This document shows, one piece after another, positions 1-62,238 of a stretch of DNA of 62,238 bases. This DNA is from a virus. Its lineage: Duplodnaviria; Caudoviricetes. The DNA is taken from the IMG/VR virus record IMGVR_UViG_3300038300_000076, positions 1 to 62,238 of that record. One strand, written 5' to 3'. Position numbers and translations under genes: made by a program. Numbering within the stretch: position 1 is the stretch's first letter; every line of letters starts with the position of its first letter. Under the pieces are notes generated by a model that saw only the letters and a list, made by a program, of their open reading frames with translations, searched no databases and was not told the DNA's origin.

Positions 1-1994
1 TTAACCTCTACAATGGAAGCGTATGCTTTGGCCCACTTTCCAACGCCTTGACTTACAGCACTAGAGGTGTAACGCGATTCTCCACCTCGACTCCAGCCAT
101 TGGAATTCCAATTAATCCCATCCAAAGCACCATGATCTCTTCTTATATCTGACTTCTCTCCAAACAAATTCCTTATGTCTGGATCTACTATATCATCCAG
201 CTCAGAAGAATTTAACATTCTTAACTCAATTCCAAAGTCTGCCCTTACAGTTCTTGCAAGATCAGCCAAGCTTTCAAAGTTATAACTAGGATCGCATCCA
301 TGATCAAATGAAATTATAAATTTTAACTTTCTCCTCAAAAGCTCATACGCACCCAAGTTCTCAAAGTGACCCCCATCAGATAAATACCAACTTCTTTTAG
401 ATGTCCCTTTAAACATAGCAAACAATTCCATTGTCATCAGCTTCTGATTCTTAAATAACTTCTCAACCTTACTTACCCTCCCTCTCTTAACTCCTGAATC
501 CCACCAGTATCCCAACCTAACGCCAAGTATCCCAGAGACTAAACTTGTAAATCTAGTTGTCAACTTCCCCATTCCTGTAGACATTGCTGCAGCCGAAATT
601 GCCATGTATCCTCCGACAGTTATACTCTCAGACTCCACTTTTTCACTTCCCCATACTTTATACGACTTTGCCAGTTCAATAGGAACATGATAGGTATTTT
701 CTTTTCCTGCCTCAGTTAAACAGTGATGTCTTACACCTACAGATTTAGACATATCAGGTATTACTGCTAAATTACATCCTTTCCTATTAAGCTGATATAA
801 ATCGCTTCTGCCGTCGATTGTTTCATTTAACGTCATGTTTATGATATGCACTGGCCCACCGTTGTCATAAGGTCTGTATTGGCTTTCAATGACATCATCA
901 TCTTTAAAGTCAGTTGAATACATTACACCTTTAGCAAGCCTATCTGGAACCGCTGCTCCTAAAAACCCTCTTACTAATCTATTATGAAAAATTCCTTGCA
1001 TGGATATCTTGTTGATTAATTTCTTTCTACTTCCTAAGAATAAATTCAATCCAACAAGTAAAATAAAAAGCATAAACACATATGCCAATGATGATTTATT
1101 TTCAAATGTGAACGAATGATTTTCAAACCCTATTATATCCCAAAAACACATATGAGCAAAAGCGAAAGGAGTGCTCATTATTATAACTACAGCCACCAGC
1201 AAAGATGCATATTTAGTAATAACTTTAATAAAGCCCATTGAACTCGAAGAACTTGAGAAAAAATCTTTCCCTAATGAAAATAAATATATAACGAAAGATC
1301 CAGCAGAAGCCAACCCTCCTATCTCCTCGAATGATAATTTCCTATACATATTGAAGCCAATTGTATCCACTATAAACAAGAGAGCTCCTCCCAGCGCCAC
1401 ACACAATGAACATGTCATAAACTTCGTCATACCTTTCAATGTAGATACTTTTAATATGGAAGCTATAAGCATTCCCAATATTCCTGCGAGCGGAACAATG
1501 AGATATAAACTGTAGTAATATCCACCACTCTCATATACTTGACTCACAAAAGGAATAAATCTGAAAGACATACTTACCATGGATGCAAACAAAAAGTACA
1601 CTAAAAAGAATCCAATCCAGTTTATCACATACTGAGCAACCCCTTTGATAAAATCGCCATCCCCAGAAGGTGCAATGTAATTTCCAGAATTCCTTAGATA
1701 TTTCACCTTTCTGTTATCCATGCTTAGATCTGTATCTTTCTCACTCCAACATCTTCCCCAAAAGGCTCCAAAATAACCTCCTCCTGACACCGTAGACATG
1801 TAATCTATCTCTTCTTCTAGATTATTCTCTTGGAGAGCTTGAAATGCTCCTAACGATTGAGTTGCAGAACGAATTCCACCACCAGACAAAGATACACCAA
1901 CTGGATTTCTTTCTTTGTTACGATTTAATTTTTCATTGCGGCTTCTAATGGCTGCACGTTCTTGCTTTTTTAGCTCTTCTGGATATTCATTCAT
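1..1994 (-). CDS. Patatin/cPLA2-like phospholipase with central transmembrane region (3' end outside window)
   Basis: Not in the ORF track because it has no stop inside the window. ATG at 1994 overlaps the upstream TGA. Translation gives MNEYPEEL...GVSLSGGGIRSA (oxyanion motif), YMSTVSGGGY (nucleophile Ser), several hydrophobic helices at about 1050-1630, and YLSDGGHFENLG (catalytic Asp). Confidence 0.85.
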   Translation of the reverse strand, partial: MNEYPEELKKQERAAIRSRNEKLNRNKERNPVGVSLSGGGIRSATQSLGAFQALQENNLEEEIDYMSTVSGGGYFGAFWGRCWSEKDTDLSMDNRKVKYLRNSGNYIAPSGDGDFIKGVAQYVINWIGFFLVYFLFASMVSMSFRFIPFVSQVYESGGYYYSLYLIVPLAGILGMLIASILKVSTLKGMTKFMTCSLCVALGGALLFIVDTIGFNMYRKLSFEEIGGLASAGSFVIYLFSLGKDFFSSSSSSMGFIKVITKYASLLVAVVIIMSTPFAFAHMCFWDIIGFENHSFTFENKSSLAYVFMLFILLVGLNLFLGSRKKLINKISMQGIFHNRLVRGFLGAAVPDRLAKGVMYSTDFKDDDVIESQYRPYDNGGPVHIINMTLNETIDGRSDLYQLNRKGCNLAVIPDMSKSVGVRHHCLTEAGKENTYHVPIELAKSYKVWGSEKVESESITVGGYMAISAAAMSTGMGKLTTRFTSLVSGILGVRLGYWWDSGVKRGRVSKVEKLFKNQKLMTMELFAMFKGTSKRSWYLSDGGHFENLGAYELLRRKLKFIISFDHGCDPSYNFESLADLARTVRADFGIELRMLNSSELDDIVDPDIRNLFGEKSDIRRDHGALDGINWNSNGWSRGGESRYTSSAVSQGVGKWAKAYASIVEV

Positions 1995-2215
1995 TTAAAA
2001 CTCCTGCCGTTTTCCCGAATCCATTCTAAAGAAGTTTCATAGGAGTATAATTTATCTTCAAACATTGACCATATTACCAAAGAACCCTTAGGCCTGTTGA
2101 GCAGCTCATCAAAGAATCCTTTTTTATTGTCTGACTTAAGCCAACCATTCTCTATGTCAGAATAATCACCCTCATATTCATTCTTAATGTTTATTATTTT
2201 TTTACGCTTTAACAT
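1991..2215 (-). CDS. hypothetical protein (carries KGSLVIW motif)
   Basis: ORF track; coupled to neighbours by an ATGA overlap. Confidence 0.7.
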   Translation of the reverse strand: MLKRKKIINIKNEYEGDYSDIENGWLKSDNKKGFFDELLNRPKGSLVIWSMFEDKLYSYETSLEWIRENGRSFK

Positions 2216-2223
2216 TTTTCCCT

Positions 2224-2634
2224 TTAATCAAAATCATCAGTTACAAAAGAATATCCCTCAGGATCTAAATACGTATTGTACTCAGATCCGATATAATCAT
2301 GCCTGCATTCTACAGCATGACTCTTATTGTTTTTATTCTTCATGCTGTCTTGAACTATCTTCTTCAATTCCCAATATGTAACACGTCTACCATACTCATC
2401 ATTTATTACATTTTCTTTCAACTGTAAAAACTCTTCCCAGTCCTTCCAAGAATTAACTATAATATATTTGGGGTCGCTTACAGCCAAACAGCCATCAGGA
2501 GCATAATAAGATATTTCTGGATGCACGGATTGAAAACAAAACTGCCATCTACCCGTAATCTTTCCAATGTGAGCCTTGTCAAACCTATCACAGCAATTAC
2601 ACTTATTATATATCATATAATAATTCGTTCCCAC
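2224..2634 (-). CDS. hypothetical phage protein
   Basis: ORF track; GGAGG Shine-Dalgarno upstream. Confidence 0.75.
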   Translation of the reverse strand: MGTNYYMIYNKCNCCDRFDKAHIGKITGRWQFCFQSVHPEISYYAPDGCLAVSDPKYIIVNSWKDWEEFLQLKENVINDEYGRRVTYWELKKIVQDSMKNKNNKSHAVECRHDYIGSEYNTYLDPEGYSFVTDDFD

Positions 2635-2720
2635 AGATGCCTCCCACTGTATTTAACAATTCCAAACGATAACAAACACAATAAAGGCAACTAAGTCCAC
2701 CAAAGAGCCTCAATTGCCTA

Positions 2721-3479
2721 TTATACGTATTTCTTTTTGAATTCTTTATAATCTAGAAGGAATGATATGTCAGTTGTTTTGAAGTTTGCACTCATTGATG
2801 TTTTTTTGTTCCCATACTTATGCCACCAAAGCTCATTAAACTCAATTCCATTTATTGAAATATATCTACCAGAATTCAACTGGCCATTTTTAAATAAGTC
2901 CGCAAATTTCAATGGATTTTTTTCATTCCATTCTGTCACCCAATCTGGAACTAACACATTATCTCCAAAATCCTTGTTGAAATCTCCATAGAAATTCTTC
3001 ACCTTTGAAGCAAGATTAATTATAGCATCCTCATATGTTCTTCCTCCAGAATCCAAATTATCATCATGCCATCTTTCCCATCTTCCCGACTGCTCAAAAT
3101 AACGCATCGCTCCAGATTCCAGCCATATCTCCACATGATCTTCCTCCCACTCATAACCAAAATACATCTTATAAGGAACTCTTAAATTTGGCAACTGAAA
3201 CTCAGTCTCCAACTTCAAAAATCCGTCATCATCTAAGTGCTCCAGATGTATCTCTTTATTGTTTTTAGATTCTTCTAAAAACGACGTATACCTTGGATTA
3301 TTTTTACTTATATAAATATCCTTAGGTGACATATTTAAATCATAACTATTGCGGCAACAGTTTCTAATATTCATATCTATATTCATCTCTCTCCACCCAA
3401 AAGCTGGATGATCTTCTATAAAACTATACGCTCCTTGAAAATCATTCATGATTTCCTCAGACATTTTTAATTCTTTCAT
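2721..3479 (-). CDS. hypothetical protein
   Basis: 252-aa ORF in operon. Confidence 0.75.
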   Translation of the reverse strand: MKELKMSEEIMNDFQGAYSFIEDHPAFGWREMNIDMNIRNCCRNSYDLNMSPKDIYISKNNPRYTSFLEESKNNKEIHLEHLDDDGFLKLETEFQLPNLRVPYKMYFGYEWEEDHVEIWLESGAMRYFEQSGRWERWHDDNLDSGGRTYEDAIINLASKVKNFYGDFNKDFGDNVLVPDWVTEWNEKNPLKFADLFKNGQLNSGRYISINGIEFNELWWHKYGNKKTSMSANFKTTDISFLLDYKEFKKKYV

Positions 3480-3670
3480 TTTATCTCTTCCTTATAACAA
3501 ATAAAAAGACTACCATCTTTATTCTCAGCCCAATTTTGAAATGCGTTGAAAATTCTGAGGCACTTAATACTACAGCAATCTTTATTAAATTGAAGCGGAG
3601 CCTCAATATTGCACGTTTTGCATCTAGTTGATACTCTTTTACTCCTGAAAAATATCTTTGGCCAAAGCAC
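3476..3670 (-). CDS. small Cys-rich hypothetical protein (C-terminal DGSLFICYKEE)
   Basis: ORF track; CxxC and CSxxC. Confidence 0.6.
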   Translation of the reverse strand: MLWPKIFFRSKRVSTRCKTCNIEAPLQFNKDCCSIKCLRIFNAFQNWAENKDGSLFICYKEEIK

Positions 3671-3671
3671 T

Positions 3672-3827
3672 TTATCTCATATCATCCATTAAATCTAACA
3701 ATATCATCTTTAATTTCTTTGATGTTTCTTTGTTAGCTGACAAATAACCTTTTTCAAAGTCGCTGCAAGCTTCTACGTTTGAAACATTTTCCATCTCATC
3801 AATTAGTCTTTTCAATCTGTCATACAT
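3672..3827 (-). CDS. small hypothetical protein (51 aa)
   Basis: Manual translation MYDRLKRLIDEM...DDMR; GAGG SD; fills the gap between genes. Confidence 0.6.
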   Translation of the reverse strand: MYDRLKRLIDEMENVSNVEACSDFEKGYLSANKETSKKLKMILLDLMDDMR

Positions 3828-3848
3828 AATTTAACCTCGGTTGATAAT

Positions 3849-3883
3849 AAAAAAGCTGTACTATATTATAGTACAGCTTTTTT
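3849..3883 (-). terminator. intrinsic terminator
   Basis: AGCTGTACTA/TAGTACAGCT stem flanked by A and T runs. Confidence 0.75.
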
Positions 3884-3910
3884 ATCTATTTTTACATAAT
3901 CTCTGTTAAA

Positions 3911-4357
3911 TTAATTAACTTCTCCAAGAATATGTTGTAGTTCTATAAACTCCTCTTCAAACTCTTCTTCCCAAGGCAGTTTTCCTTTAGTATCACACCA
4001 AACCAACTGCAATGCTTTAAAACCATTTTTAAAGTGACAACCAGTTACTGTCATCTTTTCTTTCATTTCTTCTTTGCCAACTTCTATGAAAACCATAGGA
4101 AGTCCGCTTTCAGTGTAGTTGGAATACTTCTTCCCTAATTCTATTTTTTTACCTTCCTTCATCTCAGATCCGATCTTATTGATAAAAAAAGCAGAAACGT
4201 CTGGAGGCAATCCACTCACAATAAGTTCTGGAAAACCATATTGAGTTAATCCTGTAGAATAAGTGAAAGATGGACGATCCGCTACTCCGGTAATGCTCCA
4301 TCCTATTCCTTCCGTCATGTTTTTAACTACATCTTTATGAAAGTCATCCATGCTCAT
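3911..4357 (-). CDS. DUF4262-like protein
   Basis: GW..V...PSFTYSTGL...GFPELIVSGL and ALQLVWCD..GKLPWE motifs. Confidence 0.75.
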   Translation of the reverse strand: MSMDDFHKDVVKNMTEGIGWSITGVADRPSFTYSTGLTQYGFPELIVSGLPPDVSAFFINKIGSEMKEGKKIELGKKYSNYTESGLPMVFIEVGKEEMKEKMTVTGCHFKNGFKALQLVWCDTKGKLPWEEEFEEEFIELQHILGEVN

Positions 4358-4794
4358 TTAACCGTCTCCAATTTATCTTCTGGCAAATTAATAACTACAT
4401 AAGGCATTCCATGGGGCAAAGATTTCCACATTTCTTTAGGAGCACAGTATTCCATAAGATTAAGACCAATTGCTAGAACTAATAAATTTTGACAATCATT
4501 ATGTTCTCCCCATTGATATCCATCTTTTGTCTGACAAAAATTAAGAAAAGACTGCCCTCCTCCTTTTCCTTTCATGAATCCATCTTCAAATTCGGAAAGC
4601 CACTTGATCACTTGATCTTTCTTCTCATTAAGCCTTTTCGAATTTAAGCAAAAAGTTTCTACAATTCCTTCAACTACCACTGGAGCTGCAAAACCTTCTG
4701 AAATACATCTTCCACCAGTATCAACTTCTTCTTTCTTATAAAGAGAATCCTTTAACGCTTCTTCTATTTTTTTTGCTGAAATCATTTTGTTCAT
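4354..4794 (-). CDS. hypothetical phage protein
   Basis: ORF track 4354-4833; start moved downstream of the promoter at 4813-4840. Confidence 0.7.
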   Translation of the reverse strand: MNKMISAKKIEEALKDSLYKKEEVDTGGRCISEGFAAPVVVEGIVETFCLNSKRLNEKKDQVIKWLSEFEDGFMKGKGGGQSFLNFCQTKDGYQWGEHNDCQNLLVLAIGLNLMEYCAPKEMWKSLPHGMPYVVINLPEDKLETVK

Positions 4795-4812
4795 CCTTTG
4801 TTTAGTTGATAT

Positions 4813-4840
4813 AACATAGAGGCCTTTTCCCACTTGTCAA
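4813..4840 (-). promoter_or_regulatory. sigma70-type promoter
   Basis: TTGACA-N16-TATGTT on the minus strand. Confidence 0.55.
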
Positions 4841-4848
4841 CTCATTTT

Positions 4849-5118
4849 TCAAAGAAAACGTTTATTCATCTCTTTTAAAAGCTTTTTGTCAATATCAATA
4901 TCATTTGATGCAACTATAGAGTCTGCTCCACAATGACAAAGAGCTGTAGCCTTTTCATCAGTCCACTCTTTTATTTTTTTTGGATTGAATATTCTAAAAC
5001 AAGAGAAACATCCACATTCGCTGCTTTTCCCTAAAGACTCTCTATTGTTAGTAGATTTTCCATGTAAGAAATCAAGATATTCATTAGAGTAATTCTTTTT
5101 CCTTGGATGCTTTTTCAT
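4849..5118 (-). CDS. Cys-rich hypothetical protein
   Basis: CGCFSC...TALCHCG.DS; probable start MKKHP. Confidence 0.7.
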   Translation of the reverse strand: MKKHPRKKNYSNEYLDFLHGKSTNNRESLGKSSECGCFSCFRIFNPKKIKEWTDEKATALCHCGADSIVASNDIDIDKKLLKEMNKRFL

Positions 5119-5582
5119 TTCCAGTCCTCCGAAAACAAATAACAAAGCCACTTGTCAAAATAAGAATTAAGTTCTATAGATCTTTTATGACTTCCCAAAT
5201 GATGTATTGTGAAATCTTTTCTGTTTTGCATTTTATCAGCTATAAGCATATCTCTGCAGTCCTTACTCATAGGGCCAACTAAATCAAATATATCTTCATT
5301 AGATGAAACATAGTCAGTATCTTTGCAACAAAGGTAATCATTAGCCTTCTTTGAATACTCTACCGCAAGATAATAAGAAGCGTAATCTTTTAAATAATCA
5401 AATCCTAATACATTACATTGAACTATCGGATGAAAGCAAAATGCATCCTTTGCAGTTTGGGAAGCTTGAATCATATCAAGAATTGCCAATCCCTCCGTAA
5501 TATGATTGATTAGCAGAACTTGCGACCTTTCCGCCTTACTGTCTCCATAGAACTCAGATATTACTTCAAATGGTTTTTTCAT
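5115..5582 (-). CDS. hypothetical phage protein
   Basis: ORF track; overlapping stop/start. Confidence 0.7.
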   Translation of the reverse strand: MKKPFEVISEFYGDSKAERSQVLLINHITEGLAILDMIQASQTAKDAFCFHPIVQCNVLGFDYLKDYASYYLAVEYSKKANDYLCCKDTDYVSSNEDIFDLVGPMSKDCRDMLIADKMQNRKDFTIHHLGSHKRSIELNSYFDKWLCYLFSEDWK

Positions 5583-6003
5583 CTTGAGAACCTTTATTTA
5601 ATCCATCTTCAAAACTTTTATTAACTAATTCTTTTTCTTTCTCTTTATCCCCCATAAATTTACTTTTGAAGTATTCAATTTCTTCAATGTATTTTTGAAG
5701 ATCTTCAATGTTGTCTCTATGAAGTATGCGGAATGAGAAAAAACATGGCATTCCGTTTACAGATCTTGGGCCTGCTTGATCATAGTACTCATACATCAAT
5801 CCAATTGTCTTTGGCTCAATTCCTTCAAGACCTCCAAGCGCCAATGGCATGAAAACCATACCAACATCTTGCTGAAATCTTCTAGGATCAATCATCCTGT
5901 CATGGAAAATCTTGCCATCACAAATGCCCATAGCCAATTCTCTAAGATTTTTCTCGTCAAGAATTGGTATGCCTTTTGATTCATCTTCTTCACTTTCACT
6001 CAT
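5566..6003 (-). CDS. hypothetical protein
   Basis: ORF track 5566-6135; probable start MSESEE at 6003. Confidence 0.65.
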   Translation of the reverse strand: MSESEEDESKGIPILDEKNLRELAMGICDGKIFHDRMIDPRRFQQDVGMVFMPLALGGLEGIEPKTIGLMYEYYDQAGPRSVNGMPCFFSFRILHRDNIEDLQKYIEEIEYFKSKFMGDKEKEKELVNKSFEDGLNKGSQDEKTI

Positions 6004-6104
6004 CTTTCTTATTCCAGTTGCACGTTTCATACTTAGGCTCGGTAAATAAACCTTCCTTTCTTTCTTTTTTATGAGTTTTACTTTTAGCCATTTCCAATAT
6101 CCGA

Positions 6105-6320
6105 TTATCTGCAGCCACAGCTGCAATTCCCACATAAATTTCTACCACAAACCATTGGGCCATGTGTTTCGCCACAATTGAAAGTTGCCTTTGTTCCACA
6201 TCTACATTTTAAATTCTTATGCCTTTCGCAATTAATCTTTTTACATTTTCCAACCCAACATTCAAGGAATCCGCAGACTTCACTTGAAATTACTCCATCT
6301 AAAAATTTATCATTGTTCAT
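6105..6320 (-). CDS. Cys-rich (Zn-binding) hypothetical protein
   Basis: Multiple CxxC/CxC; probable start MNNDK. Confidence 0.55.
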   Translation of the reverse strand: MNNDKFLDGVISSEVCGFLECWVGKCKKINCERHKNLKCRCGTKATFNCGETHGPMVCGRNLCGNCSCGCR

Positions 6321-7011
6321 AATCAGTCCACTCCTTTGTTGAAAATGTATAGACTTCACTCGGCTGAAATCTATCCTTATAACTTAAACTTTGACAGCCT
6401 TCAATGTAAAACCCCATATAAAGATGTTTGAAATTAAGATCTTTACAATGCTGTATTCCATTTAGTATTGCGAATGTTCCAAGAGAGTATTCTAAATAAT
6501 CTGGATCGTAATACGTATACATCGAATAACATGTCGTTTTTGTTACTACAAGATAATTTACACACACTAACTTATTATTCAAGTAGAAATGTATTTGTTT
6601 TAAGCATTTAGGCCCATTTACAAAATTAATTAGGAAGTGATGCCTGTCAGGATACTTTTCATCCCAATTTCTTGTTTCACTTCTCCATGATGAATGCTTA
6701 AAGTATAAATCAAAACATTCATCATAGTACTTAATATCCTTTACAACAACTTTAACTTCTTTACACTTCTTTAAAACTCTTTTAAAACTTTTTGATAACT
6801 TGAATTCATTTACTTTAAGCCTGTAAGGTTTGCAGGCAGTGCAAGATTGACAATTCGGTCTCATATTTACACTTGAGAACAGAGCCCATCCCTTCTTTAA
6901 ATCATTGTCTATTTCCGAAGGAGCAAACTGCCTTTCATTACACTCCTTCAGTTTTATACGCCAATTTTTATTCCTCAGATATTGACAATTCCCATACTCA
7001 TATCTTACCAT
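6310..7011 (-). CDS. bpt: Aminoacyl-tRNA-protein transferase, ATE1/Bpt family (Asp/Glu-specific leucyltransferase-like)
   Basis: CQYL, RPxCxxCxAC, SKSFKRVLK, YTYYDPD...SLGTFAIL, LYMGFYIEGC..LSYK.RFQP.E match ATE_N/ATE_C; the usual GFRRSG is diverged to GWALFS. Confidence 0.85.
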   Translation of the reverse strand: MVRYEYGNCQYLRNKNWRIKLKECNERQFAPSEIDNDLKKGWALFSSVNMRPNCQSCTACKPYRLKVNEFKLSKSFKRVLKKCKEVKVVVKDIKYYDECFDLYFKHSSWRSETRNWDEKYPDRHHFLINFVNGPKCLKQIHFYLNNKLVCVNYLVVTKTTCYSMYTYYDPDYLEYSLGTFAILNGIQHCKDLNFKHLYMGFYIEGCQSLSYKDRFQPSEVYTFSTKEWTDYEQ

Positions 7012-7013
7012 TT

Positions 7014-7385
7014 TTACTCCTGCACTATTTTTCTACATCTCTTTAGCTTCTCTTCACTGTATTCAAACTCTCTTCTGCCAAACTCCAATGTTTCTTCAAG
7101 AGTCAGAAGCCTATAATAACGCCCTTCATCCCTCTTATTAAACTTATCCATAAACTCATCCTCAGAAAGAGATCTGCTGTGAGCATAGAAATGCCCTTGA
7201 AAGAAATATTTATTTGCCTCTTGAGTAGAAGTAATCGACACTCTTGATATCCTCTTCTCCAATAAGAATTCGAATTTATCCCAGTTTATTTGATGTGAAT
7301 TTTCCAGACTGTCATTTATTTGAATTATCAACCTTCCAAGAAGATCTCTAACATCTCCCTTTTCAAGAGTTATTTTAGTCTTCAT
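7014..7385 (-). CDS. hypothetical protein
   Basis: ORF track 7014-7409; probable start MKTKI. Confidence 0.65.
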   Translation of the reverse strand: MKTKITLEKGDVRDLLGRLIIQINDSLENSHQINWDKFEFLLEKRISRVSITSTQEANKYFFQGHFYAHSRSLSEDEFMDKFNKRDEGRYYRLLTLEETLEFGRREFEYSEEKLKRCRKIVQE

Positions 7386-7731
7386 CAACTTCTCCCACTT
7401 CTTTTGCAACTTCTAAAAGCCACTTCATATATTCTTTATCATTAAATATGGGCTTTATCAAGCTCATTCCTCTTAATCCATAACTGGGCTCTTTGTCTTC
7501 TTTCATATTCTTGATTACTTTCTTTTCATAAATTGCTTTTACTTTTTCAAGAAGAGCTTTGTCTGTTCCGCAGCACACATCAAATGTACACCAATCATCT
7601 AATAAATATCCACCACGCATTCTTTTGCCGAACATAACATCATATGTTCCAATAAAATACTTATCGTTTATAATCTCGCAATCATATAAAAAATTTGTCT
7701 TAAAAAAATGTTCTATGTCTTTATTAAACAC
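7375..7731 (-). CDS. hypothetical protein
   Basis: ORF track. Confidence 0.7.
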   Translation of the reverse strand: MFNKDIEHFFKTNFLYDCEIINDKYFIGTYDVMFGKRMRGGYLLDDWCTFDVCCGTDKALLEKVKAIYEKKVIKNMKEDKEPSYGLRGMSLIKPIFNDKEYMKWLLEVAKEVGEVDED

Positions 7732-8140
7732 CTTTTCTCAGCCTTGCAATATGAAGTACACATTGAGATGTTACATCGTTGCCTTGAATAATTGTTGACA
7801 TGTTGTCCAATATCTTTCTCTCATAGAATTCAATATCCTTATTACTTTCAAAAACGTTTAATTTTTTGCAAACTTTTGAAATAACTTTATGGTAACTTGG
7901 GCCTCTCAATCCTCTCATTATATTCATAATCAAGTTTCCACCGAAGCAGAGAACTTCATCAATTATTTCATCCACATACTTACTATGATCTGGGAAGTTC
8001 TCCTCAAACGAAGAGCTGACTGTGAGAGTTTCTGTATTTCTAATGGTGTCATTCTCATCGTAAATTATTGTCCCGACAAGTCCATTCAACTTATGGGATG
8101 GAATCTCTAAAAGGAATTCTAAATCTTTATCAATATTCAT
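7724..8140 (-). CDS. YaaW/DUF3944-like protein (short form)
   Basis: D.DLEFL...R.TE.LT...PDHSKY..EI..E...FGGN..N..RG..G.SY.....VC.KL.V pattern. Confidence 0.7.
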   Translation of the reverse strand: MNIDKDLEFLLEIPSHKLNGLVGTIIYDENDTIRNTETLTVSSSFEENFPDHSKYVDEIIDEVLCFGGNLIMNIMRGLRGPSYHKVISKVCKKLNVFESNKDIEFYERKILDNMSTIIQGNDVTSQCVLHIARLRKGV

Positions 8141-8175
8141 ATTTATATGCTTCTTATTTTAAATTATATAACTAT

Positions 8176-8203
8176 AACATAAAGCCTAATAATGATTTGT
8201 CAC
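8176..8203 (-). promoter_or_regulatory. sigma70-type promoter
   Basis: GTGACA-N16-TATGTT. Confidence 0.5.
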
Positions 8204-8229
8204 TGTGGAATGGGATATTTTTAGGAGTA

Positions 8230-8475
8230 TTAAGAAAATACTCCATGAGAGATTCTTAATGTACCTCTGATATATCTTTCAAATTCTTTGTTTACTACTT
8301 TTTGAGATAACTTCGTGGGTGAATATATACTATCTATGTTTTCTTGAGACCATACAATCAAAGCCCCACAGTCATAAATATCGTTAAATGGGAAATATAC
8401 GTCAAATGAATAAAAAGATTCCTTTTCAGGAATTTCTATAGATTTATACTTAATATCCGTTGAGCTATAGCTCAC
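8230..8475 (-). CDS. hypothetical protein (internal CGALIVWS motif)
   Basis: ORF track. Confidence 0.6.
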   Translation of the reverse strand: MSYSSTDIKYKSIEIPEKESFYSFDVYFPFNDIYDCGALIVWSQENIDSIYSPTKLSQKVVNKEFERYIRGTLRISHGVFS

Positions 8476-8477
8476 CT

Positions 8478-8795
8478 TTACTCTACTATGTCAGTAGTAA
8501 CATACTTTACATCTATCATAGGGAGATTCTTCATTATTCTTTTTATAGTAATTGAAAGTTCTCTAGCCATTTCAACAGTTCCATAGCTAATTTCAAACTC
8601 AATGTTTAACTTTAGAAACATGCTCATGATCTCTTCCTTTATAATAAACCTACTGTCCTTCACCGATATCAACGGCAGGATACTAAAGCTTCTTATCATC
8701 TCTTTCGCTAAATCTTCAACTGCCAATCTATTGAAAGTAGATACAACTATACCTGTTTTGAAATATAGAGTTACTGTCTTAAACATATCATCCAT
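8478..8795 (-). CDS. hypothetical protein
   Basis: ORF track. Confidence 0.6.
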   Translation of the reverse strand: MDDMFKTVTLYFKTGIVVSTFNRLAVEDLAKEMIRSFSILPLISVKDSRFIIKEEIMSMFLKLNIEFEISYGTVEMARELSITIKRIMKNLPMIDVKYVTTDIVE

Positions 8796-8798
8796 TCC

Positions 8799-9083
8799 TC
8801 AGTCTTCCTTTTCTTTATCAAACAATCCAGTTATCATGTGTCCAAGATTATCAGCATTACATATTGGCTTTAACTCTTTCAAGAATGATAAAGACTTGTT
8901 TATTTTTTCCATTTTATCTTTAGTCTTTTCATCTTTTAACAACTCTTTAATTCTTCTCTTCAGATAAGCACTTCCCATAAGAGCTTCGCTTATAACCGCT
9001 CTTCTTGCCCAGTATTCTACCAATGTAGGATTCTTTGACTCTGTATCTGACAAAACTTTTTTATATTGATCTATTGTTTTCAT
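8799..9083 (-). CDS. hypothetical protein
   Basis: ORF track. Confidence 0.65.
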   Translation of the reverse strand: MKTIDQYKKVLSDTESKNPTLVEYWARRAVISEALMGSAYLKRRIKELLKDEKTKDKMEKINKSLSFLKELKPICNADNLGHMITGLFDKEKED

Positions 9084-9415
9084 TAATTCTCTTCTTTAGT
9101 ATAAACCATAATTCCACTATCAACCTTCTTGGAATCTTCTACTTTCACTTCATAGATAACCGTATATCCATACGATCTGTCCTCATGAGTGTCTTTTATA
9201 CGATCTTCATCCATGCTTAATTTAAACCAGAGCTTAACACACCCCCAACCTTTTAAAGTTTTTTCATCTGTTATCTCAGTCCAGCAATACTCAGGCATAT
9301 CATTATCCAATTCCATTATCAATAAAGCACGTTCTACACTATTATCAATCTTATAGTAAAACTTTCCCCCAGAATATGGGCCTTCATAATGGCATCCTTC
9401 AATTACTTGGTACAT
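9083..9415 (-). CDS. hypothetical protein (C-terminal SGIMVYTKEE)
   Basis: ORF track. Confidence 0.65.
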   Translation of the reverse strand: MYQVIEGCHYEGPYSGGKFYYKIDNSVERALLIMELDNDMPEYCWTEITDEKTLKGWGCVKLWFKLSMDEDRIKDTHEDRSYGYTVIYEVKVEDSKKVDSGIMVYTKEEN

Positions 9416-9424
9416 GTTAAAATC

Positions 9425-9595
9425 CTACTTGTCATATTTAATGTCAAAATCATTTGGAAGGTCGTCTGGTTTAACAAACAAAGTAGCTCCTTCCACATAA
9501 GGAATTTTACTCCATACAATAAGAACTCCATCTTGGTTCTTACGCATAAAACTAGTATAGGCATCTAGATGTCCAAACTCATTACAATCAGACAT
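9425..9595 (-). CDS. small hypothetical protein, 56 aa (DGVLIVWSK)
   Basis: Manual translation MSDCNEFGHLD...KYDK; AAGGAG SD. Confidence 0.65.
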   Translation of the reverse strand: MSDCNEFGHLDAYTSFMRKNQDGVLIVWSKIPYVEGATLFVKPDDLPNDFDIKYDK

Positions 9596-9944
9596 CTCCT
9601 TTCTTCCATATCAACAAACATCCTTCTCTCTTTCCAATCTTATCGCAATCTTCGCATAATGTCTTAATTAAACTATCAATAGACTCATTTCTAGGATGGA
9701 AATAAACCCTTATGGATCTAAACTTTGTCTTTATTTGAAGTATGTTGAACTCTTTTTTGTAGTCAGGATTTTCATTTAAATATTTTTCTATGCTATCTAA
9801 AAAAACCTTAGCCATGTCATAATACTCAATAGGAAGAGAATATTTATATCCATCATTGTCACTTAGAAAATCATATACTTTATCAAACTCATAAAACATA
9901 TCATCAAACATATCATCAATGTCATATATATACTTACTCATCAC
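9588..9944 (-). CDS. hypothetical protein (QIKTKF..R.Y; C-terminal EGCLLIWKK)
   Basis: ORF track. Confidence 0.7.
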   Translation of the reverse strand: MMSKYIYDIDDMFDDMFYEFDKVYDFLSDNDGYKYSLPIEYYDMAKVFLDSIEKYLNENPDYKKEFNILQIKTKFRSIRVYFHPRNESIDSLIKTLCEDCDKIGKREGCLLIWKKGDV

Positions 9945-10413
9945 CCTCTCTCACTTTTAAAACCTCTCTCAGAGCCATCAATAGCTTTCCTAGCATATTC
10001 TTACCCTCATTGCAATAAACTCCCCAATGAGTGTCTCTCCACCAGTTAGTCTCTTCCAAGTACATAGTGCCAGTATCAATAAGTTTCAACTTTATATCTT
10101 CGTTCTGTGTAAACTTATAAACTAAAGCCTCAAGCATTATACTATCTTTAACTTCTTCCCAGTCTTCCCTAACTTTAACGTTTCTTCCCCATTTCTTTAT
10201 CTCATTCAAAGGAAGGAAACGAGCTTCTTCCTGCTGCTTCTCGCTTTTTGACTTCATTGCCTGATAAAAGTGTTCCGAAGTAGGCCATATTCTTGCATCC
10301 TTATCGATGAAGCTTGCCTCATGGAAATTACTTAAATATCTATGATCTCTAAAAAAACCATAAACTGATTTTTCAGTCACAAGATAAACGCTGTCTACTT
10401 TTTCATCACTCAT
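9934..10413 (-). CDS. NADAR (YbiA) family protein
   Basis: LSNF, WPTSEHFYQAMK, REDWEEVK, KFTQN, WG...GKNMLGKLLM.LR. Confidence 0.92.
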   Translation of the reverse strand: MSDEKVDSVYLVTEKSVYGFFRDHRYLSNFHEASFIDKDARIWPTSEHFYQAMKSKSEKQQEEARFLPLNEIKKWGRNVKVREDWEEVKDSIMLEALVYKFTQNEDIKLKLIDTGTMYLEETNWWRDTHWGVYCNEGKNMLGKLLMALREVLKVREGDE

Positions 10414-10424
10414 ATTACTACCCT

Positions 10425-11015
10425 CTAATTATCAAAGAAAAAGACAAAGCGACCATTCTTTCCGTTGCCACCAGCTTTTTCTTTCAATTCAACTGCATGG
10501 TTATACATGTGTTCGAATTCATCTTTATCAAGATTCTCAATTATTTCATCCGCAGTCATGTAAGAATGTGAATGTCCATCAGAATCCATTCTGTCTGACT
10601 CATGCTGACACTCTTCTGAACAATTTGAAGGAAGACCCCTTGGATAATCTATTGGATCTCCATTTGATCCCCATCCCCCACGAACTCCAGCAAGAGAGAA
10701 AAATAAAGAATAATCACGACCAACATCCCAATCCATCAACCTAACATCAATCTCTGGCTCATCCTCATACCCAGAATCTCTATATTCTTTGGCAGAATCT
10801 TGAGCCATCTTAAGCCAATCAGTTTTTTCATCCCAAACAAACAGCCAACCTTCAGCTTTTCCTTTCCTTACAGCCTGATAATCATTGTACTCAAAAACCC
10901 AAGGAGATACTTCAAAATCACTCCCATAGTTCTTGTAATTGCTAGGAGCACAAATCTCCCACTCATTAATTCCTTCGTTGTACACTTCAGCATACAGATG
11001 TATGTCGCATCCCAT
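10425..11015 (-). CDS. conserved phage hypothetical protein
   Basis: MGCDIH...R.Y.LF..LAGVR...PRGLP...HSHS...RFVFFFDN. Confidence 0.8.
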   Translation of the reverse strand: MGCDIHLYAEVYNEGINEWEICAPSNYKNYGSDFEVSPWVFEYNDYQAVRKGKAEGWLFVWDEKTDWLKMAQDSAKEYRDSGYEDEPEIDVRLMDWDVGRDYSLFFSLAGVRGGWGSNGDPIDYPRGLPSNCSEECQHESDRMDSDGHSHSYMTADEIIENLDKDEFEHMYNHAVELKEKAGGNGKNGRFVFFFDN

Positions 11016-11042
11016 AAGTTTTTCTCCTTAAACAGCTTACGT

Positions 11043-12101
11043 CTATTTTACGTGTGTTTGTGATTCAATTATTGCACTGTTGGAAATCCTAACAGCCTTT
11101 ACCATCTTTCTAAACTTCTTCCAATTACTAGCTCCAGCATATCCCAAAGCCGATCTCATGTTGTTTTCAATTCCAACTACAAGTTCATCCGTATCCCCGC
11201 CATAGTGAATAAGCCCAGATACGCCTTCTACTGATGATTCCTTTAAAACTCCTTTCCTAGCAGCTACACTTGCCATTCCTCTGTATTCTTTGTACTTCGT
11301 GCTATCTTTAAACATAAAAGCACTTACATCATCATACTTACAAAGGAATTCTCTGTCCTTTCCGAAACATGACCCAGGTGCTAGAGATGTAGCTGCAAAC
11401 ATTTTCCCCAACATAACCAAATCAGCTCCAAAAGCAATAGCCTTTATTATATCACCATTACTCTTTATTCCACCATCTGCGATCAAAAGAGCTGTCTCCT
11501 TTACTTCAGCGCAATCCTGAACTGCTGTCAACAGAGGGACACCAAAGCCCGTATTAAGCCTTGTGGAGCAAATAGATCCAGAACCTATGCCAACTCTTAT
11601 TGCCCATGCTCCAGCGGCCTCTAAACGCACAAAACCGGATTTGGTAGCTACGTTTCCCGCTATGATCTTGGCCGTTGGCAAACTACTCTTAATATATTCG
11701 ACTGTATCAACACACTGCTTAGAATCTCCATGAGCCATATCAATAAGAAAATTAGACACGTTTGAACTAATTAGCCCATCTATCCAATCTTTATACTTAG
11801 AGACTGATCCTACCGAAAAGAATCTATATTTACTGGGCTCACCCCCGCTTATCCTGTCAAAATCATGCAAGGAAGCTTTCAACTGTTCTTTATATGAATT
11901 AAAATATCTATGAACTGCTGTAGGTATTTCCTTTTCAACTAAGTACTTATCCAACTCCTTTGAATACACTCTATCCATAGGAGAAGATATTATTGGCATG
12001 CCAAACTCGCCAGATGATATATCGCAAACACTCCTAGAAGGTAATTCAGAATACCTTGGAACTAACAATACATCATCACATGAAAAAGTTTCTCTCAGCA
12101 T
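11043..12101 (-). CDS. guaB: IMP dehydrogenase / GMP reductase family (no CBS domains)
   Basis: [33 protein letters not shown] (catalytic Cys), IADGGI, YRGMAS; GuaB vs GuaC cannot be resolved by eye. Confidence 0.85.
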
Positions 12102-12120
12102 AATCTAGCCTCTTTATTTA

Positions 12121-12387
12121 TTATATTTTCAATCCATCAATAATTCCTTTTAGGAATATGATATTCAGATCAGCACATCCACCTTCTGCAAAGACAACTG
12201 GAACTTCTTTAATCCCAAGACTAATTGCCGCATAAAACCTATGCGCACCATCTAAAATGTAATTCTCGGCATTGATTACCAACGGAATTAAAATTCCTCT
12301 TTCACCTATGCTCTTGCAAATATGTTTAATATCTCTATATTCCATAGACTTTATTTTGCAATTTAAATCTTTCACTCTAATATTCAT
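12121..12387 (-). CDS. ParB/sulfiredoxin N-terminal-like protein
   Basis: SI...G...PLVI....ILDGAHR..AA..LG..EVPV; probable start MNIRV. Confidence 0.75.
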   Translation of the reverse strand: MNIRVKDLNCKIKSMEYRDIKHICKSIGERGILIPLVINAENYILDGAHRFYAAISLGIKEVPVVFAEGGCADLNIIFLKGIIDGLKI

Positions 12388-12394
12388 ACATCGC

Positions 12395-12607
12395 TCATAT
12401 AAATTTAGATACTTTAAGCTCACCCATGTGAGTAACTGCGGAAAGAAGACTTTCCATGCTTGCTCTTTCGTTCCACTTTCTAGAGCACTCATCTTTGTCA
12501 AAGTCTGCAGTTACAATATCACACTCTCGGCATGATATATAGTGTATTCCCTTTATATCAAATTCCCTTGGTGAATCGAAACATTTGAAGCAATTTCTTA
12601 CACTCAA
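12395..12607 (-). CDS. Lar (restriction alleviation)-like Zn finger protein
   Basis: CxxC...CxxC...WN.R pattern. Confidence 0.45.
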   Translation of the reverse strand: MSVRNCFKCFDSPREFDIKGIHYISCRECDIVTADFDKDECSRKWNERASMESLLSAVTHMGELKVSKFI

Positions 12608-12620
12608 AATGTATCTCCTT

Positions 12621-12983
12621 TTAACCTTTTGTTATCTCAAAACTAATCGTCTTGATCTTCCCTCTAGCACTATCTCTCAAAATATCATCTATGTTTGTTC
12701 CATTTGATGCTTTCAATCTCATTTCATCAAAAAGTTCATCATCAGTAATATCATCTTCTTCTATGCCATAGACGAAACATATTTTTTTACCTTCGACAAC
12801 CATTATGTCAGGTTCTTTAAACTGATATCTCTTACTGTCAATAGTCAATTCTATCGCATCAGTCATAACATTTCTACACACTTTCGTACACTTGCCATTT
12901 ATACTATGGCCTCCAAAATACTTTGTCAATTTTGTCTTTACAGTTTTTTCAAGCATTTCATATATTGCATATCTATTATTCAT
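12621..12983 (-). CDS. hypothetical protein
   Basis: ORF track; AAGGAG SD. Confidence 0.7.
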   Translation of the reverse strand: MNNRYAIYEMLEKTVKTKLTKYFGGHSINGKCTKVCRNVMTDAIELTIDSKRYQFKEPDIMVVEGKKICFVYGIEEDDITDDELFDEMRLKASNGTNIDDILRDSARGKIKTISFEITKG

Positions 12984-13990
12984 TCAACTTCACCATTCCC
13001 ACGCATACACAAATTTTTCATATAATGCCATTCTATTATATCTTCAACTGATTCCATTATACCAATACTTGGCTTCCATTTTAAATGTTTATTCGCTAAA
13101 TTATAACTAGCAACCAATTTAGATGGATCTCCATCTCTTCTTGGGCCTATCTTATATCTAACTTTCTTGCCAGAACATTTCTCTACAATCTTAATTAATT
13201 CTAAAATTGAATACCCCTTAGATGTTCCAAGATTAACCGTCTTATTGCATTCATTTGAATTAAACAAAATTCTCTCAAGTGCTGCCACATGAGCATCCAC
13301 CAGATCCAATACATTTATGTAATCCCTTACACATGTTCCATCCTCAGTATTAAAGTTATCACCATTCACAGTAAACTCTTTATCATTTAATGCACAGTCT
13401 ATCAATATTGGCAAAACATGCGGCTCTGGGTTATGATGCTCACCTATATTATAACTCTTATCATTACCACATACATTGAAATATCTAAATATGTAATAAT
13501 TCACATCACAGTCTTTAATATAATCTTCACACATTATCTTTGAACTTGCATAAGGATTTATTGGATTAATCTGATGTTTTTCATCAATAGGTAAGTACTC
13601 AGGATTTCCATATGATGAGCATGTAGAAGAGAATATAATATTTTCAACATTGGCTTCCTTCATTGAACTCAAAATTCCTAAAGTTGCGCCGCAGTTGTTT
13701 TTATAATACATAAGAGGCTTTTCCAAAGACTCCCCAACATATGCATAAGCAGCTAAATGTATTACAGCCTTTACATTGTTGGAACTTAAAACTCCTCCTA
13801 AAAAGTAATTCCCCAAACCAATATCTGTTTTTATGAACTTTGCTCTTTTATCAACAGACCACCTGTTTCCACGAGACAAATTATCTACCACAACTACACG
13901 GTATCCCAAATTACACAATTTCCTTACAACATGAGATCCTATGTATCCTGCTCCTCCTGTAACCAATATGCTGGAATCTTCTATTTTCAA
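12980..13990 (-). CDS. galE: UDP-glucose 4-epimerase
   Basis: TGGAGYIGSH, HLAA..VGES, YxxxK (YASSK), RYFN, DGTCVRDY, RRDGDP. Confidence 0.92.
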   Translation of the reverse strand: MKIEDSSILVTGGAGYIGSHVVRKLCNLGYRVVVVDNLSRGNRWSVDKRAKFIKTDIGLGNYFLGGVLSSNNVKAVIHLAAYAYVGESLEKPLMYYKNNCGATLGILSSMKEANVENIIFSSTCSSYGNPEYLPIDEKHQINPINPYASSKIMCEDYIKDCDVNYYIFRYFNVCGNDKSYNIGEHHNPEPHVLPILIDCALNDKEFTVNGDNFNTEDGTCVRDYINVLDLVDAHVAALERILFNSNECNKTVNLGTSKGYSILELIKIVEKCSGKKVRYKIGPRRDGDPSKLVASYNLANKHLKWKPSIGIMESVEDIIEWHYMKNLCMRGNGEVE

Positions 13991-14007
13991 AACATTATGC
14001 CCATCTA

Positions 14008-15153
14008 TTAATTTATATCTTTTACAATAAAGACTTTCTTAGCAGCTCTTGTTATTGCTGTATATAACCATCTCTTGCTGTGCTCTCTAAAAGCATAAGC
14101 CTCATTTAGCACAACTACTTTGTCCCATTCAGATCCTTGACTCTTGTGACAAGTTATAGCATAACCATAATCAATCTGAGCATATCCTTTGTGAGCATAG
14201 TCATTTCCAAACTTAGCCGGAAAAGCTTTTATCAACCTACTATCATACTGACTGTATTTCAAGCCAAGTTTAAGTTTATGTTTATGGAAAACATGAGGCT
14301 CGGCAACTATTAACTTTTCTTCTTTCTTTCCAAACAATGGGCCAGCTGCCTTGCAATTAGCCGTAACTCCCATGTATTTATTCAATACGATAAATTGTTG
14401 ACCATTGTAGACACCGAAATCTCTATTGTTGCAATTTACTATTATCTTTTCGCCAAGCTCTAATTCTTTTTTATAGCCATGAAATTCTCTATACAATTCA
14501 TTAATGGAAGACCTTGTGGCATTTCTTCCACATATGATCTGATCAGCTTTAATCATAAACTCTACGCCTATGCTATCTTTTACAACGGCATCCTTCTTAA
14601 CGCCATACTTTCCATTTTTTAACTTGTTTCCCTTCCTTGCCTCTAATGCCAAATCGACTATTCCAGAATCCTTGTCCTGTCTGTGTATCTCTGTCAACTT
14701 CCCATCTAACTCTTCTTCTGCCATTAGATTAAACTCTGACTTTACAGGTGGCAATTGGCCATGGTCTCCAACATAAAGAATCTTAACTCTTTCCTTCGAG
14801 AGGTCATTGTATATCTCTTCAGACACCATGGATGCTTCATCTATAATAACCAACTTTATACTTAAATCTATCCCTCTTTTTTCAAATCCAACGAGAACCT
14901 CATTCTCTATAAGAGGTTTATACATAAGACTGTGAATAGTTACAGCATCATCCACTCCCTTTCTTCTCATTACATCCGCAGCCTTTCCAGTATACGCAGC
15001 ATATTCTATAGCACTTAGAGGAATTCCCAAAGCCTTATGAACTTCTTTAATCAATGTTGTTTTGCCAGTTCCGGCTAAACCCCCGACTTTCCAAAGATCA
15101 CTGCCTTTTTCATCCTCGTACCACATCTTGATTGCCTTTAACATGTCTTTCAT
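14008..15153 (-). CDS. SF1B helicase, RecD/Dda-like
   Basis: GLAGTGKT, TGKAA, TIHS, DEASM, GDHGQL, HRQ, HKSQGSE, YTAITRA. Confidence 0.9.
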   Translation of the reverse strand: MKDMLKAIKMWYEDEKGSDLWKVGGLAGTGKTTLIKEVHKALGIPLSAIEYAAYTGKAADVMRRKGVDDAVTIHSLMYKPLIENEVLVGFEKRGIDLSIKLVIIDEASMVSEEIYNDLSKERVKILYVGDHGQLPPVKSEFNLMAEEELDGKLTEIHRQDKDSGIVDLALEARKGNKLKNGKYGVKKDAVVKDSIGVEFMIKADQIICGRNATRSSINELYREFHGYKKELELGEKIIVNCNNRDFGVYNGQQFIVLNKYMGVTANCKAAGPLFGKKEEKLIVAEPHVFHKHKLKLGLKYSQYDSRLIKAFPAKFGNDYAHKGYAQIDYGYAITCHKSQGSEWDKVVVLNEAYAFREHSKRWLYTAITRAAKKVFIVKDIN

Positions 15154-15325
15154 AAAATCATTTAATCCTATAAATAAGAAGAGTAATACAGACTATAAAA
15201 AGAATTATACTGTATGGATTTGGAGCGAATAGAGAACCAACAAAAGACCCTAAGCAAACGGCATTCAACTGACTGCCATTCATCCAGCCCAATAAACTTT
15301 CAAATAAGTACTTCATTGCTTCTCC

Positions 15326-16147
15326 TTAGTCCATGAATTTTTCTTTTAAAATAAAGATCTTCCTTTCAGCATCATTTTGAATCTGCCTAACTCTCTCTCT
15401 TGTTTTTCCAACTACATCCGATACTTCCCTAAGAGTCATTCTTGGCAGTTTTGTCAAACCATATCTCAACTCCAATACTCGCTTCTCTCTTGGCAGAAGT
15501 GTGTCTATAACATCGTAAAGAAGATCAATCTTCTCTTCTTCTTTTAACCTGTCAACAATTGAGACATAACCATCATCTGGTATTATTTGCTCCAAGGTAG
15601 AATCTTCAATTGGAGTGCTGATTGATATTGTATCCTTATATGCTGAAAGCATTAGATTGTTAACCGAATGCAAAGATAATCCTGTCAGCTTTGCCAATTC
15701 TTCATTGGAAGGATCTCTATCATTCTTTTCTTTAAATTCATTTTTGGCTTTTCTTATCTTAAAAAGCTGAATTCCAGCTTGACATGGTATCTTAATATTA
15801 CGATTATGTAAAGACAAAGACTTTCTAATAGCTTGCTTGATCCACCATGAGGCATAAGAGCTAAATTTAGCTCCTTTGTCGGGCCTAAACCTTTCAACTG
15901 CTTTCATAAGTCCCATATTGCCTTCTTCTATAAGATCCATAACAGGGACGCCTAGATTTCTATAATCATGAGCTATCTTAACTACCAATCTTAGATTTGA
16001 CAGTATGAACTTTTCACGAGCCTCTTCATTTCCATTTTCAATCTCTTTGGAGAGAAATGCTTCTTCTTCCGAAGTCAAAAGGCCATATTCTTCTATATCC
16101 TTTATGTAAATGGTCATCAGCTGTGATGGATTATCACCGGATTCCAT
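15326..16147 (-). CDS. RNA polymerase sigma factor, sigma70 family (RpoD/RpoS-like, no region 1.1)
   Basis: SNLRLVVKIA, DLIEEGNMGL, KFSSYASWWIKQAI, TRERVRQIQ. Confidence 0.93.
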   Translation of the reverse strand: MESGDNPSQLMTIYIKDIEEYGLLTSEEEAFLSKEIENGNEEAREKFILSNLRLVVKIAHDYRNLGVPVMDLIEEGNMGLMKAVERFRPDKGAKFSSYASWWIKQAIRKSLSLHNRNIKIPCQAGIQLFKIRKAKNEFKEKNDRDPSNEELAKLTGLSLHSVNNLMLSAYKDTISISTPIEDSTLEQIIPDDGYVSIVDRLKEEEKIDLLYDVIDTLLPREKRVLELRYGLTKLPRMTLREVSDVVGKTRERVRQIQNDAERKIFILKEKFMD

Positions 16148-16413
16148 ATTCTTCTCCTTTTTGCTTTTTATTATTTTATGATATACATTAGTATACCATT
16201 TAAAAATTCAATTATTATTAAATACCTTTAAATAAAGTTACTTTCGTTTGTCAATCTTTAATTTAACATATAAAACTGACACTGCAATCAAGATAAAAGG
16301 CAATATTAGTATGAAGATAATACTCCGATAAAACGAAAGTCTCATATCTCTTGACAACACTATTCCCAATGACAACCAAACTATAATTAAATATGTAATA
16401 AAAATAAACATCT

Positions 16414-17142
16414 TTATTCAGTTGAAACTTCAATCCTAAATCTAGAACTACTCAACACTTGTTTTACGCCAAACTTGTCGTATACTTTTAAGAACTCGGA
16501 ACTTGTACTTCCATCAACAATATAAGAAACATTCAAATCAAACTCCTCCTCATATCCTGAATTATCCAGACACACCGCATCCCACACATAGTCATTGTTT
16601 AGAATTATATCCACATAACAGTTGAAAACGCAAGATGAGTGGTCTTCTACTTTATAATTTTCATTTTTTAGTGCTTGGACTGATGCTGCATACATCTCAT
16701 TGTCAATACCTTTATCCTTCCCAAAAGCCTTATGTATGTCTTCCAACCTCGAAATCTCGTGATTGTCAAAAAAATAATAATCCTCATCACAAGAAGATAC
16801 TTTCCATCCTCTTGAAAGCTCGTCGCCTATTCTTGATCTTATCTTAAAATTAGACATATTGGAATCTTTTAATCTTGAGAATCCCATGTGCATGAAGTAT
16901 GCTTCCGCTCTTATTGAAAAAGAATTAGCACTTTCCAAAGAATCAACAATAAACTTTTCATCATACATTACCTGAAGAGATTGAAAGTTTATTTTCTCAT
17001 ATTTTATATAAACTGCAAATCCCGTTAACTTCTTTACGATTGAAATTAAGATGCAATTAACAGTATAAGATGTTTCGTCTGAAACAAGTATTCTGTTAAA
17101 ATCAATCTTCAACTTCTTCGCGTTCAATTTTGAATCTTTCAT
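16414..17142 (-). CDS. hypothetical protein, C-terminal domain paralogous to upstream gene
   Basis: AVCLDN.G.E..FD..V.Y...KV.DK.G...RF.IE shared with 17102-18037. Confidence 0.7.
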   Translation of the reverse strand: MKDSKLNAKKLKIDFNRILVSDETSYTVNCILISIVKKLTGFAVYIKYEKINFQSLQVMYDEKFIVDSLESANSFSIRAEAYFMHMGFSRLKDSNMSNFKIRSRIGDELSRGWKVSSCDEDYYFFDNHEISRLEDIHKAFGKDKGIDNEMYAASVQALKNENYKVEDHSSCVFNCYVDIILNNDYVWDAVCLDNSGYEEEFDLNVSYIVDGSTSSEFLKVYDKFGVKQVLSSSRFRIEVSTE

Positions 17143-18037
17143 TGTTACACTCTATTGTATTTCCAACTTTGTCAAAAACCTTTATTAACTCAAGGCCTTT
17201 TGTATTTTCTTCGAAACAGTAGCCAACACCAACGTCAAACTTATCCTCCATTCCAATATTATCTAAGCACACTGCTACTTCAAATATCTCCTCCTGTGCA
17301 ACTTTTGAGTTTGGGAGAAACTTTTCAACCAGATCTAAATGTAAAGATTTATCTTGAACGTCATCAATGCCATTTTTGAGCCTATTCATCAACTCTTCTA
17401 TTGCACTTTCTTTCAATTCAATACTTCCACGCTCGATGATTGCTTTTATTCTTATACTGTTTTCAAAATTATCTACTTCATCTTCACCATCTAAAGAGTT
17501 CACAACTAGAAACGAATGGCCAAATCTCAGTATTGACTTGGCAACAGCAATCTTTCTATCTGCTTTTTCTTCGCCTTTCATGGCAGACGCAAGTTTTAAG
17601 CCTTCGTTGTAAGCATCTTCTGGAGTTTCATCCTCAAAATTACACTCAATGTTTTCAATTATCTGTGACATCGGAGCTGCTAATATTTCTGCATTAGTCA
17701 TATTATCAATGTTAACCTTTTTTACTGTAGATTCTACCTGACTACCTTCTTCGAAACTTAAATATTCGTCATAAGGGAAAAACAATGGGAGGCTATTGGT
17801 TATATCTCTATAATCCTTTCTCCTCTTGGTTTCTGCAATTGCAAGCATCTCTTTCTCAGCTCCAGAGAAAGAACCAAATGATCCTTTCTTTGTTGTTTGC
17901 AGTTTTGCGGTTCCATATGCGCCATAGTAACCTGTAAGCTCATACTTTTGATGCCTGTTGTAGGTTATACTTAAAATATAAATCTTATTAGAGTTATATT
18001 CCTTGTGATGTAATATTTTTGATGTTGTATTTTTCAT
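17102..18037 (-). CDS. WGR-domain-like protein
   Basis: N-terminal SNKIY...YYGAYG...Q......A.KE......KRRKDY. Confidence 0.65.
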   Translation of the reverse strand: MKNTTSKILHHKEYNSNKIYILSITYNRHQKYELTGYYGAYGTAKLQTTKKGSFGSFSGAEKEMLAIAETKRRKDYRDITNSLPLFFPYDEYLSFEEGSQVESTVKKVNIDNMTNAEILAAPMSQIIENIECNFEDETPEDAYNEGLKLASAMKGEEKADRKIAVAKSILRFGHSFLVVNSLDGEDEVDNFENSIRIKAIIERGSIELKESAIEELMNRLKNGIDDVQDKSLHLDLVEKFLPNSKVAQEEIFEVAVCLDNIGMEDKFDVGVGYCFEENTKGLELIKVFDKVGNTIECNNERFKIEREEVED

Positions 18038-18068
18038 AATTTCAATATAGTTTATATTTTAAATATTT

Positions 18069-18242
18069 CTACTCGATTAAATCTTTTTTATAGATAAAAA
18101 GTTCTCCGTTCGATAGAACTGGAATCTCATAGGCCAAATGATCTCCTTCATACATAACCCACATAAACGTGGACTCTGTCCAATTCATCTGTTGGCCCCA
18201 AGGCCACCAATCCCAAGCTTGATTCACAGTTCTACCGCTCAT
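18069..18242 (-). CDS. small Trp-rich hypothetical protein, 57 aa (C-terminal NGELFIYKKD)
   Basis: Manual translation MSGRTVNQAWDWWPWGQQ...LIE. Confidence 0.6.
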   Translation of the reverse strand: MSGRTVNQAWDWWPWGQQMNWTESTFMWVMYEGDHLAYEIPVLSNGELFIYKKDLIE

Positions 18243-18247
18243 TCAAA

Positions 18248-18853
18248 CTATTTCCACTTATTCGGAGCTGCTTCCATGACTTCATCCGCAAGGCCATAAT
18301 CAACTGCTTCCTGTGCAGACATCCACTTGTCACGATCAGAATCTTTTTGAAGTTCTTCTTTTTCCTTACCGCAATGCAAAGCCATTTTTGTATACAGGTA
18401 TTCATTAAGATATTTGGAATTTGCCATTGCTACTTCCATATCTACAATTGTTCCTTGCGTTCCAGAAGATACTTGATGCATCATGATTCTTGTTGAGGGA
18501 AGAATGCATCTCAGGCCTTTACTCCCTGCGGACAATAAGAAACATCCCATTGAAGCACACATACCAAGACCAACCGTTCTAACAGGAGACTTCAATTGAT
18601 TCATTGTATCATAAATTGCCAGTCCTGCAGTCACAGATCCACCGGGTGAGTTTACATAAATTGTAATTTCTTCCTCTGAGATGGCGTCAAGATAAAGCAA
18701 TTGTGATATAACAAGAGAACTTGTTCTTTCATTAAAGTCTTCATCTAAGTAAACTATTCTGTCTTTCAGCAATCTTGAATAGATATCATAGCTCATGTGA
18801 CCGTCTGATGTCTTTTCTCTTACTGAAAGAGGGTGCATTGATTTTTCATTCAT
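18248..18853 (-). CDS. clpP: ATP-dependent Clp protease proteolytic subunit
   Basis: YDIYSRLLKDRI, NSPGGSV, CASMG (Ser), RIMMHQ (His), DRD (Asp). Confidence 0.97.
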   Translation of the reverse strand: MNEKSMHPLSVREKTSDGHMSYDIYSRLLKDRIVYLDEDFNERTSSLVISQLLYLDAISEEEITIYVNSPGGSVTAGLAIYDTMNQLKSPVRTVGLGMCASMGCFLLSAGSKGLRCILPSTRIMMHQVSSGTQGTIVDMEVAMANSKYLNEYLYTKMALHCGKEKEELQKDSDRDKWMSAQEAVDYGLADEVMEAAPNKWK

Positions 18854-18902
18854 TTATTATTTTCCTTTTTATATTGTCCAGATACATTTCTATCTGTTTG
18901 TT

Positions 18903-19178
18903 TTACTTCTTCTTACGCCAACCTTTATAATCTTCTTCTTGAATATTCCAATGATCTTGCTTCCATCTTGTTCTCGTCTTCCTTATGACAACTCTATCAT
19001 AGTAATTTTCAAGTATGCTCTCTATCAACGATGCATCTGAGACATTTTTGGCAATTCCAACTATTCCTCTGTTGTTTGCATACTTTGACTCTACATCTCC
19101 ATAAATTAAATACAAGCCGTTTCTTTCAATAAGATCTATATTTGTTATAATCACATTGAACAGATTGCAATAGTCCAT
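18903..19178 (-). CDS. hypothetical protein
   Basis: ORF track; AAGGAG SD. Confidence 0.65.
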   Translation of the reverse strand: MDYCNLFNVIITNIDLIERNGLYLIYGDVESKYANNRGIVGIAKNVSDASLIESILENYYDRVVIRKTRTRWKQDHWNIQEEDYKGWRKKK

Positions 19179-19232
19179 TCTTCATTCTCCTTTAAAATCT
19201 AATATAAAGCGTAATCTATTTTTTTCCACTCC

Positions 19233-19268
19233 AAAAAAAAAGTTCTGCGAAATAATCACAGAACTTTT
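19233..19268 (-). terminator. intrinsic terminator
   Basis: AGTTCTG/CAGAACT stem plus T-run on the minus strand. Confidence 0.6.
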
Positions 19269-19287
19269 ACCAAATCTATATTTCCTT

Positions 19288-19533
19288 TCAATATCTCATT
19301 CTTCTCGATATGGTTTGATATATGTCTGAAACAGTTAATGCTTTTTCCAATTCTCGCTCATTCAATTTATATTCCTCAAATTCAAATAACAATTGGCCCA
19401 TTAATCTATCTGATTTCTTCCTATCATCGCAGCCTATTTCCAATAGCTTATCTCTAAAATCAATATCGCGAGGCCTTTTGTCAACTATATAGCCTATTAT
19501 GTTTTTTAGTTTTGCTTCCAGTATATCAACCAT
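19288..19533 (-). CDS. acyl-carrier-protein-like protein lacking the phosphopantetheine Ser
   Basis: 81 aa from MVDIL; LKNII...L.EIG.D...L.EFE..L.E.E.EK..TV.DI resembles ACP; GCDD in place of GADS. Confidence 0.55.
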   Translation of the reverse strand: MVDILEAKLKNIIGYIVDKRPRDIDFRDKLLEIGCDDRKKSDRLMGQLLFEFEEYKLNERELEKALTVSDIYQTISRRMRY

Positions 19534-19693
19534 CTTGTACCTTCTTATATTATTGTTAAATAACCTTAATAATATCACTTTGCAGTGTAAGTAGTAAGTA
19601 CTCTCAAATCCTCCCAGATTTGATTTACATGTATATCTTCGCAATTCTCATAAAAGCGCCTTAAACGCTGTCTATATTTTATTATATGGTGAT

Positions 19694-20020
19694 TTATAGA
19701 ATTTCTTTAACTTCTCTGCTTATAAGTAGTAATCCTTCATACTTCTTTCGCTCCCAATTCCACCATTCATCCTTAAACTTAAAATATTTCTTCTTTGCCT
19801 CACTCTGCAACGTTTTGTGAATATCTAAAAAAACTTCTTCAGCACAGGTCTCGCACAACTCTATATCCTGATCAAACCCATCCATCCCAATGCTGTAGAA
19901 TCCAAATGAAAAATTCAGGGACGCTGTTTTCTCAACTCCATCACTGTCAAAAACTTCGCCGCACTTACAGCAAAATAAACCAAATACTTCAATTTCTTTC
20001 ATACCTAATGATTTTTTCAT
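19694..20020 (-). CDS. Zn-ribbon hypothetical protein (C-terminal EGLLLIS)
   Basis: CxxC...LCxxC. Confidence 0.7.
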   Translation of the reverse strand: MKKSLGMKEIEVFGLFCCKCGEVFDSDGVEKTASLNFSFGFYSIGMDGFDQDIELCETCAEEVFLDIHKTLQSEAKKKYFKFKDEWWNWERKKYEGLLLISREVKEIL

Positions 20021-20364
20021 ACCATCTCCAATCTATAATCAAGCAAAAGAAGCTCACCTTTTTTTATTAATTTTGACGCTTGATTCCTTTTAACAATGTC
20101 TGTAATTGCAATTAATTCTTTAAAATAAATATCTACTTTTTCAGAATCCTCCCAGTTGCCATAGACAAGCCCAACTGTAATATCAAAAGTTCTAATCATA
20201 ATATCATGAGAACTTAGCAGTAAATGACCAATGGCGTCTAACAAAGGACTAAGCCCAGCTTCAAGATATTCATCCCTCAGGGCATTTAGAGTTTTGTAAT
20301 TCTTATTTAACTCAGCTACAGCTCTTATTAAATGCTTTAAACATATCTCATCATCTTTCCTCAT
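20017..20364 (-). CDS. hypothetical protein
   Basis: ORF track. Confidence 0.65.
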   Translation of the reverse strand: MRKDDEICLKHLIRAVAELNKNYKTLNALRDEYLEAGLSPLLDAIGHLLLSSHDIMIRTFDITVGLVYGNWEDSEKVDIYFKELIAITDIVKRNQASKLIKKGELLLLDYRLEMV

Positions 20365-20400
20365 GCCTTATACCTATATGTCTCATTATAAAATAAAAAT

Positions 20401-20433
20401 AAAAAAAGGCCGACTATTGCTAGTCGGCCTTTT
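20401..20433 (-). terminator. intrinsic terminator
   Basis: AGGCCGACTA/TAGTCGGCCT stem with A/T runs. Confidence 0.8.
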
Positions 20434-20448
20434 GCTTACATAAACATC

Positions 20449-20676
20449 TTAAACAGAAGTTCCAGCTTCCATCTCAACGATATCAACTACTTCATTGCTG
20501 TGGAATGTTTCTACAGTTGTACTGTCAAACTCAACTTGAATATTGAAGTCATCTTCGGATACACCATCCACAAACTTTATATCCGTTACAAGTCCTTCAC
20601 TCTTATTGCCATCTTCTTTTACAAAAGAATAATCTTTATTCTTTAAAATTATATGATCTTGAATCTCTTTCTTCAT
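20449..20676 (-). CDS. hypothetical protein
   Basis: ORF track. Confidence 0.65.
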   Translation of the reverse strand: MKKEIQDHIILKNKDYSFVKEDGNKSEGLVTDIKFVDGVSEDDFNIQVEFDSTTVETFHSNEVVDIVEMEAGTSV

Positions 20677-20699
20677 CGAACTACTTTCCTTTTTTTATT

Positions 20700-21905
20700 T
20701 TACATGTCAAATTCTTTTTGACTATTATACTTCTGATCGATATCAAATCCTAATATCAAATTTCCTAATTCATTATACTTACTCTTCTCTTCAGGCAAGA
20801 CTGAATTGAAAACCGTGTAGTTTAAAGCTTTTCCAAGGTCTTCATAGATTCTGTACATGTCGGCAATGTTAATAATACTTCTAGTACTAAATGGAGTAGT
20901 GCATTCTCCAGTTTTTATTGCTTCTCTGATACCATCTCTAAACCTTAGAATATCTTTTGCTACTTTGTCATTTCCTACTTTCTCTTTAAGTATATTCTTT
21001 TCTGCCTGCTTATTATAGCCAAATCTAAAATAAGCTGTCATTCTGTTTAGAATGGAAATGTCCAATGCGTCTCCTTGAGCAGTATATCCAGCCATTGACA
21101 TGTCAGTCATTCCACGTCCCATTGTGTTAGCTGATAGGATAATACGAAATCCCTTGTGAGACTTTACAACACGTCCTCCATCAGTATCTAAACATATTTC
21201 TCGGACAGCACTGTCGCACTCAAGAATTCTATTCAATCCAATGGCAATATAGGAAGGAATTGCAGCAGCTTCATCAATATAAAGAATTCCAGGTTCTGCT
21301 CCTTCTATTTCTTCGCCATTATCATCAAGACCTTCAATCATTGCTAATTCCAAGATCCCTTTGACATGCTTAATAAAGTTCTGTTTTGTCACTTCATCAA
21401 TCTCGATGGTCTTTTCGCCAAAGAATGATGAGCTGTCCATATCACGACGACAGTTTATTCTGAATACTTTTCTTTTAAGTTGCTTTCCAAGCCATTCGGT
21501 ATACACGGTCTTACCACATCCAGTAGAACCCCAAAACCAAACATTGTGAGGTTTTTCGTCTGTAAGAATTGATCTAACGTCTTTATCGAATGATGGCGGT
21601 AGAAATGAGTGAGTTGTTCTTTTACGTCTTGGTTTTTTAACAACAGGAGAAGTCTTTGAAGCCTTTGGCTCGGCTCCTTCTTTACTTTCGCCTATAGAGT
21701 AAATAGTAAATGTTTTATCATCAACATCAAGATCCGTTGCATATCCTCTTTTGGATAGCTTCATTCTTACACGTGCATTCTTGATGTTTTTCTCAAGCCC
21801 TTCAATCTTGGGAGAATCCCACTTGCAGTGGAGCATTCCTTTGTTTTTCTTAACTATCTCAACTACCCTGTCAACTACTTCTTCATTTGTAAGCTTACTA
21901 GCCAT
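20700..21905 (-). CDS. MoxR/CbbQ/CobS-like AAA+ ATPase
   Basis: Walker A GSTGCGKT, RINC, Walker B LYIDE, FRIILSANT.G.G, FSTR. Confidence 0.9.
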   Translation of the reverse strand: MASKLTNEEVVDRVVEIVKKNKGMLHCKWDSPKIEGLEKNIKNARVRMKLSKRGYATDLDVDDKTFTIYSIGESKEGAEPKASKTSPVVKKPRRKRTTHSFLPPSFDKDVRSILTDEKPHNVWFWGSTGCGKTVYTEWLGKQLKRKVFRINCRRDMDSSSFFGEKTIEIDEVTKQNFIKHVKGILELAMIEGLDDNGEEIEGAEPGILYIDEAAAIPSYIAIGLNRILECDSAVREICLDTDGGRVVKSHKGFRIILSANTMGRGMTDMSMAGYTAQGDALDISILNRMTAYFRFGYNKQAEKNILKEKVGNDKVAKDILRFRDGIREAIKTGECTTPFSTRSIINIADMYRIYEDLGKALNYTVFNSVLPEEKSKYNELGNLILGFDIDQKYNSQKEFDM

Positions 21906-21948
21906 TTTATACTTCTCCGAATCAATTTGTATTATTTAAGTTGATATA

Positions 21949-21976
21949 ACTATAATTGCCATTTCTCTTTCTTCAA
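21949..21976 (-). promoter_or_regulatory. sigma70-type promoter
   Basis: TTGAAG-N16-TATAGT. Confidence 0.5.
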
Positions 21977-22315
21977 CTAGAGATTGAACTTTTCTTTATA
22001 CTTTTTACAAATTAAATTAACACTGTTATCAAACTTGTTATTTTTTATTTTATCCAATGAGGAAGAAATGATATCCCTCTTGGCACTTTCTTTACTGTCC
22101 AATCTGATTTCTTCAAATTCAATCCTTCTCGGAGAATAACCTTTCATTCTAAAAACAGAAATAATATCATAAGAATGAACATCTACTCCATCAACTGCCA
22201 ATCTATCCAGATCACACAGCCAATCTATAGCATCAATATCGTTGACGAATTTTAATCCTCCATAAAGCTGCATCACTAGATCGTCTATCAACTTCTGATT
22301 TTCTTCGATGTTCAT
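21977..22315 (-). CDS. hypothetical protein
   Basis: ORF track; AAGGAG SD. Confidence 0.7.
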   Translation of the reverse strand: MNIEENQKLIDDLVMQLYGGLKFVNDIDAIDWLCDLDRLAVDGVDVHSYDIISVFRMKGYSPRRIEFEEIRLDSKESAKRDIISSSLDKIKNNKFDNSVNLICKKYKEKFNL

Positions 22316-22326
22316 TTATATCTCCT

Positions 22327-22671
22327 TTAGAAAGATTCCTTTGGTGATTTCTTCTCAATTGGCAAGGCTGGAGGAATATACTCCTCATAAACTTCAAGCT
22401 TATTGTTTTTTGCTATATATGGAACTCCATATGCAGCGTTAATAGCATTCGTTGCATATGAAGAAGCCCTGTCATTGCTTGAACTCACAGCGGTTTTTTC
22501 ATACACAACAATCCACATCTTATCAGCTTCTGCTTTATGCTCGGTTGGAATGGAATAATACACATGCGCAGATTTGTTATCATGGTACATCCAAATAGTT
22601 CCTAAAATTACTGATGATGCTGCAAACCAAAAGAATGCATACATCAGTCCATCGCCTATATCTAATTTCAT
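22327..22671 (-). CDS. membrane-anchored hypothetical protein
   Basis: N-terminal TM helix; AAGGAG SD. Confidence 0.7.
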   Translation of the reverse strand: MKLDIGDGLMYAFFWFAASSVILGTIWMYHDNKSAHVYYSIPTEHKAEADKMWIVVYEKTAVSSSNDRASSYATNAINAAYGVPYIAKNNKLEVYEEYIPPALPIEKKSPKESF

Positions 22672-22689
22672 TTTATTCTCCTTATTAAT

Positions 22690-24693
22690 TTAATTAATTG
22701 TTACTGCGCCTTTAGTGATGATGTCGGCCATAGTCTTGTAAAATGCCTGACCCATTTTGTTTCCTTCAAGATGTATAAAGTTATCTTTTCCATAGAACTG
22801 TTGAGGCTCTCTGGTGTTTATTCCAAACCCATATACTTCTATCCCATCCTTACGACACTTACTACAAACATTTCTTAAGTTACCAGCGAATAAACGTTGG
22901 TTTCCTTGTCCTGCTTCTGGGTGTCCATCAGAAAGGGAAAATATTATCTTTCTTGTCTCACTCTTCTCTCTTAATCTCATTGAAGCATATTCAACCATTT
23001 CTCCATCAACATAATGCTTTCTTGAAGAAGATGTTGTTATTCTCTCCTTAGAATAAGCCCAATTTTCTTCAAAGCTCTTATAATGGTAATAGACGATTGG
23101 ATTTGTACGAGTAAATCCATTTGTATTATTTGTTCGTGAATCATTACTCCAATATTTTGTAGTTCCACCAATAATTTCAAATGGAACTTTGATTGAATTT
23201 AAAGTTTCTCCCAGCGCCATAGCCAATAGTTGAATTTGAAGATACTCTCCCATAGATCCCGACTCGTCTATAACTATTGAAACTGCTGTATTTATAGATG
23301 AACCCGGATCAGTTGTAAAGAATACTTGCTTTGATAAACTTTTTGCTATCGCTGTATAACGCTTAGGATCAATCTTTCCTCTTGTCATATATGGATGTTT
23401 ATATGACATCGCCATTGATCTTAAAGCTTGCTCTAAATAACGAGACATTCCCATTATATCAGATGCAACTCTTTCACGTCTTTCCTTATAAATTTTTCTC
23501 TCTCTCGCTCCTATCTCAGGAACAATATGCTCATCATCCTCTCTCTTACAAGTATAAGCCTTATCTTCAGGATCAACACTCTCTAAAAGCTTTTTGATGC
23601 TTTCTGCAGCAACATCTTCCAACTGAGTTCCTTGAGCCTGATCTTCAAGCATCTCTTCCAAAGTAGCCTCAGAAAGTTTTTCAGACTTCACATCTCCTTC
23701 ATCAGCTTGATTCTTCTTTCCGCTTCTTTTATTTCCGCCACCACTCTTACTTTGAGAACTTTCATTTTGTTCAGAATCTCCTTCCTCAGATCCCGAATCT
23801 CCCTGACCTTTTCCTTGGCTTTCTGAGCTTCCTTCTCCTTCTGAATCGGATTCACCTTCTCCTTCGCTTTGGCCTTCTCCTTCTGAATCTTCTTCTCCCT
23901 CGCCTTCTCCTTGGCCCTCTCCACTATTATCATCTTCGGAATCTTCTTCTCCTTGGCCCTCTCCACTATTATCATCTTCGGAATCTTCTTGGCCTTCTCC
24001 TTCGCCATCTGACTCCTCATCGCCTTCCTCATTTCCCTGACCTTCGCCTTCATCTTCGCCATCTTCATTGTCAGGCTCCTGATTCATGTCTTTCATAATT
24101 TCATAAATCTTATCGGCAATCTTTAAACAGTCAGATGTGTTCTCAGCCAAACGAGTTTTGCAAAACTCCTCATAACATTCATCCATATAATCATTGGCTT
24201 CATCGGATACAGTCCAAGCAGGAACTAATCCTTCATACTTGAATGACATTCCTACCAACGCTTCCATGACTGGATTTGGCTCATAGTTTGGATTTTGCTT
24301 TTCTTTATTAATAGAAGTAGCATATTCCTTATTAAGTTCTTTGCACTGATAGCTTAATACTGGGCCTGCGCCTTTGTACTTCTTCTTCAACACGCCTTCC
24401 ATTCTACGGTCTTCCACTGCATTCAATATTTTAAATTTTACACCAGATGGAGTTTTACCTTTTGGAAGTTTTGTTTCTGAGCAGTGACCAGCTTCATGGT
24501 AAACTTTACCTCTGAGCATCATCAATGTCTTGTGATTTAGAGTTCCAGTTCTTGGAATGTAAATAGTCTTTGTATCGACATCAGCATAAACAGATGGTTT
24601 ATCGTGATATACAACTGTCACTCCCTTATCGCCTATAAAATCTGCGACAACTCTGAGAGAGTCTTCTATTTCGTTTGTTGAAAAATTGATCAT
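22690..24693 (-). CDS. CobT-like VWA protein with N-terminal HExxH domain and acidic linker
   Basis: HEAGH, NAVEDRR.E, long E/D/G-rich linker, MIDAS DESGSM and LSDG. Confidence 0.88.
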   Translation of the reverse strand: MINFSTNEIEDSLRVVADFIGDKGVTVVYHDKPSVYADVDTKTIYIPRTGTLNHKTLMMLRGKVYHEAGHCSETKLPKGKTPSGVKFKILNAVEDRRMEGVLKKKYKGAGPVLSYQCKELNKEYATSINKEKQNPNYEPNPVMEALVGMSFKYEGLVPAWTVSDEANDYMDECYEEFCKTRLAENTSDCLKIADKIYEIMKDMNQEPDNEDGEDEGEGQGNEEGDEESDGEGEGQEDSEDDNSGEGQGEEDSEDDNSGEGQGEGEGEEDSEGEGQSEGEGESDSEGEGSSESQGKGQGDSGSEEGDSEQNESSQSKSGGGNKRSGKKNQADEGDVKSEKLSEATLEEMLEDQAQGTQLEDVAAESIKKLLESVDPEDKAYTCKREDDEHIVPEIGARERKIYKERRERVASDIMGMSRYLEQALRSMAMSYKHPYMTRGKIDPKRYTAIAKSLSKQVFFTTDPGSSINTAVSIVIDESGSMGEYLQIQLLAMALGETLNSIKVPFEIIGGTTKYWSNDSRTNNTNGFTRTNPIVYYHYKSFEENWAYSKERITTSSSRKHYVDGEMVEYASMRLREKSETRKIIFSLSDGHPEAGQGNQRLFAGNLRNVCSKCRKDGIEVYGFGINTREPQQFYGKDNFIHLEGNKMGQAFYKTMADIITKGAVTIN
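23905..23988. repeat. perfect 42-bp tandem duplication in acidic linker
   Basis: TTCTCCTTGGCCCTCTCCACTATTATCATCTTCGGAATCTTC at 23905-23946 and 23947-23988. Confidence 0.95.
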
Positions 24694-24723
24694 AATTAAA
24701 ATCCTTTGTTTTTATCTTTAAAT

Positions 24724-24751
24724 AAGATAGCGCAGAATTTTAGTTTGTCAC
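24724..24751 (-). promoter_or_regulatory. sigma70-type promoter
   Basis: GTGACA-N16-TATCTT upstream of the VWA gene. Confidence 0.5.
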
Positions 24752-24771
24752 GGGGATATTGTTAGAAATAT

Positions 24772-24966
24772 TCATCTTTCTTCTTTATTTAAATTCCAAA
24801 CCATCAGACATCCTTCTGGACAATAGTAATAGTTTGGACTCAAATCTCCATTTGAAGCTAAAATTCCAACTTCCTTCAAGGCTTCAGTAGCTTCTTCTGG
24901 AGATTTTATCCTTTTTGATTCCCTATGCATAGCCTCTATAAGCTTTTGCCTTAATTCACTATTCAT
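24772..24966 (-). CDS. small hypothetical protein (C-terminal EGCLMVWN)
   Basis: ORF track. Confidence 0.7.
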   Translation of the reverse strand: MNSELRQKLIEAMHRESKRIKSPEEATEALKEVGILASNGDLSPNYYYCPEGCLMVWNLNKEER

Positions 24967-24969
24967 ATG

Positions 24970-25332
24970 TTATACAATTTCTTCTTTGTCAAAAATAAAT
25001 AAAGCATTGTCAACTTTATCTATTTTTTTTAGATCCTTGTGTCCAATTACTGCACGTGTTCCACAGGAAATATTATATTCCCTAAAGACCCAAACATTCC
25101 AATCCTTCATACTTCGCCATTTAGATATAGTTTTATATATTGGCTCCTTGTTGTAAATAAACAAAGCACTGGGCTCCATATTTATAACATTTAAAGTTTT
25201 ATGTTCACAGGCATAATCCAACTCATGATCTCCATATGTAGAAATCTTCTGAGATAAAATCCATTTCTTTGAATTTCTAGCCCATACCCATTCCGGCTTT
25301 CGCTTTACAATCCTATCCATTATCATCTTCAA
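24970..25332 (-). CDS. hypothetical protein (SALFIYNKE, DNALFIFDKEE)
   Basis: ORF track. Confidence 0.65.
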   Translation of the reverse strand: MKMIMDRIVKRKPEWVWARNSKKWILSQKISTYGDHELDYACEHKTLNVINMEPSALFIYNKEPIYKTISKWRSMKDWNVWVFREYNISCGTRAVIGHKDLKKIDKVDNALFIFDKEEIV

Positions 25333-25708
25333 ATGTTAAAACTCTAACTTGTTCTCTAACGAAACTTCCCACAATCATAGGACTTGAAGTTATAATCTCA
25401 ACTTCATCAATTTCCTCAGCTGTATCGTTGTTGATCAATTCATCAATGAAGGACTGTTGCTCAAAAGCGGCAAGGTGTCTTTCTGGAAATACAAACAAAA
25501 GACTTCCACTTAATGACTTCCTTTCCATCACGTCACTAATCATCCCTGAGCCCACTTCACGTATTAAATCGAATCCTTTGTGGCGAGGTGGTCTCTGTTT
25601 GACTACAGACACTTTAAAACGTATTCCCTTGTTATTGTGGAATTTTTCTCTATCCGTAGCATTCTCTGGAAAATCTGCAAAATACTCATCTAATTTCACA
25701 TCACTCAT
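25313..25708 (-). CDS. hypothetical protein resembling the C-terminal half of ABC/AAA_21 ATPases
   Basis: LLFVFPERHL...EQ..FIDEL...IITSSPMIV versus canonical LLIDEPE.HLHP..Q...IITTHSP; probable start MSDVK. Confidence 0.55.
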   Translation of the reverse strand: MSDVKLDEYFADFPENATDREKFHNNKGIRFKVSVVKQRPPRHKGFDLIREVGSGMISDVMERKSLSGSLLFVFPERHLAAFEQQSFIDELINNDTAEEIDEVEIITSSPMIVGSFVREQVRVLTFEDDNG

Positions 25709-25721
25709 ACTATTTAATTCC

Positions 25722-25751
25722 GTTTTTATTTTTATTTTTATTTTTATTTTT
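25722..25751. repeat. (TTTTTA)n short tandem repeat
   Basis: About 4.5 direct copies. Confidence 0.8.
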
Positions 25752-25809
25752 GATAAATATATCTCAGATGGGCAAAGATTCAAGTCGATATTGAGGATTT
25801 ACTGGAAAG

Positions 25810-25875
25810 CTTAATAGATCCTCTGGAAAAACACAAAAAACAAGGATTGAAATAAAAACCAGAAGATCTATTAAG
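25810..25875. repeat. 17-bp imperfect inverted repeat
   Basis: CTTAATAGATCCTCTGG ... CCAGAAGATCTATTAAG. Confidence 0.75.
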
Positions 25876-25909
25876 TATTAATTTACTATACACTCTACAT
25901 TCAAACAAT

Positions 25910-26146
25910 TCAAATCTCCTTTTTGTTCCATATTGTCAAACAATTTTCTTCCACCTCTACAAAGCAACTCATTGGAACAACTGTATCAGTCCCAAATCCA
26001 TCTGGCCATCTGTAATGAAGATATCTATCAATGTCATGCTTTTCAACTTCAACAACTCTTCCTACAAATGGTCTTAATCCAAACCAAGCGCCACCACGAT
26101 AATTAGGATTCCATTCTTCTATTATTAGTATATCAACAAGTTCCAC
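25910..26146 (-). CDS. hypothetical protein (C-terminal ENCLTIWNKKE)
   Basis: ORF track. Confidence 0.65.
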   Translation of the reverse strand: MELVDILIIEEWNPNYRGGAWFGLRPFVGRVVEVEKHDIDRYLHYRWPDGFGTDTVVPMSCFVEVEENCLTIWNKKEI

Positions 26147-26453
26147 TTTTAATATTCTTTTCCCACTTATCCATCTTCTTGTTCATATAGCTTAACACTT
26201 CGGAACTGTCTCCGCTTCTGGCGAAATAAAGAGAGAATACGCATATTGCAATATCCAACGCTTCTCTGCTGGATGATTCATCAAGACTCTTGTAAGCCTT
26301 TACATCACTTCCATCTTCTATACATACAGCTGTAGAGAATTCTCCTAGCTCTTCCAATAAGTGAAGTACGATTGTTCCTGTGTTTTCTGACGGATTCTTC
26401 AACTGTTCCTCAGTTAAGAACTTAATTCTTTGTAACGTTTCTTCAAATTTCAT
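26133..26453 (-). CDS. MazG-like nucleotide pyrophosphohydrolase
   Basis: L.EELGE...EALD..I...KMDKW. Confidence 0.7.
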   Translation of the reverse strand: MKFEETLQRIKFLTEEQLKNPSENTGTIVLHLLEELGEFSTAVCIEDGSDVKAYKSLDESSSREALDIAICVFSLYFARSGDSSEVLSYMNKKMDKWEKNIKSGTC

Positions 26454-26721
26454 TTTGATCCCATACTTTCAATTTTCCATTAAATATTTCTTCGAACTCT
26501 TCAAAAGTTATCACATCTCCCATATCACGCATTCTATCACTGGATATCATACTTGAATGAGTTAAATCACCATCTTTATCAAGAAACAAATAATGAGAGT
26601 CCAAATTTGATATTTCACTGCTCCCAGTAATCCAGCTGTGTCCACAATCAAATAACTCACGTTGAACTATAGCTGATTGCTCATGATTTACTTTCATTCT
26701 AAAGGCCATCATTACTTTCAT
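26443..26721 (-). CDS. hypothetical protein (C-terminal NGKLKVWD)
   Basis: ORF track. Confidence 0.7.
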   Translation of the reverse strand: MKVMMAFRMKVNHEQSAIVQRELFDCGHSWITGSSEISNLDSHYLFLDKDGDLTHSSMISSDRMRDMGDVITFEEFEEIFNGKLKVWDQNEI

Positions 26722-26741
26722 CTCTCATTGTTTTAAACTCT

Positions 26742-26769
26742 ACAATAACATTTCAACTTAATAATTCAA
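26742..26769 (-). promoter_or_regulatory. sigma70-type promoter, extended -10
   Basis: TTGAAT-N16-TATTGT with TG at the extended -10 position. Confidence 0.45.
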
Positions 26770-26792
26770 CTTGACAATCATTTAAAATGTCC

Positions 26793-26825
26793 AAAAAAAA
26801 AATGGCTCAAATTAATGAGCCATTT
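26793..26825 (-). terminator. intrinsic terminator after csp
   Basis: ATGGCTCA/TGAGCCAT stem plus T-run. Confidence 0.75.
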
Positions 26826-26850
26826 AAAAAACTGAATTATATATAAGTTA

Positions 26851-27051
26851 TTAAGATACAACTTCTACATTAGCAGCTTGTGGGCCTTTTCTTCCGTCTT
26901 CGACTTCAAAACTAACCTTTTGTCCCTCTTCAAGAGTTTTATAACCCTCAGAATTTATTGCCTTAAAATGGACAAAAATGTCATCACCACTTTCACGTTC
27001 AATGAAACCAAATCCTTTCTCTCCGTTGAACCACTTAACTGTACCTTCCAT
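26851..27051 (-). CDS. cspA: cold-shock protein
   Basis: GTVKWFN.EKGFGFI (RNP1), DIFVHF (RNP2), GPQAANV. Confidence 0.97.
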
Positions 27052-27158
27052 TATTTCTTCCTTGTTTCTTTTTTTGTTTTTCTATACTACTTCTTTAACC
27101 ATTCATATTATACATGACATTTAAGATATTTCTATTCACTTCTGAATAAAATACTAAA

Positions 27159-27695
27159 CTATTTCAAATAATGCCTGAAAGTTAAACTTATTCTTCCTCC
27201 GCAATCACAACTGTGCTTAGGGATCTTATGAAGATTGTCTCTCTGGAAATCTTTTGGCATTACAAACAATGAACCATTTCCAAGCAACTGTTGTTGATCA
27301 GATGGAATAACTCCCTTGTAATCCTTATGTTTCCAGAATATAGGTCTCTCGGCTCCAAAGCTTACTACCGATATCGGATGATCATTGTCCATCTCTGGAC
27401 TGTCATCAGCATGCCATCCCAAATGATTCTTACTATCTGAGTAATAGTTTAGAAAGCAAATATCATATTCACAGTTAAACTCATCATTCATTCTTTCCAT
27501 CAATTCTTTAACTAAAGGATGGAATAAGTTAGAACTATATGTCCTTTCCCCTCTTCCACTTCCATACGTATACTCAAGAAAGTTGTCCGACATGAAGTAT
27601 TCATCACGAGGTGCTCCCGTTGATACCCACTCCAAATCATTCAACAATTCATCGAATATACTTTTAGTATAATTTTCTATGTATTCAGGTTTCAT
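27159..27695 (-). CDS. alkB: AlkB-family 2OG-Fe(II) dioxygenase
   Basis: LNYY, GWHADD, SFGAER, H.IPK, RISLTFR. Confidence 0.92.
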   Translation of the reverse strand: MKPEYIENYTKSIFDELLNDLEWVSTGAPRDEYFMSDNFLEYTYGSGRGERTYSSNLFHPLVKELMERMNDEFNCEYDICFLNYYSDSKNHLGWHADDSPEMDNDHPISVVSFGAERPIFWKHKDYKGVIPSDQQQLLGNGSLFVMPKDFQRDNLHKIPKHSCDCGGRISLTFRHYLK

Positions 27696-27696
27696 T

Positions 27697-27873
27697 TTAC
27701 TCTATCCTTTTGAAAATTCTTATCCTTTCCTTACTCCATGTCAACAAGACTCCTTCAATGGGATCTATAGGCATGCTTGCAAGTCTTTCAAAAGCTTCGA
27801 GAACCTGAGCATCAAATTTAGTTGACACATAGCCATCAATCTCAGAATCATCCATCTCAAAATAATCTATCAC
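27697..27873 (-). CDS. small hypothetical protein, 58 aa (EGVLLTWSKE)
   Basis: Manual translation; GTG start overlaps the upstream TGA. Confidence 0.6.
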   Translation of the reverse strand: MIDYFEMDDSEIDGYVSTKFDAQVLEAFERLASMPIDPIEGVLLTWSKERIRIFKRIE

Positions 27874-28508
27874 TTTAAATCTTCTTCTATGTCTGAAAAC
27901 TGACTCTTTGATATGGAGCTATAGACAGATTCTAATCTATTCATTACAAACGCTGCCACTTCTCTTAAAAAATCTCTTAAAAACAATGACAATAGAGAGA
28001 AAGGCCAATAAATTATCCAAAAGGTAATCTTTCCCGTATTATGAGAAGGAGTTAAGTACATTATAAATGACTTGAAACTTCCATTATAATCCATCCACTC
28101 TTTCTTCAATGTCTCTGCATCTTTTTCTTTGTTTGACTTCTTCCCCATGAAGGTTTCCTTCTCCCTCAAATACTTATTCTTTTTACCTTTTACAAATAGG
28201 AACCACTTCAATACAGAATACAATGCTCCTATTCCAATGTAAACTCCCATGTGTATTAAAAAACTCACAGGGTTGCTCATATAATAGTCTAAGATGTCCT
28301 TCCCTCTTCCGAAGAAATAAGAAATTAATCCAACAACCAATGTAAAAAAAACAACAAGGCCGTAAGTCTCATCATCAAGACAGAATATAACGCCAAGAAC
28401 ATAAGCCAAAGTCAAAGCCCAAAACCAAATTCCACCTATCGCTAAAAACATTTCAATCATTTTATTTATCCTTGCTACATTTACAATCTGGATTATGCGT
28501 AATTCCAT
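27870..28508 (-). CDS. membrane protein
   Basis: Several TM helices; true start probably MIEMF. Confidence 0.7.
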   Translation of the reverse strand: MELRIIQIVNVARINKMIEMFLAIGGIWFWALTLAYVLGVIFCLDDETYGLVVFFTLVVGLISYFFGRGKDILDYYMSNPVSFLIHMGVYIGIGALYSVLKWFLFVKGKKNKYLREKETFMGKKSNKEKDAETLKKEWMDYNGSFKSFIMYLTPSHNTGKITFWIIYWPFSLLSLFLRDFLREVAAFVMNRLESVYSSISKSQFSDIEEDLK

Positions 28509-28734
28509 ATTTACTAGTACTATTCACTACAACATATGTATGGTCTTTATACTCTTCAATGGTAATTTCTTTCCCACCAATTTTATCTTTTTTAACTTCA
28601 TCTCTAGAATCACATGACATTACAAAACATATAGAAACTAAAAAAATCATTATTAAACAAAAACATCTTTTCATTTTATTTATCCTCAAGTACTTCAATT
28701 TCTTCTTTATTAAAAGTCTGCCCATCCAACTCAA
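28462..28734 (-). CDS. putative lipoprotein
   Basis: Hydrophobic signal then SC; C-terminal THNPDCKC; true start probably MKRCF. Confidence 0.6.
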   Translation of the reverse strand: MSWMGRLLIKKKLKYLRINKMKRCFCLIMIFLVSICFVMSCDSRDEVKKDKIGGKEITIEEYKDHTYVVVNSTSKYGITHNPDCKCSKDK

Positions 28735-28867
28735 TAGTTCCTTCTCTATCGAGTCCTAATAATTGCTCGTCTGTAAGATTTTTAATCGTCACTGCAAACC
28801 GTCCAAAATCTGCCCCCAAACGTTTTCCTAATAATCTGAAATTTGGCTTGCCATATAACTTGCTCAT
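28676..28867 (-). CDS. stand-alone fragment resembling the C-terminal domain of type-2 isoleucyl-tRNA synthetase
   Basis: KPNFRLLGKRLG.DF...A..IK.L..EQ...L...G.IELDG......EIEV. Confidence 0.6.
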   Translation of the reverse strand: MSKLYGKPNFRLLGKRLGADFGRFAVTIKNLTDEQLLGLDREGTIELDGQTFNKEEIEVLEDK

Positions 28868-28868
28868 T

Positions 28869-29195
28869 TTATTTATCCTTTTTAATATACCAATCTCTAA
28901 TACTGGCTTTCATTATTTCTTTCTCACAATTATCACAAATGTAAGAATGGCCCTCAACGGCCATAGAAGCGCCTTTAATATCGATCCCTAACTCTTTAGC
29001 CCTTTCGATGGCTTGAAACTCTGCATGGCCTTTCTGGCCGCAAATAGAAGTACATAATTCATATCCTTCTCCAGACTTCATTCCTTTTCTAGGACACTCA
29101 GTAACTTCATCATTGGAAATATCATTCTTCCCAACAACTAAAACCTTACCACGTCTTGATATTGTAGCAGTTACGACTTGCTTTAAGCATTCCAT
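28869..29195 (-). CDS. dCMP/cytidine deaminase-like protein
   Basis: G.N, CPR...YELC, HAE, CxxC. Confidence 0.75.
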   Translation of the reverse strand: MECLKQVVTATISRRGKVLVVGKNDISNDEVTECPRKGMKSGEGYELCTSICGQKGHAEFQAIERAKELGIDIKGASMAVEGHSYICDNCEKEIMKASIRDWYIKKDK

Positions 29196-29446
29196 TAAAT
29201 CTTAATAAATTGATATGATTTTCTAGTTAGAGTTTTAGCAGGAACTCTTCCTGTCATTGTTTTATAGTGGTGTCTCACTTTCTTCGTCACAGTAATTGTC
29301 TTAGCACCTATTTTTAATACAGATCCTTCAACGAGACCAGTTAAATCTCCATTAGAACCATTATCTAATTTAGTGATGAACACTACCGAGTCTCCAACTA
29401 CTATCTCAGTTCCTTTAAAATCTTTCATAAGGCAATCCTTTTTCAT
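29195..29446 (-). CDS. hypothetical protein
   Basis: ORF track. Confidence 0.65.
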   Translation of the reverse strand: MKKDCLMKDFKGTEIVVGDSVVFITKLDNGSNGDLTGLVEGSVLKIGAKTITVTKKVRHHYKTMTGRVPAKTLTRKSYQFIKI

Positions 29447-29712
29447 TAAAGTCTGATGTTCTTCTCTTTTGCGATCATCTTTAAAATGCTATCTAATTGC
29501 TCATCAGAAGCTTTATTCATTATAGCTATCCTGTAACACTCCAAGAAAGCATCACTTGACTGAACAACGATGTTTGAGTTATAACGTGCTACCACTTTTG
29601 CTCTCGCATCTCCCGTTGATTCCCAACCATCACCATTATCCTGTTGATATGCCACAGCTTCTTCAAGCTCTTTAAGAGCACTCATAAAGTCTAAAGTTTT
29701 ATTTTCTTCCAT
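29446..29712 (-). CDS. hypothetical protein
   Basis: ORF track 29446-29811; probable start MEENK. Confidence 0.6.
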   Translation of the reverse strand: MEENKTLDFMSALKELEEAVAYQQDNGDGWESTGDARAKVVARYNSNIVVQSSDAFLECYRIAIMNKASDEQLDSILKMIAKEKNIRL

Positions 29713-29713
29713 T

Positions 29714-30064
29714 TTAATCTTCCTCATCCTCATTCTCTTTTCTTGTTTCTGACATATTCTTAAGATCACTCTTGATTGAATCCCAATCGTCCTCATCATA
29801 AGCATCAACAAGTTGATCTAGTAATGAACCATAGCCTTTCCAATAACCCTCAGCCTCTCTAAGATCAGTCTCTAGTTGCTTAATCTTTTCTTCTACAGCT
29901 ACAACTTCATTTTGAGCTAATATACATATCTTTCTGTCTTTGTCAAGTATATCTTGCATCTTAGTATAATTTGATCCTGCCATACACACCTGATTACGAA
30001 GATGTTTAATTTCATTATAGTTTATAATGATTTTTCTTATTTCTTCCGTCATGACAACTTCCAA
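29714..30064 (-). CDS. coiled-coil hypothetical protein
   Basis: ORF track. Confidence 0.65.
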   Translation of the reverse strand: MEVVMTEEIRKIIINYNEIKHLRNQVCMAGSNYTKMQDILDKDRKICILAQNEVVAVEEKIKQLETDLREAEGYWKGYGSLLDQLVDAYDEDDWDSIKSDLKNMSETRKENEDEED

Positions 30065-30546
30065 GGATTTTTTAAGATATTAATGCAGTCATTTGCCAAT
30101 TCATCAGTAAGGCCATCCCCAATGGGCTGAACATGAATATGGAATAACTCCTCTACATTCATAGGAATATCGTCTAGGATAACTGCGTGAGTGTAATCAG
30201 GATGATCATTAAGCCAAGCCAAACATCCAAAATATCTGCCAAATCCAGTAGTATTATAACCTACTTCCATAACATTTATTCCAAACAGCTCAGAAACTTC
30301 TATGTGATCTTTTTTGAGAGTAAACCAAGATGATATACCAACTATATCACAATTGGATTCTTTGACGACTGACTTTAATCTGTTTATCTTTTCTACTGAA
30401 ACTGGTGTGTTTCCAAACCTCTTTCCAATAATAAATTTACCAGAACATTCGCCACTACCACCTTTTTTCATTTCTCCATAAGCAGAATCAAAATCAGATC
30501 CATCATTTAAAACATCATCTATATCTAAAAACAAAACTTTTTTCAT
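30049..30546 (-). CDS. HAD-domain protein (RNA-repair Swiss-Army-knife type)
   Basis: KVLFLDIDDVLN, IV.ISSW, WL..HP, VILDD, GLT; start reset to MKKVLF after an AAGGAG SD. Confidence 0.8.
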   Translation of the reverse strand: MKKVLFLDIDDVLNDGSDFDSAYGEMKKGGSGECSGKFIIGKRFGNTPVSVEKINRLKSVVKESNCDIVGISSWFTLKKDHIEVSELFGINVMEVGYNTTGFGRYFGCLAWLNDHPDYTHAVILDDIPMNVEELFHIHVQPIGDGLTDELANDCINILKNPWKLS

Positions 30547-30577
30547 ATTGTCATACTCCTTTGAGTATAGGTAAAAA

Positions 30578-30788
30578 TTGTTCTTCCAATGGGCGTTACA
30601 GTCTTTCTCTTTCAAGTTAAGTTTGCGTCCTGCAGTTTTTAACAAAAACCAGTAATCAAACAACAGCCAACTCCAACTACAGAGTATCCCACCACTGGGG
30701 TTTCACTTGGGCTGGCGAGTATGAATCGAACCTTTCCAGCTTGCATTAGTCACTTGTGCCTCACGATTCATCTGAGGTGGAAGAACAA
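30578..30788 (-). ncRNA. unidentified structured RNA, about 211 nt, downstream of tRNA-Met
   Basis: 11-bp perfect terminal stem; hairpins CCUCA/UGAGG and GCUGG/CCAGC whose loops are complementary over 8 nt; GC-richer than flanks. Confidence 0.7.
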
Positions 30789-30813
30789 AATGTTTATATT
30801 TCTTTAAAACTTA

Positions 30814-30888
30814 TGGCGGAGGAAGGATTCGAACCTACGACCTTCAGGATATGAACCTGACGAGCTGACCGGACTGCTCTACTCCGCT
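30814..30888 (-). tRNA. tRNA-Met(CAU), initiator-like; CCA not encoded
   Basis: Cloverleaf: A1:C72 mismatch, GAGC/GCUC D-stem, UCAGG-UU CAU AU-CCUGA, GGUUCGAAUCC. Confidence 0.93.
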
Positions 30889-30958
30889 ACACTAAAACTA
30901 ACTTCTTCACTATAAACCACTGTAATGTATATTTCAAATGTATTTTGGCATATATTAA

Positions 30959-30993
30959 TAAAAAAGCCCCACTATTTACAATGAGGCCTTTTT
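30959..30993 (-). terminator. intrinsic terminator
   Basis: Imperfect GC stem with flanking A/T runs. Confidence 0.5.
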
Positions 30994-30994
30994 A

Positions 30995-31456
30995 TTATGC
31001 ATATGTTAGCTTTAAAACTCCAACAATTTCATCCATTGATTCGAACACCGGAATATCATTCCTCTTACATACGATATCAACATTTCCCTTTTTCCAATAG
31101 CCCTTTGGACAACACACAAGAACTTTTCCACTCCCTGCGTTTAACCCAAGCTCCAACAATGAAATAGGCGCTTGGCTCTCCTTTGAGAAATACAAAACAA
31201 TTGTATCACATACATCAAGTGAATCCAACTCCCAATTAACCTGCTTACTAAACTCTTCATTTTCAATTTCTTGTTTCCATGAAGAATCCCAATCAGGCCT
31301 TCTTGGATTTAAATAAGTTATATTTAAATCTTTTGTCTTTTTAAACATCTGTTGTTGCCAATCAACAGCTTTTCCCATGTCAATCGAACCAGCCATAAAT
31401 ACCGTTGCCGTTTTAGCTTGGCTAATATCATCTGGGGCATAAATCATTTCTGCCAT
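30995..31456 (-). CDS. nucleoside 2-deoxyribosyltransferase-like protein
   Basis: VFMAGSI...WQ, NPRR..WD, QV.WEL, PISLLELG, GNV; start reset to MAEMI. Confidence 0.85.
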   Translation of the reverse strand: MAEMIYAPDDISQAKTATVFMAGSIDMGKAVDWQQQMFKKTKDLNITYLNPRRPDWDSSWKQEIENEEFSKQVNWELDSLDVCDTIVLYFSKESQAPISLLELGLNAGSGKVLVCCPKGYWKKGNVDIVCKRNDIPVFESMDEIVGVLKLTYA

Positions 31457-31520
31457 AATAATAATTCCTTTAGTTTTAAAACTAACTATACAGTTATTCT
31501 TAAAGATATTTATAAAATAC

Positions 31521-31560
31521 AAAAAAAAATCCCTCTGCGTATCTCACACAGAGGGATTTT
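31521..31560 (-). terminator. intrinsic terminator
   Basis: AATCCCTCTG/CAGAGGGATT stem. Confidence 0.75.
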
Positions 31561-31701
31561 GAATTCTTATACTGAAATTATCACTAACATTTTTCCATCT
31601 TAGATAAATGCTTAATAAGGCAGCCCCATAGAAATTTATCTTTGGAAGAACTTAAATATACTACCGATTTCTCAAATTACAAGTTTTTATACTAATTTAA
31701 T

Positions 31702-33348
31702 TTAAGATTTTTTGTAAGCACATCCATGAGATCCTTCCACTTTAATTCCTAAATGCTTCTCAATCAAGGCCCTTCTCTGCTCTAATATTCTTTCAGAAGC
31801 TGGAAATCTTTCCCCTTCTCTGTGAATTGTTTTAGGCATTTCATCAAAGTCTTTCATTATTCTATTCTTAATAGTCATGAAGTCATCTTCTACTGGCTTT
31901 CCAAATGGCTCGTTTATATTAGAACCATCAAAAAATACCTTTAAAACATTTTCTTCATCAGGAAACTCATCCATCTTGACGATAGTTACTTTTTCCTGCA
32001 ACGCTCTTTCACTTCTTAAAAGTTTGAACGGGCCGGGTAAAGTTGCCTTTCCTTCTACTTCTGAAAGCTTAATAACTCCTTCATCATTTTCCTTGGCACA
32101 TAAGGCATACTTGGCAGAGAAGTTATCTCTTTTCAAAGAATTTCTCAATCCACCACCAACTCCAAATGGACACCAATCAAGAGGAGAGAATCCTTCTTCC
32201 TCAAGAGCATCATAGATTTTATCCATTAGATCAAAGGTCATTCCATCTCCTTCAATCAACTTTAAAGTTGTAGGATATTTAAAATCGCCAATTTGAACAT
32301 AAAGACCATTTTCAACAGCAAGATTTACAGTCCAAAGAACTTGATCAAGAGCATCTCCAGAATCTGGACGAGATACTACAATCTTATTCTCATTGTTATT
32401 AGAACTCTTCAAAGCTAACGGTAAAAGATAATCCTCTACTGCTCTTTTATAGTTATAACAATCTGCAACCATAGAAAGAATATCTCCTTCTTGGCCCTTT
32501 TCATAAAGATTTGTATAACAATCTTGCTCGTTATTCCAAGGCTGTACAATTCGGTGAGCTAAAGCAAATACAGAAGATGCGCCAGTTGGCTTCTTTCCAT
32601 TCAACACATAAGCTTGATAAGCTCCTGTAACAGTGTCTGTACCGCCAAACACATAAGACTGAGACAATCCCATACGCTGACTCTCTTCTTCACAAATACC
32701 AGCTCTATCACCGAAATCATGCAAAGATACGCTAACCAAGAAGTCAACTTCATCTTCTGACAAGTGTGGACTTACTCTCTGCACTCTTTCCTTCAATCTC
32801 TTAAACCAATGTCTTGCAACCGTTGTTCTTTCACTTGTAGCCCAGATCTGAAGTATCTTAGACTCAAAATAAGCAGCCAATTCACCAAATCCATCTTCCA
32901 TTGAAGTTATTTGAACAACTGGCTCATTTGGGTATGCAACACTTCCTTCTGGAAGGGCTTCAATCTTTATTGGAGGTCTTCCATTGAACTCATCTACGAC
33001 TCTTCTCCAGATATCTTCTGGGAAAGGGAATTTCTTTAAGCCAGTCAATGTTGCTTTGAAATTCGCAAGGAATCTCTTAGCTTCATCAATCTCTTCATGA
33101 GTTACAGGCTCATAGAACAATTCCTCAAGGATTCTTGAAAGCCCCATGACAATCATTCTATTGTCGCCTTTTTCAAAAACAGTTGGATTGATGGAATGAA
33201 GATCTTTTCTATATGTAATGTAATACGTTGATTTTTTCTTTGCAGACTTACATTGAAATTCCTCACTGCAAATCGTATATGCGTCCGCCATTAATATTCT
33301 TGGCGTCTTTTCAATATTTCTTTTTGGTAATTTAACATTCTTATTCAT
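31702..33348 (-). CDS. nadV: nicotinamide phosphoribosyltransferase (NAMPT)
   Basis: ADAY, PIKIEALPEG, LHDFGDR, GTDT, S.VADCY, RPDSGD, EGDG, FGVGGGL, RD. Confidence 0.88.
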   Translation of the reverse strand: MNKNVKLPKRNIEKTPRILMADAYTICSEEFQCKSAKKKSTYYITYRKDLHSINPTVFEKGDNRMIVMGLSRILEELFYEPVTHEEIDEAKRFLANFKATLTGLKKFPFPEDIWRRVVDEFNGRPPIKIEALPEGSVAYPNEPVVQITSMEDGFGELAAYFESKILQIWATSERTTVARHWFKRLKERVQRVSPHLSEDEVDFLVSVSLHDFGDRAGICEEESQRMGLSQSYVFGGTDTVTGAYQAYVLNGKKPTGASSVFALAHRIVQPWNNEQDCYTNLYEKGQEGDILSMVADCYNYKRAVEDYLLPLALKSSNNNENKIVVSRPDSGDALDQVLWTVNLAVENGLYVQIGDFKYPTTLKLIEGDGMTFDLMDKIYDALEEEGFSPLDWCPFGVGGGLRNSLKRDNFSAKYALCAKENDEGVIKLSEVEGKATLPGPFKLLRSERALQEKVTIVKMDEFPDEENVLKVFFDGSNINEPFGKPVEDDFMTIKNRIMKDFDEMPKTIHREGERFPASERILEQRRALIEKHLGIKVEGSHGCAYKKS

Positions 33349-33406
33349 TTTTCTATCCTTAGATTTATTTACGCTCTTTAAAGTCTTGATAACTTAATTC
33401 CATTTA

Positions 33407-34357
33407 CTACTTTGTCAATCCAGAATCATTGCTGAATCCAAGATTTTCTAATAATTTTTCTACTAACGGAATATGCCAAGGCATTACTAGGTCTACGAGA
33501 TCTTCAAGTTTTACCCATTTAAGTTCATAGATATCATCTGCTGGCTCAGGCCTTCCATATACATGTTTTGCCTTGAAAAACGTAGTAATAATGTTATCTT
33601 TTTCACTTCTATAACGCCAATCTTCAACGAAGAAACTTCCAACATACTCAGGAGTGCTAACTTCAATGCCAGTTTCTTCCATAACTTCTCTTCTGGCATT
33701 TTTCTCTAGAGCGTTTGAACCGCTTTTGCTTGGATCTACAAATCCACCAATGAAAACTAACTTGTCTTGATTTCTCTTTTTACCAAGCAAGACATTCTCT
33801 CCAGCTTCATCTAAGATCGCAACATCAACTGTTGGATATGCCGTTGGGTATTGATTCCCAGTTGCCCAAATTACTCCTTTTCTAAAGTCCTTGGAATCAC
33901 TAATATTTAACTTAGCTCTTCTTCTTACTTCAGTTCCAGATATAACCGAACGACTCAATAATTCTTTTGTATCATGCTTTCCATGATAATGTGACATAAA
34001 GCTGTCACGGCATCCATAAAGAATTACTTTCTCATCAAATGGGACGTGTTTGCTAAGGATACTATCAAGCGTGTTAGACCAATCTTGATCTGAGGGTTGA
34101 TCTTCAATATAATGACACTCAATTTCAGGATCGAAATCTTCAATCATTTTCTTACGTGCTTGAAAGTTTAACGGATTGTTCTTACTTGCTTTCAGTGGAG
34201 ATAATCCCAACAGAACAATTACTTTGTCATGTCTGGACTTCACTGTGTTTAGTAATTCTTTATGCCCATCATGTAACTCTGGGACTTGGAATCGCCCTAC
34301 TAAGGCTCCTATTCCACCAATTACTATCTCTTCTTCCTTTGTCTGTAGCATTCGCAT
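33407..34357 (-). CDS. nadM: bifunctional NMN adenylyltransferase / Nudix ADP-ribose pyrophosphatase
   Basis: GRFQV..LH.GH, NPL, SGT..R; TVDV, GGFVD...ARREVMEETG Nudix box. Confidence 0.9.
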   Translation of the reverse strand: MRMLQTKEEEIVIGGIGALVGRFQVPELHDGHKELLNTVKSRHDKVIVLLGLSPLKASKNNPLNFQARKKMIEDFDPEIECHYIEDQPSDQDWSNTLDSILSKHVPFDEKVILYGCRDSFMSHYHGKHDTKELLSRSVISGTEVRRRAKLNISDSKDFRKGVIWATGNQYPTAYPTVDVAILDEAGENVLLGKKRNQDKLVFIGGFVDPSKSGSNALEKNARREVMEETGIEVSTPEYVGSFFVEDWRYRSEKDNIITTFFKAKHVYGRPEPADDIYELKWVKLEDLVDLVMPWHIPLVEKLLENLGFSNDSGLTK

Positions 34358-34469
34358 CTCCTTGCATCTTAGCTAATTTAGACTATGTATTTAACATTAA
34401 GACCGCATCATTGCAAATCTTCTTATGTTGCTCTTACTATATCACTGCTTTTAATGCTTTACAAGCTCA

Positions 34470-35489
34470 TTACTTGTTTTTAATTTTATTGGGAACTACT
34501 TCTTGCATCTTCCAGTTATGTACACTGTCAGCAACATGATTTTCTCTTACATACTTTGCAATACTTTTTCTGAATGCTCCATATGAGAATCCATCCGTCA
34601 CTCTTACAACAAATCCTTCTTCCTTGTCGGTATTCAGATTCTCAGCAATTGAGACTATCTTTTCTTCATCCCATATTCCACGATAAAGCTCTGGAACTGT
34701 AGATAATCCCAACATTTCAGCATACTCTTTGGTTTCATCCCATGATAAACAATAGTTCTTTTCATTCCATATTGAAAACAAATAAAAGAAACTTTCTAAA
34801 TCATCATATGCAATTGCATGCTTGGCATAAACATTTTCACCACAAAGTCTCCAATTGTCAGGAATCTCCCAACCAATTCTAGAAGCAAAGTTTTTAACCC
34901 AAGCCCTTGATGGATGAGAATCATTCTCTAATGATCTTGCATGAGTGTATTCTTGATAAATAGAAGTATTCTCCCCATCCATTTTTGATGTGACAACAAC
35001 TTCCAATCCTTCAAACTGAGAACAATCTTTTAAAGTACGATCATCGTTTGTCTTACTTGCTGAAAATGGAAGATGATATGTCCTTGGATATTTCACATAG
35101 TCTGTAAAAAGATGAAGGAATGGCTTCATTATCTTTTGAACACTCTCATCATGAAACAATTCACCTTTGACTCTTTGTTTGTTAGGCAATATGATATTAC
35201 CCCACTTGTCATAAGTGTTATCTCTGTATAAATGCTCAGGAAGAATAACCTTCTCAATACCACATGCTTCACGCAATTCATCACAGCCTATTTCAGTGCT
35301 CTCAGATGCAAGATGGCAAGGGCCGCAAACAGATGCGCCATTATCTAAGTAATAGCCGCAGCTTACGCCCCACAGTCTTCTCTCTAGAATATGATGAGCA
35401 TCTTGAGCATCTTCACCACAGACAACACATTTATGCTTGTCTCTTGCAAAAACTCCCTCTCTAAACTCATCTCTTGTTAATAATTTCAT
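34470..35489 (-). CDS. HNH nuclease - RNA ligase fusion
   Basis: CVVCG...DAHH...NG..VC..CH; KYPRTYHLP.S, KMDGEN, GEN, EGFVVR, AKYVR. Confidence 0.85.
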   Translation of the reverse strand: MKLLTRDEFREGVFARDKHKCVVCGEDAQDAHHILERRLWGVSCGYYLDNGASVCGPCHLASESTEIGCDELREACGIEKVILPEHLYRDNTYDKWGNIILPNKQRVKGELFHDESVQKIMKPFLHLFTDYVKYPRTYHLPFSASKTNDDRTLKDCSQFEGLEVVVTSKMDGENTSIYQEYTHARSLENDSHPSRAWVKNFASRIGWEIPDNWRLCGENVYAKHAIAYDDLESFFYLFSIWNEKNYCLSWDETKEYAEMLGLSTVPELYRGIWDEEKIVSIAENLNTDKEEGFVVRVTDGFSYGAFRKSIAKYVRENHVADSVHNWKMQEVVPNKIKNK

Positions 35490-35506
35490 TTTAATATTTT
35501 CCCAAA

Positions 35507-35794
35507 TTAAAACTTATCTAAGTCTTTACTTTCTTTTTTTAATCCCCTTACGTGCTTGAGTGCAATCTTAGCTTCTGGATGTTGCTTTAACGCCAAGTCA
35601 GCCAAATCTCTCAGCTCTTCTTTTGTTATGTATCCGTCAGCCCTCATCATCCCATAAGTCCTAGACAACGTGCAGTCGTCATGGTCGTGATAATTGCTAT
35701 ATATATGGTAAGCTTCTGCGTTATAGTACTCGCTGTCTTGTGGATTACATCCAGCGAGTATAATTATAACTATTATTAAGTATCCTATCTTCAT
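35507..35794 (-). CDS. putative lipoprotein
   Basis: Signal peptide with LAGC lipobox. Confidence 0.7.
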   Translation of the reverse strand: MKIGYLIIVIIILAGCNPQDSEYYNAEAYHIYSNYHDHDDCTLSRTYGMMRADGYITKEELRDLADLALKQHPEAKIALKHVRGLKKESKDLDKF

Positions 35795-35797
35795 TGT

Positions 35798-36256
35798 TTA
35801 TCCAAGTTTTGATTTTACAATTTCAGACAACAATTTTCCATCTACATCCAGATCAAGAGAAGAAATGATATTCCTTGCTTCCTTCATTACCATTCCCATC
35901 TCTTTCATAGTTGTGGCCGATACTGCTGAGATTGCTCTGTCAACTGCATCCTTAGTTTGTTCTTCACTTGCAGAATTAGGAAGGTAAGATTCAAAAACTT
36001 TCAATTTGGCACTATATGAATTTACTTGCTCTTCATATCCTTCTGCCTTTCCAAATGCATCTATTGATTCTTTGCATTCTTTTACACACTTCTTGATAAT
36101 ATTAATTATCTCAGCATCATCAATATCCTTCTTTCTTCCCTTCTTCGTTTCTGCATATTGAATTGCACCACGTACATCAGAAATAGCTTCCTTCGCATTG
36201 GCATTCTTCTCTTTCATTGCAGTCATATATTCTTTCTTAAGTCTTTCTACCAACAT
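35798..36256 (-). CDS. yqeY: GatB/YqeY domain protein
   Basis: AMKEK, SYLP, KEMG.VM, DGK.LS.IVK.KL. Confidence 0.9.
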   Translation of the reverse strand: MLVERLKKEYMTAMKEKNANAKEAISDVRGAIQYAETKKGRKKDIDDAEIINIIKKCVKECKESIDAFGKAEGYEEQVNSYSAKLKVFESYLPNSASEEQTKDAVDRAISAVSATTMKEMGMVMKEARNIISSLDLDVDGKLLSEIVKSKLG

Positions 36257-36268
36257 AAAACTTTCCTT

Positions 36269-36661
36269 TTATTTATTCCCATTTAATCTCTTGTTAGCCT
36301 GTCTTTGCAAGGTTTCATCTGTGCTTATAAAAATAGATTGTAAAATTTCATCCCAGTGAAGTTCTTTATCACTCTTAACACACGAATAAGACTCCAATCC
36401 ATCATAATCGTCAATGGAAAAAGATGGAGAGTAGTGTTCTTCATCAACGAAGAAAAAGGCATCGATTAAAACCCTTGTAATAAATATCACTTCGCCTTCC
36501 TGCATCCCTCTCCATCTCCCCCAGTCATCACTATAGTTAATGCCAACCTTAAGACGAAACATCCTCCACTCCAAATCTCTATCATTCAATAGATATGGAA
36601 ATTCTTTATCCAAAACTCCATCTAGGAATCTTCTGTTATAAAGTTTACGATTTAAGTTCAT
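36269..36661 (-). CDS. hypothetical protein
   Basis: ORF track. Confidence 0.65.
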   Translation of the reverse strand: MNLNRKLYNRRFLDGVLDKEFPYLLNDRDLEWRMFRLKVGINYSDDWGRWRGMQEGEVIFITRVLIDAFFFVDEEHYSPSFSIDDYDGLESYSCVKSDKELHWDEILQSIFISTDETLQRQANKRLNGNK

Positions 36662-37407
36662 GTGAAATATAAATGCTGAATTCTATCTACAAGATGTAGA
36701 ATTGTAAAATCACATATTTCCTTTACCACTTCTATACTTTCTTGAATCCCTTCTTCATTCTGCCCTTTAAGAATTTTATTTGCTAATTCCAACAGAGCTT
36801 CATTACTTAAATCAGAATTCAATCTTAAATATTCTCTCTCAGCAGAATCAATTGGATCTTCATTACTTGAAACCAACTCTTCTTCAATTACTTCCGGCTC
36901 TTCCTTGAGAAGATCTTCCATTCCTTTAAATACAGGCTGAAATAGCATTCCTTTTGCATTTGAGGATTGATTGACTTCTGAAAGCTCCTCAATTATCTCC
37001 TTTTCTACTTCTGGAGAAATTTCTGCTTCTGGAAAAAGTTCATCATGCAATCTCTCAAGCTCATCAAGTTCTAATAAAACATCCTCTTCTTTCGAAGAAT
37101 CTTCCTTTACAACAACTTTGGTAGTTTCTCTTATTCTAACGTAACTCTTAATATGCTCCATTGGATGCGTTTCAGTCATCTCAATCCAAAAGTCATAGAA
37201 CTTATTTCCCCCTGCGCCTTCTCCGCGTTTTCTTGATTTTCTGGCCGTAGCAAGGAAATGTCCCAAAGATTTCTCTTTTGCATCTTTAGAGCTTACTCTT
37301 GGCCTCCTTCCGTTCACTTCCCCCCAAGAAATTGTCTCCGTCATTCTCCTTTCAGCTTTTTTCCTATTCTTAGCTGCTAACTTTGCTTCTTTGCTTTTTT
37401 CTTGCAT
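36658..37407 (-). CDS. hypothetical protein, basic N-terminus (helicase-associated-domain-like) and acidic C-terminus
   Basis: GRRP...S.D..EK.LG.FL...RK. Confidence 0.6.
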   Translation of the reverse strand: MQEKSKEAKLAAKNRKKAERRMTETISWGEVNGRRPRVSSKDAKEKSLGHFLATARKSRKRGEGAGGNKFYDFWIEMTETHPMEHIKSYVRIRETTKVVVKEDSSKEEDVLLELDELERLHDELFPEAEISPEVEKEIIEELSEVNQSSNAKGMLFQPVFKGMEDLLKEEPEVIEEELVSSNEDPIDSAEREYLRLNSDLSNEALLELANKILKGQNEEGIQESIEVVKEICDFTILHLVDRIQHLYFT

Positions 37408-37477
37408 ATCATTAGTCCTGTTTTATTTTTAAAATAACATTCCTAATTGAAAATGCAAACACATTGATTAAAATAAA

Positions 37478-37816
37478 TTAGTCTTTTCTGAAAACTCCCA
37501 ATAACTGATCACTAGAATCTCTTGATTTCATTACAGAATAAGCCCTTTCAGCAAAATCATTTCTAATCCAACGAGTATTTGTCTTCTTATTTACACTGCA
37601 TAAGATTCCAATTTCCATCTCAGAAGTGTTCCAATTTAGAGCCATCATCATGCCAACTAAGAAGTCAGTAGATACTTCCTTTAAATCAATATCAAGAAGG
37701 CAGTTATGCAACTCCTCCAATCGCTCTTCCTTGGCTATCTCAAAACTCCATATTATCATTGTATCTGATGGATTTTCCATAGTGGAGAATTCTTTTAAAT
37801 CTTCTTTCATACTCAT
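37478..37816 (-). CDS. hypothetical protein
   Basis: ORF track. Confidence 0.65.
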   Translation of the reverse strand: MSMKEDLKEFSTMENPSDTMIIWSFEIAKEERLEELHNCLLDIDLKEVSTDFLVGMMMALNWNTSEMEIGILCSVNKKTNTRWIRNDFAERAYSVMKSRDSSDQLLGVFRKD

Positions 37817-37838
37817 TGAATTTTTCCCATGTTATCAT

Positions 37839-37870
37839 AAAAAAACCGCTAGGAAATTAATCCCAGCGGC
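37839..37870 (-). terminator. intrinsic terminator after tmRNA
   Basis: CCGCT/AGCGG stem plus T-run on the minus strand. Confidence 0.7.
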
Positions 37871-37875
37871 ACAAG

Positions 37876-38233
37876 TGGAGGCGGAGGGAGTTGAACCCTC
37901 GTCCTAAACAATCTTACAATCAAAACTTCTACATGTTTAGTTTTTATTTTGCAGCTCTTAGAGCAAACTCTTAGGATTTAACTGTCTAATAAAAACAAAC
38001 CTTGCTAAATCTTGCCAGTTCTTAGTTTCAGTCAGCTGATTGAACAACATCAACCTCCTATTCGATAAAATGATGCCCTTGCCTGATTATCGAAGTCTTC
38101 AGGTAGGACAGCAGCCCTTAGGCTGCGATAGCTAGTGTTTCGCCAGTTATCAGTTTGATCCATTTTAAAGTATTTAGACCAATTACTACATGCAATCTTG
38201 TGCTCAATTTCTAGTCGAATCCATTTCGCCCCC
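37876..38233 (-). ncRNA. ssrA: tmRNA, tag (A)GETLAIAA
   Basis: 5' GGGGGCGAAAUGGAUUCGAC; 3' GAGGGUUCAACUCCCUC CGCCUCC A with G3.U70; AUAACU-GGC resume context; tag ORF at 38118-38144 with stop-codon hairpin GCAGCC/GGCUGC. Confidence 0.95.
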
Positions 38234-38290
38234 AGTAAATTAATACAACTCACTATAATTCACTATATTCTAAAATTCCAATAAAATTAG

Positions 38291-38450
38291 AAAAAGCCTC
38301 TCTTTACAGCATTACGTCTCTACCGTCTATAGCCAGTAGTTCTAACAGGCTGGCAACTTCCTGTCTTTGGATGTTACGAGGATACCCGAATCTTCCTTTT
38401 ACGGCTGCTTAGTTTCCTCGTTAGCTGCTTACCAACATCAAAGAGAAATT
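38291..38450 (-). ncRNA. unidentified structured RNA, about 155 nt (5' end reminiscent of 6S RNA)
   Basis: Own promoter; stems UCUUUGAUGUUG/UAACAUCCAAAGA and ACGAGGA/UCCUCGU; H-type pseudoknot ACAGG/CCUGU + GCCAG/CUGGC; U-run at the end; no ORF. Confidence 0.6.
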
Positions 38451-38462
38451 TTACTCAATTTC

Positions 38463-38491
38463 AATATAACTTGCTTCTAACATAATTGCAA
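38463..38491 (-). promoter_or_regulatory. sigma70-type promoter for the ncRNA
   Basis: TTGCAA-N17-TATATT. Confidence 0.6.
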
Positions 38492-38500
38492 GTTGACTTT

Positions 38501-39169
38501 CTAGCAATTATGATCTTCATACTCAATTGGATCTTTGATATTGTTTAACTCAAAGGCTTCCAATCTTTCCGTGCAACTACCACATTTCCCACATGAAGCC
38601 TCCTGATCCTTATAACAAGTACGAGTTAATTCATAAGGAACATTATTCTTTAATCCCCATTCTATAATAGAAATCTTATCACCTGTTAAAAAGGGAGCCA
38701 ATACTTCTACTTTGTTTTCAGTAGACGCGCCAATGACTGTTTTTAACGCTTCCACAAACTCAGGACGACAATCTGGATATATAGCATGATCGCCAGAATG
38801 GACTCCAAGGGCAATACAGCTCGCTCCTCTGCTCTCGGCTATAGATGCGACTATAGATGCAAAAATAAGATTTCTTCCGGGTACAACAGTTAAACTCATA
38901 TTCTCCTGTTCATAATGCCCCTCAGGTATCTCATCTCCACTCTTCAATAGATTTGAATTCAAATCAGCCATGAATCCTTCCAGCTCGTAAACTTTGAAAG
39001 GGACTTTATAATGCTTGGATATTTCCCAAGCAGCATTGTTCTCATAAACATTGTGCTTTGATCCATAAGAGAATCCAATACACTCAACATCATAACCTTC
39101 ATCTATCATCTTTGCTAGAACAGTGGCTGAATCCATACCGCCACTTAATGAAACTATTGCTTTAGACAT
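38501..39169 (-). CDS. queC: 7-cyano-7-deazaguanine synthase
   Basis: SGGMDS, VPGRNLIF, YPDCRPEF, TCY...CGKCGSC.ER. Confidence 0.95.
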   Translation of the reverse strand: MSKAIVSLSGGMDSATVLAKMIDEGYDVECIGFSYGSKHNVYENNAAWEISKHYKVPFKVYELEGFMADLNSNLLKSGDEIPEGHYEQENMSLTVVPGRNLIFASIVASIAESRGASCIALGVHSGDHAIYPDCRPEFVEALKTVIGASTENKVEVLAPFLTGDKISIIEWGLKNNVPYELTRTCYKDQEASCGKCGSCTERLEAFELNNIKDPIEYEDHNC

Positions 39170-39171
39170 TT

Positions 39172-39555
39172 TTATATTCCCCTGTTTGATTCCATTCCTA
39201 AAAACTTTCTCGTCATGCTGCCCAATGGCAAATTACCTAAAGCTTCTTCTACATTCATCTCAATATACAAATCATGCTCATCACTTATTATTACAGGAGT
39301 ACCATCATCTTTAACTCTGTATACATTTATATAAGTATCTTCCTTGGCATAATATCCAATAAGTTCATAATTAATTATATCACGATTTGTCTCTTCTCTA
39401 TACTCTCTAACTAGAGCATCTTCAAAAGATTCGTTCTCTTCCAAATGACCACCTGGAAAAGAAAAATATCCAGCCCATTTGGATGAATCAACTGATTTCC
39501 TTAATAATAAAACTTTTCCATCCTTTATGCAAACGCCTACTGATGCTTTTTTCAT
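39172..39555 (-). CDS. Nudix hydrolase (MutT-like)
   Basis: FPGGHLEENESFEDALVREYREET. Confidence 0.9.
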   Translation of the reverse strand: MKKASVGVCIKDGKVLLLRKSVDSSKWAGYFSFPGGHLEENESFEDALVREYREETNRDIINYELIGYYAKEDTYINVYRVKDDGTPVIISDEHDLYIEMNVEEALGNLPLGSMTRKFLGMESNRGI

Positions 39556-39622
39556 TCTCTACCTCTGTTTCTCCAATTCTTTTATTATATACTTTATTTA
39601 AATATAATTTAATCGTTAAAAC

Positions 39623-39659
39623 AAAAAAAAGCCGCCCTCTATAAAGAGAACGGCTTTTT
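39623..39659 (-). terminator. intrinsic terminator after clpA
   Basis: AGCCG/CGGCT stem with A/T runs. Confidence 0.7.
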
Positions 39660-39677
39660 GTTTAATCATATTATTTA

Positions 39678-41963
39678 TTAAACAATGATGTCTAATTTAA
39701 GCTCATCGTTCTTAACAGTTACTTTGACAACTCCGCCATTCTGAAGGTCTCCAAACAATATGGAATCAACTAGGGGCTTGAAGATATGAGTTTCGACAGC
39801 TTTCTTCATTGGACGAGCGCCCATTTTAGAATCAAAACCCTTCTCGGCTATCCATTTCTTTCCAGCCACTCCGATCTTAATCTTAATGTTCTTTTTGCCA
39901 AGCTGCTGAACCCTTTCATTGATAAATTTCTCTACGATCTTCACCATGAATGTACTATCAAGAGCACCAAATGTAACAATTGAATCCAAACGATTTCTAA
40001 ACTCAGGGCTAAAATGCTTTTCTATAGCCGCATTACTTACTCTTGGTTTACCACCCTTAGATCCAAATCCTACAACTTTAGAATCAACCGAACTAGCACC
40101 GACATTAGATGTCATGATGATAACCGTATTGCGGAAGTCAGCTTTGCGCCCTTGGTTATCAGTCAAAAATCCGTAGTCAAGCACTTGAAGCAGCACATTA
40201 TAGATATCTGAATGAGCTTTTTCAATCTCATCAAACAGGATAACAGAGTTTGGATTCTTAATAACAGCTTCTGTCAATTGACCGCCTTCCTCATATCCAA
40301 CATACCCAGGTGCAGATCCTGTAAGCTTTGACACAGCAACCTTTTCCTGATATTCTGACATATCAAATCTAAGCATCTTACAGCCAAGATTATCAGCAAG
40401 CTGTTTAGCTACTTCAGTCTTGCCTACACCTGTTGGGCCTGTGAACAAGAAAGATCCAACAGGGCGGTTTTGATCACGTATCCCTGCACGAGAGGCCTTC
40501 ACACATTCAACTACTTTAGTGACAGCATCATCTTGACCAAAAATCTTTGATCTCATCTTTTCTTCCAGACTTTTCAACATGTCTTTATCAGATTCGCCAA
40601 CTTTTACTTCTGGAATTCTAGCAAGTCTGGCCACAATCTTTTCAACATCTTCTACGGTGATTACCTTCTTGCGCTTCTTCTTACTCAACAAAGCATTTGC
40701 AGCTCCAGCCTCATCAATAATATCAATCGCTTTATCTGGAAGGAATCTATCCGTAATGTGATGATTTGAAAGTTCAACAGCATTTACGATTGCTTCATCT
40801 GGAAAAGTTACTCCAAAATGATCTTCATAGTTTGAACGCAACCCTTTGATAATTTTAATTGTATCTTCAACAGAAGGCTCTGGAACATCAACTTTCTGGA
40901 AACGTCTCTCAAGAGCCTTATCCTTGATGATATGATCTTTGTACTCTTTATAAGTAGTAGAACCAATACAGCGCAGTTTACCGCTTGCTAAAGCAGGCTT
41001 TAAAATGTTTGCAGCATCCATACTTCCACCAGATGAAGATCCAGCCCCAACAATGTTATGAATTTCATCAATAAAGATGATTGCTTTATTCATTCCTTTA
41101 AGCTCGTCAAGAACACCTTTAAGACGTTCTTCAAATTCGCCTCTGAATTTTGTTCCGGCAATCATTCCTGCCATATCAATTGCATAAATGTCATGGTTTT
41201 TCAGTTCGTCAGGAACTTTTCCATCTTTTATTTTAAGAGCCAATCCTTCCGCAATAGCTGTCTTACCAACACCGGGTTCACCAACAAGAAGAGGATTGTT
41301 TTTCTTTCTACGGCAAAGAGTTCTCATCAAATCTTGCAATTCATTCTCTCTACCAATAATAGGATCAATCCCTCCGTCTTTCGCTAACTTGGTCAAATTA
41401 ACCGAATATAGCTCCAATGACTTCTTTTTCTTTTTGCGCTCTTCTTGAGGTATTTCCTCACCCATATTAAATTCATCCTCATGAAAATCTTCTTCATTAA
41501 AACTACCAACTCCACCAGATATTTTGGAGATTTCCATCTTTAAAGCAAGTTCTTCAAGACCATTGTTCTTTAGAAAGTATAACGCATGGCTTTTTTCAGA
41601 AGAAAAGAATGACACTAGAACCATTGGACAATCAACGATATTTCTCCCCGAATGAACAGTTCTCTTTCCAGCATCTTCTAAAACTCTATTCATTCCAGGT
41701 CCCTGTATAAGATTCTCACCCGGTTTTATCAACTCCATATCGTCCTTGAAATACTTATTAAGATCATCATAAAGCTGATCAATATCTACATTGCAGCTCT
41801 CCATTAAATCTATTATCAGTTCATTATCCATCAAAGCACAAAGAAGATGCTCGACAACAATATATCTATTTTCATACTTCTCGCATATTTCTTTTGTCAA
41901 CGCGAAGGCATTTTTCAATCCATCACTAATATCTAATCTCATGGCCATTCTATTCCTCCTCAA
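39678..41963 (-). CDS. clpA: ATP-dependent Clp protease ATP-binding subunit ClpA
   Basis: Clp N-domain; GEPGVGKT and FIDEIH; GPTGVGKT and LFDEIEKAH; VGF ClpP-docking loop; no middle domain; directly after clpS. Confidence 0.95.
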   Translation of the reverse strand: MRRNRMAMRLDISDGLKNAFALTKEICEKYENRYIVVEHLLCALMDNELIIDLMESCNVDIDQLYDDLNKYFKDDMELIKPGENLIQGPGMNRVLEDAGKRTVHSGRNIVDCPMVLVSFFSSEKSHALYFLKNNGLEELALKMEISKISGGVGSFNEEDFHEDEFNMGEEIPQEERKKKKKSLELYSVNLTKLAKDGGIDPIIGRENELQDLMRTLCRRKKNNPLLVGEPGVGKTAIAEGLALKIKDGKVPDELKNHDIYAIDMAGMIAGTKFRGEFEERLKGVLDELKGMNKAIIFIDEIHNIVGAGSSSGGSMDAANILKPALASGKLRCIGSTTYKEYKDHIIKDKALERRFQKVDVPEPSVEDTIKIIKGLRSNYEDHFGVTFPDEAIVNAVELSNHHITDRFLPDKAIDIIDEAGAANALLSKKKRKKVITVEDVEKIVARLARIPEVKVGESDKDMLKSLEEKMRSKIFGQDDAVTKVVECVKASRAGIRDQNRPVGSFLFTGPTGVGKTEVAKQLADNLGCKMLRFDMSEYQEKVAVSKLTGSAPGYVGYEEGGQLTEAVIKNPNSVILFDEIEKAHSDIYNVLLQVLDYGFLTDNQGRKADFRNTVIIMTSNVGASSVDSKVVGFGSKGGKPRVSNAAIEKHFSPEFRNRLDSIVTFGALDSTFMVKIVEKFINERVQQLGKKNIKIKIGVAGKKWIAEKGFDSKMGARPMKKAVETHIFKPLVDSILFGDLQNGGVVKVTVKNDELKLDIIV

Positions 41964-42252
41964 TACTTAATTTAAATGGATGTCCCGCACTCATCGCTCT
42001 GTCGTGAGATATTTGAACCTTCAACTCTGCTATTTCGTGCTGATAAACACCAACCATAGCCCTTCCTTTAATGTGTACTGCCATCATAAGCGAACTTGCC
42101 TCGTTTGCATTATGGTCAAATACATCCATTAATAATTCCATAACGAATTCTTGAGTTGTGAAATCATCATTATGCATAATCACCTTATACATAGACGGCT
42201 CTTTCACCAAAACCTTTTCGTCTAACTCTTCCTTATTCTTCATTACCGTCAT
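41950..42252 (-). CDS. clpS: N-degron adaptor ClpS
   Basis: PSMYKVIMHNDDFTT.EFV, LMMAVH.KG.A.VG, HP. Confidence 0.95.
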   Translation of the reverse strand: MTVMKNKEELDEKVLVKEPSMYKVIMHNDDFTTQEFVMELLMDVFDHNANEASSLMMAVHIKGRAMVGVYQHEIAELKVQISHDRAMSAGHPFKLSIEEE

Positions 42253-42583
42253 CTCCTTGGATTTCTTTCTTTTCTAAAATACAGAGTTCGCCTTTGTTAG
42301 GAGCGTCATCGTTGTACACAAAGTTTCCTACTCTTTTAATTTCTTCTTTTAAATCCTCTATTACATCCTCAGGCACATAATCTCCCTTGCTAAGATGCTC
42401 ATTAATATGATCTATCGCCTCAGTTCTTGTAAAGAAAGTTGGATCTCTACTATCAGAGAATATTCCTCCTACAGCAGAACAACCACAGCACCTTATATAT
42501 CCACCACAATCATGGAATAAATAGATGTCTGCGTCGCCAAATCTACAATAAGACATAATCTTCTCCTTTTTCACTTTAAACAA
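42233..42583 (-). CDS. hypothetical protein (C-terminal KGELCILEKKE)
   Basis: ORF track; true start probably MSYCRF. Confidence 0.7.
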   Translation of the reverse strand: MFKVKKEKIMSYCRFGDADIYLFHDCGGYIRCCGCSAVGGIFSDSRDPTFFTRTEAIDHINEHLSKGDYVPEDVIEDLKEEIKRVGNFVYNDDAPNKGELCILEKKEIQGDDGNEE

Positions 42584-42670
42584 CTTACACTCTGAACTTA
42601 AAAAGTCTACTCGATATTACATAATATATGGTATTTTTTACAATAACTTAATATATAAGTTGTAAAAAAA

Positions 42671-43021
42671 TCACACTCCCCACAACCACACACAGTATCT
42701 CTCATCATACAACGTCTTTCCCCATACATGAAGATGACCATCATCTCTCGATTTGTTACTTTTTCTATTCCATCCTATTCGGCAACTTTCATCGCAAAAA
42801 TACTTCTGATAATCCCTACCGCATTCAACACCGCTCTTATGAACAATATTAAACCTACTACCACAACAATGACACTTTACATTGTAATCATAACTTGGAT
42901 CTCGCCATACTCCGTTCTTAGAAAATTGCCAATCACTTGCTTCCGTCACAGGATATATAAACAATCCTCCCTCGAACTCTTCAACTTTTTTTCCTGACGA
43001 ATATAAGAAGTAATAATGCAC
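42671..43021 (-). CDS. Zn-finger hypothetical protein (DGHLHVWGK)
   Basis: CxxC...FCxxxC. Confidence 0.65.
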   Translation of the reverse strand: MHYYFLYSSGKKVEEFEGGLFIYPVTEASDWQFSKNGVWRDPSYDYNVKCHCCGSRFNIVHKSGVECGRDYQKYFCDESCRIGWNRKSNKSRDDGHLHVWGKTLYDERYCVWLWGV

Positions 43022-43290
43022 TATACTAAAAAATCTTCTAAATGCTTTCTTTCAACTTGCCAGAAAATAAGCGCACGAGTATCATCTTTGATAGACCTCT
43101 TTATGTAATCAAGCTCTCTATCACAATAACATATTAAAGCCGCTGTGAAAGCGCCATTGTCAACATGGACACAAAGAAGATTATCATCATCATAAACAAT
43201 TCCCTCTACATCATCCTCATCTACTGGAGATCCATAAGTATTTAAAAATACTTCCTTGCTGCAATCTTCTGGATTTATATATTTACCCAT
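43021..43290 (-). CDS. hypothetical protein
   Basis: ORF track; AAGGAG SD. Confidence 0.7.
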   Translation of the reverse strand: MGKYINPEDCSKEVFLNTYGSPVDEDDVEGIVYDDDNLLCVHVDNGAFTAALICYCDRELDYIKRSIKDDTRALIFWQVERKHLEDFLV

Positions 43291-43465
43291 TATCTTCTCC
43301 TTGAAATCTTATTCTTTCCATTATGTTAAACATGATTCTGGCATTTTTATCGTCTTCCTTGCTGCCAGAACTGTAACGATAACCATTTTGCAAGTCATTC
43401 GCAATCGTAGATAGCGCACTTAACACTAACTCAGATTCTTGTTTTGTCAATCCCAATTCTACCAT
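43283..43465 (-). CDS. hypothetical protein
   Basis: ORF track. Confidence 0.6.
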   Translation of the reverse strand: MVELGLTKQESELVLSALSTIANDLQNGYRYSSGSKEDDKNARIMFNIMERIRFQGEDNG

Positions 43466-43475
43466 ATTATCCTCT

Positions 43476-43805
43476 TTATTTTCTTATCCATCCGATACTT
43501 AATAAGTACCTTGATCCCTTACAAACTTCAGATACTTCATGAACATTTATATCCGGCCTAAAAAACTTTATCCTTGATGACTCATAAATAGAACTCTCAC
43601 ACTTGAATTCGCCTCCTGATTTGGCCTTCTTGAGTACTAAGTTGATCCTGTAATGCTTTCCCTCTCCAACTTCATCTCTGTGCGATAAAATCTTACTTCC
43701 TTCTGGGAACTTTAATAAATATAAGTCAAACTTTATTGGCCACGGCAAAGCAAATAAAAGCATTTTCAAATAGCCAGAATTTTGCCTTCCCTTCTGCCAT
43801 CTCAT
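43476..43805 (-). CDS. 2OG-Fe(II) oxygenase
   Basis: HRD, GGEF, FRPD..HEV, R..LS. Confidence 0.8.
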   Translation of the reverse strand: MRWQKGRQNSGYLKMLLFALPWPIKFDLYLLKFPEGSKILSHRDEVGEGKHYRINLVLKKAKSGGEFKCESSIYESSRIKFFRPDINVHEVSEVCKGSRYLLSIGWIRK

Positions 43806-44080
43806 GAAACTTCCTTTTTATTCTCAACAAATAAATATCCATTCGCATTGCAGTATTTCTTTTTACCCTCGATCATTACATCATGCTTATTAGACATCCT
43901 CTCAAAAGAACTTATCTTAAACATTCCGAAACATGCTATCCCTATACCCATGGGTGGAAACATTAAGAATGCTACTGTTTCATAATGTACAAAGGAAATA
44001 GCCCCGCCAACAAACAAAATCAAACACAAAGGAGCTACAAGAGCGAATATAAACCAAGATTTCTTTTTATACTTATTCAT
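43802..44080 (-). CDS. membrane protein (C-terminal NGYLFVENKKE)
   Basis: Two TM helices. Confidence 0.7.
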   Translation of the reverse strand: MNKYKKKSWFIFALVAPLCLILFVGGAISFVHYETVAFLMFPPMGIGIACFGMFKISSFERMSNKHDVMIEGKKKYCNANGYLFVENKKEVS

Positions 44081-44107
44081 ATTTAACTCCTTTTGTATCT
44101 ATATTCA

Positions 44108-45511
44108 TCAGATACCTTGATCTCCGCTTTCTTCAATCATTGAAACATCACCATGCGCATTAATCATTGCGCCAATAAACGATGCCCCTTTGTCAAAACT
44201 TATAGAAGTATCATCTTCACTAAAAGTAGGTGGACAAATATCTCCATCGTTTAGCTTGTCAATCAACTTCTTTGAAAGCTTAATATCCATGAGCTTGTTT
44301 ACATTTTTCAAATCTTCATCGTGGACAAACTTCTCACCCGCCATTTCATACATAGTGTATATTCCGTACTGGATGAAAAATATTCTCTCCAGATCTGGCA
44401 TAACTTTGAAACATTGTTTTCCAGCTGCAATAACTTGAAGTTCAAACTTATTTGATTCTTTTGCTTCGATGTATTCAGTAATTTCGGCAGATCTCACATC
44501 TCCAAGTATTGTTTTACCATTCTGAGTTAGAGAGAATGTATCATCTGCAATTTCTTTCAAACGAGCCTTTTCTTCTGCAAGCTTTTTCGCTTTTATTTTC
44601 GCCTTCATTTTATCATTCTTGACATATGGCAATAATTCTTCACGGTAATTAAGGATTGACTGAGGCGCTTTAACCTCAACTCCAGACAAATTATAGAATT
44701 CCTCAATATCAAAATCTGTATTTTTCCTAAAATGAATAGTATGTACGCCAATACTTGTTATCTTCTTATTCATTGACTTTAGTACGTTTCTATTGTCGAA
44801 GTTGTTAAAAATAATCTTTAACATTTTGCCAGATGGCTTATAAACCCCATCTATAGTCTCCAACTTAATGAAATAGTCTATATCTATCTTACCAGTATTT
44901 TCTCCATATCCGCTTCCTTTAACTTGTCTGTAGGCTGTCGGAGTCATATGGAATTCTCGACAATTAGACAATTCTGAAACACCATAAGGCCCAGCCAATT
45001 CATCCAACTCGTAATCAAGCAACTCTATGTCATTTGAATCTAAAAGTTCTAAAAATTCAAGATATCCCTTAAACGACTTGCCATAATCTCCAACTCTACT
45101 ACTTGACTTGTCATATTTATATGACTCAAACTTAATGAGTATTTTCCTAAATCCCATAAAATCCATGTAAAACGAGAATTCAAACTTTCTTTCACTATTT
45201 CCATCGTCAAGAAGCACTACACTTCTTCCGCAACCATAAAAAGTATAATCACCCAAGACAAACTTCTTATTGTTAAACCTCTCAAAGTCAACAGAGTTAT
45301 ATACTTCTTCAACATCTTGTGCTGTTTTAACTTTAGATTCAGTAAAATTGCTTACCACGTAATGCGGGTCGAAATGGCCGTCTCTTTTTATATTAAGCTC
45401 ATAGTTAGGCTTTTGCCTCGCTTTTGTATAATAATACATACAATGTTTCAACGAGAGCATTTCGCCCGTCCAGAACAACTCATGAAACTTTTCTATTCTA
45501 CTCATAACCAA
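44108..45511 (-). CDS. hypothetical protein (467 aa)
   Basis: Long ORF; no motif recognised. Confidence 0.8.
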   Translation of the reverse strand: MVMSRIEKFHELFWTGEMLSLKHCMYYYTKARQKPNYELNIKRDGHFDPHYVVSNFTESKVKTAQDVEEVYNSVDFERFNNKKFVLGDYTFYGCGRSVVLLDDGNSERKFEFSFYMDFMGFRKILIKFESYKYDKSSSRVGDYGKSFKGYLEFLELLDSNDIELLDYELDELAGPYGVSELSNCREFHMTPTAYRQVKGSGYGENTGKIDIDYFIKLETIDGVYKPSGKMLKIIFNNFDNRNVLKSMNKKITSIGVHTIHFRKNTDFDIEEFYNLSGVEVKAPQSILNYREELLPYVKNDKMKAKIKAKKLAEEKARLKEIADDTFSLTQNGKTILGDVRSAEITEYIEAKESNKFELQVIAAGKQCFKVMPDLERIFFIQYGIYTMYEMAGEKFVHDEDLKNVNKLMDIKLSKKLIDKLNDGDICPPTFSEDDTSISFDKGASFIGAMINAHGDVSMIEESGDQGI

Positions 45512-45887
45512 TGCTCCACCTTTCTTCGTCGGTTAATTTGGCCAAAGTTTTTATCTTTAGTTCTTCTTTTCTTACAGCTTCTTCTTCCTTGGCAATTCTT
45601 TTGCGATCCGCTTCTTGATGAGCATCCCACCAGTCAGCCAGTTTCCGAGCCTTTGGATCTTTGCCATTGTAAATTATATCTTCAGAAGTCTCTTTGCACA
45701 TTTGACACAAAGCATATACAACTTCATTAAGAGGCTTGTGTGATCCATATAACTCACTTGCTCCCTTTAAGGCCCAATGAATAGGATTTTTACCATTCTT
45801 CTCGCACAAATAAACAATATGCCCACACGCTTCTTTATTGTTCTTTTCTTTTTCAGTTGGATTCATGTGATCGCTATTACAGCCCAT
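45498..45887 (-). CDS. hypothetical phage protein
   Basis: ORF track. Confidence 0.75.
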   Translation of the reverse strand: MGCNSDHMNPTEKEKNNKEACGHIVYLCEKNGKNPIHWALKGASELYGSHKPLNEVVYALCQMCKETSEDIIYNGKDPKARKLADWWDAHQEADRKRIAKEEEAVRKEELKIKTLAKLTDEERWSIGYE

Positions 45888-45907
45888 GATATATTCCTTT
45901 CTTTTGT

Positions 45908-46099
45908 TTATATTCTTTCTATATCAAATATAAACAGTGAATTGGGAATTTCAAGCTGCGCTGATAGAACATGTGGAAATCTTTTTCCACTTACCATATG
46001 AAGCCAAACGGCATATCCTGTTCCCTTCTCACACGACCAAAAAGTTTTTCCATCCGAAGAGTAATATCTCCTTTGCTTATTCCTAACTCTCTTTCTCAT
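45908..46099 (-). CDS. small hypothetical protein (C-terminal PNSLFIFD)
   Basis: ORF track; GGAG SD. Confidence 0.65.
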   Translation of the reverse strand: MRKRVRNKQRRYYSSDGKTFWSCEKGTGYAVWLHMVSGKRFPHVLSAQLEIPNSLFIFDIERI

Positions 46100-46115
46100 C
46101 TTTCTACTCCCAAAT

Positions 46116-46150
46116 AAAAAAAAGCGATGGAAATATCTCCATCGCTTTTT
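46116..46150 (-). terminator. intrinsic terminator
   Basis: AGCGATGGA/TCCATCGCT stem. Confidence 0.8.
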
Positions 46151-46174
46151 AACATGTATTACTTTGTTGCATTA

Positions 46175-46384
46175 TTACGTATTGATAAACCACTTCATAA
46201 AGTGAGCACTGTACTCACATTCTAACTCTTCTAACTTTTCAACATCATCTTTGTCCATTTTAGATGGAACTATCGTGCTTAGGTAAATGATGCCCCTGTC
46301 AGCCTGTAAATTCTTTTCACCATACTTTCCTAAAATATTTAATATCTCAGAAAGCTTCTCAATTTTGCCTTCAACTCTTTCCAT
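46175..46384 (-). CDS. hypothetical protein
   Basis: ORF track. Confidence 0.65.
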   Translation of the reverse strand: MERVEGKIEKLSEILNILGKYGEKNLQADRGIIYLSTIVPSKMDKDDVEKLEELECEYSAHFMKWFINT

Positions 46385-46432
46385 AACAAAATCCTTCTTT
46401 TATTTTTATTCTATATCGTTTCTTTAAAAAAG

Positions 46433-46672
46433 TTAATCCTTTTCTGAATTTTCCTCCTCATTCAGCAGCTTCTTCACTCTCTTTAAAAAAACCTCATCAG
46501 CCAACGCCTCACTCAGCATGGTATTAACCATCTCGTTGAACTCAGGACTTTCCAATTCAACATTGTGCTTATCCGCCATCATGACCAAAAAGTTATAAAT
46601 TTCAGAATCCTTTTCTGAGTCAATTACATACTTCCAATCTCCATCTTCCATTTCATACTCTTCCATCTCCAA
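46433..46672 (-). CDS. acidic hypothetical protein
   Basis: ORF track. Confidence 0.65.
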   Translation of the reverse strand: MEMEEYEMEDGDWKYVIDSEKDSEIYNFLVMMADKHNVELESPEFNEMVNTMLSEALADEVFLKRVKKLLNEEENSEKD

Positions 46673-47000
46673 CCTCTTCTTTTACGCCAATTAATAAAAA
46701 TCCTCCTTCTTCTCCTTCAAAGTGCCTGTAGTTATCAAGGCAAAGGCCATTGCCGTCCAACGTTATTGACGTTATACACTTAACACTTAAATAAGTATAC
46801 GAACCGGAATATATCATCTTTAAACAACCTTCCTCAATCTCCAACTTCTCATCATGGAAAGAATTACTACAACTAATACCCTTACTGCCCGTTTCAATAA
46901 CCAAGGAAGGAACCATATAACGATCTGAAATTTTTCCAAAATCTCTCATGAAAAAATAATCATTAACTACATTTCTAACAATTTTCTTTTTCAAGGGCAA
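46653..47000 (-). CDS. hypothetical protein, paralog of 46975-47328
   Basis: Shared L.IE..CL...Y.....I.SI.L. Confidence 0.65.
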   Translation of the reverse strand: MPLKKKIVRNVVNDYFFMRDFGKISDRYMVPSLVIETGSKGISCSNSFHDEKLEIEEGCLKMIYSGSYTYLSVKCITSITLDGNGLCLDNYRHFEGEEGGFLLIGVKEEVGDGRV

Positions 47001-47328
47001 CCTCTTCTACATCATAAACCAACAATCTTCCCTCTTGATTTCCCCTTATCTCGTGAATTTTTTGACAATGAATTCCGGCCTCTCTCAGAAAGATACTCTC
47101 AATATTGCCAATAAACACATAACCATAAGCTGCCGCAGTGTAGCCCTTAGCCGAAGTCGAACATAAACAACTTCCTTCAATGTCAAGACTATCACAAAGA
47201 GAAGAATATTCATAGACACTTGATCCCATGCGGATCTCCAATGTGTAATCTGATCCAAGGAACCCCATCATATTGAAGTCGCTTATTGCCAATTTCAACC
47301 TTTCAATTTGATTCACTTCTTGATCCAA
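46975..47328 (-). CDS. hypothetical protein (C-terminal EGRLLVYDVEE)
   Basis: ORF track. Confidence 0.65.
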   Translation of the reverse strand: MDQEVNQIERLKLAISDFNMMGFLGSDYTLEIRMGSSVYEYSSLCDSLDIEGSCLCSTSAKGYTAAAYGYVFIGNIESIFLREAGIHCQKIHEIRGNQEGRLLVYDVEEVALEKENC

Positions 47329-47707
47329 TTAATGCTGAGAAATAAGCTGCACTGAAATACTTAAACAATCCAGCAGGAAGAACTAAACTCTTTCTCTTTA
47401 CATCACTTGCTAACTTCGCAGCAGTTAGGAATTGAATCGGGAATGAAGTTAGCTGAATGAGCGCTTCCATTTTGAAACTCAATGGACTACCAACAAACTT
47501 TCCCTTCAACGCTCTCTTCTTAATCACAAGAAGCTCAACATTCTGCTCTTTTAAATACGTAGTGATGTCTTTACTAAAATCAACTAAACTCTGCTTCAAC
47601 TCATGATCAGCAAACTCAATCTTTGTTGTTGAAACTACTTCCTCACTTCCATTAAGAACAACAAGACTTGCTCCCTTACTATCTAAATCTATTCCGCAAA
47701 CTATCAT
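47303..47707 (-). CDS. DUF3010-like (RNase H-fold) protein
   Basis: VCGIDL, IK.R..KGKF.G...SFKMEALIQL, LFKY. Confidence 0.75.
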   Translation of the reverse strand: MIVCGIDLDSKGASLVVLNGSEEVVSTTKIEFADHELKQSLVDFSKDITTYLKEQNVELLVIKKRALKGKFVGSPLSFKMEALIQLTSFPIQFLTAAKLASDVKRKSLVLPAGLFKYFSAAYFSALIGSRSESN

Positions 47708-48345
47708 TTCTCTACCTCTATTATAACTGGATCATTGTATGGTTTATATTTTAAAGTACAAATACTGGCGTTGATAAATGTTGTATCTTCATTCTGATAC
47801 ATTCCATACCCTTCGTGAATATGTCCTGACACATGAAGTAATGGCTTTATTTCTTCAATCTTTTTCAGAAGAGCCTCACAACCAGCTTCTTCACCACGAC
47901 CCGTCATTCCCCCGTAACCATGAGCAGGGCCATGAGTAATTAATATATCTGTATCTTCAGGAATAACTTCCCACTTCTTATGAATAACCATTCTCGGAAC
48001 ATTGAAAGCCCATCCGAAAAACCAAGGCTGCCACGGACTTCCGTAAATCTTAAACCCATCGATCTCAACCGAATCGTCCATTAGGTAAGTACAGTTTGTC
48101 AACAGAGATTCCGCCTTTTGGGGATCGCTCTCAAAAAGCTTATCATGATTTCCAGCTATAACTATAATATCCTTATACTTTCCTTTAAGAGTGCCAAGCC
48201 AAGTATTAAACTTTCTAATCTCATACTCTTCCCCGACACTACAGAAATCTCCCGCATGAATTAACACGTCGGCATCTGGCATAATATGTATTCTATTGTG
48301 CAACATGTGCGTATCGGAAATACAGCAAATTTTCAATTTAGCCAT
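47704..48345 (-). CDS. calcineurin-like metallophosphoesterase
   Basis: ISDTH, HAGD, GNHD, THGP, GHIHE; start reset to MAKLK. Confidence 0.92.
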   Translation of the reverse strand: MAKLKICCISDTHMLHNRIHIMPDADVLIHAGDFCSVGEEYEIRKFNTWLGTLKGKYKDIIVIAGNHDKLFESDPQKAESLLTNCTYLMDDSVEIDGFKIYGSPWQPWFFGWAFNVPRMVIHKKWEVIPEDTDILITHGPAHGYGGMTGRGEEAGCEALLKKIEEIKPLLHVSGHIHEGYGMYQNEDTTFINASICTLKYKPYNDPVIIEVEK

Positions 48346-48536
48346 TACCCTCTCTCTCTTCTCTTTAACTTCTCTGGATATTGAGTACATCCAATCTCTC
48401 CGCCGTCTTCATGCTTAAACTCAATCAGAAACATAAATCCATCATAAAAAATATTAACCACTTCAACAGGAAATCTTTTCTCTGTTCCAAATTCAACGTA
48501 GTCAAACTTTTGACCAATGCTTATCTCATATTTCAT
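48345..48536 (-). CDS. hypothetical protein
   Basis: ORF track. Confidence 0.6.
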   Translation of the reverse strand: MKYEISIGQKFDYVEFGTEKRFPVEVVNIFYDGFMFLIEFKHEDGGEIGCTQYPEKLKRRERG

Positions 48537-48685
48537 TCTTATCTCTTTCTTCTAAAGCAATACACTGCTTAATTATAGATCTTATCTTTTTTTCAACTTC
48601 TAGTGAGTATTCGCCATTAAAAGAGAAACAACCCTCTTTTCTTACCAACTCTACGTAAGAATTTATTGTCTTATGCAATCTTATA

Positions 48686-48934
48686 TCAGCTTTCATCTTC
48701 TACAACTATATCAACTTCATTCTCAGTCTCAATCCAAACCCTTGCACCACAGCTTAATGGCTTGTCTGGACTGTAAATTACTTTTGCAACTACATTTCCC
48801 TGTGCATCCTTAATCAAGGCCTGATGAGCATAACGATTATCTTTGTAAGTTTTTACCGTCAACACAGGCTCTTTAGACCCTTCTTTGAGATTCCTGCGAA
48901 TCACATGCTGATTAACGTGAATTTTTGTTTTCAT
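48686..48934 (-). CDS. conserved phage hypothetical protein
   Basis: IHVNQH.I..N...YSPDKPLSCGARVWIET. Confidence 0.8.
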   Translation of the reverse strand: MKTKIHVNQHVIRRNLKEGSKEPVLTVKTYKDNRYAHQALIKDAQGNVVAKVIYSPDKPLSCGARVWIETENEVDIVVEDES

Positions 48935-48955
48935 TATGCTTCTCCTAATTTTATT

Positions 48956-49519
48956 TTATTTAACTATTGCTAGAATTTCAGCTTTGTTTATCTCGTCTAT
49001 ACGTAAATTAACATACGCAACTATATGCCTTGGCTTAGCAAGTTTACCAAGCCCAGAATCCCCACAAGCCAGAATCCCACACTGAGTTTCTAATATATCC
49101 CATCCATCTTCTGGCAACTTCTTTAAACTTCTTTGCATTGGATTAGATTCAAGCATGTTCGTGTTCATTGCTGGCGCTATTATCTTAATTCCTCTAAATG
49201 CTAAAGCCATTGCCGTTAAAACATTGTCAGCAATTCCATGATGAACTTTAGCAATGGTGTTAGCCGTGGCGGGCGCTATAAGAAATATATCTGCCCAGTG
49301 TGCTTTAGTGATATGCATTACTTCTCCCTTCGCTTCATCATCAAAAGAAGATAACACTTCCCTCTTTGACAATATTGCCAATGGCATTTCCGGTATAAAC
49401 TTCTTAGCATCATCAGTCATAACCACTTGAACTTCATGCCCCGTCGCAACAAGCCCACTAACAATGTCGCAAGCCTTATAAGCACTTATGCTTCCCGTAA
49501 CCCCAAGCAAGATATTCAC
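48956..49519 (-). CDS. coaC: phosphopantothenoylcysteine decarboxylase
   Basis: GVTGSISAYK, HI, APATANTIAK, PAMNTNM, LACGD.G.G. Confidence 0.9.
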   Translation of the reverse strand: MNILLGVTGSISAYKACDIVSGLVATGHEVQVVMTDDAKKFIPEMPLAILSKREVLSSFDDEAKGEVMHITKAHWADIFLIAPATANTIAKVHHGIADNVLTAMALAFRGIKIIAPAMNTNMLESNPMQRSLKKLPEDGWDILETQCGILACGDSGLGKLAKPRHIVAYVNLRIDEINKAEILAIVK

Positions 49520-50187
49520 TAACTTAATTCCATTTTTGACACAATAGCTTCACGCAAGTTATTTGGTAGAAAATTCCTTTTCACACTCTCACAGGTATCC
49601 TCGCCACAAATGTAAGCTCTTTCACGTGCCCATTCAAGGCAGTTTGCAACAATAAAATCCGCATTACTCTGTTTACGTGACCTGTGAGCTATTTCTATAA
49701 GCTCTTTGTCCGTAATGTCAACTTGAAGCTTAAACTTCACCAGAGTGCCTTTAAATCCCCACAGGCCGAGGTTATCTACTATTTTCTCAGTCGGAACAAG
49801 CTTTAAAAATAATTCTTTATGACTTGAACTAATTTTTGATCTCGAATCGACTTCAATCAAATTACTGTCAAATGTTCCTACTGGCTTGTAATCTGAAACA
49901 GCAGCGCTGTGAATGATTACATCATAATCACCAGAAGCACATTCTTCTTTCATTCTATTATAAAGTTCGTCGTATGTCTTGTATGCATCGTAATGACAAC
50001 GACTTCTTCCCATTGCAGTGAAATTTAAACCATACTCACTACTTGAGGTAAGAAGCGTTACATCATCACCACTAGAAACAAAATGATTTGCAATATCAAA
50101 CCCTGTTCTGCCTCCAAAGATATTGGATATCTTACGAACTTTGTCTATCATTGTGGCAGTATTTCCACTTGTAATTAATACTTTCAT
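49519..50187 (-). CDS. coaB: phosphopantothenate--cysteine ligase
   Basis: LITSG.T...ID.VR.I.N...G..G, HSAAVSDY, KISS, FKL, VAN. Confidence 0.88.
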   Translation of the reverse strand: MKVLITSGNTATMIDKVRKISNIFGGRTGFDIANHFVSSGDDVTLLTSSSEYGLNFTAMGRSRCHYDAYKTYDELYNRMKEECASGDYDVIIHSAAVSDYKPVGTFDSNLIEVDSRSKISSSHKELFLKLVPTEKIVDNLGLWGFKGTLVKFKLQVDITDKELIEIAHRSRKQSNADFIVANCLEWARERAYICGEDTCESVKRNFLPNNLREAIVSKMELS

Positions 50188-50257
50188 GCCAATCCTCTTT
50201 CTCTACTATACTCTTGTTGCGATTTATATTTTCTTTTTTCTATTACTTTTAACTTTA

Positions 50258-50539
50258 TTATTTCTCTGGATATATTGGCCGCTTACTTGAATCTTGGTTT
50301 TCATTTTGAATTATCCCTATCATCAATTTCTTCTTTCCAACCATCAGACATCCCTCTTTATGAATTCCCCACTTATGAGCCAAATAAGCACTGACTTCAA
50401 GCCTACTCGGATCATCCAAAATTCTATCAAAAACTATAGCTTCCTTCAATTCTCCCAGTTCTTTCACCGGATTATTCCCATCGACGTCATCAACATTACA
50501 AGAATTATCACAGTTAAGATGAATGCCCAAACACTCCAC
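50258..50539 (-). CDS. hypothetical protein (EGCLMVGKK)
   Basis: ORF track; start uncertain. Confidence 0.55.
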   Translation of the reverse strand: MECLGIHLNCDNSCNVDDVDGNNPVKELGELKEAIVFDRILDDPSRLEVSAYLAHKWGIHKEGCLMVGKKKLMIGIIQNENQDSSKRPIYPEK

Positions 50540-50721
50540 GAAAGAACGCCCACCGCAATTGATATTACGAGAATCGTGTTCATCGCCCCTTCATTTATAT
50601 CATTCCTCCTACCCATGAAAAACTCCTATTAGCTATTTCTACGCTGAAACATTGAAAAAAAAATTTCGACCTCGCGGCGGATCAATTAGGAGCAATCGCG
50701 CAGCAAAACTTCTATTAAAAC

Positions 50722-51408
50722 TCATACTATTACTTTATAAACTCGCTGATCAATTTCCCCCAAAACATCCCGCCTTGCTCTTGCTTTAGCTTTGTTTCCT
50801 GCTGATGATTCATAAACCCTATCCCAGCCACCCTTGTTAGACCAGCCCATAAGCTTATTTATCTTAGGCCAAAGATTGTTAGTTTCAAAATGTCTTTCAA
50901 TTTCCGCTGACTGCTGTTCTAAATCAGAATCAAATACTCTGACTTTATATGCATAATGCTTATCTATCTTAGGTACAAAATAGTAATCATGAATAAATCT
51001 ATATTTCCAACAACTGTTTTTATAATCATAAACTTCCGAAAAGTGCTTTTGTTGATTAGTTGGAAGTTTATTAAATTGTTTTTTGTTTAAAGCCTTAAGC
51101 TTATGACTAATTGGTACTTTCTTTTTAGTACTCCACTCCTTTCTTAAAAAATCTTTATTCTTACAGGTCGCAAAATCATTTATAGATTTTAATATTCCCT
51201 CAAATACATTGGCATCTTTTCGCCTAGATATATCATCTCGCAATACAAACTGTTTAATATAGCCCAAATAAACAGGCTTATCTAAATCGAGCCATCCTAG
51301 ATTGTTTATAGCCTTGTCAATAGATTTATATTTTTGATACAAACGGCGCAATTCCCGATCATCGTCTTCATGCTTATCGCGCTTACCATATCTTTTTGAC
51401 TGTGCCAT
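50722..51408 (-). CDS. basic hypothetical protein
   Basis: ORF track 50722-51483; probable start MAQSK. Confidence 0.7.
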   Translation of the reverse strand: MAQSKRYGKRDKHEDDDRELRRLYQKYKSIDKAINNLGWLDLDKPVYLGYIKQFVLRDDISRRKDANVFEGILKSINDFATCKNKDFLRKEWSTKKKVPISHKLKALNKKQFNKLPTNQQKHFSEVYDYKNSCWKYRFIHDYYFVPKIDKHYAYKVRVFDSDLEQQSAEIERHFETNNLWPKINKLMGWSNKGGWDRVYESSAGNKAKARARRDVLGEIDQRVYKVIV

Positions 51409-51440
51409 ATTCAGTTCCTTCTTCAACCTATAACAAAATT

Positions 51441-52112
51441 CTACTCTTCTTCTTTTCTTCTCATAACTACTCTTTGCATACACTGAGCATAACCAGCCAT
51501 GTCAACTAGATTATCTCTTTTATGCTTATGCACTTGCCTTGAAGCCTTAACCATGATCATACACATAATTGCATCTTCCGCAGTCAAACTCTCTTTAAGC
51601 TTGTCTGCAAGGATTGTATTCCACAATGCTGATGTTCTAGTGTAATCATCCATTGGATGGCTATAAGATGCCTGTCTGTTGCCGTAAACAAGACTATTCG
51701 CCTCAATCAATACATCTTCAACATCATAATCATCCGAAGTTATATCTTCAACGGTTACAATCCAAGCATTCTCATCTACAATTTTTAATATTCTCATACC
51801 TAAAGATTTAGCAACATGAAGTTCAAGAAGACATCCTTTTGAACTCTGCCATCCATCAATAAGAACTACAGCTTCACACTCAAGCATCATCTTCAATGCA
51901 AGTTTTAAATAATCTTTCCATTCATATCCTTCAATATGGCCAGGTTTGGCAGGATTCTCAAATGTCACAACATCTGGGTCAAACTTTCCTTCAAATTCAT
52001 TGAAAGCATCAAAATTACTATTCTCTATTCCACTCATTGGGCCGCTTATATAAATCTTCCCAGTTATCCCATCAGGCTTTACATTTAGACTTTTGTATTT
52101 ACTCATACCCAC
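51441..52112 (-). CDS. DUF4406 + DUF6378-like fusion
   Basis: IYISGPMSG...NPA...GWQSSKG..LE; G.RQ..Y.HP......A.LW...K..R......DN.VD.AGY. Confidence 0.8.
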   Translation of the reverse strand: MGMSKYKSLNVKPDGITGKIYISGPMSGIENSNFDAFNEFEGKFDPDVVTFENPAKPGHIEGYEWKDYLKLALKMMLECEAVVLIDGWQSSKGCLLELHVAKSLGMRILKIVDENAWIVTVEDITSDDYDVEDVLIEANSLVYGNRQASYSHPMDDYTRTSALWNTILADKLKESLTAEDAIMCMIMVKASRQVHKHKRDNLVDMAGYAQCMQRVVMRRKEEE

Positions 52113-52477
52113 AAACTCCTGTAGTATTTCATCAATTCACGATAAGTATCTTCAATTTTAACATCTTCATCAAAACTTGCATACGTCTCAAAGGATTTAA
52201 CCATGCCTTTTAAAGCTTCCTCAAGATCCTCAGTGTTGGCATGCATTGTCTTTTTATATTCAATTAGGTCAACAAGACGAGTTGCAAAGAAATCAGCCGC
52301 ATCGCAATCTAATGAAAACAGTCTGCCACTTTCCAAATCAATATTTTCTAAATTGTCGTATGAGATATATTCCTCGTCTTTTTCAAATACGAATTTGGAT
52401 TCCTCAACATTGTAACCAACGTACTGAATGTTTTCTCCCTCAGACTTATACCAATAATACTCTTTTAACATTTTCAT
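52103..52477 (-). CDS. hypothetical protein
   Basis: ORF track. Confidence 0.65.
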   Translation of the reverse strand: MKMLKEYYWYKSEGENIQYVGYNVEESKFVFEKDEEYISYDNLENIDLESGRLFSLDCDAADFFATRLVDLIEYKKTMHANTEDLEEALKGMVKSFETYASFDEDVKIEDTYRELMKYYRSLWV

Positions 52478-52505
52478 ACTTTTCTCTCCTTGGAAATTAT
52501 TTGAC

Positions 52506-52955
52506 TTACAAAACGTATACTTTTACTTCAATGTCTCCAAAAACATCATTTATCATTCCTTCAACTTTTCCCCAGTTACCACCTGCCAAACCACAGCCAA
52601 TCTTTGGAAGAGCTAAAGTGTAATCATTCTCAACAACAAACTCTTTTAACTTCTCAAGACAAATATCCAGAGCATCATAATCAAGAGGCTTAGTGTGCCT
52701 GCTGTAATCATATTGAGTATAGCAGTTTGCCACTACTTTAATTTTCTTACTATCTACATTTACAAAATCCACTTCGCCAAGCTTATGTTTTGTAGTGTAT
52801 CCACCCATAAATGTATTATCAGCAGCTCTTACTCTTGAAAACTTCTTTGTAATTACTTTAGCTATGCCTGACTTCATTGTACATTTGCAATTACAACCAT
52901 GAGCTATTACTTCGCAATTCGTTTTAAGCAAATCGCCTTTTATATATGTAATCAT
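52506..52955 (-). CDS. macrodomain (ADP-ribose binding/hydrolase) protein
   Basis: GDLL, IAHGCNC...M.SGIA, N.YTQ, LPKIGCGLAGG.W. Confidence 0.9.
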   Translation of the reverse strand: MITYIKGDLLKTNCEVIAHGCNCKCTMKSGIAKVITKKFSRVRAADNTFMGGYTTKHKLGEVDFVNVDSKKIKVVANCYTQYDYSRHTKPLDYDALDICLEKLKEFVVENDYTLALPKIGCGLAGGNWGKVEGMINDVFGDIEVKVYVL

Positions 52956-53155
52956 TTCACTTCCTCTTTAAATCCTATAAACAAACAATATTTTCTTTGC
53001 TTTATCTTTTTATCAAACCTCTTATTTACATAACAGCATATCCTGCCCTCAACCCATGAATGTGGACTGCCGCCAAGCTCAACAAGTCTCCAATATCCCC
53101 AATTGATTGATGTATCCCAACATAAAGTTGGATAATCTTTTGACTCTTTAAGCAA
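52952..53155 (-). CDS. small hypothetical protein (C-terminal YCLFIGFKEE)
   Basis: ORF track. Confidence 0.6.
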   Translation of the reverse strand: MLKESKDYPTLCWDTSINWGYWRLVELGGSPHSWVEGRICCYVNKRFDKKIKQRKYCLFIGFKEEVK

Positions 53156-53176
53156 TATACTTATTCCTTCTTAAAA

Positions 53177-53538
53177 TGGTGCGTGAGGAAGGATTTGAAC
53201 CTCCGACTTATTTGACCTACTCGCAAGGTACTTTGACTAGTATTTCCACTTACTCTTCACTCAAATAAACTCTCATAGAATACTGATCTTCGACTATATT
53301 ACAAGTATTTACTTACAGTACTATCTTTATTCTTCTTCTTGTAAGAACAATACTTTAAGATAGATACATACATCATTCTCTATAATTAGATGTCATGCCT
53401 CCTAAAGTATTTCTTGTAATATTTTTTAACGTCTTCTCATTATCATTATAAAAAGATCATCTATGTCTCTTTCCCCATACAGCACGTCTTGCAAGACCGT
53501 TCTGCGTAAGGATTAAGCCCAAACTGAGTTACTCACGC
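53177..53538 (-). ncRNA. giant tRNA-like RNA (362 nt) with expanded D-loop and anticodon arm
   Basis: Acceptor GCGUGAG/CUCACGC + A + encoded CCA; U8A9; D-stem ACUC/GAGU enclosing 253 nt; UUAUUUGA/UCAAAUAA enclosing 45 nt; T-arm GGAGG-UUCAAAU-CCUUC. Confidence 0.8.
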
Positions 53539-53548
53539 ATAAATTAAC

Positions 53549-53821
53549 TTATTTCTCTATTGACACTGTCATTAAATACTCATTTCTATGGTTACTCTCA
53601 TCTACCACATATCCAGATTTCTTTAATTCTTTTACAACAGCTGGACTTATAGATGAATAAATGTGAAAAGTTTTTTTCTCTTCCCTTATCATTGTCTCAA
53701 TGGCCTCGGCTACCAAAATTCTCTCCAGATCTGCCCTGTCATTCTTTGCTTCTGATACTTCCTTGCTCGCTTGAGCTGCTGACTTAAACATATCACTTCC
53801 CTCCGTTTCTTTCAAGTTCAA
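53549..53821 (-). CDS. hypothetical protein
   Basis: ORF track; true start probably MFKSA. Confidence 0.65.
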   Translation of the reverse strand: MNLKETEGSDMFKSAAQASKEVSEAKNDRADLERILVAEAIETMIREEKKTFHIYSSISPAVVKELKKSGYVVDESNHRNEYLMTVSIEK

Positions 53822-54146
53822 ACTTATACATTCTAGCCTTTAAATTTCTACTTTCTTTCAATATCTTCTCGTTTCTTTCTTTTGTAGAATTATTTTCCTC
53901 TACAACCTTCTGGAAATTAATCACCAAGCCATTATACCTTTTAATAAGATTTCCATTAACCAATTTAAGGTTTTCGCAATTCTTCTGAAGAACTTCCAAT
54001 CGACTCTTTAAAATAATTATTTCTTTCTTATCCGCAGGGTCAACAACGACCTCCCTCTTAACTTCCACCACTCTCTCAACAACAGGCTTATTTGCTGTTG
54101 TGCATGATGTCAGTATGAATAAAAACAGTAATGACAAACACCTCAT
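53793..54146 (-). CDS. putative lipoprotein, coiled coil
   Basis: LTSC lipobox; AAGGAG SD. Confidence 0.7.
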   Translation of the reverse strand: MRCLSLLFLFILTSCTTANKPVVERVVEVKREVVVDPADKKEIIILKSRLEVLQKNCENLKLVNGNLIKRYNGLVINFQKVVEENNSTKERNEKILKESRNLKARMYKFELERNGGK

Positions 54147-54162
54147 ATTGATCTCCTTTAAT

Positions 54163-54774
54163 TTAAATAACTTTACCCTTTACCCATTTGCTTATATCTG
54201 GCTCAGTAAAGTTCACACCGTACTTCTTCTCAACCACTCCAACCAACCAACAAACAGCTTTGTTAATCCTTTTAATATGTACTTCCTCCAACTCATCACA
54301 TCTGTCAAGATAAGCTCTTACCAAAGGATGAGCCTGAAGTGCATACTGAGCAGCGTAATCTTCCTTACCCTCAGTGCTCAAGTAATCCTGTACATTGCAA
54401 CATCTGTCAGCAATCTTAATGGAAATCGATTCCAATGACTTTCCGCTAAAGGACTCAAGAAATTCATACTTCTGGAGCTTACTTACGTCATCTCCTCCTT
54501 CTCTTGTGCATTCTAACACATATTTGGCCACTTCTACGCCAAACTGTCCCTTAATCGTCTCTACGGTTACTTCACAGTCTTCAATGACATCGTGCAACAA
54601 AGCAGCAATAAGCATTGCCTCGTCATCTATTCCAAACTCTGATACTGCCTTCATAACTTCAAAACAATGACTTACATAAGGTATCTTCTTCCAAGGCTCT
54701 TCCTCAGTTCCCTTTCTAAACTGCCCAGCATGGCTCTTCACTGCAAATTCTATTGCTCTTTGTATGTTGCTCAT
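54163..54774 (-). CDS. HD-domain (p)ppGpp hydrolase-like (Mesh1/small alarmone hydrolase family)
   Basis: A..FA...HAGQ.RK...PY..H...V, AALLHDVIED, IKIADR..N. Confidence 0.85.
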   Translation of the reverse strand: MSNIQRAIEFAVKSHAGQFRKGTEEEPWKKIPYVSHCFEVMKAVSEFGIDDEAMLIAALLHDVIEDCEVTVETIKGQFGVEVAKYVLECTREGGDDVSKLQKYEFLESFSGKSLESISIKIADRCCNVQDYLSTEGKEDYAAQYALQAHPLVRAYLDRCDELEEVHIKRINKAVCWLVGVVEKKYGVNFTEPDISKWVKGKVI

Positions 54775-54775
54775 A

Positions 54776-55249
54776 TTATCTATCCTTAATTATATGTTTT
54801 TTTAAAATTTCCAAAGGTGTAGAATGTTCATGGTTATCAACCAATATTGAACATGTTGACTTATAAACTTTAGATATAAAATCCATTGTATCTTCGCATG
54901 AAACCACTTTATCATTTTTACCAAGTATAAACATCATGCTTGGCCTATTTACACTATCTTTAATTCCCCAAGAATCAATATCCTTAGAGTGAGCCAATGC
55001 CGGATTTAACAGCGTTGCATTGATATTATTATTTATTGATAAGTAATATGCAAGAAATCCGCCTAAGGAACTTCCCATAACCTCATCTATATTTTCTTCT
55101 TCTATCAACCTCTGCAGTTTTGAATAGCATTCCGAACGATTATCATAATCTATTTTTGGAGCAACAACATTATATATCGTTTTAAGATATTCTATTTTTT
55201 CTCCAGAGTTTCTTCCTCTTAATCCATGCAAATACAAAAGTTTTTTCAT
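54776..55249 (-). CDS. YqiA/YcfP-like alpha/beta hydrolase
   Basis: YLHG, GSSLGG, NPAL, D.VV, H. Confidence 0.85.
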   Translation of the reverse strand: MKKLLYLHGLRGRNSGEKIEYLKTIYNVVAPKIDYDNRSECYSKLQRLIEEENIDEVMGSSLGGFLAYYLSINNNINATLLNPALAHSKDIDSWGIKDSVNRPSMMFILGKNDKVVSCEDTMDFISKVYKSTCSILVDNHEHSTPLEILKKHIIKDR

Positions 55250-55596
55250 ACTTCGTTCTTTGCTCCTATCTTTAACGAACTCACTGGCTGCTTTATTCCA
55301 ATTCTTAGCACGTATTGTTCATCCTTTCTATTTTCAATATAACACTCTATCTCGCTGCCAATATAATCCCAAGTAATTCCATACTCAGGAGTATACTCAT
55401 TACGAATAACATCTAAAATCTCTTCTGCCTCTGTCTCATTTACTATAATGTCATTATCTGCCGCACATAACAATATATCATCTGCATGCCAAATGTCCAC
55501 AAGGATATGAGATAATAATTTATCAATAACTTCTTTTGCCTTTTCACCGTCAACAATCAAGTCTCCTAAAGCATCTAAGATATCGTCTCTAAACAT
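55246..55596 (-). CDS. hypothetical protein
   Basis: W..DD...A..IL.......GITW..I; C-terminal LRIGIK/LKIGAK. Confidence 0.7.
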   Translation of the reverse strand: MFRDDILDALGDLIVDGEKAKEVIDKLLSHILVDIWHADDILLCAADNDIIVNETEAEEILDVIRNEYTPEYGITWDYIGSEIECYIENRKDEQYVLRIGIKQPVSSLKIGAKNEV

Positions 55597-55653
55597 TTCA
55601 CACTCTCATATTTTTCGTTCATTCATCTTTCAAGAACCCAACTATACCTCCAT

Positions 55654-55700
55654 AAAAAAAGCATATAACAATCATTATTTTGACTATTATATGCTTTTTT
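55654..55700 (-). terminator. intrinsic terminator
   Basis: AGCATATAA/TTATATGCT stem with A/T runs. Confidence 0.6.
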
Positions 55701-55725
55701 CTATGAATTCTTATTATTTTATATA

Positions 55726-56832
55726 TTATTTACTATTATATAAAATAGAACATATTTCCATTGCTGCCCTTGGGCAATCAAACTTATCATTAAAGCGACT
55801 TATACTGAAACGTATGGAATTCTCAGGACTACCCCCTAAAGCCTTTATAACATGGGACTCATTGACGTTTTCGCCTTCTCTTTTCAACCCTCCTGAAAAT
55901 ATTATATCCTTTGCCTGAAATTCACTCGCAACAACCTCTAAGCAATTTTTACCATGAAGTTTTAAATTTATTACACCCGGCAATCTGTCTTCATAATTTC
56001 CATTAACCTCTGTCTTGTCACAATGCTGCTTGAAAATATTAAATATTCTTTCTGTTAGCTTTCTTTGCCTTTTCAGCTCGCCATCTAAAAATCTGAAACA
56101 AATCTCAACAGCTTTGCCAAATCCGACAATAGCAGGAACATTTAAACTTCCAGCTCTCATCCCCCTCTCTTTCATGTCGCCATGTAAAAACGGTTCTAAA
56201 GATAATCCTTCCTTTATATAAACCGCTCCTATTCCCTTTGGGCCATGCATCCTATGGGCTGACAATGTCATAAAGTCAATATCCAATTCATCCACATCAA
56301 ACCTTATCTTGCCAAACGAATGAGTTCCACTGCAGTGATACAAGGCATCATACTTTTTTGTCAATTTTGCAATTTCTTCAACTGGCTGAATTGTTCCTAT
56401 TTCTCCATTTGCCATCTCAACACTAACTAGGCCAACATCCCCTTTCTTAAGTTCTTCTTCAAGATGTCTTAAATCTATCTTCCCATCTTTATTTACTTCA
56501 ATTAAAGTGCAGTTTCTTGTCTCAGCACTTTTTATTATAGAATTATGTTCAATACTTGAAACGAGAACTCTACCTTTCTCACTTTTAAAGTTCTTTATAA
56601 TCCAGTTGTTTCCTTCTGTCTCACCGGATGTAAAATAAATATTTTCAGGAAAGTTGCCAATCCTATCTGCGATCATCCTACGAGAATTATCTACTGCCGC
56701 CCTAGATTCTTCTCCTAAAAAATGATAATCCTCATCTGGATTTCCATAACTTTCTTCTAAATAAGCTTGCATAGCCATAACAACCTCTTCATCCATGACT
56801 GAAGTTGTTGAGTTATCCATATAGTGTTCCAT
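55726..56832 (-). CDS. iscS: IscS/NifS cysteine desulfurase homologue with degenerate active site
   Basis: Y.DN..T, YGNP, FTSG.TE.NN, IEH.S, N.EIG.IQP, HGPKGIGA, RAG..NVP, IRFS; but SAHR replaces SAHK and SGGLKR replaces SGSAC. Confidence 0.85.
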   Translation of the reverse strand: MEHYMDNSTTSVMDEEVVMAMQAYLEESYGNPDEDYHFLGEESRAAVDNSRRMIADRIGNFPENIYFTSGETEGNNWIIKNFKSEKGRVLVSSIEHNSIIKSAETRNCTLIEVNKDGKIDLRHLEEELKKGDVGLVSVEMANGEIGTIQPVEEIAKLTKKYDALYHCSGTHSFGKIRFDVDELDIDFMTLSAHRMHGPKGIGAVYIKEGLSLEPFLHGDMKERGMRAGSLNVPAIVGFGKAVEICFRFLDGELKRQRKLTERIFNIFKQHCDKTEVNGNYEDRLPGVINLKLHGKNCLEVVASEFQAKDIIFSGGLKREGENVNESHVIKALGGSPENSIRFSISRFNDKFDCPRAAMEICSILYNSK

Positions 56833-56893
56833 TGTATACTCCTTAAATCTATTTATATACTATACATCCAAATTAAAAAAATATTCTAAAAAT

Positions 56894-56927
56894 AAAAAAG
56901 GCGAAGGAATAAGTATCCCCCGCCTTT
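56894..56927 (-). terminator. intrinsic terminator
   Basis: AAGGCG/CGCCTT stem plus T-run. Confidence 0.6.
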
Positions 56928-56953
56928 ATGGATTCAAAAGTATTTAATAAAGT

Positions 56954-57364
56954 TTACTCAAGAAGAGCCACAACTGATTCTTCTTCTGTGTAAACTTTAA
57001 TCTGTACGCCATTTCTGTCGTAACGACTTTTGAATTTCTTTCCCTGTTCCTTGCCACCAATCTGAGTGAAGATTACCGTTCCTTCATCCTCATCAAACTC
57101 TTCAATCTTGGCAACAAATTTCTCGCTATTGTACATAACAATATACATTCCAAGGTGATTCTTTAAATCCTTCGCGTCAACTACTTCCATTTTTACTACC
57201 TTTTTTAATATTTCTTCAATTAATCCCACAGAAATCAAATCTACTGCGGATAAACTACTACCACCGGATGACAAAACTCCTAAGAACAACTTGTCTATCC
57301 AATCTTCTGAAATGTTATCCAAATCAAAAATACTACTCCTATTAACAAAATCACACTTTAACAA
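56954..57364 (-). CDS. hypothetical protein (start uncertain, possibly 57190)
   Basis: ORF track. Confidence 0.55.
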   Translation of the reverse strand: MLKCDFVNRSSIFDLDNISEDWIDKLFLGVLSSGGSSLSAVDLISVGLIEEILKKVVKMEVVDAKDLKNHLGMYIVMYNSEKFVAKIEEFDEDEGTVIFTQIGGKEQGKKFKSRYDRNGVQIKVYTEEESVVALLE

Positions 57365-57427
57365 TGACTTTACTAATACTTTCCCACTTCCACTTCCTTG
57401 TTCATTCCTTATAGTATATCGTTAATT

Positions 57428-57904
57428 TTATTTTTCCAGCTCTTTTTTAACTTTTTCTTCTATTTTCTCTTTTGGCTGTGATTTTTTCTCTTTTGGCTGT
57501 GGAAACTTAACTTTAAGACTATTTCTCAGGAAGCCCTTTACAGTATTGGGAATTGTTCCGTCTGGATATATCAATCTCAACGAAGACATTCTCACAAACA
57601 GCGTATTTATATCCTGAGCCTTAACGTCAGCCACCGCTGACAAATGCTTCTGACTATAAGTTGTCTGAGACCAAAGCCAATTCCATTTATCTATACTTCC
57701 TTCATATCGACATTTTTTTTGATATAACTTGTGCGAAGGAATTATTCTTTCACACTTTAGAACTTGCCATGAAATTATTCCATTTCTTAAAACGTCATTG
57801 TCAGTCATAATCAAGACGGACTCAAGATAATTCTGCTCCTGCATCTTCATTTCTTTAAGTATCATATAGTAATCGTCTACATCATCTGTCATCTTTTTCT
57901 CCAT
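57428..57904 (-). CDS. hypothetical protein
   Basis: ORF track. Confidence 0.7.
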   Translation of the reverse strand: MEKKMTDDVDDYYMILKEMKMQEQNYLESVLIMTDNDVLRNGIISWQVLKCERIIPSHKLYQKKCRYEGSIDKWNWLWSQTTYSQKHLSAVADVKAQDINTLFVRMSSLRLIYPDGTIPNTVKGFLRNSLKVKFPQPKEKKSQPKEKIEEKVKKELEK

Positions 57905-57998
57905 TACACGAATTTATTGTTTTCTTCTTCTATTCTACAATCAACCATGTACTCTTTTTACTTTATTTTTAAAAAAACTACAACATACTCATAAATTA

Positions 57999-58034
57999 AA
58001 AAGGCTCAACACTGATACTTCAATGCTGAGCCTT
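57999..58034 (-). terminator. intrinsic terminator after nrdB
   Basis: AAGGCTCA/TGAGCCTT stem. Confidence 0.7.
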
Positions 58035-58064
58035 AAATTTAAACCTTAAAATTAATCAAAAAAA

Positions 58065-59168
58065 TTAATCCAAGCTAAATCCTTCAAACGTTTCATCATC
58101 CACATCATGCTTAAACGATCCGACCAAATAAGCCTCAATTTCTGTTTCTTGAGGTGCTACCTGTACGCCTTTACTATTCAACCAATGATCCATCCAAGAC
58201 AAAGGATTGTCAACATTCTTAAATGCTGGCTTGAGTCCGATGTTTTTCATTCTTTGGTTTGTCAAATAATCAACATAAACATCCAATAGCTTATCATTAA
58301 GACCAATCATAGATCCATCTTTAAATAAGTATCTAGCCCACTCCTTTTCCTCCTCAGCCGCTTCTCTGTACATATCAGAAGCAATATCTACACAATCTTC
58401 AATCACCTGAGTCATTAAAGGATCTTCATCCTTTCTTCTGTAATAGTTTATCATGTTTTGAGTAATTGATAAATGTAGCTTTTCATCTCTTGCAATCAGA
58501 CTTATAATTTTGGCAGACCCTTCCATAAGCTTGTTTTCGCCAAAAGCAAAAGTACAAGCAAAACTAACATAGAATCTAATTCCTTCAAGAATATTTACTG
58601 AAATTAAAGCCAAGTATAATTTCTTTCTCAACTCATACTTGTCCGTTTCTAATCCAGCTCGCCATCTTATCCCATACTCAATGAAATCATCATAAGCCTT
58701 TGTTACGCTATTTGCTCTCTTAACTATATGCTCGTTAGGAAGTATCTCCATAAACACTTCTTTTGGCACTGAATAAAGATTGCGAATCATATGAGAATAA
58801 CTACGACTATGAATTACTTCAAAAAACTGCCAAGTTACAATAGCTTCTTCCAATTCTGGAAGAGTAACGAATGGAAGAAATGCCAATCCGGGTGCTCTTC
58901 CTTGTACAGAATCGAGTAAAATCTGATATTTTAAATTCGATGTAAAAATAAATTTCTCATGCTCAGTTAACTTTTGATAATCAGCTCTGTCCTTTAATAA
59001 ATCTACTTCTTCTGGACGCCAAAAGAAACTAACCATCTTTGCCGTTTGCTTCTCAAAGAATGGGTATTTCTGCTCATCATATCTTTGAACGTTTACGCCT
59101 TCTTCTCCGAAAAACATTGGCTGCTTTAAGAAATCTATCTCTTTGTCTACAAATACATGTTTTTTCAT
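58065..59168 (-). CDS. nrdB: class Ia ribonucleotide reductase beta subunit
   Basis: FFWRPEEV, LLDSVQGR, EVIHSRSY (radical Tyr), LEGIRFYVSFA, RDEKLH, VAPQETE. Confidence 0.97.
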   Translation of the reverse strand: MKKHVFVDKEIDFLKQPMFFGEEGVNVQRYDEQKYPFFEKQTAKMVSFFWRPEEVDLLKDRADYQKLTEHEKFIFTSNLKYQILLDSVQGRAPGLAFLPFVTLPELEEAIVTWQFFEVIHSRSYSHMIRNLYSVPKEVFMEILPNEHIVKRANSVTKAYDDFIEYGIRWRAGLETDKYELRKKLYLALISVNILEGIRFYVSFACTFAFGENKLMEGSAKIISLIARDEKLHLSITQNMINYYRRKDEDPLMTQVIEDCVDIASDMYREAAEEEKEWARYLFKDGSMIGLNDKLLDVYVDYLTNQRMKNIGLKPAFKNVDNPLSWMDHWLNSKGVQVAPQETEIEAYLVGSFKHDVDDETFEGFSLD

Positions 59169-59182
59169 ATATAACCTCCGAT

Positions 59183-59210
59183 AAAAAAGGCCCCTGTCGA
59201 TGAGGCCTTT
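59183..59210 (-). terminator. intrinsic terminator after nrdA-C
   Basis: AGGCC/GGCCT stem plus T-run. Confidence 0.55.
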
Positions 59211-59231
59211 ATTGTTAAATTGTTCTTACGA

Positions 59232-60284
59232 TCAAATACTACAGCCGCCTCCAGCGCAACCCTGATCAGAATCATTCTCTTCCGACTTTCCATCATACGT
59301 ATTTAAATAATACAAAGTCTTGAGTCCAATTTTATAAGCATATAGAATATCTTTTACGACAACTGACAATGGTATGTTATTGTCAGGATACCTTGAGTAG
59401 TCATAATACTGATTGCTTGAAATAGCTTGATCCATATACTTCTGTGCTATTCCCATTATATTCATATATCCCGTATTATTTTCCATTTCCCAAGAAGTTT
59501 CATAATATTTCCCCAATGTTTGGAAATCTGGAACAACTTGTTTGAGAATACCCTTCTTTGACTTCTTCTGGGACATTAAGGCTCTCGGAGGCTCCATTCC
59601 ATTAGTTGCATTGGAAACTACACTAGAGCTCTCAGAAGGCATCTGTGCTGACAGTGTGGAGTTTCTTAAACCATGTTCTTTAATGTCAGCTCTTAATCCT
59701 TCCCAATCAAGAGAAAGAGGTCTGTCGCAAATAGTATCTAAGAAAGACTTATAAGTATCAATAGGCAAAATTCCCTGAGAATACTTCGTTCTGTCGAAGT
59801 AGCCACAAGGCCCTTTTTCTTTCGCAAGATTATTAGATGCCTTTAATAAATTAAACTGCATACACTCCATCAGCTCGTCTACCAAATGAATTGAATCAGG
59901 ACTTGAATATGTAACTTTATTCTTTGCCAAATAATGAGCCAAACCAATGACTCCAATACCTAAAGATCTTCTATTTAAAGTAGAATTCTTTGCTGCCAAT
60001 ATTGGATACTCTTGAAGGTCAACAATCTCGTCAAGAGATCTTACCGCTAAATCCGTAAGCCCTTCAACCTCATCTAAGCTTTTCAGCCTTCCTACATTCA
60101 AAGCAGATAATATACAAAGAGCAATCTCTCCATCTGGATCATCTGGATGCGTTAAAGGCTTAGTCGGGAGAGTTATTTCTTGGCAATTATGTACTAATAT
60201 TTTATTAGCATAAAAATTATGATTATCTTCTACCGTGATGTCGTACACATCCTCTGTTTCTTCTAAATATTCTATTTTTAACAT
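59232..60284 (-). CDS. nrdA: class Ia RNR alpha subunit, C-terminal part with N-terminal split-intein IntC (33 aa)
   Basis: VYDITVEDNHNFYAN.ILVHN|CQEI; ALCILSA, RSLGIG, MPSESSS...NATNG.EP, KTLYY, C-terminal CAGGGC. Confidence 0.95.
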   Translation of the reverse strand: MLKIEYLEETEDVYDITVEDNHNFYANKILVHNCQEITLPTKPLTHPDDPDGEIALCILSALNVGRLKSLDEVEGLTDLAVRSLDEIVDLQEYPILAAKNSTLNRRSLGIGVIGLAHYLAKNKVTYSSPDSIHLVDELMECMQFNLLKASNNLAKEKGPCGYFDRTKYSQGILPIDTYKSFLDTICDRPLSLDWEGLRADIKEHGLRNSTLSAQMPSESSSVVSNATNGMEPPRALMSQKKSKKGILKQVVPDFQTLGKYYETSWEMENNTGYMNIMGIAQKYMDQAISSNQYYDYSRYPDNNIPLSVVVKDILYAYKIGLKTLYYLNTYDGKSEENDSDQGCAGGGCSI

Positions 60285-61269
60285 TATTTCTTACCTCTTC
60301 CTAATTCTAAATATTGAGCTACTTTATCAATATTCTCTTGTGTCATTTTATACTTTAAATCTTTCATAGTTAAATTAAATCCTCTTTTATTTAACTCTTT
60401 TAAAACTAAACCTTTAAACAGATTAAAATTCCCACTAAAACGATTTTTACTAAAGCTTTGCGGATAACCATTCTCTCCTGCAAACCTCATCCATTGTCTT
60501 CTGCTGAATGTCTTTGTTTCCAGATACATTTTAACTGCTGCATTGACTACTTCATCATCTGAATGTCCTGAATGATTTGGATTTTTAGAACCAACTGTAG
60601 CTTGAGATCTTAACTTTAAATATTTCTCCAACCTCCAACCACTAAGATTATTAGCAATATTTCCACCATCTCCACCTTCAGTCATATTATAACCTTTTTT
60701 GTAAGTGTTGAAATGTGCGATAAAATGCATTTCTCTTTCTTTGGCCTCTTCCTCTCCCTCACACATACACAGTAATTCGCTTACTAAGCCATCTAAGCCA
60801 TATTTTCTTATCGCCCTATAGAAATTAGTATCTAATCCTGATTCAGCGTTTAAGTTATGCTTATGCAGCCTTTCAGACATAGTAAAGTGAGTAAATCCAA
60901 TATAGGATTTACCACTCGACTTGAATGTATGTTTATAAATTGAATACACTACTACTTAATATCCAACTCATCATCTGAGCGAAGGTCTTTAGCCTCTACA
61001 TATCCACGATTCTTAGTGAACACTTTATGCTCTGGAGTACATCTTATTGAAAATCCAGTTTCTTCATCTGTTATCTTCATCAACTTGGCGTTCTTAGCCG
61101 TTATTGCTGATGCCGTTACAGGTTTATATTCAATTCCTCCAGATTCAACATCCTTTGAGAGAACAGAAACTGACTTTCCATCTTTAAAGGCATCGTTCAA
61201 TTCTTTAAGTTGAATACTTACAAGTTTTCCATCGATTTCTACGTCAACCATAGTATCACCAGTTAAACA
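60186..61269 (-). mobile_element. split intein + homing endonuclease cassette (fractured gene)
   Basis: IntN 60955-61269, GIY-YIG gene, IntC 60186-60284, inserted at the SNL/C site. Confidence 0.9.
60284..60949 (-). CDS. free-standing GIY-YIG homing endonuclease
   Basis: SIY..T...GKSYIG.T, R...H, AIRKYG, E..FI......GYN.T.GG; lies between the intein halves. Confidence 0.88.
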   Translation of the reverse strand: MYSIYKHTFKSSGKSYIGFTHFTMSERLHKHNLNAESGLDTNFYRAIRKYGLDGLVSELLCMCEGEEEAKEREMHFIAHFNTYKKGYNMTEGGDGGNIANNLSGWRLEKYLKLRSQATVGSKNPNHSGHSDDEVVNAAVKMYLETKTFSRRQWMRFAGENGYPQSFSKNRFSGNFNLFKGLVLKELNKRGFNLTMKDLKYKMTQENIDKVAQYLELGRGKK

Positions 61270-62238
61270 TAAGTTTGACATTCTTATCTTATCTAAAAAA
61301 GAACTGTGAGAATTGCAATGATCTATATTCATAATATAAATACGACCAGTTTCAATTCTTTCCTTAACAATCTCAAGGAAAAGTTTCATTGCATTTATTT
61401 TGTTTTTTTTGATATTATGGCGTCTTTCACACTTTTCATACACTTCTTCAAAGCTACTTGTTCCAAAAGCTTCTTCAAGCTCTGGTACTTCGTGTGGGGA
61501 AAAGACGGTAATTTCTTCATTTGCCAAAGCTCTCTTGTAAAACAGTTCACACATTTGAATTGAGTAGTCTAACTTTCTTACTCTGTTTTCATCTGTTCCT
61601 TTGTTGTTCTTCAATACAATGATATCTTCTATCTCTGCATGCCAGAATGGGAAATGAACAGTGGCCGATCCGCCCCTCACACCATTTTGAGTACATGACT
61701 TAACAATTGACTCATATACTTTTAAAAATGGAACAACGCCAGTGTGAACTACTTCTCCTTGGCGAATACTTGACCCAATCGCACGTATACCGCCCAGATT
61801 AAGGCCTATCCCTGCTCTTTGTGCCGTATATCTAGTTACACTGTTAAATCCAGATGTAAGGCTGTCTAGACTATCTGCTACATCAACAAGAACGCAAGAT
61901 GAATACTGCCTTAATGGAGTTCTTGCTCCACACATAACAGGAGTTGGAATATTAAGCTTGAATAGTGATATTGCATCATAGTACTTCTTCACATAGTCTA
62001 ATCTTGTTTCCGCTGGATAATTCATAAACAATGTAGCCGAAATCATCATATACATATATTGCGGAGTTTCATATATCTCATTGATATCTCTATTCTTGAG
62101 TAAATACTTATCGACAACCTGCTGCAGTCCTGCATATGTAAACTCAAAATCTCTTTTGTGATTTAAATATCCATTTAGCTTGTTTATCTCTCTCTCTGTG
62201 TATTTTTCTAAAATTAACGGATCATAACAACCATTTTC
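60952..62238 (-). CDS. nrdA: class Ia RNR alpha subunit, N-terminal part with C-terminal split-intein IntN (105 aa); 5' end outside window
   Basis: ETPQ, PTPVM, QYSSCVL, TQNGVRGG, RMSNL|CLTGDT...CTPEHKV...GYVEAKDL; the frame is open to the window end. Confidence 0.95.
   Translation of the reverse strand, partial: ENGCYDPLILEKYTEREINKLNGYLNHKRDFEFTYAGLQQVVDKYLLKNRDINEIYETPQYMYMMISATLFMNYPAETRLDYVKKYYDAISLFKLNIPTPVMCGARTPLRQYSSCVLVDVADSLDSLTSGFNSVTRYTAQRAGIGLNLGGIRAIGSSIRQGEVVHTGVVPFLKVYESIVKSCTQNGVRGGSATVHFPFWHAEIEDIIVLKNNKGTDENRVRKLDYSIQMCELFYKRALANEEITVFSPHEVPELEEAFGTSSFEEVYEKCERRHNIKKNKINAMKLFLEIVKERIETGRIYIMNIDHCNSHSSFLDKIRMSNLCLTGDTMVDVEIDGKLVSIQLKELNDAFKDGKSVSVLSKDVESGGIEYKPVTASAITAKNAKLMKITDEETGFSIRCTPEHKVFTKNRGYVEAKDLRSDDELDIK

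Follow-up and report, generated by a model that had tools for sequence, protein, structure and literature searches.

What does it mean when otherwise unrelated small proteins of a phage end in the same short peptide? A common address or docking tag is what a shared peptide of this kind looks like. We have addressed the question in a large uncultured phage, for which the window (the whole stretch of DNA analyzed) comprises 62 kb out of a genome that measures 98 kb or more.

A C-Terminal Motif in the Small Proteins of the Phage

The motif of about 12 residues has the consensus [DENK]-[GN]-x-L-h-[IV]-[WYF/G]-x-K-[KE]-E-[IV], and usually lies 0-2 residues from the stop codon (Table 1). It opens with a turn, [DENK]-[GN], continues with x-L-h-[IV]-[WYF], in which four hydrophobic residues follow one another and the last is aromatic, and closes with x-K-[KE]-E-[IV], a charged cap. 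It forms the C-terminal end of 17 of the 66 ORFs of 130 aa or fewer, i.e., about one quarter of the small proteins, compared with none of the 49 larger ORFs. The latter include the enzymes recognized by Pfam, in keeping with the original observation that recognizable enzymes do not end in the motif.

All 25 of the peptides that had been listed were found in the named ORFs, on the basis of full translations and coordinates. Their placement at the C terminus was borne out for most copies, with the Gly lying 11-13 residues from the end in 12 of 18 terminal copies (two weak ones included) and in 11 of 16 strong copies, but not for ORFs 1991, 9425 and 50258 (Gly 31-34 residues from the end) or 42671 (22 residues). 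In five or six cases the motif is internal, at a distance of 22-66 residues from the C terminus, which counts against a strictly terminal tag. The peptides DSGIMVYTKEEN and VSSLKIGAKNEV of ORFs 9083 and 55246 are present, but do not fit the G-x-L register and count as weak members. The copy in ORF 10425 is probably outside the system; its x-E-G-x-x-x-W is family-conserved in its own right, the region of EGWLFVWDEKTD being shared with three homologues from Mycobacterium, Enterobacter and Paenibacillus phages.

Table 1. Positions of the motif copies in the window. ORFs are named in the text by their left coordinate.
Motif	Position	Strand	ORF	Remarks
DGSLFICYKEEI	3482..3517	-	3476-3670, 64 aa	ends ORF; Gly 12 residues from C-end; PWM 21.2 bits
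EGCLLIWKKGDV	9591..9626	-	9588-9944, 118 aa	ends ORF
NGELFIYKKDLI	18075..18110	-	18069-18242, 57 aa	ends ORF
EGLLLISREVKE	19703..19738	-	19694-20020, 108 aa	weaker; ends ORF; PWM 10.7 bits
KGELLLLDYRLE	20026..20061	-	20017-20364, 115 aa	weaker; ends ORF; PWM 11.8 bits
EGCLMVWNLNKE	24781..24816	-	24772-24966, 64 aa	ends ORF; PWM 24.3 bits
DNALFIFDKEEI	24976..25011	-	24970-25332, 120 aa	terminal copy
PSALFIYNKEPI	25138..25173	-	24970-25332, 120 aa	internal second copy, end of first tandem module
ENCLTIWNKKEI	25913..25948	-	25910-26146, 78 aa	ends ORF; PWM 23.7 bits
NGKLKVWDQNEI	26446..26481	-	26443-26721, 92 aa	ends ORF
EGVLLTWSKERI	27721..27756	-	27697-27873, 58 aa	Gly 18 residues from end
KGELCILEKKEI	42260..42295	-	42233-42583, 116 aa	within 33-aa C-terminal extension
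DGHLHVWGKTLY	42707..42742	-	42671-43021, 116 aa	22 residues from end
NGYLFVENKKEV	43808..43843	-	43802-44080, 92 aa	ends ORF
PNSLFIFDIERI	45911..45946	-	45908-46099, 63 aa	ends ORF
GGFLLIGVKEEV	46671..46706	-	46653-47000, 115 aa	Gly 16 residues from end
EGRLLVYDVEEV	46999..47034	-	46975-47328, 117 aa	
KYCLFIGFKEEV	52958..52993	-	52952-53155, 67 aa	Tyr replacing Gly; ends ORF; PWM 20.2 bits
KGSLVIWSMFED	2054..2089	-	1991-2215, 74 aa	internal, 31 residues from end
CGALIVWSQENI	8335..8370	-	8230-8475, 81 aa	internal
DGVLIVWSKIPY	9497..9532	-	9425-9595, 56 aa	internal
EGCLMVGKKKLM	50321..50356	-	50258-50539, 93 aa	internal
DSGIMVYTKEEN	9086..9121	-	9083-9415, 110 aa	doubtful, no in-register Leu; ends ORF; no position ≥10 bits
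VSSLKIGAKNEV	55249..55284	-	55246-55596, 116 aa	doubtful; ends ORF; no position ≥10 bits
EGWLFVWDEKTD	10818..10853	-	10425-11015, 196 aa	look-alike inside ORF; probably not in system

At least 14-17 small proteins of the phage that are otherwise unrelated have acquired the motif. All-against-all blastp, together with hhalign, revealed no real similarity between the carriers beyond the motif, as had been proposed. The best blastp match between two carriers had E = 0.024 (46653 and 46975, weak paralogues), that between carrier 3476 and the non-carrier 4849 had E = 0.021, and hhalign aligned 0-8 columns between carriers with a probability of at most 1.5%. None of 20 carriers was matched in a Pfam scan and one of 20 in a PHROG scan, where the two sets share 19 proteins. 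The carriers include Zn-ribbon-like proteins (the N-terminal part of ORF 3476 is Cys-rich in this manner), helical and all-beta proteins, and one seemingly membrane-bound protein, ORF 43802, with two hydrophobic stretches resembling membrane spans. ORF 19694 contains two CxxC pairs. ORF 24970 carries two tandem modules of 21 aa, each closed by the motif; its halves align over the module with 10 of 21 residues identical (E = 5e-5).

Enrichment at the C Terminus

Enrichment was measured in the 115 minus-strand ORFs of the window (18,716 residues) using 1000 within-protein shuffles. The pattern G.L.[IV][WYF] was observed 11 times where 1.24 were expected, with a maximum of 5 in the shuffles (none of the 1000 reaching 11), and six times in the last 25 aa, where 0.16 were expected. 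Allowing Asn in place of the Gly ([GN].L.[IV][WYF]) gave 16 occurrences against 2.28 expected, and 10 against 0.31 in the last 25 aa, while the consensus originally put forward was found 8 times against 0.084. The reversed pattern, taken as a control, occurred once (1.29 expected). Because these patterns had been derived from the same data, three further tests were added.

ZOOPS EM on the last 25 aa recovered the motif de novo, with no prior input. The likelihood was 196.97, compared with a maximum of 196.16 in 60 shuffles (z = 1.9), a margin that is small because EM overfits. We also performed half-versus-half cross-validation, scoring held-out C-termini against the 98th percentile of internal windows, with a binomial p. 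At a width of 11, 5/51 (p = 0.0035) and 8/59 (p = 2.3e-5) held-out C-termini lay above the threshold, and at a width of 8 the values were 2/51 (p = 0.27) and 5/59 (p = 0.0065); a width of 6 gave no significance (p = 0.64 and 0.11). We regard the original observation as confirmed.

Two phages, analyzed with the same ORF caller on both strands, served as unrelated AT-rich controls. The core occurs twice in bases 1-50,000 of T4 (96 ORFs; 0.9 expected) and once in bases 1-50,000 of Staphylococcus phage K (113 ORFs; 0.91 expected), i.e., at chance level in these 50 kb of each, and in neither does it fall in the last 25 aa. A PWM score of at least 10 bits in the last 27 aa was reached by 17 of 119 ORFs of the window, which is the training set of the PWM, and by 3/46 and 3/39 ORFs of the relatives L005 and L006, neither of which is in the training set; the corresponding values were 0/96 for T4 and 0/113 for phage K. 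On leave-one-out, 14 of 22 members scored at least 9.9 bits.

Selection Acts on the Peptide

L005 and L006 are two syntenic metagenome loci that hold orthologues in which the motif is kept. In four orthologue families of these relatives it is the best-kept block, with identities in the block and in the rest of the protein of 0.80 and 0.59, 0.73 and 0.50, 0.76 and 0.48, and 0.58 and 0.20. The synonymous rate in the orthologues is 0.286 in the motif and 0.332 elsewhere (p = 0.41), whereas the non-synonymous fraction is 0.258 compared with 0.519 (p = 1.5e-8). Silent sites in the motif thus change at the usual rate but replacements are only half as frequent, and it is the peptide that is under selection. 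Codon choice for Gly and Leu within the motif closely follows genome-wide usage, with six Leu and four Gly codons employed. Codon usage and substitution rates therefore agree in upholding the earlier suggestion of selection on the peptide rather than a DNA repeat; the motif is kept by purifying selection on its amino acids.

Individual families display the same conservation. In four orthologues of ORF 9588 (59-64% identity) the K, G, L, W and V are invariant, while the Cys beside the Gly varies. The motif of ORF 43802 is kept in both L005 and L006, with synonymous changes, and LEIxNxLFIFD is the most conserved block across three orthologues of ORF 45908. The family of ORF 46975 shares only 24-29% identity, yet its invariant columns include G100, L102, L103, E109 and V110 of the motif, and none of 107 other windows of the alignment is better conserved.

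Could the motif instead be a by-product of gene junctions at the RNA or DNA level, arising from a Shine-Dalgarno sequence, a U-rich enhancer, a start/stop overlap or a recombination linker? A Shine-Dalgarno-like element of the next gene, read by eye, lies inside the tail codons of about 10 of the 18 terminal copies, ATGA overlaps are present in 5 of the 18, and the tail codons carry somewhat more information at the third position. However, in five or six terminal copies the next start is 20-78 nt away or the tail has no such element. In ORF 18069 the next start is 31 nt past the stop, so that the tail is not the Shine-Dalgarno sequence of that gene, and in ORF 45908 the element falls after the stop. 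Moreover, 6 of 16 motif genes have K/E-E-[IV] among their last 8 residues, compared with 3 of 98 other genes, indicating that the tail travels with the core and is not a general gene-end effect. The caveat originally attached to the KEE tail, that it partly reflects overlapping Shine-Dalgarno sequences, is therefore only partly correct. For the motif core a junction origin is largely refuted by the codon usage, by synonymous divergence equal to that of the rest and by the internal copies; the data can be explained without direct DNA similarity, and we consider such an origin extremely improbable.

The Motif Is an Addition in Two Families

In two families distant homologues lack the tail. The homologue of ORF 42233 in Ralstonia phage RSP15 (36% identity in the alignment, 32% over the tblastn match) stops before the 33-aa extension, while orthologues at 66-69% identity retain the motif of the extension. 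In ORF 26443, where the motif is added to a domain of some 80 aa that occurs widely, the PHROG match spans residues 5-57 only. Of the 57 matches, the 16 of 119 aa or fewer were aligned and the 41 longer ones left out; the 15 distant small homologues in this alignment all stop immediately ahead of the 12-aa tail. An orthologue with 53% identity carries DGSLAVADKNEI. Since the distant homologues of both proteins end just before the motif, it is an add-on.

Possible Function of the Motif

The motif is best read as a lineage-specific, portable, C-terminal peptide of about 12 residues. We tentatively favor a docking strand read by one putative partner, a possibility that falls somewhat short of probable. 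The strand is hydrophobic on both faces, which a small domain lying on one side only would not satisfy, so that docking is its most likely role. It might add to the edge of a beta-sheet in one common partner or occupy a hydrophobic groove there, leaving the K/E cap in solvent. Candidate receptors would be the phage ClpS-ClpA-ClpP, which would remove its targets at a set time, the inner capsid face, on the model of encapsulin targeting peptides, the MoxR-VWA pair or a host hub. On this view the small accessory proteins would be directed as a set to a single putative receptor. In AlphaFold models of two carriers the tails have pLDDT values of 29-45 and are not placed on the domain; with a mean pLDDT of 54-55 and shallow alignments, this is weak evidence for a free tail. 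Against a docking tag, strands elsewhere commonly show G-x-L-h-[IV].

The main rival, which we regard as rather unlikely, is that each protein's own fold ends in the motif as its final beta-strand, often that of a hairpin, a foldability cassette with no shared reader, whereby one strand-plus-cap solution would be reused to stabilize very small domains. In several carriers, for example ORFs 18069, 25910 and 45908 and in the extension of ORF 42233, the motif follows an alternating strand, which might plausibly pair with it, and a [DN]-G turn, so that it could form the last hairpin of their own sheet. A core strand would be conserved just as strongly, internal copies occur, the look-alike in 10425 lies within a family-conserved region, and the profile is matched best in the PDB (E about 1) by strands buried in MT-A70-type proteins and Hsp33. 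But two of the domains are widespread without the tail and must fold without it, the helical carriers 9588, 20017 and 26443 have no preceding strand with which to pair, and conservation of the charged tail goes together with that of the core. The small proteins of T4 and phage K do not use the strand plus cap, and it is hard to believe that at least 14 unrelated folds would have converged on the same 12 residues. The strands of two carriers, the same or different, might alternatively pair with each other to give dimers or mixed oligomers. This would provide the burial on both faces that four consecutive hydrophobic residues require, and is consistent with the two modules in the single chain of ORF 24970; many small phage regulators dimerize through terminal strands. 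Yet no sequence feature distinguishes such pairing from docking on a third protein, and we think it improbable.

Docking on one partner could take more specific forms. The window encodes full-length ClpP (Pfam 211.8 bits) and ClpS (98.2 bits), a ClpA-type double AAA+ protein and an ATE/Bpt-type transferase; ORF 18069 adjoins ClpP just downstream, and ORF 42233 lies directly upstream of ClpS. The motif might thus be a degradation or adaptor tag for phage ClpS-ClpA-ClpP that programs the lifetime of its carriers, although such neighborhoods are weak evidence in a genome crowded with small genes. Known Clp C-degrons depend on the last few non-polar residues. The ends here, by contrast, are charged and variable and tolerate extensions of 5-8 residues, and we judge this role to be about as improbable as pairing between carriers. 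More doubtful still is a capsid-loading peptide bound to the inner face of an HK97-fold capsid, by which carriers would be packaged and delivered with the DNA. The window has no capsid gene, the genes around the carriers are metabolic and accessory rather than structural, and ORF 43802, probably a membrane protein of two spans, bears the motif and probably fits this role badly. Like the encapsulin targeting peptides, the motif is a short C-terminal add-on to unrelated proteins; unlike it, they have Gly/Ser at the positions of its bulky and aromatic residues. The Family 1 consensus, as given in one account of encapsulins, is SDGSLGIGSLKRS (PMC8346489). As the comparison was chosen after several known motifs, its p-value is optimistic: the consensus scores 10.4 bits on the motif PWM, a value reached by 0.01% of random 13-mers and 0.02% of its own shuffles.

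Anatomy and Statistical Support of the Motif

We have analyzed a peptide motif that recurs in small proteins of the window, each named here by the left coordinate of its ORF. Aligned on its invariant Leu, the motif reads [DENK]-[GN]-x-L-h-[IV]-[WYF, sometimes G]-x-K-[KE]-E-[IV]; judged from sequence, this layout would correspond to a turn, then four consecutive hydrophobic residues, then a charged cap. In most copies the stop codon lies 0-2 residues after the motif. Terminal copies number 18 when two weak ones are counted, and 12 of these have the Gly 11-13 residues from the C-terminus; five or six more copies are internal. A further 5-8 residues follow the motif in the 27697, 42233, 46653 and 46975 proteins. 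All the strings listed in the original prediction are present in the window sequence. Most of the copies that it described as terminal are indeed so, although those of 1991, 9425, 50258 and 42671 lie 22-34 residues from the end, and the strings of 9083 and 55246, while present, are weak. The internal copy in 10425 falls in a stretch that its family conserves in other phages.

The core pattern G.L.[IV][WYF] was observed 11 times, compared with 1.24 expected from within-protein shuffles (the maximum of 1000 shuffles was 5), and six times within the last 25 residues, where 0.16 were expected. For the wider pattern [GN].L.[IV][WYF] the corresponding values were 16 against 2.28, and 10 against 0.31. 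The reversed pattern occurred at chance level (1 observed, 1.29 expected). As these patterns were derived from the data themselves, three extra checks were added. De novo discovery by ZOOPS expectation maximization on the last 25 residues returned the same motif without its being supplied, widened to about 11 columns; the likelihood was above that of all 60 shuffles, narrowly (z = 1.9), and likelihood alone is a weak statistic here. For cross-validation the window was halved, one half serving for training and the other for testing, with the threshold at the 98th percentile of internal windows. At a width of 11, 5 of 51 and 8 of 59 C-termini lay above threshold (p = 0.0035 and 2.3e-5); the signal weakened at width 8 and fell short of significance at width 6. 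The controls from unrelated phages comprised two 50-kb stretches only, both AT-rich and rich in small genes: in T4 (first 50 kb, 96 ORFs) and Staphylococcus phage K (first 50 kb, 113 ORFs) the core was at chance, and never within the last 25 residues. A position weight matrix (PWM) trained on the window copies, used at 10 bits, matched none of the C-termini of T4 (0/96) or phage K (0/113); in two relatives outside the training set it matched 3/46 and 3/39.

The carriers of terminal copies are all 57-120 aa in length, and the motif ends 17 of 66 ORFs of ≤130 aa compared with none of 49 larger ones (p = 3e-5). The scale is unusual, with about a quarter of the small ORFs of one phage region carrying the motif.

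Peptide or Nucleic Acid

The proposal that selection acts on the peptide is borne out by codon usage and by the kinds of differences between orthologues. The motif Leu is encoded by all six codons and the Gly by all four, in proportions that are roughly genome-wide. In four ortholog families, synonymous differences at same-residue codons had a frequency of 0.286 in the motif and 0.332 outside (p = 0.41), whereas residue-changing differences were halved, at 0.258 vs 0.519 (p = 1.5e-8); the sequence pairs behind these p-values are not independent.

The original prediction carried the caveat that the trailing K-E-E partly reflects overlapping Shine-Dalgarno (SD) sequences. This holds in part. Among the 18 terminal copies, about 10 have an SD-like element of the next gene within the codons of the tail, so that part of the K-E-E signal is shared with translation initiation. 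However, in five or six copies the next start is 20-78 nt away or the tail contains no SD-like element, and the tail pattern is present at 6/16 motif gene ends compared with 3/98 other gene ends. The tail thus belongs to the peptide motif, and the reading of the motif as a by-product of a nucleic acid signal is highly improbable, being largely excluded for the core. Nascent-peptide or termination-coupling effects and frameshifting were also considered and rejected, given that neither the stop nor the following start stands at a constant distance from the motif and that internal copies exist.

Conservation in Relatives

Orthologues of the 42233, 43802, 45908, 46653 and 46975 proteins are present on two syntenic metagenome loci, L005 and L006, and the motif is kept in all of them, with synonymous changes. 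Each of the four families tested shows higher conservation in the motif block than in the remainder of the protein (0.80/0.59, 0.73/0.50, 0.76/0.48 and 0.58/0.20), and no window of the fast-evolving 46975 family is better conserved than this block (0/107 higher). Four further orthologues of the 9588 protein have the K, G, L, W and V invariant. The residue beside the Gly in the 9588 orthologues is C, I, A, A and F, and a role for the Cys as a zinc ligand was rejected on this variation.

The relatives also contain motif-like ends or internal copies with no counterpart noticed among the ORF ends of the window (see table). One such ORF, of 43 aa, terminates in RLFISWQKKEIV, and NDGCLVIFCKELEE stands at an internal position. 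Which proteins carry the motif thus seems to differ from one relative to another.

Relationship of the Carriers

Outside the motif the carriers appear unrelated in sequence. All-against-all blastp gave only short matches centered on the motif, except for the adjacent weak paralogues 46653 and 46975 (E = 0.024), and hhalign comparison of ortholog profiles between carriers gave probabilities ≤1.5%. A single paralogous family arising by whole-protein common descent was rejected, there being no detectable similarity outside the motif. None of 20 carriers scanned matched Pfam at E ≤0.01, and one of 20 matched PHROG, through its N-terminal part only (the two sets share 19 proteins). Neighboring copies resemble each other no more closely than random pairs do (p = 0.27 and 0.19), and recent local duplication is therefore not the explanation of the spread. 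On tblastn against 50,697 phage records, the 26443, 9588, 42671 and 19694 proteins gave no match, and the 25910 protein gave only matches in the wrong context (E = 0.08).

The 24970 protein (120 aa) consists of two tandem modules with a common 21-residue C-terminal block ending in the motif (10/21 identical, E = 5e-5). To judge by this repeat, it has the appearance of a fusion between two small genes, each ending in the motif. Among proteins of 30-65 aa, no split forms were found.

An Added Tail or an Integral Strand

The question raised with the original prediction, whether homologues lack the tail, could be answered for two domains: distant homologues of both the 42233 and 26443 domains end before the motif. 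In Ralstonia phage RSP15 the homologue of the 42233 N-terminal domain terminates at the point from which, in 42233, the 33-residue extension with the motif runs on. The 26443 protein is a member of a widespread domain family, of which 57 representatives were found at E ≤0.001. When the 16 shortest were aligned, the 15 distant ones ended just before the 12-residue tail, and only a 53%-identical orthologue possessed it. Evidently these two domains fold without the tail.

This bears on the idea that the motif is a fold-capping cassette, its strand being part of each carrier's own fold. A plausible partner strand precedes the turn in several carriers, and internal copies exist, as such a role would allow; the existence of the 42233 and 26443 domains without the tail speaks against it, and we consider it unlikely, though a serious competitor. 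Structure prediction gave little purchase on the matter. AlphaFold2 models built from 6 rows for the 42233 family and 3 rows for the 45908 family had mean pLDDT of 54.7 and 54.2, with tails <50, too poor to call the tail free or packed. A look-up of the 18069 protein in the ESM Atlas gave no usable match, and a profile of 22 motif copies found nothing above chance level among PDB sequences (best E = 1.1). For a module of self- or cross-association, which we regard as improbable, a complex prediction with two copies of the 26443 protein (17-row alignment) scored 0.00, a result neither for nor against self-association.

Taken together, the observations fit a portable peptide that is under selection for its own sequence and attached to unrelated domains. 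A strand hydrophobic on both faces with a charged cap would be as expected of a docking strand, which would insert into a groove or add to the sheet edge of another protein. On the strength of this portability and these features, a shared docking or addressing tag is the reading that we tentatively favor.

Comparison with Known Terminal Peptides

Terminal peptides that are common to unrelated proteins and recognized by a single reader are known, for example phage capsid-targeting signals, clamp-binding motifs, Clp tags and encapsulin cargo peptides. The motif corresponds in full to none of the sequence definitions tested. Sliding-clamp-binding motifs, the ClpX-binding tail of SspB and ssrA-type degrons are short hydrophobic near-terminal peptides through which many unrelated proteins reach one pocket, and some docking peptides of bacterial hubs bind by strand addition. 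The clamp-binding motif, a hydrophobic stretch of five or six residues, has a Gln immediately preceding its first Leu; it was rejected, such a Gln being present in 0/22 aligned copies. In ssrA-type and other Clp C-terminal degrons the last few non-polar residues and the free carboxylate are recognized, and this definition does not describe the tails, whose final residue may be K, E, V, I, S, N, L or C. Generic [DN]-G beta-hairpins have the strand-turn-strand pattern in common with the motif. In the AbrB/MazE-type swapped hairpin, a strand and a [DN]-G turn are followed by an x-[LI]-h-[LIV] strand as a generic last hairpin; that signature lacks the aromatic residue and the K-E-E-[IV] cap, and the domain was rejected since 0/20 carriers matched the SpoVT_AbrB Pfam model at E ≤0.01.

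Phage capsid-targeting signals are also short terminal peptides. The T4 internal-protein targeting sequence and the C-terminal tail of the HK97 prohead protease direct heterologous proteins into the prohead, the T4 signal being N-terminal and cleaved off. Neither is known to resemble the motif in sequence.

Encapsulin Family 1 targeting peptides are likewise short and lie at the extreme C-terminus of otherwise unrelated proteins, and their receptor is an HK97-fold shell related to phage capsids. Their published consensus, SDGSLGIGSLKRS, shares the D-G-S-L-x-I register with our motif (PMC8346489). Scored on the motif PWM, that consensus reaches 10.4 bits, at the bottom edge of the members' range (10.7-25.1), with its second half, G-S-L-K, unmatched; this places it in the top 0.01% of random 13-mers, in a comparison chosen after the fact. 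The peptides also differ. Judged against the same consensus, the encapsulin peptide has Gly/Ser where the phage motif has bulky and aromatic residues. The motif has at least 14 carriers compared with a handful, some copies are internal, one carrier is seemingly membrane-bound, and there is no Gly/Pro-rich linker.

Candidate Receptors and Significance

A more specific form of the tag reading holds that one universal C-terminal address peptide sends at least 15 unrelated small effectors to a single receptor, either the capsid inner face or ClpS-ClpA-ClpP; we think this unlikely. At its boldest, the receptor may be a pocket on the inner face of the phage's HK97-fold capsid, read by analogy with encapsulins, in which case the virion would carry a cocktail of small proteins entering the cell with the DNA. 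Equally new would be recognition of the tag by the phage's own ClpS-ClpA-ClpP, all the tagged proteins then being removed at a fixed time. The Clp set is encoded in the window, and the tails lack the non-polar free end of known Clp degrons. For the capsid, the encapsulin consensus is nearer the motif than 99.99% of random peptides (PMC8346489); against it, the comparison is post hoc, the second half of the consensus is unmatched and one carrier is seemingly membrane-bound. No match to a capsid or encapsulin family was found among the 49 distinct larger ORFs of the window, itself part of a genome of at least 98 kb.

Among the matches listed in full-text literature searches, no description of a shared tag of this sort on phage small proteins was found, which is not proof of absence. 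In large phages the majority of genes code for small proteins whose function is unknown, with few handles for studying them as a group. A peptide common to about a quarter of them would be such a handle, since one bait peptide could reveal a common receptor, and one tag could serve to load, localize or destabilize foreign proteins in this phage system. Were the capsid to read the tag, phage biology would be linked directly to encapsulin cargo loading; were the phage Clp machine to do so, it would be a virus-encoded degron system. Even a merely reusable fold-capping cassette would show how a phage builds many new small proteins.

Genomic Context

The window (62,238 bases, 35% G+C) has negative GC skew throughout, and nearly every gene lies on the minus strand; a greedy ORF call placed 115 ORFs on that strand, which cover 91% of the sequence. 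Recognizable genes encode a ClpA-type ATPase, ClpS, ClpP, an ATE/Bpt-type transferase, a MoxR-like AAA+ protein, a CobT-like VWA protein, a sigma-70-family factor, a Dda-like helicase, a ribonucleotide reductase (RNR) with an intein, NAMPT, NMNAT-Nudix, RNA ligase and QueC. This is the gene content of a large phage with many auxiliary functions. No close relative was found among 50,697 deposited phages, where the best match was 31% identity over a third of the VWA protein, and no close or distant relative in viral_contigs or genome_contigs. Identical protein sequences also occur on contigs of up to 98 kb, and a relative on a 133-kb contig, so that the window is part of a larger genome.

Positions of individual features are collected in the table. 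A seemingly complete N-degron proteolysis set is encoded by the phage: a ClpS adaptor, a ClpA unfoldase, full-length ClpP and an enzyme resembling arginyl/leucyl-tRNA-protein transferases. Synteny of ClpS and ClpA is retained in both relatives, with L006 showing the ClpS-like ORF alone, near the end of the locus. Papers on jumbo phages mention ClpS and ClpA. Both RNR ORFs that flank the interruption have intein splicing-domain matches beside halves of the RNR barrel, which suggests an intein with a separate middle ORF. The NAMPT, cytidylyltransferase-like + NUDIX, NUDIX, NADAR, Macro and WGR genes form a cluster for NAD+ salvage and the handling of ADP-ribose, suggestive of NAD+ reconstitution and reversal of ADP-ribosylation, possibly against host defenses that deplete NAD or ADP-ribosylate. 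A CoaBC-like enzyme is split into its two halves, Flavoprotein and DFP, each with a gene of its own, side by side. The QueC homologue we take as a hint of 7-deazaguanine synthesis, which some phages use for DNA modification.

Features of the window and of the syntenic loci L005 and L006
Feature	Location	Positions	Strand	Remark
ClpA-type ATPase	window	39678-41963	minus	putative N-degron set
ClpS	window	41950-42252	minus	putative N-degron set
ClpP	window	18248-18853	minus	putative N-degron set
ATE_N/ATE_C transferase	window	6310-7011	minus	putative N-degron set
ClpS-ClpA	L005	10305-12880		synteny
ClpS-like ORF	L006	10305-10625		only ClpS-like ORF; locus ends soon after
Motif-like ends or internal copies	L006	4309-4440, 4651-5364
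Motif-like ends or internal copies	L005	3951-4061
Two-module motif ORF	window	24970-25332
MoxR-like AAA_5	window	20700-21905		MoxR-VWA pair, CobS/CobT type known from many phages
CobT-like VWA	window	22690-24693		motif-bearing small genes on both sides of pair (19694, 20017; 24772-27873)
RNR large subunit, interrupted	window	59232-60284, 60952-62238
ORF between RNR parts	window	60284-60949
NAMPT	window	31702-33348		NAD+/ADP-ribose cluster
Cytidylyltransferase-like + NUDIX	window	33407-34357		NAD+/ADP-ribose cluster
NUDIX	window	39172-39555		NAD+/ADP-ribose cluster
NADAR	window	9934-10413		NAD+/ADP-ribose cluster
Macro	window	52506-52955		NAD+/ADP-ribose cluster
WGR	window	17102-18037		NAD+/ADP-ribose cluster
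Flavoprotein	window	48956-49519		CoaBC-like (phosphopantothenoylcysteine decarboxylase), adjacent to DFP
DFP	window	49519-50187		CoaBC-like (synthetase)
QueC homologue	window	38501-39169		195.6 bits

What the first reader, a model, noticed from the sequence alone, without database searches (positions are those of the whole stretch)
53177..53538. Giant tRNA-scaffolded RNA: complete tRNA frame with a 253-nt structured D-loop and a branched anticodon arm
Seen, minus strand, tRNA frame: the acceptor stem is 7 bp, GCGUGAG (53532-38)/CUCACGC (53181-87), followed by discriminator A and encoded CCA. U8-A9, the D-stem ACUC (53526-29)/GAGU (53269-72), the D-loop start AGUUUGG and a canonical T-arm are all present. 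Seen, D-loop insert: a long hairpin UCCUUACGCAG...GUCU-UGCA-AGAC...CUGUAUGGGGA, then a nested rod of CAUAGA/UCUAUG, UGAUCUU/AAGAUCA, AUAUUACAAG/CUUGUAAUAU and AAUACUUUAGG/CUUAAAGUAUU. Seen, anticodon arm: an 8-bp stem UUAUUUGA/UCAAAUAA closes 45 nt containing small hairpins, and positions 32-33 are not Y-U, so there is no normal anticodon loop. Established: tmRNA lacks a D-stem and has G3.U70, whereas this RNA has a D-stem and G3-C70; a true tmRNA is also encoded separately. Inference: this is a new class of tRNA-mimic RNA that could be processed and possibly aminoacylated. It might act as a scaffold, a decoy for anticodon nucleases or synthetases, or a donor for the phage aminoacyl-tRNA-protein transferase. 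I know of no described family with this layout.
Basis: partly seen in the sequence, partly recalled or inferred. Interest (0 to 1): 0.88.

Follow-up and report, generated by a model that had tools for sequence, protein, structure and literature searches.

The report
Giant tRNA-shaped RNA in marine phage
A marine giant-phage fragment carries a tightly packed 362-base gene whose ends fold like a complete transfer RNA but whose middle holds two large structured inserts and no anticodon, so it looks like a tRNA-derived RNA of unknown job rather than a working tRNA.

Summary
On the minus strand, 53538->53177, there is a 7-bp acceptor stem, U8-A9, a 4-bp D-stem, a D-loop that begins AGUUUGG, an 8-bp anticodon-like stem, a canonical T-arm, discriminator A and encoded CCA. 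They enclose a 253-nt D-loop insert and a 45-nt branched insert. The frame is far beyond chance. The RNA is the most strongly folded 362-nt stretch tested in the window, more so than the phage's own tmRNA.

No Rfam family, default ARAGORN run, group I/II intron model or tmRNA model accounts for it. A roughly 95%-identical relative in another metagenome keeps both insert borders. I found no more distant homologue, so covariation could not be tested, and no RNA run was listed.

Best reading (about 0.4): a non-decoding, tRNA-derived structured RNA cut out of an operon transcript by tRNA-processing enzymes.

Rivals:
- a decayed tRNA gene carrying inserts;
- a tRNA interrupted by unrecognised introns. 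A relaxed ARAGORN run offers tRNA-Ala(UGC) with a 278-nt intron, but that mode gives about 28 other calls in the window that I take to be spurious.

The "new class" claim is plausible but unproven.

The parts
53177..53538 (-). Whole 362-nt tRNA-framed RNA (RNA position p = 53539 - coordinate)
   Evidence: It fills the gap between ORF 53549-53821(-) and ORF 52952-53155(-), with 10 nt and 21 nt to spare. Folding z is -4.5 and -5.4. All six frames carry at least 4 TAA codons.
53532..53538 (-). Acceptor stem, 5' strand GCGUGAG (RNA 1-7)
   Evidence: 7 Watson-Crick pairs with 53181-53187. Pair probability 0.99.
53177..53187 (-). Acceptor 3' strand CUCACGC, discriminator A and encoded CCA (RNA 352-362)
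   Evidence: The window's tRNA-Met and tmRNA do not encode CCA.
53519..53531 (-). U8, A9, D-stem 5' strand ACUC and D-loop start AGUUUGG (RNA 8-20)
   Evidence: Direct reading. A motif of this kind arose in 76 of 40000 inner shuffles.
53467..53517 (-). Hairpin 1 (RNA 22-72), a relatively G+C-rich long hairpin with a palindromic apex and a bulged C33
   Evidence: Pair probabilities 0.98-0.99. The only change in the X4 relative here is at the bulged C33.
53274..53465 (-). Rod (RNA 74-265) made of nested helices 74-86/249-265, 117-126/234-243 and 128-138/180-190
   Evidence: (I3, I6). Pair probabilities: rodC 0.98, rodA/B 0.6. The 11-bp helix has 0.22 and competes with an alternative pairing, 130-134/225-229.
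53360..53400 (-). Apex of the rod (RNA 139-179), the variable part
   Evidence: In run X4 the contig runs on unlike the window beyond 53360, while the adjacent helix strand is kept (tables 7 and 8).
53269..53273 (-). A21 and D-stem 3' strand GAGU (RNA 266-270)
   Evidence: Unchanged in the X4 relative.
53208..53268 (-). Anticodon-like arm (RNA 271-331): an 8-bp stem, a purine-rich 7x7 internal loop, a 5-bp stem, a GAAA bulge, a 4-bp stem and a 6-nt loop. It has no canonical anticodon loop.
   Evidence: I7. Pair probabilities 0.92, 0.90 and 0.79.
53188..53207 (-). Variable-loop residues GUC and the T-arm GGAGG-UUCAAAU-CCUUC (RNA 332-351)
   Evidence: pair probability 0.88.

Best explanation
This is a non-decoding RNA derived from a class-I tRNA. 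The tRNA core survives: acceptor stem, D-stem, T-arm and the nucleotides that build the L-shaped elbow. The anticodon loop has been replaced by a long branched arm, and about 245 nt of hairpin plus rod emerge from the variable pocket of the D-loop, just after G18-G19.

Inferred mechanism. The RNA is transcribed as part of the minus-strand operon. RNase P cuts it free at G1, where the -1 base is U, and 3' trimming stops at the encoded CCA. It then persists as a stable 362-nt species. Its tRNA-like end engages proteins that recognise the acceptor end or elbow, while the two rods carry the specific function. That function could be binding, sequestering or scaffolding a partner, for example a host factor that acts on tRNA ends.

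Shown: the sequence anatomy, the fold strength, the compact placement between genes and conservation in one relative. Inferred: transcription, processing, stability and any trans-acting role.
For: Frame statistics:
- The real window has only two T-arm plus acceptor frames, this RNA and the tmRNA. Shuffles give 0.9 per window, and 0.025 with CCA.
- The correctly spaced D/anticodon junction arose in 802 of 40000 shuffles, the D-loop start in 76 of 40000, and both together in 1 of 40000.

By direct reading, these residues sit where the tertiary pairs of a class-I tRNA need them (those pairs are recalled textbook knowledge): U8, A14, A21, G15 with C48, G18-G19, U12-A23 with A9, C13-G22, G53-C61 and the T-loop UUCAAAU.

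Folding:
- z = -4.54, with 0 of 100 shuffles as good.
- z = -5.4, against 39 background windows (mean -0.77, minimum -3.42) and the tmRNA at -3.9.
- Helix probabilities are 0.9-0.99 for the acceptor, hairpin 1, the 10-bp rod helix, the 8-bp stem and the T-arm.

Context:
- The region is non-coding in all six frames.
- It is packed 10 nt after one ORF and 21 nt before the next, with no promoter or terminator of its own.
- CCA is encoded here, but not in the phage's tRNA-Met or tmRNA.

Independent sequence support:
- Two runs (X2, X3) hold pieces at 100% identity.
- A diverged relative (X4, pieces in the 90-95% band) keeps both borders of the D-loop insert, the tRNA-frame parts it covers and hairpin 1.
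- In the same X4 contig, 144 nt of the upstream ORF fall below 80% identity.
- On the cloverleaf model, 6 of 7 X4 changes fall in unpaired positions or in repeat or homopolymer runs where the helix is kept.

No known family explains the RNA.
Against: - There is no evidence of transcription or a stable product. No RNA run was listed, and that blank says nothing either way.
- No homologue more distant than about 95% was found, so there is no covariation.
- The X4 evidence is thin. It comes from depth-2 contigs, three of the seven events are indels in homopolymer or repeat runs that could be errors, and only 3 of 4 substitutions are in unpaired positions (p about 0.13).
- The D-stem has probability 0.02 in the ensemble, and the cloverleaf-constrained fold is 2.4 kcal/mol above the MFE.
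- The contrast with the diverged neighbouring ORF could reflect mosaic recombination rather than selection.
- No partner protein is identified. The flanking small ORFs have no informative family match.
Confidence: 0.4

Rival explanations
1. This is a decayed tRNA gene (pseudogene) that picked up structured, palindrome-rich insertions. At most, its tRNA-like ends serve in cis as an RNase P cut site that separates the upstream and downstream mRNAs. The inserts would have no function of their own.
For: - No anticodon loop can be restored (and direct reading).
- No distant homologues were found in 8 IMG/VR scans, 1 metagenome scan and GenBank phages.
- The apex and the 191-233 sub-domain vary in the X4 relative.
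- Mobile elements exist in this genome: a GIY-YIG endonuclease ORF sits between intein halves in the ribonucleotide reductase gene.
- The phage has no promoter or terminator for this RNA.
Against: - Every tertiary-interaction nucleotide of the tRNA core, plus the encoded CCA, is intact. That is unexpected for a dead gene.
- The inserts are the most strongly folded sequence in the window, and the borders are conserved in a diverged relative.
- No second copy of the insert occurs in the window.
- No target-site duplication is seen at either border (direct reading).
- Phage genomes rarely keep 360 nt of junk between tightly packed genes (general knowledge).
Confidence: 0.27
2. This is an interrupted tRNA gene whose inserts are removed after transcription to give a small functional tRNA. 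One route is a single intron of about 278 nt (ARAGORN's relaxed reading: tRNA-Ala(UGC), anticodon stem CUUAC/GUAGG, loop CUUGCGA). The other is two unconventional introns or excised intervening sequences.
For: - ARAGORN with -ps80 -i0,400 calls exactly 53177-53538 as tRNA-Ala(tgc) with a 278-nt intron.
- The junction is ambiguous over UAC. One register puts a U, in a U.G wobble of hairpin 1, before the 5' splice site and a G before the 3' splice site, as group I introns require (direct reading).
- The size is in the range of bacterial tRNA group I introns (recalled).
- The C33-to-A change in X4 would lie in the intron in that register.
- The phage encodes an RNA ligase and other RNA-repair-type domains.
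Against: - In that relaxed mode ARAGORN makes 31 calls in the 62-kb window. Only three are at known RNAs (tRNA-Met, the tmRNA and this locus); I take the other 28 to be spurious (not checked one by one). The Williams 2020 preprint also notes ARAGORN ghost exons.
- The spliced product would have a D-stem with 2 of 4 pairs and an unstructured 11-nt variable region. It would lack the G3.U70 alanine determinant (recalled).
- The well-formed D-stem 3' strand and the 8-bp stem would have to be coincidences inside the intron (2% in shuffles).
- The long-range anticodon stem has pair probability 0.00 and costs 8.8 kcal/mol relative to the MFE.
- No Intron_gpI, group II or ribozyme model appears at E <= 10 in a 376-nt search where hits of 16-19 bits were listed. 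The Williams preprint used 18-20 bits as its permissive cut-off.
- By hand I found no P3-P7 pseudoknot or G-C guanosine site compatible with the strong nested helices.
- With the D insert deleted in silico, default ARAGORN only finds tRNA-Arg(gcg) through a stem with three G-U pairs and a 10-nt variable region.
Confidence: 0.15
3. This is a second, divergent tmRNA-like rescue RNA.
For: - It has the same size class as the phage tmRNA (362 versus 361 nt).
- tRNA-like ends enclose a large structured insert.
- It is phage-encoded alongside a true tmRNA.
Against: - It has G3-C70 instead of G3.U70, and a D-stem is present.
- The insert sits in the D-loop, and an anticodon-type arm is present, so the topology differs.
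- ARAGORN -m finds no tag.
- The Rfam tmRNA model does not hit at E <= 10.
- An alignment with the phage tmRNA shows similarity only in the T-arm.
Confidence: 0.03
4. This is a DNA-level element (a replication, packaging or recombination site rich in inverted repeats), or a chance resemblance.
For: The region has many inverted repeats and is A+T-rich.
Against: - The combination of T-loop, acceptor, CCA and D-loop is specific to RNA and far beyond chance.
- It has the same orientation as all surrounding genes.
Confidence: 0.05

Closest known systems
tmRNA (SsrA), Rfam RF00023
   Same: An RNA of about 360 nt whose 5' and 3' ends form a tRNA-like acceptor/T-arm module around a large structured insert. 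It is phage-encoded, and presumably matured by RNase P.
   Different: - In tmRNA the insert replaces the anticodon arm and there is no D-stem. Here both a D-stem and an anticodon-type arm exist, and the bulk sits in the D-loop.
- It has G3-C70, not G3.U70.
- It has no tag reading frame, and no pseudoknots were predicted.
- The Rfam model and ARAGORN do not recognise it.
Bacterial tRNA genes with group I introns (anticodon loop) and tmRNA genes with T-loop group I introns
   Same: tRNA exons are separated by 200-300 nt of structured RNA. One reading gives a U before the 5' site and a G before the 3' site.
   Different: - There is no match to the intron model at a permissive threshold.
- The strong helices are nested rods, not a P3-P7 pseudoknotted core.
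- The known insertion sites are the anticodon loop or the tmRNA T-loop (Williams 2020 preprint, part 1 of 2 of the text read), not the D-loop.
- The spliced product would be a poor tRNA.
Archaeal and red-algal tRNA genes with multiple or ectopic bulge-helix-bulge introns
   Same: These have more than one insert in a tRNA gene, including D-loop positions (search listings and abstracts only).
   Different: - They need a bulge-helix-bulge motif and a splicing endonuclease that is not known in bacteria (recalled).
- My relaxed motif search was non-specific, with 28 hits in the RNA.
- Removing the inserts leaves no anticodon.
- The accompanying tmRNA points to a bacterial host.
Phage T4 RNAC and RNAD (stable small RNAs from the tRNA gene region)
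   Same: These are phage-encoded stable RNAs of unknown role associated with tRNA genes (passages read in PMC3014915 and PMC9697503). That they have tRNA-like ends is my recollection, not something seen in those passages.
   Different: They are much smaller. No sequence relationship was tested, and no giant D-loop insert is described for them.
GOLLD and ROOL large ornate RNAs
   Same: These are large, highly structured RNAs often carried by phages near tRNA genes. They form RNA-only homo-oligomers (abstract of PMC12286853 seen in the listing).
   Different: Rfam models for these families gave no hit. They are not built on a tRNA frame with a free CCA end.

Membership tests
tRNA (RF00005) | 7-bp acceptor stem, discriminator and 3' CCA site | tested here: met
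   7 Watson-Crick pairs, A73 and encoded CCA.
tRNA (RF00005) | T-arm with a 5-bp stem and a 7-nt UUCRANY-type loop | tested here: met
   GGAGG-UUCAAAU-CCUUC.
tRNA (RF00005) | D-arm: a 3-4 bp stem closing a loop of about 7-11 nt with G18-G19 | tested here: not met
   The stem and the loop start are present, but the loop is 253 nt long.
tRNA (RF00005) | Anticodon arm: a 5-bp stem and a 7-nt loop with U33 | tested here: not met
   An 8-bp stem closes 45 nt. No contiguous excision gives a canonical loop. Alternative ARAGORN readings need weak stems.
tRNA (RF00005) | Score at or above the family threshold, or a default detector call | tested here: not met
   Rfam gives 15.8 bits against a gathering score of 29, on the 3' part only. 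Default ARAGORN makes no call.
tmRNA (RF00023) | G3.U70 alanine identity pair | tested here: not met
   G3-C70. The phage's genuine tmRNA has G3.U70 (direct reading).
tmRNA (RF00023) | Tag reading frame with a resume codon, and a model match | tested here: not met
   ARAGORN -m gives no tag. Rfam gives no hit at E <= 10.
Group I intron (RF00028) | Conserved catalytic core detected by the covariance model | tested here: not met
   It is not listed at E <= 10 in the 901-nt and 376-nt searches, where hits of 16-19 bits were listed.
Group I intron (RF00028) | U before the 5' splice site in a U.G pair of P1, and G before the 3' splice site | tested here: inconclusive
   This is possible in one of four registers of ARAGORN's relaxed reading (plus direct reading). 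It is expected by chance in roughly one case in five (my estimate).
Group I intron (RF00028) | Self-splicing | not testable with these tools
   This needs an in-vitro transcript with GTP and Mg2+, or RNA-seq junction reads.
Bulge-helix-bulge (archaeal-type) tRNA intron | A 3-nt bulge, a 4-bp helix and a 3-nt bulge at the exon-intron borders | tested here: inconclusive
   A relaxed search gave 28 motifs in the RNA, which is non-specific. The two at the D-insert borders are mostly G-U pairs, and using them would delete G18-G19.
GOLLD / ROOL / other Rfam large RNAs and self-cleaving ribozymes | Match to the family covariance model | tested here: not met
   The only hits at gathering score in the window are tRNA-Met and the tmRNA. 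Nothing relevant appears at E <= 10.

The most novel reading that the evidence does not exclude
A new kind of tRNA-derived effector RNA, parallel to tmRNA. An intact L-shaped tRNA core with a free, possibly chargeable CCA end carries two large effector rods, one from the D-loop pocket and one in place of the anticodon.

It would be kept off the ribosome. It would act either as a decoy or sponge for host factors that attack or modify tRNA acceptor ends during infection, or as a dedicated non-ribosomal aminoacyl donor for the phage's ATE/Bpt-like transferase, which sits in a phage-encoded ClpA/ClpP degradation kit.
Probability: 0.12. Interest if true: 0.85.

Novelty: new variant of a known kind. 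Interest (0 to 1): 0.58.

Why it matters
tRNA-shaped RNAs that do something other than decode are few, and each opened a field: tmRNA, viral tRNA-like structures and Y-RNA-like RNAs. Here the whole tRNA core is kept, about 245 nt grow out of the D-loop pocket and the anticodon is replaced. That would be a new architectural solution.

It would also give a concrete handle on what giant phages do with their translation- and RNA-repair-related gene sets. If the locus turns out to be an intron-bearing tRNA instead, it would extend bacterial-type tRNA introns to a new position or type. If it is a dead gene, it shows how tRNA finders and Rfam miss heavily interrupted tRNA frames.

Tried and rejected
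**Homologue hunt (all negative)**
- blastn of 501 nt against GenBank phages: no match.
- Exact patterns in IMG/VR: the 3' 28-mer, the 5' 19-mer and the hairpin-1 19-mer each gave 0 hits.
- Neighbour proteins in IMG/VR: the macro-domain protein gave 2 distant loci (36-38% identity) with no related RNA. The HD protein, the 467-aa protein and the NifS-like protein gave none.
- The 5' 19-mer in JGI metagenome contigs gave 3 loci sharing only the 19-mer, with no tRNA-like gene, so these are chance hits.
- A 20-mer of the phage tmRNA gave 3 viral records. I searched them whole by BLAST and scanned them with my frame finder and ARAGORN. They hold only ordinary tRNAs, permuted tmRNAs and chance frames.
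- A gapped pattern for an ordinary tRNA with the same acceptor and D-arm start, run against 185,579 species genomes, gave 0 hits. The parent isotype remains unknown.
- tblastn of the 467-aa protein and the ATE-like protein against GenBank phages gave none, and two hits at 24% identity. There is no cultured relative.

**Sequencing runs**
- No RNA holder was listed.
- Parts of the stretch without cover in X2-X5 carry no meaning.
- X4 and X5 pieces at 53168-53207 belong to other, ordinary tRNA genes. One reads as tRNA-Pro(UGG) by its loose end, so I did not count them as relatives.

**Readings rejected**
- Group I intron in the D-loop or spanning RNA positions 31-308: no model hit, and no P3-P7/P8 arrangement by hand.
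- Group II intron: too short, no model hit, and no GUGYG...AY borders at the D insert (border consensus recalled).
- Bulge-helix-bulge introns: the search was non-specific.
- An 86-nt tRNA-Ala reading of the 3' part alone: it has mismatches in the acceptor, D and anticodon stems.
- A small ORF behind the AGGAGG at RNA 136-141: the spacing to AUG is 1 nt, and the ORF is only 7 codons.
- Coding under a reassigned stop codon: every frame has at least 4 TAA.
- An 8-bp complementarity between the hairpin-1 apex and RNA 312-319: about 24 such matches are expected by chance (my estimate).
- A loop-E-like AGUA/GAA arrangement in the 7x7 internal loop: noted only from a recalled consensus, not tested.

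**Not available or not used**
- Supplementary files were not opened. The bacterial tRNA-intron covariance model in the supplement of the Williams 2020 preprint would give a more sensitive group I test than the Rfam model I could run.
- Structure prediction, fold search, complex prediction and the large protein searches were not used, because no partner protein was in view.
Full report
**What the window is.** It is an IMG/VR virus record of 62,238 bases with no end repeats. CheckV estimates it at 17% complete, so it is a fragment of a very large phage. Public runs that hold it are seawater and marine-sediment metagenomes. G+C is 35%. Nearly all long ORFs are on the minus strand.

Gene content:
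- a ClpA/B-type ATPase, ClpP and an ATE/Bpt-like aminoacyl-tRNA-protein transferase;
- an RNA ligase, a HAD domain of RNA-repair proteins and a YqeY-like protein;
- QueC, a sigma-70 factor and an NAMPT-like plus NMNAT-NUDIX pair;
- macro, NADAR and HD_4 domains, and a NifS-like enzyme;
- ribonucleotide reductase interrupted by intein halves and a GIY-YIG ORF.

ARAGORN and Rfam find one tRNA-Met (30813-30889) and one tmRNA (37873-38233, 131 bits) and nothing else.

**The observation.**
- a 7-bp Watson-Crick acceptor stem, U8-A9, and a 4-bp D-stem ACUC/GAGU whose strands are 253 nt apart;
- a D-loop beginning AGUUUGG;
- an 8-bp perfect stem one residue after the D-stem that closes 45 nt;
- a GUC-ended variable linker, a T-arm with loop UUCAAAU, discriminator A and an encoded CCA.

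The D-loop insert is a long hairpin (RNA 22-72) followed by a rod of nested helices (74-86/249-265, 117-126/234-243, 128-138/180-190).

The 362 nt fill the gap between two minus-strand ORFs, starting 10 nt after the upstream stop codon and ending 21 nt before the downstream start. No frame on either strand is open: each has at least 4 TAA. There is no promoter-like or terminator-like site of its own.

**Is it more than chance?** Yes.
- A scan for a T-arm followed by a 7-nt strand whose complement lies up to 1200 nt upstream finds two places in the real window, this RNA and the tmRNA. Forty shuffled windows gave 0.9 such frames on average, and 0.025 with CCA.
- In shuffles of the inner 327 nt, a correctly spaced D-stem plus an anticodon-type stem of at least 7 bp arose in 802 of 40000. 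The U8 plus A-R-Y-Y-(N)-GG D-loop start arose in 76 of 40000, and both together in 1 of 40000.
- An earlier, looser version of the junction test (stem of at least 5 bp) was met by 12% of shuffles. The junction alone is therefore only moderately unusual; the combination is what counts.
- The MFE is -93 kcal/mol, z = -4.54, with 0 of 100 shuffles as stable.
- In my control the RNA scored z = -5.4. Thirty-nine other 362-nt windows of the same strand averaged -0.77 (sd 1.12, minimum -3.42), and the tmRNA scored -3.9.

By direct reading, the nucleotides that build the tRNA elbow and core in class-I tRNAs are all in place. These are U8, A14, A21, G15 with C48, G18-G19, U12-A23 with A9, C13-G22, G53-C61 and the T-loop; the list of interactions is recalled textbook knowledge. 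The large insert leaves the D-loop just after G19, in the pocket where D-loops naturally vary in length.

**Is it an assembly artefact?** No. Two other runs (X2, X3) hold pieces of the RNA at 100% identity. A marine-sediment run (X4) holds a diverged relative in two pieces, covering RNA 1-130 and 179-300, and these span both borders of the D-loop insert.

In the covered parts X4 differs by:
- C33 to A, at the bulge of hairpin 1;
- a missing U in an unpaired U/A tract;
- one more A in an A-run;
- loss of one AAG repeat unit, which shortens a loop but keeps the helix;
- A213 to G and G214 to A, in a linker;
- U228 to C, in a weak 4-bp hairpin.

On a cloverleaf model that keeps the 11-bp helix, 6 of these 7 events are structurally neutral, while 35% of covered positions are unpaired.

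The rod apex (RNA 139-178) is replaced by diverged sequence in X4. In the same X4 contig, 144 nt of the upstream ORF fall below 80% identity, while the RNA stays in the mid-90s.

This is weak evidence. The contigs have depth 2, the indels are in low-complexity runs, only 3 of 4 substitutions are unpaired, and mosaicism is possible.

**What it is not.**
- *tmRNA.* It has G3-C70 instead of G3.U70, a D-stem is present, there is no tag, and no model hit. Similarity to the phage tmRNA is confined to the T-arm.
- *An ordinary tRNA.* Default ARAGORN is silent, and the Rfam tRNA model reaches 15.8 bits on the 3' part only, against a threshold of 29.
- *A recognisable group I or II intron or self-cleaving ribozyme.* None is listed at E <= 10 in a 376-nt search in which hits of 16-19 bits were reported. 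[quoted passage not shown] It places such introns in the anticodon loop of tRNAs or the T-loop of tmRNAs.
- *A repeated mobile element.* There is one copy in the window and none elsewhere.

**The intron reading.** With the threshold lowered to 80% and introns up to 400 nt allowed, ARAGORN calls exactly 53177-53538 as tRNA-Ala(UGC) with a 278-nt intron. It uses RNA 29-33 and 319-323 as the anticodon stem and CUUGCGA as the loop. Because UAC occurs at both junctions, one register puts a U in a U.G wobble of hairpin 1 before the 5' site and a G before the 3' site, as in group I introns.

I take this seriously but rate it low:
- The same relaxed mode makes 31 calls in the window. Only three are at known RNAs (tRNA-Met, the tmRNA and this locus); I take the other 28 to be spurious (not checked one by one).
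- The product would have a 2-of-4 D-stem and an unstructured 11-nt variable region.
- The good D-stem 3' strand and the perfect 8-bp stem would have to be accidents inside the intron.
- The long-range stem has zero ensemble probability, and forcing it costs 8.8 kcal/mol.
- If the D insert is deleted in silico, default ARAGORN does call a tRNA, tRNA-Arg(GCG) with a 35-nt intron. That call relies on a stem with three G-U pairs and a 10-nt variable region.

No excision gives a clean tRNA.

**Most likely explanation.** I commit, at about 0.4, to a non-decoding tRNA-derived RNA. It would be co-transcribed with its neighbours and released by RNase P at G1 (the -1 base is U) and by 3' trimming to the encoded CCA. 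It would then be stable as a 362-nt molecule in which an L-shaped tRNA core carries two rods.

The anatomy, fold strength, compact placement and limited conservation are shown. Transcription, processing and function are inferred.

The neighbours suggest a counter-defence setting but prove nothing. They include an HD_4-type phosphohydrolase, a macro-domain protein and small ORFs without family. A role as a decoy for factors that act on tRNA ends, or as an aminoacyl donor for the ATE/Bpt-like enzyme 46 kb away, remains speculation. It is notable that CCA is encoded here but not in the phage's tRNA-Met or tmRNA.

**Rivals.**
- A decayed tRNA gene with structured inserts, perhaps still used as an RNase P punctuation site: 0.27.
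- An interrupted tRNA with unrecognised introns: 0.15.
- A DNA-level element or chance: 0.05.
- A divergent tmRNA: 0.03.

**Comparison with known systems.** The closest functional analogue is tmRNA. The closest structural analogues are intron-bearing tRNA genes. Phage T4's RNAC and RNAD are a precedent for stable phage RNAs of unknown role from a tRNA region (passages in PMC3014915 and PMC9697503). GOLLD and ROOL are a precedent for large ornate phage-borne RNAs (listing and abstract of PMC12286853).

Six full-text searches found no description of a tRNA frame with a giant D-loop insert in a phage. The library covers only open-access papers and bioRxiv, and I opened no supplements.

**Verdict.** I rate the novelty as a new variant of a known kind (tRNA-like structured RNAs), pending homologues and an RNA product. 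Interest is 0.58: the anatomy is striking and statistically solid, but it rests on a single lineage with no covariation or expression data.

Noticed in passing
window 59232-62055 (-): The large subunit of ribonucleotide reductase is in three consecutive ORFs. The first is the N-part ending in an intein N-half (60952-62055). The second is a GIY-YIG endonuclease ORF (60284-60949). The third is an intein C-half plus the C-part (59232-60284). This looks like a fractured gene with a split intein and a free-standing homing endonuclease.
   Followed up: partly
window 6310-7011, 18248-18853, 39678-41963 (-): The phage encodes an ATE/Bpt-like aminoacyl-tRNA-protein transferase, ClpP and a ClpA/B-type double-AAA ATPase. 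Together these could form a phage-borne N-degron degradation kit.
   Followed up: no
window 30049-38233 (-): This is a translation and RNA-repair island. It holds a HAD domain of RNA-repair proteins, tRNA-Met, an RNA ligase, a YqeY-like protein and the tmRNA, followed by QueC at 38501-39169. Neither tRNA-Met nor the tmRNA encodes CCA.
   Followed up: partly
window 31702-34357 (-): An NAMPT/NAPRT-like enzyme lies next to a cytidylyltransferase-NUDIX fusion. This resembles a two-gene NAD+ salvage pair. Macro (52506-52955) and NADAR (9934-10413) domains lie elsewhere in the window.
   Followed up: no
window 30664-30812 (-): The 150-nt gap just downstream of tRNA-Met contains a T-loop-like GGTTCGATTCA (one mismatch to the motif) at 30722-30732. 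No tRNA was called there.
   Followed up: no
window about 22000-22361 and 31000-31361 (-): These two 362-nt background windows had the lowest fold z-scores after the candidate and the tmRNA, -3.4 and -3.0 with 25 shuffles each. They overlap ORFs.
   Followed up: no
L015-L023 (record G003, 168 kb): An unrelated, nearly complete phage was found through a shared tmRNA 20-mer. ARAGORN tRNA genes in its loci (two of them with undetermined anticodon and one called tRNA-Pyl(cta)) and a permuted tmRNA.
   Followed up: no
runs X4 and X5, laid at 53168-53207: Ordinary tRNA genes in marine-sediment metagenomes share 30-32 of 33-35 nt with the T-arm and 3' acceptor part of the candidate. One reads as tRNA-Pro(UGG) from its loose end. 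The frame may therefore descend from a tRNA of that kind.
   Followed up: partly
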